Assembly (NCBI RefSeq): GCF_001194135.2
Contig: NC_068989.1
Coordinates: 91,309,808-91,354,012 of the forward strand
Direction: 5' to 3'
DNA from: Octopus bimaculoides
Lineage: Eukaryota
Length of the DNA stretch: 44,205 nucleotides
In this document: positions 1-44,205 of the stretch, piece after piece
Layout of the letters: each line of letters starts with the position of its first letter
Position numbering within the stretch: position 1 is the first letter of the stretch
The notes under the pieces: model-generated
Told to the model about the DNA's origin: nothing
The model's input: only the letters and a program-made list of their open reading frames with translations
The model's database searches: none
Program-made: the position numbers and the translations under genes

Positions 1-53
<53 letters not shown>

Positions 54-208
54 ATATTCGTAGTATGCATCCACACAAGTATGTATGTAGCTATCGATTG
101 ATCGATCAATTTGTCTGTCTATCAAACTATCTATCTATCAATACATCTATTTATTTACCGATGGTACACACAAACACACACACACACACGCACATACTCT
201 TACACACA

Positions 209-410
209 GCACAAGGCCAGAAATTTTCACGCGGGAGGGCGTGCATCACTTACGTTGATGCTAGTGTTCAAATGCTGCTTATTTTATCGACCCTGATAGG
301 ATGACAGGCAAAAAGGGACCACGGCGGAATTTGAACTCGGAACGTAAAAGCGGTCGAAAAGTTACTAAGCGTTTTTTAGACGTGCTAAGGACTCTGCCAG
401 CTCGTCACCT
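209..410 (-). mobile_element. tRNA-derived SINE, family A (Meta/MESC-like central domain)
   Basis: The minus strand reads GGTGACGAGCTGGCAGAGTCC (A box), GAGTTCAAATTC (B box), then CCTATCAGGGTCGATAAAATAAG and a TGGCCTTGTGC tail. It aligns by eye with the copies at 2008, 22637 and 35290. Confidence 0.8.
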
Positions 411-420
411 GAATGTAACA

Positions 421-473
<53 letters not shown>

Positions 474-538
474 CGTGTGTTTGCGTGTGTGTGTGTGTGN
501 NNNNNNNNNNNNNNNNNNNNNNNNNNNNNNNNNNNNNN

Positions 539-601
<63 letters not shown>

Positions 602-2007
602 TATACATTTATAGTATACATGAACCTATATACATGTACATTTATAAATGGATGAAGCCCTGTCGAGGCAGAAGCACGTGCCTACATCGCTCTTCTTAAC
701 GGCATGTCAGCTGGGAATTCTTGATTCGCGAGATTGTCTCCCCTTGTCACATGGAGATATTCTTAATTGTCTTTGCTTACTATGACACATTCTCCAGAGA
801 TGGACATAATTTTAATAAATTAGGAATCTATATGCTTTGGTATTTGATAAACATCTATTCGCCTATATTGTATGTAGAAATAACTATATAAATGTGTACA
901 TATATATCTATGTATATGTTTGTGTATATATGTATATAAACATGCATATGTATATACATATGTATGTTTGTATATATATATCTGAACGTATATACACACT
1001 CATACAGAAACACACACACCCTCACATACACACACACTCACACACATACACACGCGCACACACGCATCTATATATGGACACAGACACATTGACACACACA
1101 TACATCCATAAAAGAGTGAAAGAGAGAGGAAGAGGGAGAGAGATAGAATTGTGGTGTGTAGAGCGGGAGAGAGTGTAAGTGAAGGGAAGGAATCGATTGG
1201 TGTGTTATGTCATGTTAGATTGTTGCTGCAGGTCAAACAAGTGAGTTGTTATCGACAGATTACGTCAGCTTGTTGGATTGAAGAATTATCGACTATTTAT
1301 GTCAGCAAGCCAGAGTAGATGGTTAAAATTACGTCAGAGTATTAGAGAAAACATGCAATTATTATTGTCGTCTGCGTGTATGTTTAGTCACACGATTTCA
1401 GGGAATGGAGGTTGTCGGTTATGTCTGGGATTTAATTTATCAACTCCAGAAAGAAGAAAGGTAAAACCGATCCTGTAGAAGTTTAACTCTTGCACGTAAA
1501 GAACGGTAATTCAATAGTGTAGGGCATTTCGTTCTTTCGTCCAATCCTTCCTATAACGAATCTCCTAATCCATTGCTAATAATCACAAGCTCAAGCTTAA
1601 CAACAATATGCACGTGAAAGCATAACTCCCATCAAATATGTGAAATTTAGAACTGCGATTTCACTCAGTAAGTCTGAAGGGAAGAAGGAATACAAAACAC
1701 AGGAGCACCAAATTATGGCCTGACATAGCCTGCAGCGAAACGACCAATATATTAACATTTCCAAGCAACTGTAAAGCCGTTGGGATAAACAAAGTTACAA
1801 ATATCTCCCAGAATTAGCTTTTCAATGCCAATAATGGTGGAAAGGAAAACAGCATAAATTTCCAAGAGCATGTATATACGACGGAGCCTCATAATTATAA
1901 ACCTATAACTTGCTTGCAAGCTTCATAGAAATTGAGAGAGTTAAAGGATACGCAGAGAAAATGCAGCTTTATAAATCAACACAAACTGGAAAAAAGAGAC
2001 AAAGGAA

Positions 2008-2220
2008 GGGTGAGCTGGCAGAATTGCTAGCATGCCGGGAAAAAATGCTGAGCTGTATTTCGCTCGTCTTTACGTTCCGAGTTCAAATTCCGTCGAGGAC
2101 GGCTTTTTCTTTCGGCCTTTTGATGTCAATATATAAGTATCATTTGAGTTATGGGGGTCGATGTAATCGACTTAAAACCCTCCCTCACAAAATTATTGGC
2201 GTTGAGGCAAAGTTTGAAAC
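2008..2220 (+). mobile_element. tRNA-derived SINE, family A, near full length
   Basis: A box TGGCAGAATTG, B box GAGTTCAAATTC (2079-2090), GGGGTCGATGTAATCGACTT, tail TTGGCGTTGAGGCAAAGTTTGAAAC. Confidence 0.85.
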
Positions 2221-2801
2221 AATATAAAACACAGCAAACGCCAATAATTTCCATTTCAATTTTCATTAAATTCTCGCCTGATGATTTATTAAATCAAAAG
2301 TTGACATCAGACAGAAAAGAATATACAGTAAACATCATACTATAGTCTGGAGTAAATACATCTACAATTTGATTAGATTACAAAAGTACACACCCGGTTT
2401 AAAGTAGACGAACACGATATACTAACAACTTCAGAAATCATTCACATATAATACACATGTACTTGACAGCGCAGGAATATCTTTCCTCTATTGTCTACAC
2501 AAACTCACAACTACATCAACTCTACATCAATAACATTAATGGTTGTCTAAAGGAAAAAGAAATTAGACATAAAATAGACCCTACCGAATCCTCTGTCGGA
2601 TTTATTGATAGCAACAGCGTAGAACAACAGAAACAGCCAACATACACTTTTACCATACACACAAAAAAAAAGAAAACAAAAACAAAATACGGATGAAGGA
2701 AGTATCGCAGAAATTACCAGAAAAATATTCATATAATTACAAGAGATATATAACGGCGCGTTTCAAATACATATCACAGTGATACGTTTGATATATAGAT
2801 A

Positions 2802-3143
2802 TAGAGCAGCGGACTGGCGGTCGTGGGATCGTGGTTTCGATTCCCAGACTGGGCGTTGTGAGTGTTTAGTGAGCGAAAACACCTAAAAGCTCCACGAGGC
2901 TCCGGCAGGGGGTGGTGGTGACCCCTGTTGTACTCTTTTACCACAACTTTCTCTCACCCTTTGTGTCTGTAATTCAAAGGGCCAGCCTTGTTTCACTCTT
3001 TGTCAAGCTGAATCTCCCCGAGAACTACGTTAAGGGTACACCTGTCTGTCGAGTACTCAGCCACTTGAACGTTAATTTCACGAGCAGGCTGTTCCGTTGA
3101 TCGGATCAACTGGAACCCTCGTCGTCGTAACCGACGGAGCGCC
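2802..3143 (+). mobile_element. tRNA-derived SINE, family B (single copy)
   Basis: tRNA-like head AGAGCAGCGGACTGGCGGTC...GGTTTCGATTCCC (B box 2833-2845), followed by about 300 bp of GC-richer body ending at a (GA)n tract. Confidence 0.7.
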
Positions 3144-3608
3144 GATGGAGAGAGAGGTAGAGAGAGATGGAGAGAAGGAGAGAGAGAGAGTTACAAAGGA
3201 AAAAAACCTCTTACGTAGTTTCGAAATACCTTGCATATTCTTTCTCTATTTTTTCATAGTTCCAGTATAGATTTGTCTTATATTTTAATAATTAATACCG
3301 TATGTATGTGTATAAANNNNNNNNNNNNNNNNNNNNNNNNNNNNNNNNNNNNNNNNNNNNNNNNNNNNNNNNNNNNNNNNNNNNNNNNNNNNNNNNNNNN
3401 NNNNNNNNNNNNNNNNNNNNNNNNNNNNNNNNNNNNNNNNNNNNNNNNNNNNNNNNNNNNNNNNNNNNNNNNNNNNNNNNNNNNNNNNNNNNNNNNNNNN
3501 NNNNNNNNNNNNNNNNNNNNNNNNNNNNNNNNNNNNNNNNNNNNNNNNNNNNNNNNNNNNNNNNNNNNNNNNNNNNNNNNNNNNNNNNNNNNNNNNNNNN
3601 NNNNNNNN

Positions 3609-3654
<46 letters not shown>

Positions 3655-3660
<6 letters not shown>

Positions 3661-3870
3661 CTTTGTGTTTCTGTGTTTGTCTCCCACCATCGCTTGACAA
3701 TCGATGTTGATGTGTTTACATCCCCGTAACTTAACGGTTCCGCAAAAGAGACCGATAGAATAAGTACTAGGCTTACAAAGAATAAGTCCTGCGGTTGATT
3801 TGCTCGTCTAAAGGCGGTGCTCCAGCATGGCGGCAGTCAAATGCCTGAAACAAATCAAAGAACAAAAGAA
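3655..3870 (+). mobile_element. bipartite microsatellite-SINE, right arm
   Basis: (TA)n(TG)n, then CCACCATCGCTTGACAATCG...GATAGAATAAGTACTAGG...GGCGGTGCTCCAGCATGGCGGCAGTC...GAAACAAATCAAAGAACAAAAGA. The left arm is not seen because of the gap. Confidence 0.85.
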
Positions 3871-4827
3871 TAGGTTTGGAATACTCTTCGAGTATTACAG
3901 ATTCTATCTCGTGCTGAGCAAATGTAAGTCTGCGCAAAAAACGGCGTCTCGTACTAGTAATATTCACACTGTAAAAACAGTGAAAACTAAGAACCAAACC
4001 TAAAATTCTAAAAAGAAGATTTATCTATTCCACAGCGTCCAGAACAGGAAATGTAATGTGCTAATATCTTCACCGGGTGTATATAAGATTATATATGAGT
4101 CACTGGGAACTTGTTCAAAGATCACCAGCACCAGGAACTGCATGATAACTTATTCTGCCGTGGATACCTGGAGAACGCCACAGCATCTCCGCACACACGG
4201 GGGAAAGCAAGGGGAATAATGACCATAAGCAATACACACGCAAAATGTAGATTAGGCACCAGCATTTGGCAATAGATAGAAGTATTGAAGCCATTCTGTT
4301 ACAGAAAAGCTTCATACTGTTTCATTCTCAATAGCATTGTAACCAAAAGAAACTTATTTCGATCTGCTGGCATCCGGCCAAATTCTTTCTCCAGAAATTC
4401 AAAGCAGACCCTCCTGATGCATGGCGAATAACAATGGTCGACAAATAACACAAGATTATACGAACACGCATCGAACTTAATTTAAGCAGTTATTAATCAC
4501 TTCCTGATTCACCGGTGAGTATAGGGGACGAAAAGACAGATTGAACGGAAACGTGGTTTGGATATAAAATCTTGTTTACTATGTCTATCAATAGACATAG
4601 ATCATACTTTGCAAAATTCTGAAACACTGACATATTTAACACGTTTATCGTTTCTACCATTAATTTATCAAAAACATACTCGCACATATACATGCACACA
4701 GACACACAGAGACAAACACACAAACACACACACAAACACAAACACACATACAAAAACACAAGTACACACACAAAAACACAAGCACACACGCAAATATATA
4801 TATACATGTATATAAATATATGTAAGC

Positions 4828-4902
<75 letters not shown>

Positions 4903-5061
4903 CACATATGCATGTATACACACACACACGCACACATATATAAGTATAAAGTCATATATGTATATATTTATATATAGAGTTTCATATATATACATACATA
5001 TATACATACATATATACATATACATGTATACACACAGACACACACACAGACACAGACACAG

Positions 5062-5127
<66 letters not shown>

Positions 5128-5564
5128 ATATATATGTGTGGATATATATATATATGTATGTAGATATGTCTGTATGCTTATATATATGAGAAAATAAGAT
5201 AACAAAGGAATATATTTTGCTCAGGCATTCCGCTATTAATAACCTGGTGTAGAACTCAATATGTTTCAGAAGAAAGCATTAGTATAGAGCGGTCATAAGC
5301 AAAGGGAATGACAAGGGAATAAGCGACTATCTTATGAACTTCATTAACTTACGGCTGTTTCTGCTATAAGTTGAGTACTTGAATAACACCATACAGCCCA
5401 TCTATTCGGAGTCTCGAATATGAAGAGCAGTTTACTTGGGATGAATGGATGGATGGATGGATGGATGGATGAATGGATGGATGGATGGATGGATATATAG
5501 CTAAGGAATTTGAAAATGCGGTTGAAAACGTCCGGAATGTAAAATTATAAAGAAGACTAATTAA

Positions 5565-5733
5565 CCCTCGGGTAAAGCTTCCGTTGCTGGTTGAACAAGC
5601 GTATAGGTGAAACGTGAAGTCGCAGGCAATATGATTATCAAAAGTACTACCCCAAAATACCGCGCAGAGGGATCGAACCCTCCACTTGGTGACTTTTAGG
5701 AGAAAGTTTTAAGCTTTCAGCTATACTGTGTCC
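5565..5733 (-). mobile_element. tRNA-derived SINE, family C (older relative of the bipartite SINE head)
   Basis: Perfect B box GGTTCGATCCC on the minus strand (5669-5679), followed by TCTGCGCGGTATTTTGGGGTAGT, which resembles ACTGCGTGGCACCTTGGGCAAGT of the bipartite SINE head. Confidence 0.6.
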
Positions 5734-7784
5734 ACATAAACGAGGGTGTACTATAATACTCCTCTCAAATTTCAAGTTGATAAACCCTTGTTCTTATCAA
5801 CTGCTTAAATGTGACCACCTGACATGTTTTATCAGGCTTTCTTTATTCTCTATTCACTAATTTTCACTTTGATGTTATTCGTAACAGGTGAGAGCGCAGG
5901 AAATTTCTCGAGTCGTTGTTAATTTAATGACTTTTTATGATATGATCTGACGCTAGTACTTTTGTGTTTTTAGATTATTCTAATACTCTCCAGGAGTCTG
6001 ATCGAAGTAAAATGTAAGAATTAATGGGGAAGGTACCTATGTTTTATTTTATGCATCTTTCTTATGTGACTATCAATGGCTGAATTTTGAGAAATCTTTC
6101 ATGATGCAGTTACTTGTTGTTGGGTGACTTGTCTTTCTCCTTCGGTGTTTCTGGCGCATATCTAGATCTGAATTTTGTCTTTAAATTCTTGACTTTTATT
6201 TTCATTTCACCGTTAACTTGCCTCATATTCCAAATTCACTCTTCCTATAAATTTCTCAAGTAATTTTTTTGAATCTGTGTTGCAGTGTGACTTACTATAG
6301 GTCATATTCGGATAGTTCCTGAGTTACTTTCTGAAGCATTAATATCTATGTTCAGTAGTTATTAACCCTAAACATAAAAGGAGCCGTGACAGGGAGCCTC
6401 CTTGTAATACACCTCATGTAATGCTTATGGTATTACGTTTTGAATCATCCCTCTCTTTCATACATCCGTGCAATAATTTCCCATTTACCTGCGTAATATA
6501 CCTGCTTATTGCTAGTGCCTCCTTGCTCGTGGTTGGTGCTTCAGGAATCCATGTGTAAGAACACAGCCCAAAGCCGTCTAACAGTCGAACCCTGTCATAC
6601 AGAGACTTTGCTAAATTATTGCTTTGAAGAATTTCTTGATTATCAATTACTCCATTATTCCATATAAATATTACTCTAGATCCGGGTTATTTTCCATCAA
6701 AGTTTTCTTCTGTCGTATTTTCGAATTTGGGAGGTCCAGCGATGCTATAAAATATGCATGTAATGTAATGACGTTTATTTTCTCTACTTCCTTTCTCCTG
6801 TATTGTCATGGTTTCTGTCGACTGGCTTCCACAGAGCTGCTTTCAGACTGGACAGACATTATTTTGTTATCGAATCAGCATTGCTGCATCGTTATTTAGT
6901 ATAACCAGAAACAAACGAATGCTGTTGGGAATGTAAAAAAAACAAAAAAACAAAAAAACAAAAACAAAACAGATCGCCGAACTGTATATAAAAGAATATC
7001 CTAGGTTGGAACCGTCTAAATGAGGATATGTTTAAATTTCAGTTCAATAAGTACCCACATTATATATATTAAGGTCTGAATTAATCAAATGAAGGTCTTG
7101 GCATAAATAACATTCGTACACCTTAACAGAATCTAATATAATGAATAGGTTTGGACGGAAATGGAAGGGAGTGAAAATATTTAGACAAGCTACTTGACAG
7201 CAAATTTTAGAATTTTAAAGTAAAATTGTGGTTTAAGGACTTGGCAGTGTTGCTTTAGTAAATAATAAGATAATTAAGAAAATCGGGTGATTTGCGTAAA
7301 GGTTTCGGACGGTGAAATACAATGCACCACCACGAAAATGCTATTAAAGTATGTTTTAATGTAATCTGAGCAGATGTCAAACATAATTCCAGAACAACCG
7401 GTAGAGAAATGCATACTTTGCAGAGGCAGCTGTCGAATTAACAAACGGAAAATCTGATCAGCGAAATAGCAGTACAAAATAAAACAATAGCAAAAAAAAA
7501 AAAAAAACAGAAAAAAATGAAAATAAACTTGGCAATGTATGTGTGATGGAGGATAATTCTAAAAGAAGATTATTTCTAGGAAGATGAAACTTTCGACATG
7601 TCAAAGACTACCAGTAGTATTTAAAATAATGAAAAATTTAAAGCAAGGATTAGTGTCTTAGTTGTTTAGAACCAGGATAATTCTCAGCAAGCCATCCTAT
7701 GTTCAAAGGCTTACAGCTCAAATTGTTTATGGAAAATTTGACTGCCACTTCTAGAATATCGAGCTTTGTGGATAATTTTGCTTT

Positions 7785-7830
7785 GAAATTTTTGGCACAA
7801 GGCCAACAATTTCAGGCGAGAAATACGACT
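7785..7830 (-). mobile_element. SINE family A, 3' tail fragment
   Basis: TTTGGCACAAGGCCAACAATTT is the reverse complement of the family A tail. Confidence 0.55.
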
Positions 7831-7842
7831 TTAATAATATTC

Positions 7843-8050
7843 TTTTATTCTTCTGCTTGTTTCAGTCATTAGACTGCGGCCATACTGGGGCACCACCTTG
7901 AAAAATTTTGGTCGAAGGAACACACTTTAGAATTTAATTTTTTAAAAAACTGGTATCGTTTTCTTTTGCCGAACCGCTATGTTACGTTGACGTAAATGCA
8001 TCATCAATGGTTGTCAAGCAGTGATGGGAAACAAAGACACACACACATGC

Positions 8051-8081
<31 letters not shown>

Positions 8082-8278
8082 CGTGTGTGTGTGTGTGAGT
8101 GTGTGTTTGTGTGTATGTGTGTATATATATATATATATACGACAGGCTTCTTTCAGTTTCCGACTACCAAATCCACTCACAAGACCTTGGTCGGCTACAG
8201 GCTGTAGTAGAAGATACTTGCCTAAGATGCCACGCAGAGGGACTGAACTCGGAACCATGTGGTGGGGAAGCTTAGCAA
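7843..8278 (-). mobile_element. bipartite microsatellite-SINE, complete (head + (TA)/(TG) microsatellite + right arm)
   Basis: Head with CCACATGGTTCCGAGTTCAGTCCC and GGCATCTTAGGCAAGTATCTTCTAC; internal microsatellite 8038-8139; tail GGTGCCCCAGTATGGCCGCAGTC. Confidence 0.9.
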
Positions 8279-8821
8279 CATAATTTATGTGCTACATGAT
8301 AGACCGATGAGAGTCTCAATTACAAGGGAATTTGAATAATTTGTGTGATGGTTTCCATAAAGAGGGCAAAGGAAAACAACGCTGGAAAGGGGAAATCGGG
8401 ACAAGAAGTGCCCTTAGTATAGAAAATATGTGAATGCATGGACGAAGCGTTTTGTTCCCCGATACGAGACATCCATTAAATCCAACTTGTGAAAGAATCC
8501 GACTCAGAGTCACTCTAGTTCCCAAGAGTAAAATCCTGCACTCTAATACAAACCTGTCTTCCACTGTTGTTCTCCAGATTACAGACGATCGATAAAAATA
8601 TATTCATTTTTATCATAAGCATTTTTGTCACTTTGTATAGAAATTCACAAGAGAAGAGACTTTCATCTCCATCCTTTTACTTCCAAGTGTGGCAGCCGAT
8701 CAGGTCGACGAGAGCAAAGGCAAAGGTGTCTGCACGCAATCCTTTCAACTATGTCTATTTACAGCCTCTCTACAAAGAAACACTGCCGGCCACCAAGCGT
8801 TTCCCAGTTCACCAAAACGAG

Positions 8822-9469
<648 letters not shown>

Positions 9470-11234
9470 TGAGTGTATATAAGTTTACTCACGCGTATAG
9501 GATAACTAAAACAATAAGATCTCATCACTTTAAACCATAAAAAATACTGTTGGCCTCGTCTTGAAAGTGGTCCATAAACACACGTACCCATTCATACACA
9601 GACACACACTCATATACGCGTGCCACACTAACATATACAAACGGTGGTTCATTCGTATATACATTCATACATATATAGACACAAACAGACCGTCATAAAA
9701 GTCCGCATGCTGACGTTCATACACATTCATAGATAGAAGCAGAGATTTAAAAACAACAGGAACACTCCCATACTTACCCTTACATAAAAACGCCATTAGA
9801 GGTATGAAGTGTAAACACGACATTGGGAGGGAGAATGAAAATTAAAGAGGAAGGAGAGAGTGAGAGAGTGAAAGAGAGAGAGAGTGAAAGAGAGAGAGTG
9901 AAAGAGAGAGAGAGTGAAAGAGAGAGAGTGAAAGAGAGAAAGAGAGTACCAGAGATAGAGAGTCAAGCAAAGAGAAAGAGAGGAACAAGCATAAAACGAG
10001 TTACATTGTAGACGGAGATATGTGCAAACACATATTTGGACAGAATAAAATTACTGAAAGAAACAATAAAATATGAAATAAGATAATGTAATAAATCTTT
10101 ACAGACCCAGACAAAATAAACCACAAACGTACCCACCCACGCCCCTCACCACGAACGAAAAAACAAAAGCGCAAATATTAAATAAACATATATACATTCA
10201 AATTATGGCGGTCATCTTAGTACAAATATATTGCTTGATTACGGTAGAGGGTTGCGTGATTACTAGCAAAACCGACATTTTGTTTTAGCTCCGAGATATC
10301 TAGTCCATGCTATAAATGGACATAATATGTTATAATGTAAAATCGTGAACAAACAGCCAAAAATACACAGTATAGAAACAAAGCAAATATCAAAATGTAC
10401 GCTGGATACCATTTGTCATTCATTCTGATGTATTCATTAAATATCATCTCCCAATTTGGCATGGTAATTGTTGGCAGAATTGGTCAAACATTGTTGGCAT
10501 ATAAAGGCGTTTTATCCGGTCATAATTTTGTGACAAAAGCAAATAGATGGAAAGATATAGAAACATTACATTGGACTGTATGCTACTGCAGTCGGCTATC
10601 TGTGTTATCCAGCGCGAGGGGTTACGTAGGTTTCAAATAAACATTAAAATGTAAACATAGAAAATTAAAACTCCATTGATCTACGTCTTTGTAGCTGTTG
10701 GCGTTTATCAATAAGCATGATCAAACGTATATTTAGAAGATTGCTTGTTTAGAATGTTATAAAATTATAGATGCATGGTGGTTTCGTTAAGAACTATGAT
10801 CGGAATAATGTAGATTTGGGTTGGATCGCACGCAGTACTCCTTTGGCAAGCTGCGAATCGATTAAAAAGACATATGTGGAGCACTGCCCAAGGACAAACT
10901 GTAGACAGAAACTTCTCTGCGGGCCAGCTCGGGAGCTGGGATGCAGTGAAGGAACTTCCTATTAGGCGGGACTTCTCCTAAGCACAAGTCGACCGATCGC
11001 TTACGACAGCATGTGTTCAACCTCATAAAAATAAATAAATAAATCTTTCATAAACACACGTTTGTTCTCCGTTGAGTTTTTTTATTGTGTGTATAGCTTA
11101 AAAAAGCTATACATATAAAAAAAACGACACATTTTGGCATTCAAGTCAATACAGACTTATAGATAGTATTTATGGAATTTTCATTTACTGTCGGGTGACT
11201 TTTGGCCAACACTGTATGTATATATATGTTTATA

Positions 11235-11403
11235 GGCGCAGGCATGGCTGTGTGGTAAGCAGTTCGGCAGAAGAGAACGATTGAATAAGTACTAGGCTTA
11301 CAAAGAATAAGTCCTGGGGTCAATTTCTTCCACTAAATCCCTTTAAGGTGGTGCTCTAGAATAGCCGCAGTCAAATGACTGAAACAAGTAAAAGAGTAAA
11401 AGA
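11235..11403 (+). mobile_element. bipartite SINE, internally deleted copy
   Basis: GGCGCAGGCATGGCTGTGTGGTAAGCAG is joined directly to the right-arm sequence TTCGGCAGAAGAGAACGATTGAATAAGTACTAGG. Normal tail and (GTAAAAGA)2. Confidence 0.85.
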
Positions 11404-11688
11404 GTATATATATATATATNNNNNNNNNNNNNNNNNNNNNNNNNNNNNNNNNNNNNNNNNNNNNNNNNNNNNNNNNNNNNNNNNNNNNNNNNNNNNNNNN
11501 NNNNNNNNNNNNNNNNNNNNNNNNNNNNNNNNNNNNNNNNNNNNNNNNNNNNNNNNNNNNNNNNNNNNNNNNNNNNNNNNNNNNNNNNNNNNNNNNNNNN
11601 NNNNNNNNNNNNNNNNNNNNNNNNNNNNNNNNNNNNNNNNNNNNNNNNNNNNNNNNNNNNNNNNNNNNNNNNNNNNNNNNNNNNNNNN

Positions 11689-11844
11689 ATAATCTTTGCC
11701 TTCACTACATCTTTGCTGTTACAAGGAGTTTTGTCGGTTTCTCGCTGAACTGCGCCCCACACATTATAATCAAGGGGATTGCAGTCTAGGGAATTAGGTG
11801 GCCAGATGTTAGAGGTGATGCGGTTGCAGAAATTGTCTGACTGC

Positions 11845-11847
<3 letters not shown>
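11689..11847 (-). mobile_element. Tc1/mariner (maT/Tc1-like) transposase C-terminal fragment
   Basis: Translation IWPPNSLDCNPLDYNVWGAVQRETDKTPCNSKDVVKAKI matches the WPxNSPDxNPxDxxVWG motif. Confidence 0.85.
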
Positions 11848-11894
<47 letters not shown>

Positions 11895-12631
11895 TGTGTG
11901 CGCGTTTGTGCGTGTGTACTTGCTGTTGGACAGATATTCATTTGCAAAACAATAAAGAGAGATGTGCAAGATGACGGTTTCGAAAATAGGCCCGGCCGCA
12001 TCTGAATATCGTCTAGTTAGAAAGTGCTTATGTCATATTTTTCTTTATGAGAGTTCAAAGTTAGAAACGAGGTGGATATTTTAAATTAAACTTGAGAAGC
12101 AATTAATGTTGTGGTCGATAGATTTGCCTTCATATTGTTGTTTACGTTTGCGTTTGTTGTTCTGGTTCCTGTTATACAAAATTAAAACTTATATAACGTG
12201 TATATGAAATAGTGTTTATACTGGACGCACGTGAACATACTCTTGTACACAGACTCACTCGGTGATAATCATAACCAAGTAAGGAAACGGCGAGATACGG
12301 GAAGGCGAGACAAAAACGAAAGGAGAAACAAAATACAGAAAGAAAGGGAGCGCGAGAAAACGGGGAATGGTGAGAGATACAACGAAAGTTTAAAGAAACA
12401 AAACCTGATAGATAGTCAGATAAATAGCTAAAGTGATAGAAAGAGTGAAATGTAGAATGAGAGACAGAGAGGAAGAAGGAAGAGAAAAGAGTGAGAGAGG
12501 GCAGCGAGTATGATGTATGCGAGAAACACTTACTCGGTCATGTATAGACAATAAAGCACAAGTACATTTGAGACAAAATGGAAATAAAGAAAATAACAAA
12601 GAGAGAAAGACAGGAAATAGAAGACATAGGT

Positions 12632-12687
<56 letters not shown>

Positions 12688-13043
12688 NNNNNNNNNNNNN
12701 NNNNNNNNNNNNNNNNNNNNNNNNNNNNNNNNNNNNNNNNNNNNNNNNNNNNNNNNNNNNNNNNNNNNNNNNNNNNNNNNNNNNNNNNNNNNNNNNNNNN
12801 NNNNNNNNNNNNNNNNNNNNNNNNNNNNNNNNNNNNNNNNNNNNNNNNNNNNNNNNNNNNNNNNNNNNNNNNNNNNNNNNNNNNNNNNNNNNNNNNNNNN
12901 NNNNNNNNNNNNNNNNNNNNNNNNNNNNNNNNNNNNNNNNNNNNNNNNNNNNNNNNNNNNNNNNNNNNNNNNNNNNNNNNNNNNNNNNNNNNNNNNNNNN
13001 NNNNNNNNNNNNNNNNNNNNNNNNNNNNNNNNNNNNNNNNNNN

Positions 13044-13076
<33 letters not shown>

Positions 13077-13237
13077 CATTTGTAAATATTTCGAAATTTA
13101 CTTTCTCACGGTCTCTGTCTGAATTGTTGAATATACACACACATATATATACATATAAGTATATATGTACGTATGTATGTATGTATGTATTAATATTTAG
13201 GCAAACACACACATGCATATATAGCGATGAGTATATG

Positions 13238-13284
<47 letters not shown>

Positions 13285-13543
13285 ACACATATAAAGATAT
13301 GTGTCTGTGTATGTGTGAGTATGTAATGTATGTATATGCATACATTCATATATATCTATATATATTATATATCATGAATACACACACACACTATATATAT
13401 ATATATACATATGAGCGTGTATATATAAATATTTATTCATTACACATCTCTCTCTCTCTCTTTTTATTTATCTAGCACTTTCTCCCCAATCTGTGTGTGT
13501 TTGTATGTACATGTGTGTGTATATATGTGTGTATGTATATGTC

Positions 13544-13575
<32 letters not shown>

Positions 13576-14129
13576 TATTTGTGTGTGTGTGTGTGTGTGT
13601 GTGTGTTTGTGTTTGTGTTTGTGTATATATATATATATTATGAGATGTAGCTATATCTGTGCGTATAACTAAGAATATGTAGATATACCATATTGTTATT
13701 CGTCAGGCATAATCACATAAACACGAACATTTATATACACACACATTCGCGTGAATGTGTAGACAAATATTCACTAACGAGCAAAAACTTATTAAGATAC
13801 GTATACGAGGAATTTGAACATATGCCGAGTAATGCATACGCACACGCACACACACAAAAACCCCTTCCCCCACATATATGTATATGCCTGTGCAAGGGGG
13901 TGTGCGGGCTTATGTGTATGAGACATTCTATGTACGTTTTATAGAAAAAGTAATATAGCATTTGTTTAAAGGATTTTGCTCGCAATTACTGTCGCGTCCC
14001 AATATTTGGCTATTTAAAAAAATGTAAGCTAAATATTGAAATTCTAATTTTTATCGAAAAGTTGTGTCTAACCATTCTCTTCTCACACATTATTAATAAA
14101 TGCATATATACACGCTTTTTAAGCTTGGG

Positions 14130-14292
14130 CATGCCTCTGACATTAAGATGCTTGCTTTACAACCGTGGCGTTACCGATCCATCTGCCCTATGTGGCTCTT
14201 TGGGCAAGTGCTTTCTACTATGGGCCTAGGCCGGCCAAATGCATTCTCTATGAATTTATCAGGCAGAAACTATGTGAAAGTCCGTCATATAC
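14130..14292 (+). mobile_element. bipartite SINE left arm, degraded
   Basis: TGTGGCTCTTTGGGCAAGTGCTTTCTACTATGGGCCTAGGCCGGCCAAA...GCAGAAACTATGTGAAAGTCCGTCATATA. Confidence 0.6.
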
Positions 14293-14303
14293 ATGACTGC
14301 AGA

Positions 14304-14720
14304 CTCTTTATTTCTTTACTCATTTACTACTTTCAGCTCGAGAGTTGCAGCCATGCTGGAGCACCACCGTTAGTTTCGCAACACTTTCATAACTTGAAAC
14401 CTCCTCTAATATGTGGAATTTGATGAATGATGGCGTCTGACGCTGCTGCCCTCATTTGTGTTCCCTGCCGTGAGGTAAGTTCACCCTCAACTCTTTCCAG
14501 GAGATCTCGTTTTGCTTTGAAGACACCTACATCACCCCTATATAGGTCTGTCAGACTTTTTGGGATGATACTGAATGGCAGTATTCCCTTGAAACACAAG
14601 CTGTTGCAATATGCTGTCTTGTATCTTGATATCCATGTCGGGGCCAATGACACTCAGCTCTTGTGCTTGAGTAAATTTTAATGCCGAAGTGTGGTACAAG
14701 TCACTCTCTCCGACCCTCCT
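14304..14720 (-). mobile_element. CR1/L2-group LINE, 3' end fragment
   Basis: AYCNSLCFKG...DVGVFKAKRDL...ELTSRQGTQMRAAASDAIIHQIPHIRGG aligns with the C-terminus of the RT-bearing copy at 43026-44152 and has the same 3' tail. Confidence 0.8.
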
Positions 14721-14761
14721 TACATACGTACATACATACATACATACATACATACATACAT
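14721..14761. repeat. (TACA)n tract at the 5' junction of Dong copy 1
   Basis: Read directly. Confidence 0.95.
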
Positions 14762-16603
14762 TATCGCAGAGCTATATTCCAGGATGTCATCCTCTAGGTG
14801 ATATTTATACTTTCCGTAAACCCTTTGTCATTCTTGTTAAGGAAGTCTGAGCTATATCTCATTAGTTCACAAAGAAACAGAAATAGCAAACTTACTCAGT
14901 GTTCCTTTGTGGATGACTTGAAGCTATATGCAAAGAATATGCTGGAGGTGAAAAAGAGCCTTGACATGGTTACACCATTTTCAATGTGTAAAGGGTTAGA
15001 GTTTGGTCAGGATAAATGATGCTGCATGGTTTTGAAAAGAGGGAAAACTGTAAAACAGACTAGTAGCAGCATCTCCTACAATGACTTAACTGTTTCCCCT
15101 ACATCTGACGAGGAATGTTACCGGTATTTTGTGGTGGATGTAAACTTATCTTATGATGGCAAATGTAAGAAGACACGTGTCAGTACAGAATATTACAAAC
15201 GAATAAAGAAAATATGGGCCTCGGAACTCTCTGCATTCCATAAAACAGTGCCAGTACTCATACCAACACCTGGGCTGCTTGAATGGACGCTTCATGAGAT
15301 CCAAGCTATTGATGTGAAAACCAGGAAGATACTAACAAGCACACATAATTTCCACATCAATAGTGATGTAGACCGCCTCTACTTAAAACGGCGGCAGAGG
15401 CTTTTGAATGTCGTATCATATCCCTTCGCCAACATCTTTGAACCACCAAGTGTCGAAGTGCATCCCTTGACCAAGTTTGCATACATGAGGCTGATAACAT
15501 CATAAGACTTGGAAGGCAGCTCCTTGAACAGCATTTCTTGTCTGATAACCTTAAATACATGCTCAAAGGAAGTCACACGACTCTACCGCAACGTATCAGC
15601 AGATGAAAGGATGAGCGTATATGAGCAGAAGACTATGCATGGATATGTCAGTAGAAAGCTGCGTGTTGATAGTAACATTGATCCTCAAAGCAGTCTATCA
15701 TGGACCAATAACCGGATTATTAACTTCCACTTTGAAGGGTATGCGTTTGCAATCCAGGAACAGGAAATTCCAACGAAATACCTGATGCATAAAAAGACCT
15801 GAGACGCAGGAAAAGCAGGAAAATGTGATAACCTATGCAGACTTTTGTGGAGTTAACACCCAAGATATCACCCACATCATAAGTACTTATCCAAAAATGT
15901 CATCACGGCATTATCTACCGATGAAACATGACGTAGTTGCTAGGACACTGTATAATGAGATCCGTCGGAAGGATAGTCCTCAGGCCAAAGAAATAAGAAC
16001 TTACAGTATGGTAGAAGTCGCAAGCACTCATAATAAAAAGGAGTGCTGGTGGAATGTCCCAGTGAAAACTCCAACAGAATGTAAACATAATAGACCTGAC
16101 ATTAATTTGGGACAGAGAAAAGAAAGTGTGTACGGTTGTGGAAATCAGCTGCCCCGAAGTTGTTAATGTTATGCTAAAGATTAGCACAAAAGAGAATACC
16201 TATGCTGAACTATTGAGAAATCTACAGCCACTCTATCCAGATTAGGAGTTCAGGCTTATACCTGTAATTATGTTACACACTGCCTAAATACCAGTCTTGA
16301 CAACTTATTCTTCTCAAAACCAAAAAGGAGAAACCTGATTCGAAGACTACAGCTCCAGTCCATCACTGGAACTGTAAAAATGTGTAAAACTTTCTAGAAG
16401 TTTATCATTTAAGTATATATGAGCACGTCTTGACATGCAACTATATGTATGAGAGTACATACATAAAACAAAACATCTGCATATTTAATTTACATACATA
16501 CAAAAATGCTCTCATGAAGGAGCCGTGGATCTTGGTTAGAAACCGGCTCTTTCTCTATTGGCAAGAAGTCTTGAAATAAAACTGTATAAAGACATACATA
16601 TAC
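14762..16603 (+). mobile_element. R4/Dong-clade non-LTR retrotransposon (RT + CCHC + restriction-like endonuclease), 5'-truncated and decayed
   Basis: FVDDLKLYAK (RT motif, 14906); YKRIKKIWASEL; frameshifted CRLC...HIISTYP zinc knuckle; KHDVVARTLY; WWNVPV..HNRPDI (16092); VVEISCP (16138). Several stops and frameshifts. Confidence 0.9.
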
Positions 16604-16662
16604 ACATGCATATATATATACATACATATATAAATACATACATATATGAATATATTTATGAA

Positions 16663-16715
<53 letters not shown>

Positions 16716-16718
16716 GTC

Positions 16719-16754
<36 letters not shown>

Positions 16755-17201
16755 NNNNNNNNNNNNNNNNNNNNNNNNNNNNNNNNNNNNNNNNNNNNNN
16801 NNNNNNNNNNNNNNNNNNNNNNNNNNNNNNNNNNNNNNNNNNNNNNNNNNNNNNNNNNNNNNNNNNNNNNNNNNNNNNNNNNNNNNNNNNNNNNNNNNNN
16901 NNNNNNNNNNNNNNNNNNNNNNNNNNNNNNNNNNNNNNNNNNNNNNNNNNNNNNNNNNNNNNNNNNNNNNNNNNNNNNNNNNNNNNNNNNNNNNNNNNNN
17001 NNCATCACATGTATGTATCTATGAGAATGTTATGCTTGTGTAATGGTATGTCTGTCCGTACGTGTATGCGCTTCTGTAAATTAAGAATCTATATGCTTGT
17101 TTATGTGTACCAGTATATGCGTGTGGCTTATATTTCCACGTACTTAGTGTTAGTTATAGGCAGACGCACACATTTTTAATATCTGCACATGTGCACATGT
17201 G

Positions 17202-17298
<97 letters not shown>

Positions 17299-18507
17299 GT
17301 CACACACGCATTAAAACATACGCGTACGCACACGTTCCAAACAGAAAGGAAAATATTTTTGTATATAAGACACTTACACAATTTTATTGAACTGAAGTCC
17401 TATTCTCACACCTGGAGTTTCACGTCATAGCATGGAATGTCAAATTCTGTAGTTTCTCGTTATTCAGGCTTGGCTTATGTACATGAAATCGGATTTGCAG
17501 CCTTTCCCATCTCTGTCGTTTCAGTAGCCGGTTATTTATGTTTGTCGATGATAATCGTTTTTCTTTTCTTCCCGTTTTATCAATTCGATTACTCTTCTAT
17601 TATTTCCTTTTTACTCACCTTTGCGGTTGTTTACATGTCAAATTTTTTTATGGGATTTTCCTATGCCAGTTTTTCTGAATTTGATTTTCCTTATATCGTT
17701 TCCCATTGGTCATTTCAGTTATCTTTTGCGGATGGGTTTCTCCTTCGCACAATAAACATCCTGTTTTGTTTCATTACGTCGGGCGTTGCTATACTTGTTT
17801 CACTTGTTCATTGCTTTGTCCAGCACCTATCCTGTATTTTCCTGTTGATTCTGTAATTCATAAATTGCTTTGGTAAAGTTATCATTCGATCCCATTGCTG
17901 TTTTTATATCTGAATACGCACAACGTGTTTTGATATATTTTTAGGTTAGCTTTCAGTCAACATCTCATGTAACGAAAATATGATTATTTATCTTGGGTTA
18001 ATTTTCATATTTTTGCTTTCCTGATGGACATTATTGTATCTTCACTGATATTCCCGCTTCTTTATGGCTTGTTTTTAATTCACACTAACTTTCAAAAGTG
18101 CATTCCTCCTCATATCTGCAACGTGGCATCATCTAATTTCTTCTTGTGAACACAAAATTATTTTACATAATTATACTAAATATTTTCTACGGTACACATA
18201 TGTCCTATCCCAGAAAGTAATTAACGTATGTATTTGCATTGATTGATATTGCCCATTTTATATTTGCATGTACTTTATTCTCTCTTAATTATCAAATGAG
18301 CTTCAATATAGTTTTGCTTTTTTTCTGCTTTGAATTTTCTGTTTTCATATTGTTTTCTAAATTACATTTCCATTTTCGGAAATTTTCCATTTAGGTCAAC
18401 GTTTTCTTTCACCAACGTGCTATTGCGTTTTAGATAACCTGTTGTTTATAACATGGAATATATGGTTCTATATTTAAGAGATGAGGAATTATGATTTGGT
18501 AGACATA

Positions 18508-18547
18508 AACTGAAAGGAGCCCGTCGTATATACATAGGTGTGTATGT

Positions 18548-18587
<40 letters not shown>

Positions 18588-18728
18588 GTGTCTATGTTCT
18601 TTCGATAAGATAAGTATCAGGCTTTAGAAAATACTGGGGTCGATTCATTCGACTAAAATTCTTCAAGTTGGTGCCCCAGCATGGCCGCGGCCTGATGACT
18701 GAAATAAGTAAAAGATAAAAGATAAAAG
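18508..18728 (+). mobile_element. bipartite SINE, 5'-truncated
   Basis: AACTGAAAGGAGCCCGTCGTATA, then (TG)n, then GATAAGATAAGTATCAGG...CTGGGGTCGATTCATTCGACT...GGTGCCCCAGCATGGCCGCGG and (GATAAAA)n. Confidence 0.85.
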
Positions 18729-18882
18729 TATTACATATATATATNNNNNNNNNNNNNNNNNNNNNNNNNNNNNNNNNNNNNNNNNNNNNNNNNNNNNNNN
18801 NNNNNNNNNNNNNNNNTATATATATATATATATATATACATAGATATATACATACATACATACATACATACATACACACACA

Positions 18883-19063
18883 TATTATTAAAGCTGCAAA
18901 AACAGCACAAAAAACTGTTACTCAAAGTTTTACGGAAATGTGAAACTCTGAGTAACAGTTTTTGGTGATGTTTTGCAGCTTTAATAATAAAGTATATTAC
19001 TCTACCTCCGGTATTCGAGTACTATTTTCCCCACTTTGTCTCACATTCATGTGCTTACTCTGG
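18883..19063 (+). mobile_element. Penelope-like terminal-repeat fragment with fold-back inversion and the 3' half of a hammerhead fold
   Basis: Inverted arms 18883-18933 and 18940-18989 around the loop GGAAAT; ACG-GAAA-TGT / GAAA / CTCTGAG / TA / ACAGTT. The PLE assignment is inference. Confidence 0.5.
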
Positions 19064-19654
19064 TATATGTATGTCATTGTTCAGTTTTATTTCAAGATTT
19101 CTTGCCAATAGAGAAAGAGCCTAAGGCTCCATCATTGGAATTTCAACATCAATAACAGGGTATTTTTGTTTGTTTGTTTGTATGCATGTATGTATATGTG
19201 CAGATGTGCATGTTTTGTTCTATGGATGTATTCTGATGCTTATTCTAGATATGCTCATAAATATTTAAATGATAAACTTCTGGGAAATTTTACACATTTT
19301 TACAGTTCTAGTGTTGGTTTGGATCTGTAGTCTTCGAATTAGCTTTCTCCTTTCTTATTTTGAGAAGCCTAATTACTCAAGATTGGTATTTAGACAGTGT
19401 GTTACATATCTCAGAGCCCCAATAAACCTGAACTTGTAAGTTGGATAGTGTAACTGCAGATTTCTCAATTGTTCAGCGTTTCATTTTTACTGATCTTCAG
19501 CTTTATTTTAACATCCGCTGAGTAGGTAATTTCCACAACAGTTTCTCTTCGCTATCCCAAATCATTATAATCAGGTCTGTTGTGCTTACATCTTATTGAG
19601 CTCTTCACAGAGACATTCCACCAGTACTCCTTTTTATTATGAGTAGCTATGGCC
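19064..19654 (-). mobile_element. R4/Dong-clade retrotransposon, second copy (RLE domain + 3' UTR)
   Basis: EYWWNVSVKSSIRCKHNRPD..IWD...VVEI. The 3' UTR GGCTCTTTCTCTATTGGCAAGAAATCTTGAAATAAAACTG is nearly identical to 16543-16584. Confidence 0.9.
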
Positions 19655-19740
19655 ATGTATGTATGTATGTATGTATGTATGTATGTAGGTAGGTAGGTAA
19701 GTAGGTATGTATGTATGTATGTATGTATGTATGTATGTAT
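19655..19740. repeat. (TATG)n/(AGGT)n tract at the 5' junction of Dong copy 2
   Basis: Read directly. Confidence 0.95.
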
Positions 19741-20355
19741 TCATTACAGTTTTAATGTGGTTTCTCGATTTAGCAGCTTCTAGACAATCCGTGTGTCACT
19801 GCATGAAAAGATGTATTATGTGCGTTGCTGAGAAATATTAATTGACACGTAAATTTCTTTTGCAAAAATTGGGAAAGAAGAAATTTTAAAAGGCTGTGAT
19901 GCGCTTAAATTTCTGTAGCATTATTTATCTGCATGACCTGAAGGGCAAGGTAGGAAAATTCGCAAATGTCAACAACGACTAAAATTTAACTGTAACGTAC
20001 ACATTTATTTTATATTTCCTTTCCGCAATTTCAACGATGTTTATAACAGTCTACTTCAAAAATGAATTGAAAGAGAAAACCTAGCCGTTGCCTATTAAGC
20101 CTCAATCACGTAATTTAAAAAACCCCTCTTCATGTGTTAACGATATTTTGAACGCTGCGCGTTATCTTTGTAAGTATCTATATGCACAAATCTCTCACTC
20201 CCTCTCTCTCTCTCTCTATTTCCCTCTGTGTCTCTGTATGTGTGTGTGTGTTCATGCAGTAGGGTGTGCGTGTGTATAATTGTGCATGTAAGCGTTGTTA
20301 TTTATGTACATGTACACACACTCACTCACACACACACAGACATACATATATGTAC

Positions 20356-20405
<50 letters not shown>

Positions 20406-20442
20406 TTATTTATTTATTATCTATCTATCTATATATATATAT

Positions 20443-20780
20443 AATTGCAGCGTGGAAGCTCTTTATAAGCCATTGAAAATAACACACAAAAACCGTTAGA
20501 TTCACTTCAATATTTAAATTTACTTTGCCAAAATATTTTCGTCGCTTTGAGACCGCGACCTGTTTATTGACAAAATTCTGTGCTGCACGGAATTTTGTCA
20601 TTGAACAGGTCGCGGTCTCAAAGCGACGAAAATATTTTGACAAATTAAATTTAAATGTTGAAGTGAATCTAACGGTTTTTGTGTTTCTTAAATGGCTTAT
20701 AAAAACCTTCAACGCTGCAGTTGTTTTCGTTCCAGCGTACGATCTCAGAACAGGTCACTTGCTATGCAAGTACATATCCC
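20443..20780 (+). mobile_element. Penelope-like terminal repeat with 280-bp fold-back palindrome
   Basis: Arms 20443-20583 and 20585-20722 are roughly 90% complementary with a 1-nt apex. The right arm continues to a (CT)n/(TA)n tract and contains a hammerhead-like fold. Confidence 0.6.
20594..20644 (+). ncRNA. hammerhead-like ribozyme fold (type I, minimal, non-canonical N3/C8 core)
   Basis: Stem I TTTGTCA/TGACAAA; core TTGAACA-G; stem II GTCGC/GCGAC; GAAA; palindromic stem III ATAT; UU at the cleavage site. Confidence 0.55.
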
Positions 20781-21002
20781 TCTCTCTCTCTTTATATATA
20801 TATGCATACGTACATTTATATATAAACAAGCAGAGGGCCCCGGCTTCACTTGGATTATAAACTCATAGCCTTTACACAGTACTCTTTGCCTGTAGCATAA
20901 GATTAGCGTATTTCTCAGAAAGTAACACTTATTTTAATACTCAAGAACACATGTTCTGAACTGAAATAAATGTGGTTATACATACACGTGCGCGTCTAGG
21001 TA

Positions 21003-21072
21003 GTCAATACCGGAAGTAAGCATTGAAAAACCTGTTGCTACGTCAATACCGGAAGTGGACATTGAAAAACCT
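21003..21072 (+). repeat. 39-bp-period direct duplication containing two ACCGGAAGT (ETS-like) motifs
   Basis: GTCAATACCGGAAGT...CATTGAAAAACCT starts at 21003 and again at 21042. Confidence 0.85.
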
Positions 21073-21164
21073 TTTTAAAGGAGTGAATCATTTATACATA
21101 AAACAATATTATCTATTTTATATAGTTATAATAAAAAAAATAAATAAATGAAGAGCCTGTTATG

Positions 21165-21236
21165 TATCCGAGGTCAAATTATTATCCGAGGTCAAATTAT
21201 TATCCGAGGTCAAATTATTATCCGAGGTCAAATTAT
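21165..21236 (+). repeat. 18-bp tandem repeat x4 (TATCCGAGGTCAAATTAT)
   Basis: Four perfect units read directly. Confidence 0.95.
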
Positions 21237-21379
21237 TAATGTATCCAAGTATAGGACCGTTTCGCGCAGCCGTTACTGCGTGAAAAGCGAATACTCTCTC
21301 TCTCTCTCTCTCTCAAACACACACATGTCTATTTTATATAATAAATATGTATTTATACATAGATAAATANNNNNNNNNN

Positions 21380-21418
<39 letters not shown>

Positions 21419-22471
21419 ACACACACACACATATATATACATACATACACACGGATGCTCATATTGGCACACACGCTTGCAGACACACACACATACACGC
21501 ACCCACGCATGCACGTATATATGTATGTATATATATTTGTTTTCGAAGTAAAATAAGCAGAACGCAATACACGAATTAAGGTTCCTAAGTTTTCGTTATA
21601 GCAACTTAATAAGTGAGGGCAGAAGATTTCAATTTAGGGGAAGAAAACAAATGGATTAAATGTGATTTAGCACGAAGATATAAGAAATTGAGTAATTTCT
21701 CTCGTATCCGCAGATAATAAAACATTATATAATATATACATCAAACACACTCACATACACGTGTATATATATGCATGTATAGCTATCCATGTATAGATAT
21801 ACAGATAGATATGCTCGCCTAAATAAATGCATACATGCATACATACACCGCTATTGCAAGCGTATGTCTGTGTAGGTGTACGTCTCTTCATAAAAATCAT
21901 CTAATCGGCTGTTAAGCGGAATCGATTTGCAACGAACATTCACAATGGATAAAATTTCCCCAATATTTGATTCGCCTTTTAGAAACTAGTTCTCGGTTGG
22001 TTTAAACAGAATCGATTAAAAATATCTAAAATCCATAAGTCTTGGGTGGTTCAGGTAGGTTGCCTGCAACGTTTTTTCTTCGGGGTTAACATTCCTCCCT
22101 CAGTTTTTCTTACTTTCATTCAGCGTCTCCTGACATTTGAATTATAGAAAAATGACTCTTGAATCAATTATTTGAAAATCCATTTTGGAAATAAACAGTT
22201 TGGTAAAAAACTAGTAAATATTTGAAATTTTCACACAGACTTGAAAATAAGGTTATAAATATGCGCTTTTTTGAAGTTCTTGTCTGAATTCTTTTCATGG
22301 AAAAATTTATTGACGTAATGAAATATTATTTATTATATAATAAAATACATTATTTTCATATATATTGACTGTTGTAATTTTTGGATTATAGAATCTTTCT
22401 TTTATTAAATTCGTTCCTCCTTTTATTTGTACAGGTTTTGAGAGTAATATTCATATGCTACTCCCGCTACA

Positions 22472-22488
22472 ACTGCTGCTGCTGCTGT

Positions 22489-22535
<47 letters not shown>

Positions 22536-22549
22536 TTACTACTACTACT
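22472..22549. repeat. (CTG)n(CTA)n microsatellite
   Basis: Read directly. Confidence 0.95.
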
Positions 22550-22636
22550 AACTTTTGCTTTGGTTTTCTCTTTCTCTCTTTTCCTCTTTCGCTCTCATAG
22601 CGTCCACATTCATCCACATATCGTAGAGTATGTTGG

Positions 22637-22830
22637 TTTTAAATTTTGGCAAAAGGCCAGCAAGTGCAAAAGAGAGGATAAATTGATGATATCGACCCAA
22701 GTCTTCAACTGGTATTTTTTTCTTTTTCTTTTGACCCCGAAAGACTGAAAAGCAAATCGACCTCGGCGGAAATTGAACTCAAAATGTAAATACGAATGAA
22801 ATGCAGTCACAGCTTGAAATGAAATGCGCT
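22637..22830 (-). mobile_element. SINE family A
   Basis: TTTTGGCAAAAGGCCAGCAA (tail), TCGACCTCGGCGGAAATTGAACTC (B box, reverse complement). Confidence 0.75.
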
Positions 22831-22953
22831 GCCTTGAAGTAGTATATATTGTAATCATCTAGTATGAACATTCAAACACCGTCACTTCCTTTCCAAATCA
22901 TATACATACAGACATACATACATACATACACACACACACATATATATGAAGTA

Positions 22954-22992
22954 GAGAAATTTGAAAAGACAACACGAAACCGGTTATTTCTC
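22954..22992 (+). ncRNA. hammerhead-like ribozyme fold (type I, minimal, U3/A8 core) at the start of a Penelope-like terminal fragment (to about 23130)
   Basis: Stem I GAGAAAT/ATTTCTC; core TTGAAAA; 1-bp stem II G...C; GAAA; palindromic stem III CCGG; UU. Flanked by (TA)n tracts. Confidence 0.5.
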
Positions 22993-24733
22993 AAAATACA
23001 ATGTTTATATACCAAAAAGATCTTATAACATTTTTATAACATTTTTCTTACATTTTTCTGACATAATTTAAATATATACTTTAACCATGTAACACAAGCC
23101 TTCTGTAGTTTTTTCACTCTTATTATCTTTTATATATATATATATATACACGAATTATATACCAATAATTCGTGTACTTAAATAATATTCAGTCTGTTGA
23201 GATGTTTTGGAGGAATAACNNNNNNNNNNNNNNNNNNNNNNNNNNNNNNNNNNNNNNNNNNNNNNNNNNNNNNNNNNNNNNNNNNNNNNNNNNNNNNNNN
23301 NNNNNNNNNNNNNNNNNNNNNNNNNNNNNNNNNNNNNNNNNNNNNNNNNNNNNNNNNNNNNNNNNNNNNNNNNNNNNNNNNNNNNNNNNNNNNNNNNNNN
23401 NNNNNNNNNNNNNNNNNNNNNNNNNNNNNNNNNNNNNNNNNNNNNNNNNNNNNNNNNNNNNNNNNNNNNNNNNNNNNNNNNNNNNNNNNNNNNNNNNNNN
23501 NNNNNNNNNNNNNNNNNNNNNNNNNNNNNNNNNNNNNNNNNNNNNNNNNNNNNNNNNNNNNNNNNNNNNNNNNNNNNNNNNNNNNNNNNNNNNNNNNNNN
23601 NNNNNNNNNNNNNNNNNNNNNNNNNNNNNNNNNNNNNNNNNNNNNNNNNNNNNNNNNNNNNNNNNNNNNNNNNNNNNNNNNNNNNNNNNNNNNNNNNNNN
23701 NNNNNNNNNNNNNNNNNNNNNNNNNNNNNNNNNNNNNNNNNNNNNNNNNNNNNNNNNNNNNNNNNNNNNNNNNNNNNNNNNNNNNNNNNTATATAACACA
23801 CATTTACACACAAAATACGTATGAACTAAACTTTAAATAAAACATTTACACGGACAAAGATAAAAACACACATACTTGAAAGCGTGATTATGAATGCAAG
23901 TGAGATAATTTGCTGAAGCAAAGGTGCAAATATTGTTTCGGAAATAGATGTATACCATAATGATGGCTGTATGATTTTTATTTCTTTCAGTTATCCAACT
24001 GGAAGTTTATGATTGGTTAGACTAGTTACTTGTGAGTTCTCTGTTTCAAAACGAAAATAAGCTTTGACAGATTTATCGTAAATCTGTTTCCGGATTAATA
24101 AATGAATACTAATACTTGTAAAGACAAACCTTAAATATACTTTTGTTTAAACGTACGTTCTCCGTCTGCAATCATTGCATTAGCTTATTTCTGCACAAAT
24201 ATTAACATCTTGGCAAGACAAGCCCGTTGGAACTTAATACTATTGACGCAATTTCAGAAAGCTGCCGAAACTGAAATAATTGCATGGGAAATCCATTTTG
24301 TATTGCACTTGCTAATGGAACTCGAAAAGGTCTTTTACAGGAAGCATAGCTTCTTGTAAGCCTAATCTTATTTCTGTTAAAGATTTTGTTTTGATTTTGA
24401 TTCAAAGGTAAACGTAGACAAATTAAATGGGGAAAACTTTCGTTATGTTTACCTGCACATTTAAACTACATACTGGATTAAACCACAAATACACATGTTT
24501 CTATTTTTACGCTTTCAAAATTTGGGTCTTATTCTCAGTAAAATCACTTCTGCAGGGGAATGCATTATAACATTGAGAAGCACTGTTAAACGTGGGATCA
24601 TCTGAAGATAATTACAATTACATATAATACTAAATAACAATAGGAATAATTTAATATGAAATTGCAGTAGTCTTCAAAATATTATTTCTATAGTTTTGAT
24701 TTAACATCAAGAAATAATAATATATATTTTCAG

Positions 24734-24745
24734 ATGTGAGCACAG
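24734..24745 (+). CDS. candidate 12-nt microexon of an unidentified host gene
   Basis: TTTAAC (branch-point-like)...TATATTTTCAG | ATGTGAGCACAG | GTAAAT. Frame-preserving. Splice signals only. Confidence 0.3.
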
Positions 24746-25129
24746 GTAAATAAGCTAAAACAATAAGTTACAACGAGAATGAGATTCTTGTGTGATTCGG
24801 AAAGAATAATAAGAAAAGAAAAGATTTTAGTATTCAATAGAAAATACTTCTTTGTGTGATAATAATATTTCGCCAAATAAATTTACAAATATAATTACAG
24901 ATTCGGTATGTATGTTTATATATATAAAAACATTAAATACAGTATTTCAAATTCTACCTTAAGCAATTAAAGTTAACCAACAGAAGTGTGATATTGACAC
25001 ACATACATACAACGAAATGGAATCTCGTGTTTTTTTGTCATGTAATTATTATTTCTAAGTAAGAGATCATAACAAGAATTTTAGCATATGAGAATTTGAG
25101 AAGCCTCTCAAGAAATCACAGTTGTTTAT

Positions 25130-25328
25130 TCTTTTATTCTTTGATTTGTTTTAGTCATTTGACTGCGGCCATGCTGGAGTACCGCATTTAGTTGAGCAAA
25201 CTAACTGCAGGACGTTTGTAAGCCTAGTACTTATTCTATCGGTCTCTTTTACCGAAACGCTAGGTTACGAAAACGTAAACTCACCAGTATCGGTTGTCAA
25301 ACGATGCTGGGGAACAAACACAGGCACA

Positions 25329-25367
<39 letters not shown>

Positions 25368-25391
25368 ACACACACATAGACAGACAGACAG

Positions 25392-25430
<39 letters not shown>

Positions 25431-25583
25431 GACGACGGCCTTCTTTCAGTTTCCGTCTACCAAATCAACTCACAAGGCTTTGGTCGGCCCGAGGCTATAG
25501 TAGAAGACACTTGCTCAAGGTGTGACGTAGTGAAACTGAACCCGGAACGATGTAGTTGGTAAGCAAGCTACTTACCACTTAGC
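25130..25583 (-). mobile_element. bipartite microsatellite-SINE, complete
   Basis: Tail GACTGCGGCCATGCTGGAGTACCGC, right arm, (CA)/(CAGA)/(TA) microsatellite 25318-25430, left arm and head. Confidence 0.92.
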
Positions 25584-26039
25584 CTAGTTTCTCTACTATT
25601 CTGACTGATATGAAGATATTAACAGGCATCGAACTTATTGGTCGTGTATGTAGCGAATATCGAGTTATTTTACGATTTAATATATTAATGAAATTTATTA
25701 TTGATTTTCAAGTCATACTATTTTCCGTACGCGAAATTACTCATTATAAATCTGTTTACCAATCTCAACCACAACTAGAGTAGCATGTTTATGTCCCAGT
25801 TTGCAGTCACAAGTGAATTCCTCAACTAGCGTTTATATTTTTTGTTGGACTGCTTGAAATGGTCTCCAAATTTCCTTAAAACACATCCTAGCGATTCTAA
25901 ATGGAAAGGCTGGTTACTTGATGCAATTCGAGATAAAATGTCAGACAGAAAAGCAGGATGGTCAACTTTAGGCAATCGGACTAATTGATTTAGTGCTCAC
26001 CTAAGACAACATTTCAATAAATTAGACTTTTTTTTACAA

Positions 26040-26173
26040 TATTTACATTATTTGCATTTGACGGGTATTTGTCCTCATCTTGTTTGTTCTTAACACAACG
26101 TTTCGGCTGATATACCCTGCAGCCTTCATCAGGTATCTTGGGGAAACGTTGTGTTAATAACAAACACGATGAG
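26040..26173 (-). mobile_element. Penelope-like terminal repeat with fold-back duplication
   Basis: Contains a canonical hammerhead core. 31-bp inverted arms 26074-26104 and 26143-26173 (2 mismatches). Confidence 0.7.
26092..26137 (-). ncRNA. hammerhead ribozyme, type I minimal (Penelope-type)
   Basis: The minus strand reads GATAC-CTGATGA-A-GGCTG(cagggtatat)CAGCC-GAAA-CG-TT-GTGTT: complete core, stem II 5 bp, palindromic stem III, stem I GATAC/GTGTT with G-U pairs. Confidence 0.8.
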
Positions 26174-26787
26174 TTCCTGTTGCTTGAAAAATACACTCTG
26201 TTAAACGAAACAGTGATGAATGAATAATAGAACATATGAGATTCAATAAGTTTCGTTTCGAGAGCTCCAAGTTTTCCTGACGGTCTCTGATGTTTGCTCT
26301 TGTAGTACAGTCAGAATCTTTGAATGATCACTGACTATGATATCACAGATCAATTCGTGATAAACGTTACATGGTTGGCGGTGTGCCTACTATATTATCT
26401 CGGATCAGTGATGAAGGAATCAATGATAACCGGAGATATATGAATCTGTAATAATGTTATGCACCCTATAATTCTCTGTCCGTTTGGCGAAAGTCACCAA
26501 TAACTGCAGTTCCAAAGACAGGTAACCAAACAACATCAACTACATATAGTGAGATATTTTTACTTTCTGTTGTTGCTAAGTTACCAACGCGTTAACTTCA
26601 AAGCGTCGCGTACGCACTGTGAATCGATTCTATGAAAAATTCAAAATGATTTTTCTCTTGACAGATCAAACTTGAACGACGTATTAAAAAGACTCAAATT
26701 TTCATCGATTGAATAACTCATTAGAATAATCCAGGACCAAGAAGAATATTTGTTGATTATTGAAAAAAGATTTCGAATCTGTTAAGA

Positions 26788-26940
26788 GTCTTTTCATCTT
26801 TTATCTTTTACTTGTTCCAATCATTAAACAGCGGCCATGCTAGGGCACAGATTTGAAGAATTTTAGATGAACGAATCGACCCCAGACTTTAATTCATAAA
26901 TAGCTATCAAGCGGTGGTGGGGCAGAAACACAGGCGTTAA
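26788..26940 (-). mobile_element. bipartite SINE right arm, partial
   Basis: GCGGCCATGCTAGGGCAC...GAATCGACCCCAG...TCAAGCGGTGGTGGGG. Confidence 0.75.
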
Positions 26941-27149
26941 ACCGCCAAAGCGAAGCAGTACAGTATGTTGCTTCTAAATTTCTGACAGAGTGAATTACGT
27001 CATGGTACTGTTTTTTTCTTTCTCACAGACGGCACCTAACTGACCTTACTACATTGTGTAGTCGACGAAATCAAAAACAATCAATGTCTATGCTTGAATT
27101 AGAAATATATAATAGCAAAATTTACCCATCGCACCGTGTATATATATAT

Positions 27150-27185
<36 letters not shown>

Positions 27186-27914
27186 CGTTTTGTGATTTAG
27201 TTTTGGTTTGCAAGATTCTTTATGTGAGTTCGTGTGTTGAAGCATATTCTGTTGTGTCTGAGGAGAGTCATTTTCTTTTTGTGCCTTATAATCTAACACA
27301 CTCACCGGTAAAATTTCCACTTATTTCTTATTTTTATTTTACTAAAATTTTCGTTGCATCTTGCAAGCTTTTCAATAGTCTTGATTCTGTCCGTTATTTG
27401 CACTGCATTCCTTTTTTATTGTTTGTGCGCATGTGTGTGGGTCAGTGTGTGTGTGTGCCTATCCATTCATGCATGCATGTATGTATGTATGTATGTATGT
27501 GTGTATACATATGTATATATGTATGTATGTATGTGTGTGCATCTGTGTGTATGTATTCTACATATTCATGTGGTTGCATGTCCGTGTTTGTGTATTTTTA
27601 TGTATGTATGTGTGTGAGCGTGTGTCTGTATATGTATGCACCTCTGTCTCCTTGTGTGCGCATGCCTGAGTGTGTGTGTGTGTTTTGCAACTATGTATCG
27701 TGTTTATATGTATGGATGTGCACCTCCATATGTGTGGACACGTGTCTCCATATGTGTCTTTGTGTGAAGTAAAGTGTGTGTGTATATATGGTCATGTGCT
27801 TCAGTCTCCATTTGCACATGTGTGCTTGTCTGTTAATATAACCTATGTACCTATCCGTCTGTATGTTGATCTGCTTATTTTCATATCCATATGCTTACAT
27901 ACATGTGCATATAC

Positions 27915-27962
27915 ACACCATGTGGTTGGGAAGAAAGCGTCTTACCACACAGCCACGCCTGT
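27915..27962 (-). mobile_element. bipartite SINE head fragment
   Basis: Reverse complement reads GGCACAGGCGTGGCTGTGTGGTAAG...CCCAACCACATGG. Confidence 0.75.
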
Positions 27963-28039
27963 GCCTATTCAGCTTAATGATATTTTGTTTAACTCACATT
28001 TTAATAACTTTTGGGTTCTCTAAATAAAAGTGGGTCTAT

Positions 28040-28438
28040 GCACGACGCGAGTGCGTGTTGAGACGTTAGCTTGCCAATCACATGGTTCCGCATTTATCCT
28101 ACTCCCTGACACGTTCGGCAAGTGTTTCTACTCTAGCGTTTGGCTGACCAAAAGCATTGTGAATGGATTTGGTAGGCAGAAACTATAAGAAGCACGTCTT
28201 GAAAACACACGCACGCACGCACGAACACACACACACGCGCACACATATCATTGCTCTTATGCTGGTTTGATCACATCACCGTTGCGTAGCGGTTCAGAAA
28301 ATGAAAGCGATAAGTACAAGGCTTAAAATAAAAAAATAAAAAAGTAGTCAGATCGATTCATTTGCTTAACAATTCTTCAAGACAGTGCCCCAGCAGGGCC
28401 GCAGGCTCATGACTGAAACAAGTAAAAAGATAAAAGAT
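28040..28438 (+). mobile_element. bipartite microsatellite-SINE, complete, diverged
   Basis: CAATCACATGGTTCC..GGCAAGTGTTTCTAC..(CACG)n/(CA)n..GATAAGTACAAGG..GTGCCCCAGCAGGGCCGCAG..GAAACAAGTAAAAAGA. Confidence 0.8.
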
Positions 28439-28483
28439 GGAGGATAAAAGCTGCGAAAAGAAATTAGAAATAAAATTTTAAAA

Positions 28484-29490
28484 TATCAGGTCATAAAGAA
28501 TGAAATGTCCGATTTTGAACTGAAAGTTTATTTTACTTTATTTCAACAAAAAGCAATGCAGTTAATCAAAGTATGCACCTAAATTCTGCACCTAAACACA
28601 ATTTTGCCATTGTATGCACCTAAACACAATTTTGCCATTTTATTACTAGCTTATTTATGCCGGCAGCGAAGGATTCTGGAGAGCAAGAGTTGATGAGATC
28701 ACGAAAAGCTGTTTTTGCATTTTCTTTGCAAAAGGTTGTTTAATGCCTGGAAAACGTGATAGTGAGTGAGTTGGTGCAAGGTCTGGTGAATACGGTGGAT
28801 GACAGAGTACTTCCAAGTTCAGTTCCTGTAACTTGAGTAGCGTTCTTTGTGCAACATGTGGCCGAGCATTGTCTTGCAAGAGAAATGGCCTGTCTCTATT
28901 GACCAATCTCAGTTGTTTAATTGCAAATTCACTCATCATTTCATCCTCCTGGTTGATGTATACATCCGCTGTAATTGACTTACCAGGTCCCATGAAACTG
29001 TACTGAATGACACCAGAGCCGGACCACCGAGTAGACACCATTAGCTCTCTTTGGTGAATATTCTTTTTTGGATTTGTGTTTTGGCACTTCGTCTCTATCC
29101 AACCACCGTTCAGAACGCTAGCGATTGTTGAAAAGAATCCATTTTTCATTACACGAAACAATACGTTGCAAAAATGTTTCACTTTTATGCCGTGACAGCA
29201 CAGAACAGCAAGTTTCAAGACGACGCGTCATTTGATGCTCGTTCAGCTCGTGTGGTACCCACTTGTCCAGCTTCTGTACCTTGCTGACGTGTTTCAGATG
29301 GCCCAATATAGTTGGAACCGAGACATTATACATTCCTGATATCTCACGCGTAGTTTGAGATGTATCCGCTATAGGTTCCAGCTCAGCATTATCGATCTTG
29401 GTCCGACATCTACCACGGAGCTGATGACAGAATATCCCATACTCAGGGATATCCCAGAAACAGCTGTAAAACTGAATTTTTTCCATTAAA
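28484..29490 (-). mobile_element. mariner (D,D34D-type) DNA transposon, inactive
   Basis: WVPHEL, SCNEKW (first catalytic D mutated to N), LLQDNARPH, HPPYSPDLAP (third D lost), frameshifted. TA-TCAGG TIR-like end at 28484; 25-bp tandem duplication near 28587-28639. Confidence 0.95.
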
Positions 29491-30712
29491 AATAATATCG
29501 TATACGACTTAAAATGTTTACTTTGCCTTAATATCTGTTGTCCTTTTTAACAATTATATATCCGATACATCGAAAATCTGCAATGGCTCTATAACTACCG
29601 TCTCGGCTGTAACCTTGGAACCCTAATAATCCGTAACACCACTTATCTAGCGTAGATAATCGTTTAGATCACCTGTGAACTTAACACTATACTTTTGTGT
29701 ATATGTATATACATACATATATATATATGTATATATATGTATTGCGTCTATGTATATACATACNNNNNNNNNNNNNNNNNNNNNNNNNNNNNNNNNNNNN
29801 NNNNNNNNNNNNNNNNNNNNNNNNNNNNNNNNNNNNNNNNNNNNNNNNNNNNNNNNNNNNNNNNNNNNNNNNNNNNNNNNNNNNNNNNNNNNNNNNNNNN
29901 NNNNNNNNNNNNNNNNNNNNNNNNNNNNNNNNNNNNNNNNNNNNNNNNNNNNNNNNNNNNNNNNNNNNNNNNNNNNNNNNNNNNNNNNNNNNNNNNNNNN
30001 NNNNNNNNNNNNNNNNNNNNNNNNNNNNNNNNNNNNNNNNNNNNNNNNNNNATATATATATATATATATATATATAGATACATAGATAGATAGATATATA
30101 TGTATATGTATATGTATATATATGTATTGCGTCTATGTATATACATACATATTATTTATATATATATTGGTATATATATGTCTATGTATATATATATATA
30201 TATGTACATATATTCACATACACACATATACGCATAAATACATATTCACACACACCTAACAATATAGTATGACAGAAGGATGGAATGAGAGAGGGAGGGA
30301 AAGGCGGTGAACCCGATACATTAACAGAGAAATTCAAATACCTCTGTAAGTGCATGGCAAACGTGTTTGTGTGTTTGTATAGATGTGGACACATATATTT
30401 CAAAGTTTGTAGATATTCGAAAGAAGTATTCGTGTCGTGAATATTCTCGTTTTGACAAAACATCAATATGAAGTGGATTTTAGAAAGCTTAAGAAAAAAG
30501 AGACGTAAAATACGGCAGGAAGCCAAGGTAGATAGGAAATGTTGACAGAAGCCTGTTGTTCCATGAATATATCCAGAGGGAGAGAGCGATAAAAGGTGAA
30601 TAAATAAAAAGATAGATCGATATATAGATACTTAGATAGGAAGATAATCAGATGCATAGATAAGATGATATACAGATAGATGGATGGGAAGAGAGAAAGG
30701 TACGTACGTAGA

Positions 30713-30781
<69 letters not shown>

Positions 30782-31366
30782 NNNNNNNNNNNNNNNNNNN
30801 NNNNNNNNNNNNNNNNNNNNNNNNNNNNNNNNNNNNNNNNNNNNNNNNNNNNNNNNNNNNNNNNNNNNNNNNNNNNNNNNNNNNNNNNNNNNNNNNNNNN
30901 NNNNNNNNNNNNNNNNNNNNNNNNNNNNNNNNNNNNNNNNNNNNNNNNNNNNNNNNNNNNNNNNNNNNNNNNNNNNNNNNNNNNNNNNNNNNNNNNNNNN
31001 NNNNNNNNNNNNNNNNNNNNNNNNNNNNNNNNNNNNNNNNNNNNNNNNNNNNNNNNNNNNNNNNNNNNNNNNNNNNNNNNNNNNNNNNNNNNNNNNNNNN
31101 NNNNNNNNNNNNNNNNNNNNNNNNNNNNNNNNNNNNNNNNNNNNNNNNNNNNNNNNNNNNNNNNNNNNNNNNNNNNNNNNNNNNNNNNNNNNNNNNNNNN
31201 NNNNNNNNNNNNNNNNNNNNNNNNNNNNNNNNNNNNNNNNNNNNNNNNNNNNNNNNNNTAAATACATTGACAGACAGATGCAAAGGTTGGTTGAATGATA
31301 GATAGATAGGCAGACAGACAGACAGATAGATAGTTCGATCGATCGATCGATCGACCGATCAATCGC

Positions 31367-31399
<33 letters not shown>

Positions 31400-32008
31400 G
31401 CATGAAGGTACAAATAAATGGCATGATAAATAATAGCTACTTAGATAGGTCTGATCGATACGTAGATATGGGATTGAAAGAATAGACAGACGTATCTGTT
31501 GCTACTTACATAAATAGATGAAAATATATTGCATGGAATGTGTATATGTCAATGTGTAGGCAAAAGCAATGAGAAAGAGAAAGAGAGAGAGAAGAGAAGA
31601 GAAAGACAACAACAAAAGAAAATGAAATAGAGGATGAAAACACGAATAAAGTTAAAATCTGTATAACAGAAAGGGTTTGAATTGCAGGCTGGGTTCTAAG
31701 AATCACGTGATTTGTCAGCTCAAAGCACATGATTGGTTGAGAAAGAAAATCATCTGCTCACGTATCTTTCTGTCCCGGTCACTCTGCAAAGCCAAGCGTG
31801 TGAGGGATTCGTAAGCCATTTCATGTCGCATACGTTATCTCCTTCAAATGTCCAAACGTCCAGATGTCATGATAGATACGAGCGCTCCGAGCCGTCGCAA
31901 AATATCAGCCAAGCGTAACCATCGTGATTCTTCCTAAGCACATGACTACAGGTATAAGAATCTATATACGCGTTTGCATTGGTTGAAGTTTGTGAGAGTA
32001 TGCATGTT

Positions 32009-32043
<35 letters not shown>

Positions 32044-32961
32044 NNNNNNNNNNNNNNNNNNNNNNNNNNNNNNNNNNNNNNNNNNNNNNNNNNNNNNNNN
32101 NNNNNNNNNNNNNNNNNNNNNNNNNNNNNNNNNNNNNNNNNNNNNNNNNNNNNNNNNNNNNNNNNNNNNNNNNNNNNNNNNNNNNNNNNNNNNNNNNNNN
32201 NNNNNNNNNNNNNNNNNNNNNNNNNNNNNNNNNNNNNNNNNNNNNNNNNNNNNNNNNNNNNNNNNNNNNNNNNNNNNNNNNNNNNNNNNNNNNNNNNNNN
32301 NNNNNNNNNNNNNNNNNNNNNNNNNNNNNNNNNNNNNNNNNNNNNNNNNNNNNNNNNNNNNNNNNNNNNNNNNNNNNNNNNNNNNNNNNNNNNNNNNNNN
32401 NNNNNNNNNNNNNNNNNNNNNNNNNNNNNNNNNNNNNNNNNNNNNNNNNNNNNNNNNNNNNNNNNNNNNNNNNNNNNNNNNNNNNNNNNNNNNNNNNNNN
32501 NNNNNNNNNNNNNNATATATATATATATATATATACATATATATATACGTATATTTATATACTTAAATAATACATGATGTGTAGATATGTATATATTTGT
32601 ATATAGATATCTTATACATATCTATGCATATGCACATATGTATGCATGTGTGTGTGTGGGTGTATTGATAGGTATATAAATATATATCTTCTTGTATATA
32701 GAACTTCTATATGATTTATCGATATTCTTCATAGGTATTCCATTCCTATACACCGGCCGCGATTGGTAAGGATATTCAGAGATTCGGATAAAAAGCCCTG
32801 CAGCTTTCGGTTCGGCCTTTTGCGCTCTTGAGGTGAACTCACGTCAAGGTTCACGTTGTCTCTCATACTTCTTTTTTGTTCATTGTTCCTTCCACCTCCT
32901 AAGCATAACCAAAGGTCCACTCTCCACAATGTGGTAAGATAACAAAGGCGGCAATAAACTC

Positions 32962-33062
<101 letters not shown>

Positions 33063-33280
33063 GTATATATTCATAAATTCAAGAGGTGCGGGAGGTGGAG
33101 ATAGATTTATTTTTCCATGTGATTTCCATTGATTGCAGATGATTCGTAACCTTCTCCATGTAGTATTATCAATTTTAGTATGGAAGAAATTATGCGTACG
33201 CGTTTGCACGAATATGTATGCCCAACGTTATACAAAACAATTTGATGATGAAAAGCGAATGCAAATAAAGACAGCTAGCT

Positions 33281-33612
33281 CATCAGATCATACTGGAGCA
33301 CCGCCTTGAAGAAATTTTGACGAACGAATCGACCTCAGCGATTATTTTCTAAAGCATGGTGCTTATTCTATCGTCCGATTTTGCCGAACCACCGATGTTA
33401 CGACGACGTAAACATACAAAAACACCGGTCGTCAAGCGTTGGCAGGCGACAAATATATATACAAAAATACACTCCATATACATATATACATACACGCCAG
33501 TCATTCTGTTTCTGTTTACCAATTCTACTCATAAGGCTTCGGTCAGCCCGATGCTGTGGGAAGAGGCACTTGCCTGCGATGTCACGCAATGGGACTGAAT
33601 CGGGAACCACGC
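33281..33612 (-). mobile_element. bipartite SINE, diverged, short internal microsatellite
   Basis: CATACTGGAGCACCGCC...CTTATTCTATCG...GTCAAGCG..(TA/CA)..TTTCTGTTTACCAA...GCACTTGCC...GGGAACCAC. Confidence 0.8.
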
Positions 33613-33997
33613 CTTCGCCATGACAGACCCTCAGTAAAGTTGCACAGACAGCTAACAAATCGAACGTAGTAAGATGCAAATTCATTTGTTAGTTTTCTAT
33701 GCAAATGGAACCTGCGTCGAACAAATTTAAACCAAATATAACAGTAAAAACTAAAAACAAATTATTCTGATGTACTACTTTCCGTATTTGTTATAATTGT
33801 CTTGGATATGTACTCAGTAAAATATTCATAATCTAGCGAAGCGATTCCAGAACTCACCCATCGGAAGAATTACAGTGGGATTGGTCACCTTAAGTAATCT
33901 TTGGCGCTTCTAACAACACGATACGAGTAGCTGAGTGCTTGAGTGCCCTATCTATTAATTACATATACAAATACACGCACACACACACACACACACA

Positions 33998-34043
<46 letters not shown>

Positions 34044-34419
34044 TATATATATTTTCAAAGTTTGCAAGACGCAACGAAAATTTTAGGAAAATAAAAATAA
34101 NNNNNNNNNNNNNNNNNNNNNNNNNNNNNNNNNNNNNNNNNNNNNNNNNNNNNNNNNNNNNNNNNNNNNNNNNNNNNTATATATATATAAGACAATGTAG
34201 GAAATGATAAAATAATTTCATCATGAAGAATATTTTAGTACCGGTTTCAGTCTTTGCGACTTTTTCAACTTAGAGTAAAGCATGAAAAACAATGAAATTT
34301 TGGACAAATTAAACGGAATTTTGTTTAAAATATTTCCATAGTTTTCAAATGAGTGAAAAAGAGATACAGATACAGACAGAAAAAAGGAAAATGTCCCTTG
34401 CATTTGAAAATAAATAATT

Positions 34420-34573
34420 TTCTACATAGTTTCCGTCAACAAATTTCGCTCACAAATCATTGGTCGCCGTGGGTGTATGGTAGAGGACACTCAATCATGT
34501 TATCCCGCAGTGAGATTCAGCCTCAAAATTCGTGGTTACATGTTGAACAAAATCACGCAGTTATCCCTGCGCC
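34420..34573 (-). mobile_element. bipartite SINE left arm
   Basis: AGTTTCCGTCAACAAATTTCGCTCACAA...CCCTGCGCC (head start, reverse complement). Confidence 0.65.
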
Positions 34574-34934
34574 ATACATATATATTAATACATATTGATT
34601 CAGTTTTCAATTTCAATACATATTTGAAACATCAGTTACGAATTTATAATTTGCCGTGTACAAATTTGTAAAAGAAAGACAAGCTAAGATCTAAAATATT
34701 TAATTTCTTACGGCCTATTAGCAATTTCAAATTATCTGGGTTGACTGGCATCCGTGAGAAAACTTATTAAAGCCATGTAAATGCCATAACAAATGATTCT
34801 CATTAACATTTTAATATATTTATGAGATATTTTTTATAAGGAATTTTACATTGTTTTCTTTCATTTATGTAAATGAAAAACGATTGCGGTGAACTCTTGA
34901 TGAAGTTTAAACAATTTCGGTTTCATTTTTTTTC

Positions 34935-35160
34935 CATGTTTGAGACATAAGAGTATGACCATGCTGTAGCACCACTTTGAAGGTTTTATGCGAATAAATA
35001 CACACAAGTACTTAGTGTTTTTTTCCAAAACTGCTGCTTAGTCTGTTTGTATCTTTCGCTGAACTGCTAGGTTGCGGGGGACACGAACCAACACTGGCTA
35101 TCAATCGGTGGGTGGGGCGGCGTTGGGGGACAAAGAGCGACACACTGGGAGACACACAAA
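34935..35160 (-). mobile_element. bipartite SINE right arm followed by (CA)n
   Basis: GACCATGCTGTAGCACCAC...GCTGAACTGCTAGGTTGCGGGGAC...GGGGGACAAA. Confidence 0.7.
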
Positions 35161-35161
35161 T

Positions 35162-35229
<68 letters not shown>

Positions 35230-35289
35230 ACACGTATATGTATATATGAACGAGAGCAAATCAAATGCAACAAATACCTTAGTGATGGT

Positions 35290-35480
35290 GTTTAACTTAT
35301 GTACAAAACAGTCATTTTTGAAAAAAGGGGTTAAGTCGATGAAGTCGACCCCCCAGAGAAACGAAAGGCAAAGCTGGTTTCGCCAGAACTTGAATTTAGA
35401 ATGTAAAAAGTCATAATATAAAAAATGCACGAAGCGTTTTACTCGACACCCGAATGGCTCTGCCAATCTGATACCCCCAA
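35290..35480 (-). mobile_element. SINE family A, internally deleted and diverged
   Basis: AAGTCGATGAAGTCGACCCC, GAAAGGCAAAG, CTCTGCCAATC. Confidence 0.6.
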
Positions 35481-35579
35481 CAATAACGAAAATACTTATT
35501 TCGAATTTTGGTATGAAGCCAGTAATTCTGAAGTGAGAGAAAAAGTCGATTATCTCGATCTCAGTACATGACTGATTAT

Positions 35580-35660
35580 TTATAATATCGACTCAAAATT
35601 GATAAAGACAAAGTCGTCCTCGCGGAATTTGAACTCAAAACATCTTTCACCGCCTTAATT
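35580..35660 (-). mobile_element. SINE family A fragment
   Basis: AAAGACAAAGTCGTCCTCGCGGAATTTGAACTC. Confidence 0.65.
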
Positions 35661-35663
35661 ATG

Positions 35664-35732
<69 letters not shown>

Positions 35733-35780
35733 ACAACAACTGCTACTATAATAAATAATAATAATAACAATAATAATAAA
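35664..35780. repeat. compound trinucleotide microsatellite (CAG)n(CAA)n(TAA)n
   Basis: Read directly. Confidence 0.95.
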
Positions 35781-36205
35781 CAGCAAGTCACAAACTGTGC
35801 CAACTTTCTCTTCGAAGGCACATTGTAAACCAGGAATACAAGAATGGTAGCTATCACACACACAGAGAATTAGATAGAACGCTTATAATTCAGGAACTTT
35901 CGCCAGCAATTTCTGTGAAAATTTGCTAGTCTGAGACTTAAAGTATGTCGGCTCCATTACTAGTGATAATTATATTGTAGAAAATGTAATTATGTTTGCT
36001 AAAGGAATTGCAATGACATTGATTAACCAATGCGTTAATTAGCAGTTGTTGATATAGAAGATTCGTCTTCTCTGCCAAATAACCCCTTGCGTATTATCTA
36101 AACACCACTAAATTTATAAATACCGAGAAATCAGTGGGAAAACTACTGTAGTAGAAGATGCAGTAACGGCTGCAGCAACTACAATAGCAACAAGAACAGC
36201 TTAAA

Positions 36206-36246
<41 letters not shown>

Positions 36247-36404
36247 AATATGGTGCTTTATCTGCTGCTTCCAAATCGCTCTATGAGTAAGGCAAGGTGT
36301 TTGCGATAATACAAATGCATGCGACGGCGGGACGCTTGAAAACGACGGTTAGTATCAAATGATCACGTGCACCGTGTGTTTGCTAACTGCGTTTGGTGTC
36401 TCAG

Positions 36405-36472
36405 CAGACAGGAGCAAAGATGAACGCCGTCTTAGTCCTAGCTCAGAGGAATATGAAGTAGTTAATACATGA
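36405..36472 (+). CDS. candidate terminal coding exon (ADRSKDERRLSPSSEEYEVVNT*)
   Basis: GCTAAC branch point, ...GTCTCAG acceptor, open 21-codon frame to TGA. No homologue recognised. Confidence 0.25.
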
Positions 36473-36949
36473 AAAGAAGAGAACGTTATCCCTGATTCGG
36501 CTGCAAAGATTTCCAACTGAATGGACTGTTGAAAACTGAAATGAAATATCTTGCTAAAAGAAAAAAAAAAAAAAATGCAATCTGTTTCCCGTTTCAGAAA
36601 CTGAAACCGCGACATCATAATCACGAGACCAACTTACAATTCACGTACCTTATCACGCACACATATACAAATTCAAACCCCAAAGAATTCCTCTCAACAC
36701 ATGGCTATGATGCTCCCCCTCTACTTCTGCTCATGATCAGAGATGCACATATCGTCAGCCACCAAGGGACATGCTCAACTAGTTAAGGTCAAACAACTGA
36801 CCAGCAAATCTGTGGTATTGAGCAGAATATTTGCTGTAGCCCAGCTCGTATACCAAGAAAAAACAATGTGCATGATAACACTTCCAATCAGTTAAGATCA
36901 GAAGCCATGAGAGCCACTGCCTGATACATTATTATTATTATATATATCA

Positions 36950-36961
36950 TCATCATCATCG

Positions 36962-37026
<65 letters not shown>
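36950..37026. repeat. (TCA)n(TTA)n microsatellite
   Basis: Read directly. Confidence 0.95.
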
Positions 37027-37028
<2 letters not shown>

Positions 37029-37304
37029 ATGTGACATAGCTTGCTGGTGTCATCAATGTACCTACTGCTCACTTCCAGTGTGCTAGGCTGGAACGTTCTT
37101 TTCAAGCTTGTGGGGCTTTGCCGAGACTCTCTACACTTCCAAGTAATGCCGTATCCTTGACTTGTTTTATTTTCATTTTCCTAGCAGTTTACTCCAAAAA
37201 CTTCTCAATTTTTGCGCTCCCTGAACTTAAAGCACCAATGATTATCCATAAGATATACAGATTTGTCATTTAGCGGAGCATTTTTGATTTTTGATTTCTC
37301 TCTT

Positions 37305-37579
37305 TACAACTTTATATTTCATACTTGTTTCAGACATTAGACTGCGGCCATGCTGGGGCAACACCTTCATTAATTTTTTAGATGAAGGAATCGACCCCAG
37401 TACTTATTTAAGCCGAGTATTTATTTCAATTTACGGGGACGTAAACACACCAACACTGGTGGTCAAGCGTTCTAGGGAGATAAACACAGACACAAAGTCA
37501 GGCAGACACACTCACTCACATGCGCACACAAACACGTATACATATACATATTTGTGTGTGTGTGTGTGTGCGTATATGC

Positions 37580-37613
<34 letters not shown>

Positions 37614-37722
37614 GGCAGGTTTCTTTCGGTTCCTGTCTACCAAATCCAGACACAATGCTTTGGTCAACCTGAGGTGCCACGCAGTAGTACTGATCCGGGA
37701 ACCATGTCGTTGGGAAGCAACC
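37305..37722 (-). mobile_element. bipartite microsatellite-SINE, complete
   Basis: GACTGCGGCCATGCTGGGGCAAC...GGGGACGTAAACACACC...microsatellite 37505-37612...GGAACCATGTCGTTGGGAAGC. Confidence 0.88.
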
Positions 37723-37811
37723 ATATATATATATGAATATATATATATATATATATGTATANNNNNNNNNNTATATATATATATATATACACATGTATAT
37801 ATATATACATA

Positions 37812-37854
<43 letters not shown>

Positions 37855-37858
<4 letters not shown>

Positions 37859-37997
37859 CGGTCTTCTTTCAGTTTCCGTCTACAAAATCAACTCAAAAGG
37901 CTATAGTAGAAGAAAGAAGCCCGAGGTGCCACGCAGTGGGATTGAGCTCTGAACCATGTGGTTGGGAAGCGAGCTTCTTACCACACAATCACACCTG
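37855..37997 (-). mobile_element. bipartite SINE left arm, in tandem with the previous copy
   Basis: CGACGGTCTTCTTTCAGTTTCCGTCTAC...GGTGCCACGCAGTGGG...CTTACCACACAATCACACCTGCG. Confidence 0.85.
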
Positions 37998-38464
37998 CGT
38001 TTGTCTTATATCCATTAGCATTTGGTTTGTTAATTCTTAAAGTTTCACACAAGTTTACTTAACTGCACTTAATTCGGAAAACGTTCGAATGAAGCTGTTG
38101 CCTGCAACGCATTACTTAGTGAGGCGCCTATTTATGGCGATGCATTGTGTAGTGGAATGTGTGACGTAAGAGAAGTGTCGTTAGTTCCAGCTGGATGGCT
38201 ATGTTGTAAGGGAAATCACCCAGCCCAGAACTGTTGTCGTCATTAAGTGCCAGATGCTCAGCGTCGGTGTGTCATGTTGAGATCAGGAGAGGAAGTCGTT
38301 GGTCGAATTGGGAGATAAATTACTCTTGAAATGTAAATTACATCACGTAACTTCCTATATGTGGCCTTTCAGTGTCAGCCACCTCCAACACAAACACCAA
38401 CACAGACAAACACCAACACACAACTAACACAAAAATGCATGGGCGCATACAGATGCGAGAGGCC

Positions 38465-38620
38465 TCTGCATAGCTTCTGTCTAAAAATGTTACCCACAAA
38501 GAATTCGCTAGTTAGGGGTTGCTTTAGAAGATAATGGCACAGGGTTTTATCAAAATTATTTCATTCACTGAGTTTTATCGCGCCGGTGAAAGATGTTGTG
38601 GCTTGGTGATTTTGGTTGGT
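38465..38620 (-). mobile_element. bipartite SINE left arm, highly degraded
   Basis: Loose match: TTCTGTCTAAAAATGTTACCCACAAAG...TAGAAGATAATGGCACAGGG. Confidence 0.4.
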
Positions 38621-38821
38621 GATTTTGTTTGGCTATTCGAGCTATAACTTTTAGCTCTTATTTCTAGCAATTGTAGGTACAATTTTGCACCCTTATTTAT
38701 GCATTCTAACTTCTTGGTTTTTAATTAATCTAGCTACCTGTATTATAACGTATTTAATATATCATAATATTCATTTATCGTTACAATATCTCATTGCATG
38801 TTTATAAACACACGAATATAT

Positions 38822-39100
38822 TTTTATCTTTTATTATTTTAATTGGTTCGCTCATTAGACTGTGGCCATGCTAGAGCACAGCCATGGAGAGTTTTTAGTC
38901 GAATGAATCAACCCCAGCACTTTTATTTTTTACCAAGCCTGGTACTTATCTTGTCGGTCTCTTTTGCTGACCTGCTAAGTTATGGCAACGTAAGCACATC
39001 AACACCGGTTGTCGAGTGGTGGTGGCCGACAAGAATTCACACAGACAGACAGAGAGAGACACAGAAAGACAGAGAGACAGAGAGACATAGAGACAGATAG

Positions 39101-39146
<46 letters not shown>

Positions 39147-39325
39147 GCGCATATGCGACGAGTTTCTCTCTGTTTCCGTCTTCCACATCTACGGGCAAGG
39201 CTTTCATCAGCCTGGGGTTATAGTAAGGGAGTGTCACGAAGTGGGACTGAAGTCCCACGAAATGAGACTGAACACACCCGGGAACCATATGGTAGGGAAG
39301 CAAACTTCTTACCACAGCCACGTCC
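38822..39325 (-). mobile_element. bipartite microsatellite-SINE, complete
   Basis: GACTGTGGCCATGCTAGAGCAC...internal (CAGA)/(GA)/(CA)/(CG) 39040-39152...CTTACCACAGCCACG. Confidence 0.88.
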
Positions 39326-39331
39326 ATACGT

Positions 39332-39363
<32 letters not shown>

Positions 39364-40985
39364 GTATGTATACACATGTAAATATGTAGGCATGTATGAA
39401 TGTATTTATATATAAATAAGTGTGTGTGTTTGTGTGTGTGTGTGTGTGTGTGTAAATGAGGTACCGACGCAAAAAGACACTCTGCAACTGCTTACAGCTT
39501 TTCACTATGTCGAATTAAATTATGCAACCGTTCATATAAACACTAACATTTTAACTGTTATCATCGCCAATCTATGGTATATATATACATATATATATAT
39601 ATATAGATAGATATAGATATATACATATATANNNNNNNNNNNNNNNNNNNNNNNNNNNNNNNNNNNNNNNNNNNNNNNNNNNNNNNNNNNNNNNNNNNNN
39701 NNNNNNNNNNNNNNNNNNNNNNNNNNNNNNNNNNNNNNNNNNNNNNNNNNNNNNNNNNNNNNNNNNNNNNNNNNNNNNNNNNNNNNNNNNNNNNNNNNNN
39801 NNNNNNNNNNNNNNNNNNNNNNNNNNNNNNNNNNNNNNNNNNNNNNNNNNNNNNNNNNNNNNNNNNNNNNNNNNNNNNNNNNNNNNNNNNNNNNNNNNNN
39901 NNNNNNNNNNNNNNNNNNNNNNNCACACATAGATATGTTTATATACATGCCCACCTTGATACGGCGTTTAGTGAAATATGATTATGACATTTAAAATTTC
40001 TATCGCTAGCTGTCATATATATTACAGTAATATTATATTCAAACATCTTTCATAAAAGCTACTGTTTATATCGATCTAAATGTTTGGTGTGAATGAAGGT
40101 GTAAAACTTAGTTTAGAAATTTCTATAAAAACACGCATAAATTTATGTATAGGAAGAAAATATAAATATAATAGACAAGAGGAGGAAGCCAAACTCTGTT
40201 TTGTGTCGTTAAAATAGTTTTCACTTCTATATTTCATCTTAATATATGCAAATATAGAAACATTCTAAAGAAACTGCTGTACACTATCAAGAAAAATAAT
40301 TATTTTTATGACACTGTCTATATGCGATATAGTTTACTATTGCACCAAGTAGATTTAGACAAAAATATATATACGTATATACATTTATATATAAGTTGAC
40401 AAAGTTTAATAAATATTCACACACACAGAGAAAGACATACAAACACACACGTATACTCACACATACGCATATATATACGCTCACACCACCATATATATAA
40501 ACTTAAACGTATATGTGTTTGTGTGTTTGAGTGTATGTATATGGAATTTATTTAGATAAATTATATGTGTATATATAATTTTTCTAAAGTTATATACATC
40601 TCACAAATGCATTTCTTTTAAGTTACTTTCAACTGGTTATTAGACTATGGAATTTTGTGGTCTGAAGCGAAACGGACTCAAGTTTTTACCCATCGATTGA
40701 AATAAATTGTGATTATTTACCTTAAGAAATCTCTGACGCTTCTTCCAACGCGGTGCTGTTCCACATATTCTGGATTATAACGGAATGCTCGCACGGTACC
40801 CACCTGTATACTTCATCCCGAACTATTCATTATATATACATATATACAAAGTATGGGGGTTTAGTTCGCAGGTGGTCTAAACGATTAGATACGATAGGTA
40901 AGTGTTGTAATGGATTTCTAGGGCTCCAAAGTTATAGCCGAGAAGACAATTATGGAGCTATTGCAAATTTCCTGTGCAGAGGATA

Positions 40986-41100
40986 TATAACTGTTAAAGA
41001 GGACAACAAAGTTTAAGGTAAAGCGAACGATAATACTAATGGATATAACTTGAAATATTTGCGTTGCCTTAACACTCCTTGTCCTCTTTAACAAATTATA
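40986..41100. mobile_element. short inverted-repeat (MITE-like) element
   Basis: TGTTAAAGAGGACAA...TTAAGG pairs with CCTTAA...TTGTCCTCTTTAACA; TA-rich flanks. Confidence 0.45.
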
Positions 41101-41966
41101 TATATACATATATATATATATATATANNNNNNNNNNNNNNNNNNNNNNNNNNNNNNNNNNNNNNNNNNNNNNNNNNNNNNNNNNNNNNNNNNNNNNNNNN
41201 NNNNNNNNNNNNNNNNNNNNNNNNNNNNNNNNNNNNNNNNNNNNNNNNNNNNNNNNNNNNNNNNNNNNNNNNNNNNNNNNNNNNNNNNNNNNNNNNNNNN
41301 NNNNNNNNNNNNNNNNNNNNNNNNNNNNNNNNNNNNNNNNNNNNNNNNNNNNNNNNNNNNNNNNNNNNNNNNNNNNNNNNNNNNNNNNNNNNNNNNNNNN
41401 NNNNNNNNNNNNNNNNNNNNNNNNNNNNNNNNNNNNNNNNNNNNNNNNNNNNNNNNNNNNNNNNNNNNNNNNNNNNNNNNNNNNNNNNNNNNNNNNNNNN
41501 NNNNNNNNNNNNNNNNNNNNNNNNNNNNNNNNNNNNNNNNNNNNNNNNNNNNNNNNNNNNNNNNNNNNNNNNNNNNNNNNNNNNNNNNNNNNNNNNNNNN
41601 NNNNNNNNNNNNNNNNNNNNNNNNNNNNNNNNNNNNNNNNNNNNNNNNNNNNNNNNNNNNNNNNNNNNNNNNNNNNNNNNNNNNNNNNNNNNNNNNNNNN
41701 NNNNNNNNNNNNNNNNNNNNNNNNNNNNNNNNNNNNNNNNNNNNNNNNNNNNNNNNNNNNNNNNNNNNNNNNNNNNNNNNNNNNNNNNNNNNNNNNNNNN
41801 NNNNNNNNNNNNNNNNNNNNNNNNNNNNNNNNNNNNNNNNNNNNNNNNNNNNNNNNNNNNNNNNNNNNNNNNNNNNNNNNNNNNNNNNNNNNNNNNNNNN
41901 NNNNNNNNNNNNNNNNNNNNNNNNNNNNNNNNNNNNNNNNNNNNNNNNNNNNNNNNNNNNNNNATA

Positions 41967-42060
41967 TACCGTAAATCCTAGAGTATAATCCGCACTTTTT
42001 TCCCAAAATTTAAAGGTAAAAATTTCTAGTGCGCACTATATACGAGGTTAAAAAGGAAAA
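41967..42060 (+). mobile_element. possible Tc2/pogo-like DNA transposon end
   Basis: TA-CCGTAAATCCTAGAGTATAATCCGCAC with an inverted subterminal copy GCGCACTATATACGAGG. Resemblance to Tc2-type TIRs is recalled, not searched. Confidence 0.35.
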
Positions 42061-43025
42061 ACATTTTCTAAGCAGAATTTTCTAAGTGATAAATATGTAG
42101 AGGGAATTTACTTAATATTTATGTTTCACTGACGTTATTACTTGATATTGCTCCAATCTGGCCAGCCCCAAGAAAAAACTAAGCTAAGACCATTAGATTC
42201 CTTGAAAGAAAGCAGCGAATGTATACAAAAACAAGCATGAAAAAAACGAACAATGTTACACAAATACAGTAAGAATAATAAGACATAACAACAGATGTCT
42301 AGCGACTAAGGACGAATTATATATATATGGTGTATTGGGAATGTATAATTCAACAGACAATGGTCTGTCTTAGAGAAAAGGAAAAGGAGAGGTGGTTAAT
42401 TGTTGCTGCAAGGTAAAACCTATACCTTAATGGTGAAAGGGTGACCGAGATCAATAGTTATCTGTACGATAAATTACAGTTTCTTCTACTAGATTTATAT
42501 TTGGTTTATCAATTTTCAATCAAATACACGTATAGATACATGATGCGATTACGTGCATATATGCGGATCACAAGCAGACACAAACTCATACACATACACA
42601 GAGAGAGAAATATACAGGACCATACATACGTACCCACAAGTATATATACATGTGCGTGTGTGTGTGTTTGGAAGCATGTATATTTGTAGCCCAGGTACAC
42701 CAGGAAATACTTCCGCTTGCCGCTTCAATTATATATGTGTATGCATGTATGTATGTATGTATGTATGTATGTATATATGTATATATGTATATATGTATAT
42801 ATGTATGTATGTATGCATGTGTGTATGTATTTACATACATATATATATATATATATATAATTATACATATACATATATATATATGTGCCTTTGTATGTAT
42901 ATATATGCATGTATATGTATATATAGATATATATGTATATATATATTTTACATATATGCATATATATACATATATATATATGTATATAACTATATACGTA
43001 TGTTTGTATATGTATATATATATAT

Positions 43026-44152
43026 TGGTAGTTACAACTCAGAGCTCTGGCCATGCTGGAGCACTGCCATTTTGCTACACTGTTATTATTAGATCCTCCT
43101 CCAATATGTATCACTTGGTGTAGAATTGAGTTTTATATAGCTGCCCTCATTTGCACCTCTTACCATGAGGTAGGTTCGCCAGAGACTCCCGAGAGGAAGA
43201 GGTGCAGTCTTGATTTAAAAACGCCTGCATCTACTTTGTGCTGGTTCCTCAGGCTCCTTGGGAGATATTAATATTAAAAAGCTATGGGCCACTTAAACCT
43301 AGGCTGTTGCAGTAACTGATAGCGCGATGGCATTGCTGAGATCTTTGGCACTCTGCAGTGTCGACCCGTTCTGGCATTCGTGTAGCTTTCAATGCATACC
43401 TCTCCCGCCTTCGCTCCAGGTAGTAGAGTCTTAACTGTTTCAGCCTTTCCCAGTAGCTGAGCAGTTGCAAAGACACGATCTTCTTTGTGAAGCATCGCTG
43501 GATTGCTTCAAGGTCCGCTGTTAATTTTACATTATTGGGTGACCATAGCTGGGAGCAGTAACCCAGGCGGCTGAGGACGAATGTCCTCCAGAGGATCATC
43601 ATGGTTTTCTTATCTCTGGTTCTGAATGTTCTCAGGATCCATCCAGCCAGTCGTCTGCACTTTGTCGCCATCCTGGTAATGTGCACTTGGAAAGAGGTAT
43701 CATCACTCATGTCGATACCCAGGTCTCTCACTGATTTAGGCTCTGGGATTGTAATTCCCAGTTGACCAGTGTACTCTGTAAGTTTCATATTCAGTTTTGG
43801 ATACTGGTAGCGCAGGGCTTGGACATTTAAACTGCATATTATTATCCTCAACCCATCTGTAAATTAAGTCCAACTCCTGCTGCAGATGTGCAACATCACT
43901 AAGGTTCTGTATTTTCTGCGAAACGTCCGTATCATCTGCGTAGCTAGCAAGGATGGCTACCGGCAGTTGGGGACATGTCTGAGAAGGCCACTATGAAAAG
44001 CAGTGATCCCAAAACCGTGCCTTGTGGAATACCGCTCACTATTTGTGTTTTATTGAGGTGGCTCCATTAGCCACTACTGCCTGACTTCTATCTTTCAGAA
44101 AGTCATGTAACCACTCTCCAAGCTTTCAAGCTATGCCGAGATCACGCAGTTA
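43026..44152 (-). mobile_element. CR1/L2-group LINE: RT domain to 3' tail, 5'-truncated and decayed
   Basis: FLKDRSQAVVANG, SGIPQGTVLG, YADDT (43931-43942), VRDLGI, WILRTF, YCSQLWSP, YWERLKQLRLYYLERRRERY. 3' tail GGCAGTGCTCCAGCATGGCC. TA-rich flanks. Confidence 0.93.
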
Positions 44153-44173
44153 AAGTGTGTCTTTGTACATATT

Positions 44174-44205
<32 letters not shown>

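Follow-up and report, generated by a model that had tools for sequence, protein, structure and literature searches.

A structured 3′ tail shared by a CR1-like LINE and the dominant SINE in a region of an octopus genome

Introduction

SINEs that carry the tail of a CR1 LINE are known, among them the tortoise Pol III/SINE and the CR1-partnered DeuSINEs and V-SINEs. The eel pair of UnaL2 (a LINE of the L2 clade) and UnaSINE1 is reportedly an experimentally proven stringent pair, in work attributed to Kajikawa and Okada in 2002. For octopuses, Ohshima and Okada are said to have described the tRNA-derived SINEs OK, OR1, and OR2 in 1994, and an octopus-specific SINE explosion makes up about a tenth of the genome.

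The stringent model, in which a LINE and a SINE share their tails, has been reviewed (PMC3747384), and the 3′ end of CR1 has been described as a hairpin plus an octamer microsatellite that is a putative RT recognition site (PMC4316615, PMC8665684). SINEs dominate the octopus repeats (PMC8967140, PMC13282606); the main ones are classed as tRNA-Core and tRNA-Deu, and the searchable literature on them gives no partner LINE and leaves most SINE families of O. vulgaris unclassified. Among LINEs, the octopus literature stresses RTE as expanded or active (PMC9115989, PMC8967140). A first-pass annotation of the region studied here knew of no description of the LINE–SINE pairing that it proposed. Keyword searches of the searchable literature returned no such pairing for octopus, and full-text searches did not return the tail strings.

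Results

Occurrence of the tail in the window

The window (the whole 44,205-nt stretch of Octopus bimaculoides DNA that was analyzed) was searched for the 15-mer core GTGCTCCAGCATGGC with up to 2 mismatches, and the expected number was taken from 100 shuffles. It was found that the core had 11 matches, compared to 0.04 expected; two of them lie where LINE fragments end (3′), and all others lie at SINE 3′ ends. A covariance model identified 12 full tails (2 LINE and 10 SINE), and there is one additional, truncated SINE tail at 33287–33301. These results confirm that the shared tail spotted in the first-pass annotation is real. The SINE string quoted there was a composite, as the copies at 3813 and 11347 read differently (GGCGGTGCTCCAGCATGGCGGCAGTCAAATGCCTGAAACAAATCAAAGAACAAAAGA and GGTGGTGCTCTAGAATAGCCGCAGTCAAATGACTGAAACAAGTAAAAGAGTAAAAGA, respectively). 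The tail is a module of ~60 nt that consists of two adjacent hairpins, then AAAC, and then 2–3 tandem repeats of 7–8 nt, such as GTAAAAGA.

The LINE fragments and their tails are as follows.

14304–14690, minus strand: LINE copy 1, a 5′-truncated CR1-like fragment with the last ~88 codons of ORF2 and the 3′ UTR
14304–14368, minus strand: tail of LINE copy 1 (covariance-model match 14307–14368, 67.7 bits, E 1.7e-15)
43027–44152, minus strand: LINE copy 2, the C-terminal half of the RT and the C-terminal domain (Pfam RVT_1; BLASTP 43% identity, E 3e-93)
43027–43068, minus strand: tail of LINE copy 2 (covariance-model match 43009–43068, 56.4 bits)

The ORF of LINE copy 1 (14387–14653) ends in a TGA stop 18 nt upstream of the tail, and its C-terminus aligns with the family members P0001, P0002, and P0114 and with the ORF2 of the Argonauta element L004; the 5′ limit at ~14690 is approximate, with a (TACA)n run adjoining. 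The minus strand reads GGTGGTGCTCCAGCATGGCT at 14368–14349, then GCAACTCTCGAGCTGAAAGTA, then GTAAATGA GTAAAGAA ATAAAGAG, ending at 14304. Hairpin 1 occupies 14349–14368 and hairpin 2 (CAACU[CUCG]AGCUG) 14334–14347, followed by AAAG and by the last three of these strings, which are terminal repeats of ~8 nt each (14304–14327). LINE copy 2 corresponds to residues 647–1014 of the 1021-aa Argonauta ORF2 and is degenerate, with frameshifts, stops, and a deletion of ~31 aa. It reads GGCAGTGCTCCAGCATGGCC at 43068–43049; hairpin 1 (43049–43068) is intact, hairpin 2 (43034–43047) is decayed, and a TA-rich microsatellite takes the place of the terminal repeats. Both copies are dead and 5′-truncated. The first-pass annotation had placed both tails shortly after the ORF stop, which holds for copy 1 but not for copy 2, in which the frame is broken and the homologous stop is absent.

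There are no runs of N inside any LINE fragment or tail in the window, nor is any run spanned by one; the closest gaps are at 12688–13043 and 16755–17002 for LINE copy 1 and at 41127–41963 for LINE copy 2. The range 14304–44152 only spans from one LINE copy to the other, and the argument therefore holds without continuity across gaps.

SINE copies

In the dominant SINE of the window, a head of the tRNA-like/CORE-like type is followed by an internal (TA)n/(TG)n microsatellite, then by a body, and lastly by the tail, an organization that the first-pass annotation had recognized as bipartite. The tRNA-like 5′ end and a B-box-like GGTTCCGGGTTCAGTCCC were seen by eye only, and ARAGORN and Rfam found no tRNA. 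The SINE also contains a stretch, …CACCTTGGGCAAGTGTCTTCTACTATAGCC…, that we take to resemble CORE, the conserved domain of ~60 bp that follows the tRNA head in the CORE-SINE superfamily. The consensus sequences of subfamilies A and B keep both hairpins perfectly paired and the terminal repeats. The copies are listed below.

3813–3874, plus strand: SINE tail, subfamily A; body from 3671, head and microsatellite lost in the gap 3317–3608
7836–7897, minus strand: SINE tail, subfamily B; full SINE at about 7838–8271
11347–11408, plus strand: SINE tail; internally deleted SINE at about 11236–11408
14125–14293, plus strand: SINE head in the orientation opposite to LINE copy 1, its 3′ end (…GTCCGTCATATACATG) abutting the 3′ end of LINE copy 1
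18667–18728, plus strand: SINE tail, subfamily B; 5′-truncated SINE at about 18492–18728, then (TA)n and the gap 18745–18816
25126–25597, minus strand: best full-length SINE; head 25431–25597, (TA)n(TG)n 25326–25430, body and tail 25126–25325 (tail 25125–25186)
26791–26852, minus strand: SINE tail of a 5′-truncated copy
28381–28441, plus strand: SINE tail; full SINE at about 28069–28441
33287–33607, minus strand: SINE copy with the tail cut within hairpin 1; core 33287–33301
34915–34976, minus strand: SINE tail, decayed (covariance model 23 bits)
37303–37365, minus strand: SINE tail; SINE to about 37674–37984, with the gap 37762–37771 inside a TA run
38822–38883, minus strand: SINE tail; full SINE at about 38827–39315

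In the internally deleted copy, the body is joined directly to the first ~26 nt of the head, and (TA)n and the gap 11420–11688 follow. Because this gap and those at 3317–3608, 18745–18816, and 37762–37771 interrupt or abut SINE microsatellites, the lengths of those SINEs are not readable from the assembly. Since the head at 14125–14293 abuts its 3′ end, LINE copy 1 sits where the microsatellite of that SINE would be.

Extent of the LINE–SINE similarity

The similarity between the LINE and the SINE begins exactly at hairpin 1 and spans about 55–60 nt. Alignments of SINE and LINE tails gave 43–51 identical bases in 51–57 aligned positions, with scores of 35–67 compared to a shuffle maximum of 19–27. 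There was no similarity in the 45–60 nt upstream of hairpin 1 (p 0.2–1.0), and SINE body sequence is absent upstream of the LINE tails. An upstream likeness between LINE and SINE (TTGC…ACTAA), noticed by eye, was not significant.

The tail as an integral part of the LINE

Seven further LINE copies were recovered from Octopus vulgaris, Argonauta hians (two copies), and four metagenome or assembly contigs; none of the copies recovered was an intact one from the window's own species. The copies with a complete 3′ end numbered nine: LINE copies 1 and 2, L001, L002 and L004 (Argonauta), L020, L021 (O. vulgaris), L022, and L024. In L023, the LINE ORF loses its similarity ahead of the end and continues into GC-rich sequence; this contig was judged chimeric or truncated and was not scored as a LINE without the tail. 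In all nine complete copies, the tail occupies an equivalent position, 0–31 nt after the ORF2 stop where the stop survives (which excludes the decayed LINE copy 2 and L021), and has the orientation of the LINE. The first-pass annotation had considered that most LINE copies might lack the tail; its presence at nine of nine 3′ ends bears out the claim that the LINE and the window's dominant SINE have a LINE-derived, structured 3′ tail in common.

L004 is a full-length element, in which a 291-aa ORF1 is followed by an uninterrupted 1021-aa ORF2, with an N-terminal AP-endonuclease (Exo_endo_phos_2, E 1e-13) and an RT (RVT_1, E 1e-31), and by a very short 3′ UTR. The LINE 3′ UTR consists of the hairpin and then a microsatellite of ~8 bp, without poly(A). 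The label CR1/L2-type in the first-pass annotation agrees with this domain order and 3′ architecture, and on these grounds the LINE is described here as CR1-like; its database homologues are entries without element names.

In the 330 nt of coding DNA upstream of the tail, the identity between LINE copies is 46–64%, compared to 16–20 of 20 positions (80–100%) in hairpin 1. Hairpin 1 is therefore conserved above the coding sequence, which points to selection on the tail. The relatives L003, L005, and L006 (44–54% amino-acid identity) lack this tail sequence, so within the LINE family the module belongs to the octopod lineage only; L005 and L006 have tandem repeats of 9–10 nt soon after the stop, and a hairpin was seen by eye in L006. 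When metagenome contigs were scanned with P0001, a single distant relative was recovered, at 29% identity, and cephalopod copies were absent. Matches to GGTGCYCCAGCATGGCC in viral contigs (12 single matches) were taken as chance.

The hairpin 2 of the LINE lineages is of their own kind (CAGCC/GGCUG vs. CAGUC/GACUG in the SINE), and the loop lengths and repeat units are also lineage-specific. All sampled LINE lineages lack both the exact SINE hairpin 2 (CAGUC...GACUG) and the 7-nt repeat found in subfamily B, so the true master partner lies outside the sample.

Structure of the tail

Hairpin 1 (GGY.GUGC[NCCA]GCAU.GCC) is strongly conserved in sequence, whereas hairpin 2 (CAGYC[3–8 nt loop]GRCUG) is conserved as a structure, with a loop of variable length. 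A common two-hairpin minimum-energy fold was obtained for every intact LINE tail (LINE copies 1 and 2 excluded) and for both SINE consensus sequences, with z-scores of −2 to −4.3, and RNAalifold independently predicted it. In alignment A3, 97.7% of pair cells were paired, compared to 22–44% when the partners were slid.

The first-pass annotation had proposed a search for covariation in the stem. Compensatory, double-sided changes were found at three pairs, 3:18 (CG/UG/UA), 25:38, and 26:37 (both CG/UA). The 9 LINE copies and 2 consensus sequences share ancestry, and the changes go back to few independent events. With almost no variation in hairpin 1, covariation hardly tests the pairing there. 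The fold drawn earlier, GCGG-TGC(tcca)GCA-tgg-CCGC, was right in its inner stem, but its outer register has no double-sided changes and is broken by the LINE lineages L001 and Arg2. That register was rejected for the two-hairpin model, in which the outer pairs are GGY/GCC with a 1x1 G.G internal loop and hairpin 2 (CAGYC...GRCUG) is an additional feature.

The repeat units GTAAAAGA or ATAAAAGA are common to LINE copy 1, L001, L020, L024, and SINE subfamilies A and B, and the unit differs among lineages (GTAAAAGA, ATAAAAG, CATTAAAA, and ATACAAGA). Rfam gave no match at gathering score across the window and only chance-level matches (E above 2) at 14250–14450; no Rfam family, including the UnaL2 3′ element type, matched the octopus tail.

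Discussion

The SINE shares the 3′ module of the LINE, and it is most likely copied by the LINE enzyme in trans, a reading to which we give a probability of roughly 85%. The LINE ORF2 protein would recognize the hairpin module and would use the terminal repeats to begin target-primed reverse transcription, and SINE RNA with the same module would be copied in trans. Every new SINE insertion would then also seed a microsatellite. We infer RT recognition and trans-mobilization from the sequences because the stringent-type model is established for UnaL2/UnaSINE1 and has been proposed for CR1.

It is improbable that the tail is a relic, such that the SINE once took a CR1-like tail and its expansion was driven by RTE, Dong/R4, or relaxed recognition. 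RTE-BovB is reported to be expanded in octopuses, with RTE-2_OV a transcribed full-length element (PMC8967140, PMC9115989), and the internal microsatellite of the SINE could be what remains of an earlier tail with a microsatellite end. Both subfamily consensus sequences, however, retain the paired hairpins and terminal repeats, which argues that the master copies kept the module through the expansions, and there is no other LINE-like sequence at the extreme 3′ end of the SINE.

Sequence similarity alone gives no direction, and tail exchange between retroposons is known, so that the module might have arisen in the SINE or elsewhere and been captured by the LINE through template switching or recombination. 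We consider this very improbable, because LINE lineages with coding DNA only 46–64% identical, Argonauta included, carry the module, which indicates a great age within the LINE. In addition, 14.5 kb of Argonauta sequence (a small sample) contained 0 SINE tails, compared to 10–11 in 44 kb here; a 3′ hairpin plus octamer is a general CR1 trait; and the distant relatives L005 and L006 have their own tandem repeats after the stop.

A coincidental juxtaposition, in which tail-only SINE fragments inserted downstream of both LINE fragments and the tail belongs to the SINE alone, has next to no probability and is effectively refuted: SINE tails are very common here and nested insertions do occur, as with the SINE head abutting LINE copy 1, but the tail is at one place and in LINE orientation in 9/9 LINE copies from several species or samples, with hairpin 2, loop lengths, and repeat units of the LINE's own and the SINE body missing upstream, and that SINE head is on the opposite strand.

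Beyond copying in trans by the LINE enzyme, a joint proposal can be made that we regard as doubtful: that the CR1-like LINE, and not RTE, drove the SINE explosion, that the …GTA/ATA repeats prime preferentially on TA-rich microsatellites, and that SINE microsatellites are landing pads for LINE and SINE. If true, insertion would form a self-reinforcing loop, which would explain the microsatellite-riddled, gap-prone octopus genomes. There are hints of this: TA-rich (TA/CA) repeats directly follow 5 of 9 LINE 3′ ends and 2–3 of 11 SINE 3′ ends, and LINE copy 1 is located inside the microsatellite of a SINE.

The SINE expansion is viewed as octopus-specific, and a partner with a recognition module provides a handle for dating and explaining it. 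The tail could help to classify hundreds of "unclassified" SINE families, and a named partner and module allow a retrotransposition assay to be designed.

Compared to known systems, the SINE resembles OK, OR1, and OR2 and the "tRNA-Core" and "tRNA-Deu" SINEs in its host group and, at the level of description, in having a tRNA-like head with a CORE-like stretch after it. As in UnaL2/UnaSINE1, a LINE and a CORE-type tRNA SINE share a conserved 3′ stem-loop with short tandem repeats after it, and the stem is structurally conserved. UnaL2 has one stem-loop and the 5-nt repeat TGTAA, whereas the octopus tail has two hairpins and repeats of 7–8 nt; the eel pair has reportedly been proven by experiment, and the octopus pair is known from sequence. 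Like the octopod LINE, amniote CR1 has an ORF1, a single ORF2 that encodes AP-endonuclease and RT, and a very short 3′ UTR, in which 2–3 tandem repeats of ~8 nt come directly after a conserved hairpin region; a tRNA-type SINE of the same genome copies this region. The ATTCTRTG octamer and hairpin of amniote CR1 are unrelated in sequence to the octopod tail, which has two adjacent hairpins and not the single one usually drawn for CR1. The 3′ architecture of hairpin and octamer known from amniote CR1 is thereby extended to a mollusc lineage, and the octopus pair is a normal arrangement and, conceptually, a textbook case.

Anatomy of the LINE Family

The window contains two fragments of a CR1-like LINE family:

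14304 to about 14690, minus strand: LINE copy 1, reduced to the final ~88 codons plus the 3′ UTR
43027-44152, minus strand: LINE copy 2, a degenerate C-terminal fragment of the reverse transcriptase (RT) with a Pfam RVT_1 match

LINE copy 2 aligns at 43% identity with residues 647-1014 of an Argonauta hians ORF2 that is 1021 aa long. The complete anatomy of the family was found at the Argonauta locus L004, where a 291-aa ORF1, weakly matching Myb/SANT and CCCH, overlaps an uninterrupted ORF2 containing AP-endonuclease and RT domains, and where the tail begins 13 nt past the ORF2 stop. The domain order and the 3′ architecture fit the CR1 clade, which suggests that the family may belong to it.

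Further copies with a complete 3′ end were sought by protein searches and contig look-ups, yielding seven loci: L001, L002, L004, L020, L021 (O. vulgaris chromosome OX597824.1), L022, and L024. The tail was located 0-31 nt past the ORF2 stop in all seven; in L021 the frame is decayed and the annotated ORF runs on through the tail.

A 3′ Tail Common to the LINE and the SINE

The 3′ end of LINE copy 1 is GGTGGTGCTCCAGCATGGCT at 14368-14349 (minus strand), in a tail that begins 18 nt downstream of the ORF stop; hairpin 1 is followed by GCAACTCTCGAGCTGAAAGTA and then by three ~8-nt repeats reaching 14304. LINE copy 2 has GGCAGTGCTCCAGCATGGCC at 43068-43049 (minus strand), and the terminal strings of the SINE copies at 3813 and 11347 closely resemble these LINE tails. 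A 15-mer core of the tail gave 11 matches in the window at ≤2 mismatches, relative to 0.04 expected from shuffles, and a covariance model of the tail recovered 12 full tails, of which 10 belong to SINEs and 2 to LINEs. One further tail is incomplete:

33287-33301: truncated SINE tail

The scores of SINE-LINE tail alignments were 35-67, whereas the shuffle maxima were 19-27, which bears out the proposal of the first-pass annotation that the LINE and the SINE have a 3′ tail in common. No SINE-LINE similarity was present over the 45-60 nt that precede hairpin 1 (p 0.2-1.0). Therefore, the shared module is about 55-60 nt long and starts exactly at hairpin 1. The LINE fragments and tails neither contain nor span an assembly gap, and 14304-44152 is simply the distance spanning both LINE copies, so that continuity across the gaps is unnecessary.

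Structure of the SINE

The SINE begins with a tRNA-like head that includes a CORE-like stretch; an internal (TA)n/(TG)n microsatellite comes next, then a body of ~140 nt, and finally the tail. This order was found in at least seven copies, in agreement with the earlier description of the element as bipartite. In the copy at about 11236-11408 the start of the head is fused straight to the body, which argues that the SINE is a single unit. Two subfamilies were distinguished: the loops of hairpins 1 and 2 read TCCA and AAAU in subfamily A, whose repeats are 8 nt long, and CCCA and UAAU in subfamily B, whose repeats are 7 nt long. The same SINE was found in the Octopus vulgaris locus L021, which points to an octopus as the source of the window.

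By eye, both subfamilies have an extra small inverted repeat, GTCGA-5 nt-TCGAC (…GGGGTCGATTYRYTCGACTAAA…), directly upstream of the tail, with examples at:

25190-25215, minus strand: GTCGA/TCGAC inverted repeat
7900-7930, minus strand: GTCGA/TCGAC inverted repeat

No counterpart of this repeat was present in the LINE copies, and it may form a third, SINE-specific hairpin.

Predicted Fold of the Tail RNA

The five intact LINE tails that were folded and both SINE consensuses had the same minimum-energy fold, (((.((((....)))).))).(((((....))))), with z-scores of -2 to -4.3, and RNAalifold independently gave the same two hairpins. LINE copy 1 keeps hairpin 1 and its hairpin-2 region folds otherwise (z -0.2); LINE copy 2 takes an unrelated fold (z 0.33). 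Across nine LINE tails and the two SINE consensuses, standard pairs occupied 97.7% of pair cells, compared to 22-44% when the partners were slid. Double-sided changes were found at 3:18 (CG, UG, UA) and at 25:38 and 26:37 (CG/UA), and hairpin 2 keeps its stem across loop lengths of 3 to 8 nt. Independent covariation events are few and hairpin 1 hardly varies, which leaves the predicted fold well supported for hairpin 2 and plausible for hairpin 1. Of the fold drawn earlier, GCGG…CCGC, the inner stem was retained; its outer register had no double-sided change, is broken by locus L001 and by Arg2, and was abandoned.

If the SINE had been expanded by another LINE, such as an RTE element, its tail would be a relic. 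This explanation is disfavoured because both SINE consensuses retain perfect pairing of both hairpins.

The Tail as an Integral Part of the LINE

It was set beforehand that the pairing would be refuted if most genomic LINE copies lacked the tail, with SINE tails simply inserted alongside the two in the window. The tail was carried by 9/9 of the 3′-complete LINE copies (the seven recovered and the two in the window). Locus L023 was set aside from this count as a chimeric or truncated contig, since its similarity to the LINE is lost within the ORF, which gives way to GC-rich sequence. When LINE copies were compared with one another, the 330 nt preceding the tail were 46-64% identical, whereas hairpin 1 matched at 16-20 of 20 positions. 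Conservation is therefore far stronger in the tail than in the coding sequence.

Since the tail is present in deeply diverged LINE lineages, including that of Argonauta, the LINE is unlikely to have captured it from the SINE. Chance juxtaposition of SINE fragments to the LINE is excluded by the count of 9/9, the sharp boundary of homology, the features of LINE tails that are specific to their lineages, and the orientation of the SINE head beside LINE copy 1.

The octopod tail sequence was absent from three distant relatives, L003, L005, and L006 (44-54% amino-acid identity). By eye, the CR1-like relatives L005 and L006 (44-50% amino-acid identity) have tandem 9-10 nt repeats (GGTAAGGTA and ACTTCAAGTA) soon past the stop, at 12332-12380 and 4439-4490, respectively, preceded in L006 by a short hairpin. 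A 3′ architecture of hairpin and tandem repeats may thus be general in this CR1-like group.

Insertion Sites, Microsatellites, and Gaps

A plus-strand SINE head (14125-14303 region) ends in …GTCCGTCATATACATG, with about 10 nt separating it from the 3′ end of the minus-strand LINE copy 1. This LINE fragment occupies the expected site of the SINE internal microsatellite and is therefore a nested insertion into a SINE-borne microsatellite. In raw counts, the terminal 7-8 nt repeats run directly into TA-rich (or CA) microsatellites at 5/9 LINE ends and 2-3/11 SINE ends:

Window: 11409-11419, 18729-18744, 43000-43030
L001: 1770-1810
L021: 10385-10400
L024: 595-615
L004: 4955-4965

A preference for such targets, or slippage at the …GTA/ATA repeats, could explain these junctions. 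Assembly gaps lie inside or directly beside SINE-associated TA/TG microsatellites:

3317-3608, 11420-11688, 18745-18816, 37762-37771

From these positions, the SINE microsatellites appear to be a leading source of assembly gaps in the scaffold.

Other Elements and Stray Copies

A second, unrelated non-LTR element is present at 14798-16166 (plus strand) and in the Argonauta locus L002 (7-540). One RT-like stretch of it reads …FVDDLKLY…, and its C-terminal domain, …CWWNVPVKT…CKHNRPDI…, is 49% identical to an ORF beside the Argonauta LINE; Pfam had no match for a 113-aa piece of the element. Its NRPDI motif resembles the restriction-like endonuclease found in R2, R4, and Dong elements. There are also two remnants of mariner/Tc1-type DNA transposases:

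28655-29486, minus strand: Pfam Transposase_1, E 2e-10
11700-11969, minus strand: recognised by eye only

A 94-aa protein, P0216, labelled in NCBI/UniRef as an Escherichia coli 'hypothetical protein, partial', was 68% identical to the octopod LINE C-terminus and probably stems from animal DNA that contaminated a bacterial assembly. Octopod LINE-family fragments also occur in environmental metagenome contigs in ENA, namely L001 and L023 (ERZ23491053, ERZ23491054) and L020 (ERZ23499302), which indicates cephalopod DNA in those samples.

Discussion

The octopus SINEs OK, OR1, and OR2 have been on record since 1994. Octopus is absent from a 2013 table of SINE/LINE pairs, the tail has no match among Rfam models, and a full-text search of the accessible papers did not find the tail sequence. 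Octopus repeats are dominated by SINEs (PMC8967140, PMC13282606); recent octopus repeat papers assign these to tRNA-Core or tRNA-Deu or leave them unclassified, and they emphasise RTE, Dong-R4, and CR1 solely as LINE classes. An octopus LINE/SINE pair is useful for octopus genomics and in principle unsurprising.

The LINE has a short 3′ UTR in which a hairpin region precedes 2-3 tandem repeats of ~8 nt, and it lacks poly(A). The same architecture has been described for CR1, where it was proposed as the RT recognition site (PMC4316615, PMC8665684), and a tail common to a LINE and a tRNA-type SINE corresponds to the stringent-type model (reviewed in PMC3747384). From this architecture and this model, we infer that the LINE recognises and mobilises the SINE: the ORF2 protein would recognise the two-hairpin module and prime on the terminal repeats, and the SINE would be copied in trans by means of its own copy of the module, each insertion bringing along a microsatellite. 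The octopus pair would thus work like the stringent pairs of CR1 or L2.

Follow-up and report, generated by a model that had tools for sequence, protein, structure and literature searches.

Two decayed copies of a retrotransposon, probably of a Dong-like lineage inserting into (CATA)n microsatellites, in Octopus bimaculoides

The window analysed here, a 44,205-nucleotide stretch of the Octopus bimaculoides genome, contains two copies of one element in opposite orientation: copy A at 14762-16603 on the forward strand and copy B at 19063-19654 on the reverse strand, with an identity of approximately 72%. When 14762-16610 was compared with the window by blastn, a single further copy was detected (19644-19063, reverse strand; 72% over 606 columns), and the match covered the final ~580 nt of copy A. 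A repeat search recovered the same arms, including 16545-16603 and 19063-19121 at 93%, and tblastn with full-length relatives as queries identified copies A and B and none else in the window. Copy A retains approximately 1.84 kb and begins in reverse transcriptase (RT) motif B (RAIFQ-D), while copy B retains approximately 0.59 kb and begins shortly before the endonuclease. Because their 5' truncation points differ, the two copies represent separate insertions. The inverted pair and its truncation at 14762 and 19654 had been predicted from the sequence, and blastn and direct reading bore this out. Two runs of N (16755-17002 and 18745-18816) fall between the copies and inside neither; copy A and both of its junctions lie in the contiguous stretch 13044-16754, and copy B in 18817-21369. 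Each copy is therefore securely continuous, and what depends on scaffolding is how far apart copies A and B lie and how they are oriented to each other.

Direct reading of the 5' junctions showed ...CATACATACAT joined to TATCGCAGAGC at 14761/14762 for copy A and, in the sense of the element, ...CATACATACAT joined to GGCCATAGCTACTCAT at 19655/19654 for copy B. Each 5' end abuts (CATA)n in its own sense with no bases between, as the original prediction had stated. The 3' end of copy A (16592-16603) reads CTTGAAATAAAACTGTATAAAG followed by ACATACATATAC, and that of copy B (19074-19063) reads CTTGAAATAAAACTGAACAATG followed by ACATACATATAC. The predicted AAAACTG-type end was thus found in both copies, in the common form ...AAAACTG-N6-G-ACATACATATAC. 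On the 3' side, copy A is followed by ~55 nt of degenerate CATA/TA repeat and copy B by three CATA-like units and then unique sequence, which would put the insertion of copy B at the extreme edge of its target if this was an array. The features of both copies are listed in Table 1.

Table 1. Features of the two element copies and their flanking repeats in the window
Feature	Position	Strand	Evidence
10-unit (CATA)n array (TACA phase); target flank upstream of copy A	14721..14761	+	TRF period 4; direct reading
Copy A body, 5'-truncated, decayed: RT motif B, FVDD (YxDD-equivalent), thumb, linker, CCHC, RLE, stop, 3' UTR	14762..16591	+	Translation; tblastn with P0001 residues 220-810
Region of the RT catalytic motif in copy A, KLTQCSFVDDLKLYAK	14888..14935	+	Frame-1 translation; F294/D296/D297 invariant in alignment A1
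CCHC zinc-knuckle remnant, CRLC..ITHIISTY; final Cys to Tyr, internal frameshift	15830..15900	+	Translation; alignment A1
Restriction-like endonuclease remnant, WWN..HNRPDI..VVEISCP..K..ENTY	16040..16290	+	Translation; PD, E and K columns conserved in A1
ORF stop codon of copy A (...KMCKTF-stop)	16395..16397	+	Direct reading; translation
Decayed 3'-UTR hairpin, GCC-GT-GGATCT-TGGTT-AGAAAC-C-GGC; 4/6 inner pairs left	16522..16547	+	Alignment A2
Copy A 3' junction: ACATACATATAC, then degenerate CATA/TA repeat (element tail remnant and target array)	16592..16647	+	Reading; TRF
Copy B body, 5'-truncated, decayed: linker end, RLE, stop near 19274, 3' UTR	19075..19654	-	blastn; tblastn with P0001 residues 677-810; translation
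Copy B 3' junction: ACATACATATAC, then unique sequence	19063..19074	-	Direct reading
(CATA)n array, 21.5 units, ATGT on the + strand; upstream target flank of copy B	19655..19740	-	TRF; reading

Copies A and B are what decay has left of a non-LTR retrotransposon with a single ORF, and the evidence from the source genome consists of these two dead copies. The conceptual translation of copy A contains approximately five in-frame stops and six frameshifts and returned 235 homologues (best E 2.9e-147); in copy B, the hairpin was removed by a deletion near 19123-19136. The relatives show weak DNA similarity to the window and 36-45% protein identity to the decayed translation of copy A, and their ORFs all terminate in ...KTF(x)n-stop. 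An intact element is ~4 kb long with one ORF of about 1150-1200 aa, and uninterrupted ORFs of 1153-1202 aa were present in four relatives (L006-L009). This ORF contains an N-terminal three-helix domain, the RT, a CCHC knuckle, and an endonuclease of the restriction-like PD-(D/E)xK type (RLE). Pfam searches of full-length relatives recognized RVT_1 as the sole domain (E 1e-22 to 5e-26), with no N-terminal zinc-finger motif in these sequences; four full-length ORFs gave no Exo_endo_phos (AP-endonuclease) match at E<=1. In alignment A1, C617, C620, H629, and C634 of the CCHC knuckle were invariant, as was K734; P702 and D703 were conserved in at least 90% of sequences, and the E of the consensus IIEFSCP block was also conserved. 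R2 proteins were the sole PDB matches of the A1 profile, which aligned to the R2Tg protein (9dou) through the C-terminal endonuclease, to residue 1380 of 1390 (E 1.6e-36). Copy A keeps the RT from motif B through FVDD and the thumb, the profile matches the R2 RT, and remnants of the CCHC-RLE region C-terminal to the RT occur in both window copies. The element is an RLE-bearing non-LTR retrotransposon (R2 group sensu Repbase: R2, R4, HERO, NeSL).

The N-terminal domain spans ~70 conserved residues with the pattern R..W[TS]..[EL]...L..CY...GY..R...W...P....Q.L.DQ and was predicted by AF2 to form three helices (core pLDDT 92-94). Its HMM matched the N-termini of Sitophilus-type elements with E values down to 1e-20, and searches of Pfam and of PDB with Foldseek gave nothing significant. 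At the other end of the element, all families share a 3'-UTR hairpin located 40-50 nt before the repeat. In alignment A2, 96% of its cells were paired and eight of the nine pairs had changed on both sides, and there were eight different inner stems; none of 500 shuffles equalled the observed value, slid controls were 24-49% paired, and G-U pairs were present on the sense strand. By analogy with R2, whose structured 3' UTR is its RT handle, this covarying hairpin is probably a reverse-transcriptase handle.

The repeats flanking the relatives, which lie in unrelated assemblies of other animals, decide how the window copies are to be read. Three relatives are single full-length copies set between long arrays, with unrelated DNA farther out: L001 lies between (ACAT)22 and (ACAT)23, L026 is flanked by (ACAT)20 and (ACAT)26, and the L009 contig has (ACAT)26 at one boundary and (ACAT)28 at the other. 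L003 has (ACAT)24 on its 3' side. In L002, four copies run head to tail, and three junctions between them can be seen, which hold (CATA)n spacers of 7 units at one, 50 plus 7 units at another, and CATATA only at the third (about 6500-6515); an additional (CATA)7 precedes the first copy. Site-specific insertion, known in the R4/Dong clade at rDNA or microsatellites, is seen here as (CATA)n at both window copies and at these five loci, and the relatives support the proposal of an RLE-bearing lineage that inserts into this repeat. Sister families (L004-L008, L010, and L011) showed the same bracketing with (ACTT)n, i.e., (CTTA)n. Among the remoter relatives, (AAT)n, i.e., (TAA)n, lies beside L018 and L023, and (AT)n, i.e., (TA)n, beside a Sitophilus copy (L025).

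Judged by architecture, thumb block, and the targets of the relatives rather than by RT phylogeny, the element likely belongs to R4/Dong. The single ORF, the RT-CCHC-RLE order, the lack of an N-terminal zinc finger, and a helical N-terminal domain like that of Sitophilus-type elements all fit this clade, which is described as having a Myb/SANT-like domain at the N-terminus without zinc fingers and in which Sitophilus oryzae is named among the R4/Dong-like taxa (PMC7998251). Dong-R4 LINEs are plentiful in cephalopod genomes (PMC13282606, PMC8967140). The thumb block of the family, ILxW[TS]xxE[IL]xx[IL]D[IV][KR]TRKxL[TS]..G.FH, resembles over ~25 aa that of R4_Hmel (INWSQTDLN..LQRIINTH..MTTHRKH) and is without the RxWLxL of HERO and R2. 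We consider it rather unlikely that the R4/Dong label is wrong and that the element belongs to another RLE-bearing clade such as HERO or NeSL/Togen, in which case (CATA)n targeting would stand. Some HERO families are microsatellite-specific and Togen inserts at (TG)n (Kojima & Jurka 2015), there was no Bombyx match among the best 120 listed in a second homology search, and an HDV-like self-cleaving ribozyme, which has been demonstrated at the 5' end of R4 and Dong (PMC3774820), had no Rfam match at E<=1 in seven relatives with 5' ends, a class that covariance models capture poorly. These points are opposed by the thumb block, which is R4_Hmel-like in this one reference comparison and differs from the [VLI][RK]xWLxL carried by most HERO, R2, and Utopia elements (PMC7650587, Suppl. 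Fig. 6B), by the missing zinc finger, by the N-terminal domain held in common with Sitophilus-type elements, and by the remoter relatives at the Dong target (TAA)n; among the endonuclease-bearing LINE classes annotated in octopus, Dong-R4 is by far the commonest. Copies A and B have no 5' ends.

Taken as members of a Dong-like lineage, copies A and B are probably old, inactive, 5'-truncated insertions of elements that integrate into (CATA)n. If R2 and Dong are a guide, the protein would bind the hairpin of its own RNA, and the ribonucleoprotein would recognize the repeat duplex, with the N-terminal domain, the CCHC region, or both probably responsible, instead of the nuclease alone. The (TATG)n strand would be nicked by the endonuclease, and a few 3' CATA units of the RNA could reasonably pair with the nicked strand, the 3'-OH of which would prime reverse transcription. 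We propose that incomplete reverse transcription would produce 5'-truncated copies directly adjoining the array's upstream portion, an outcome that may explain the fused 5' ends in the window, and that every insertion would recreate a (CATA)n tail open to renewed targeting, so that tandem arrays could form. The original prediction had spoken of a new endonuclease specificity. Its core, a lineage that targets (CATA)n, is supported by the relatives; crediting the RLE itself was an overreach, and the repeat could be read by the RLE, by the N-terminal domain, by the CCHC region, or through pairing of RNA and target.

A bootstrapped NJ tree of 13 sequences bears on this choice. (CATA)n is the target of the two basal families, and the tree implies that (CTTA)n was adopted or abandoned at least twice, with the ACAT and ACTT families interleaved: (L005_ACTT,(L001,L002 ACAT)) had 93% support, and L003_ACAT was nested within an ACTT group at 100%. 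No residue of the N-terminal domain, including its third helix, separates the ACAT from the ACTT families, and eight variable columns elsewhere in the protein do; one column ~20 aa before the CCHC knuckle is Pro/Gly in six of six ACTT families and in none of five ACAT families. According to one alternative, pairing between the 3' repeat tail of the RNA and the nicked target mainly sets the repeat, and the protein only loosely prefers AC(A/T)T-type repeats; the lineage would then flip between (CATA)n and (CTTA)n because tail pairing sets the repeat. The interleaving, the uninformative N-terminal domain, and the single base per unit that distinguishes the two repeats point in this direction. However, 13 sequences give a tree little weight, R2 relies on protein domains to position its nick, and the Pro/Gly column could, from the alignment, be a protein determinant of the target. 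We regard this alternative as improbable.

A second alternative, which we hold to be very unlikely, denies any target specificity: the element would carry a (CATA)n 3' tail, and the upstream arrays would be tails of older neighbours or the product of later microsatellite growth. Many LINEs end in simple-repeat tails, microsatellites are seeded at the 3' ends of non-LTR elements (PMC3812793), and in L002 one copy follows another, so that the array upstream of a copy can belong to its neighbour as a tail. However, blastn, tblastn, and hairpin alignment detected no likeness to the element or its 3'-UTR hairpin upstream of either 5' array in the window; L001, L009, and L026 are single and full-length, set between two long arrays that give way to unrelated DNA; differently truncated copies all abut the repeat without intervening bases; and the two-sided pattern recurs with another repeat in the sister families. 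Coincidence within a microsatellite-dense genome, with approximately nine CATA-type arrays in 40 kb of the window, was effectively ruled out, as 0.21% of oriented positions in the window satisfied a permissive criterion ((CATA)3, phase free, with at most one mismatch directly upstream, non-repeat downstream), giving ~0.002 for a single junction and about 4.5e-6 for the two together if taken as independent, and the same association was repeated at five unrelated loci.

Compared by its features, the (CATA)n-inserting lineage most resembles Dong, DongAg, DongBg, and the Dong-like elements of the R4 clade. Both are single-ORF non-LTR elements with RT, CCHC, and RLE, have a helical N-terminal domain and neither AP-endonuclease nor N-terminal zinc fingers, and insert in a specific orientation into a simple-sequence repeat that also forms their 3' end. 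They differ in the target, which is (TAA)n in Dong, DongAg, and DongBg (PMC3812793) and, among the relatives, adjoins L018 and L023 alone, whereas it is the tetranucleotide (CATA)n here and (CTTA)n in the sister families. Rfam detected no counterpart of the 5' HDV-like ribozyme known in Dong in the seven relatives with 5' ends. R2 (R2Bm and R2Tg; structures 8gh6 and 9dou) shares the RT-CCHC-RLE core and the 5'-truncated copies typical of target-primed reverse transcription; in contrast to the present lineage, which has no zinc finger, a microsatellite target, and low protein identity to R2, it has one or more N-terminal zinc fingers, a Myb domain, and a single 28S rDNA site. Waldo of the R1 clade (WaldoAg1/2 and WaldoFs1) targets (ACAY)n, which includes (ACAT)n, i.e., (CATA)n. 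However, it belongs to an unrelated clade with two ORFs and an N-terminal AP-type endonuclease, whereas the element described here has a single ORF, no AP-endonuclease domain, and a C-terminal RLE; the common target is a matter of convergence, not kinship. The microsatellite families of HERO and the NeSL-related Togen are also RLE elements at simple repeats, with other thumb-region motifs (a single comparable block) and, in Togen, the dinucleotide target (TG)n.

Dong targeting of (TAA)n was already known, and the new part is the tetranucleotide target. We found no published report of a (CATA)n-specific endonuclease-bearing element, nor any of a tetranucleotide-targeting relative of Dong in the searchable literature, a scope that excludes Repbase entries. 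For annotation, the lineage accounts for some of the cases in which LINE fragments are associated with (CATA)n or (CTTA)n arrays in repeat-rich invertebrate genomes, and it cautions that these arrays are both insertion hot spots and assembly break points. RLE-bearing site-specific retrotransposons are present models for RNA-templated gene insertion, and the main question about them is how target choice is encoded and changed. With related families, two targets one base per unit apart, at least two independent switches, and a small covariation-defined 3' hairpin, this lineage is a convenient natural experiment on protein-encoded versus RNA-encoded specificity. More speculatively, a deep and widespread Dong-like lineage might read tetranucleotide repeats and have repeatedly flipped between (CATA)n and (CTTA)n with its DNA-binding domain almost unchanged, the RNA repeat tail beside the hairpin perhaps helping to choose the target. 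If this doubtful scenario were true, retargeting could be achieved by rewriting a few RNA nucleotides, or by changing one or two residues close to the CCHC knuckle, and these small single-ORF elements would provide a natural model of programmable insertion for retrotransposons that carry an endonuclease.

Both remnants of the non-LTR retrotransposon, copy A and copy B, are listed in the table. When 14762-16610 was compared with the whole window by blastn, one other segment matched: minus-strand positions 19644-19063, with 72% identity over 606 columns, which correspond to the last ~580 nt of copy A. A self-comparison repeat search gave identical arms, and their final 59 nt showed 93% complementarity. 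When full-length relatives were used as tblastn queries, only these two copies were detected in the 44 kb. Direct reading and self-comparison confirmed what the original prediction had described: two copies cut off at different points, each fused at its 5' end to (CATA)n in the element's own sense, and a common 3' end containing AAAACTG. Both copies end in CTTGAAATAAAACTG, six variable bases, G, and then ACATACATATAC. The different truncation points indicate two insertions rather than a duplication. Both assembly gaps lie between the copies, each of which is contained with both junctions in gap-free sequence, so that only their spacing and relative orientation depend on the scaffold. Simple repeats are very abundant in the window, and we therefore estimated the frequency with which an oriented breakpoint placed at random would resemble such a junction. 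Under a loose rule (upstream (CATA)3, whatever its phase, with up to one mismatch; downstream non-repeat), this was the case for 0.21% of window positions, and the chance of two independent junctions was ~4.5e-6.

Positions of the features in the window and in the loci of relatives
Sequence	Position (nt)	Strand	Feature
Window	11343-11969	-	transposon debris
Window	14721-14761	+	ten (CATA)n units immediately 5' of copy A
Window	14762-16603	+	copy A; 5' end in RT motif B
Window	16522-16547	+	decayed 3'-UTR hairpin of copy A
Window	16755-17002		assembly gap
Window	18745-18816		assembly gap
Window	18820-18885	+	(ATAC)n array
Window	18883-18989		palindrome (arms 18883-18933 and 18940-18989)
Window	19063-19654	-	copy B; 5' end just ahead of the endonuclease
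Window	19655-19740	-	21.5 (CATA)n units immediately 5' of copy B
Window	27045		look-alike hairpin
Window	28655-29218	-	transposon debris
Window	43282-43851	-	transposon debris
L001	4449-4505		~57-nt unit, upstream
L001	8818-8872		~57-nt unit, downstream
L002	2909-3342		15-nt tandem units in the 3' UTR
L002	~6500-6515		third inter-copy junction
L004	2491-2520		5' hairpin
L004	8014-8520		second copy, 5'-truncated
L007	57-90		5' hairpin
L008	101-130		5' hairpin
L018	789-830		(AAT)n
L023	68-100		(AAT)n
L025	2522-5989		distant relative, 5'-truncated

Other repeats were also found in the window. A 107-nt near-perfect palindrome, foldback or MITE-like, lies between copy B's 3' end and the (ATAC)n array; because of this position, copy B is followed downstream by only three CATA units, then the palindrome segment, and finally a CATA-type array that runs the opposite way. 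The transposon debris comprised two mariner/Tc1-type transposase fragments, recognised by HPPYSPDLAP and NSLDCNPLDYNVWG, and one unrelated non-LTR RT thumb fragment.

The flanks of related loci were then compared, (ACAT)n and (ACTT)n being the same repeats as (CATA)n and (CTTA)n. None of these loci comes from the genome of the window, to which they gave only weak blastn matches, and the 19 loci from the metagenome scan, mostly short contigs ending at or before the repeats, are informative for ends and not for counts. A full-length copy in L001 was flanked by (ACAT)22 and (ACAT)23 in the element's sense. L002 contained four copies in a head-to-tail array, each ending in TAGAAATAAAATTTAATTAAAG; two of its three inter-copy junctions carried (CATA)n spacers (7 units, and 50 plus 7 units), the third consisted only of CATATA followed by the next, 5'-truncated copy, and an additional (CATA)7 preceded the first copy. 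The 3' end of L003 was (ACAT)24, the contig ends of L009 were (ACAT)26 and (ACAT)28, and L026, from a family just 36% identical to copy A, was flanked by (ACAT)20 and (ACAT)26. Sister families with 50-60% protein identity to the (CATA)n families were flanked by (ACTT)n on both sides (L004, L005, and L008), on the 5' side (L006 and L007), or on the 3' side (L010 and L011), and the second copy in L004 also lay between ACTT arrays. More distant relatives (27-34% identity) in L018 and L023 adjoined (AAT)n, that is (TAA)n; in L018 it followed the 3' end of one copy, and the RT-region match of a second copy started ~760 nt beyond. The distant relative in L025 (Sitophilus oryzae, GCA_002938485.2) was situated between long (AT)n arrays, and its 3' end read GGATATGT-A23-(TA)34, suggestive of a lineage that targets (TA)n and has an A-run. 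These two-sided repeats indicate target-specific insertion into a simple repeat that varies by lineage, which is the only reading of the sequences that covers all of the loci. The predicted tetranucleotide-targeting lineage is thus borne out by the (CATA)n flanks of L001, L002, L003, L009, and L026. L001 also carried the same ~57-nt unit (CAAGGCTGAGTCTCTACTGGACTACACC...GGTGCTGG) on either side of the full-length element, outside the (CATA)n arrays and each time after (GATA)n; the upstream unit was broken off at GGTGCTGG and ran on as (TACA)n.

The decay of copy A (about five in-frame stops and six frameshifts) was too advanced for its conceptual translation to give a significant match in Pfam or PDB. 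When stitched, the translation retrieved 235 proteins (best E 2.9e-147, 45% identity), 25 of which were aligned. This alignment contained the RT motifs with an invariant FVDD, a long thumb and a linker carrying a GGRG motif, an invariant C-x2-C-x8-H-x4-C knuckle, and a PD...E...K block. Full-length relatives had one ORF of 1153-1202 aa. RVT_1 and a weak zf-RVT were the sole domains that Pfam recognised in it; neither an AP-endonuclease nor an N-terminal zinc finger was among them. The alignment profile matched solely R2 retrotransposon proteins in PDB; its match to 9dou, the R2 chain of the zebra finch, runs from the RT and stops ten residues short of the C-terminus (E 1.6e-36). The ORF, its domains, and the R2-only matches indicate a non-LTR retrotransposon of the R2 group that bears an endonuclease and from which copies A and B are, by homology, derived.

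Within this group, the lineage probably belongs to R4/Dong. R4/Dong elements combine an RT with a REL-endonuclease, and their insertion sites are rDNA or microsatellites (PMC7998251); for most insects, molluscs, and cnidarians the Dong target is (TAA)n (PMC3812793, PMC7998251). The architecture and target type of the lineage fit this description, and its remoter relatives occur at (TAA)n. In octopus, Dong-R4 LINEs are numerous and have been active recently (PMC13282606, PMC8967140), and the repeats of the window give it a cephalopod-like appearance. Other microsatellite targeters include Dong (TAA), Togen (TG), and some HERO families (PMC3812793; Kojima & Jurka 2015), and a HERO-type element is the main alternative. 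R4 and HERO were compared through one short thumb block (PMC7650587 supplement, where the full RT is given for R2, CRE, and BLAG), which weakly favoured R4. With the Sitophilus protein as the seed, homology searching gave 585 matches, the best 120 of which included no Bombyx protein. An HDV-like 5' ribozyme has been shown for Dong and R4 (PMC3774820); Rfam detected no ribozyme at E<=1 in the seven loci with 5' ends. The Rfam matches obtained there were miRNA-like and spurious, on repeats and on hairpins elsewhere. The first 30 nt of the full-length relatives in L004, L007, and L008 contained a short GC-rich hairpin, with the stems AAGACG..CGTCTT, GCCGCC..GGCGG, and ACGTC..GACGT.

Every locus reaching the 3' repeat had the same small hairpin 40-50 nt before it, with the layout GCC-TT-[6 bp]-TTGTT-[6 bp]-C-GGC; a strict regular expression found it in one locus, and a relaxed version in all. 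The eight inner stems were each different and each fully paired. In the hairpin alignment, 96% of cells were paired and changes occurred on both sides in 8 of 9 pairs, values reached by none of 500 shuffles, and slid partners were 24-49% paired. The G-U pairs lay on the sense strand, pointing to an RNA structure. By analogy with the R2 3' UTR, the hairpin is probably the binding site of the reverse transcriptase. Copy A retains a decayed version with 4 of 6 inner pairs, and in copy B the hairpin was removed by a deletion. A weak 5-bp look-alike elsewhere in the window, with no repeat downstream, was taken as chance. In L002, 29 tandem 15-nt units (ATATTGTCTGGGTCT) lay between the stop codon and the hairpin.

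The N-terminus of the full-length relatives was a conserved block of ~70 residues, predicted by two agreeing AF2 models (2 and 19 sequences) to form three helices with a core pLDDT >90. Its HMM matched the N-termini of Sitophilus-type insect elements (E down to 1e-20). No PDB structure matched the models in Foldseek at E below 3, and hmmscan of 19 block members gave no match in Pfam. The block may be SANT/Myb-like, judging from its residue pattern (W[TS]..E...L..CY, GY..R...W, and Q.L.DQ) and from the domain that Schön and colleagues reported at the N-terminus of R4/Dong elements (PMC7998251).

A single base per unit distinguishes the two tetranucleotide targets. In a neighbour-joining tree (711 columns, 200 bootstraps), the deepest branches, L026 and L009, were both (CATA)n families, and the crown mixed the targets: the (CTTA)n family of L005 grouped with the (CATA)n families of L001 and L002 (93% support), and the (CATA)n family of L003 was nested in a (CTTA)n group (100% support). 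Parsimony over the 11 families would make (CATA)n targeting old, and the target would have changed to or from (CTTA)n at least twice. The N-terminal domain held no residue that separated the two classes, and outside it only eight variable columns did so. Column 1056 (approximately residue 595 of the related protein P0001, ~20 aa before the CCHC) was Pro/Gly in 6/6 (CTTA)n families, as against N/Y/S/A in 5/5 (CATA)n families, and was the sole disjoint column nearly invariant within one target class (Pro in 5/6). There is no clean determinant among the columns, and this candidate specificity residue is a lead rather than a result.

The sequences show a two-sided, orientation-specific repeat association, variable 5' truncation, tandem arrays, a conserved 3' hairpin, and an RT-CCHC-RLE protein. 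By analogy with R2 and Dong, the ribonucleoprotein would bind the repeat duplex and the endonuclease would nick the (TATG)n strand; CATA units at the 3' end of the RNA would pair with the nicked strand, which would prime reverse transcription, and premature termination would leave truncated copies joined to the upstream repeat. The "new endonuclease specificity" of the original prediction is unsupported as such, since recognition is not assignable to the nuclease.

Non-LTR elements known to target microsatellites also include Waldo (ACAY)n, Mino (AC), Kibi (TC), and Koshi (TTC) (PMC3812793; Kojima & Jurka 2015). Waldo, with its (ACAY)n target, differs in being of the AP-endonuclease type. No endonuclease-bearing element specific for (CATA)n or (CTTA)n was found in the searchable full-text literature, a scope outside which Repbase Reports falls. 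The main interest of the lineage lies in the combination of apparently repeated one-base target switches with a compact, covarying RNA handle.
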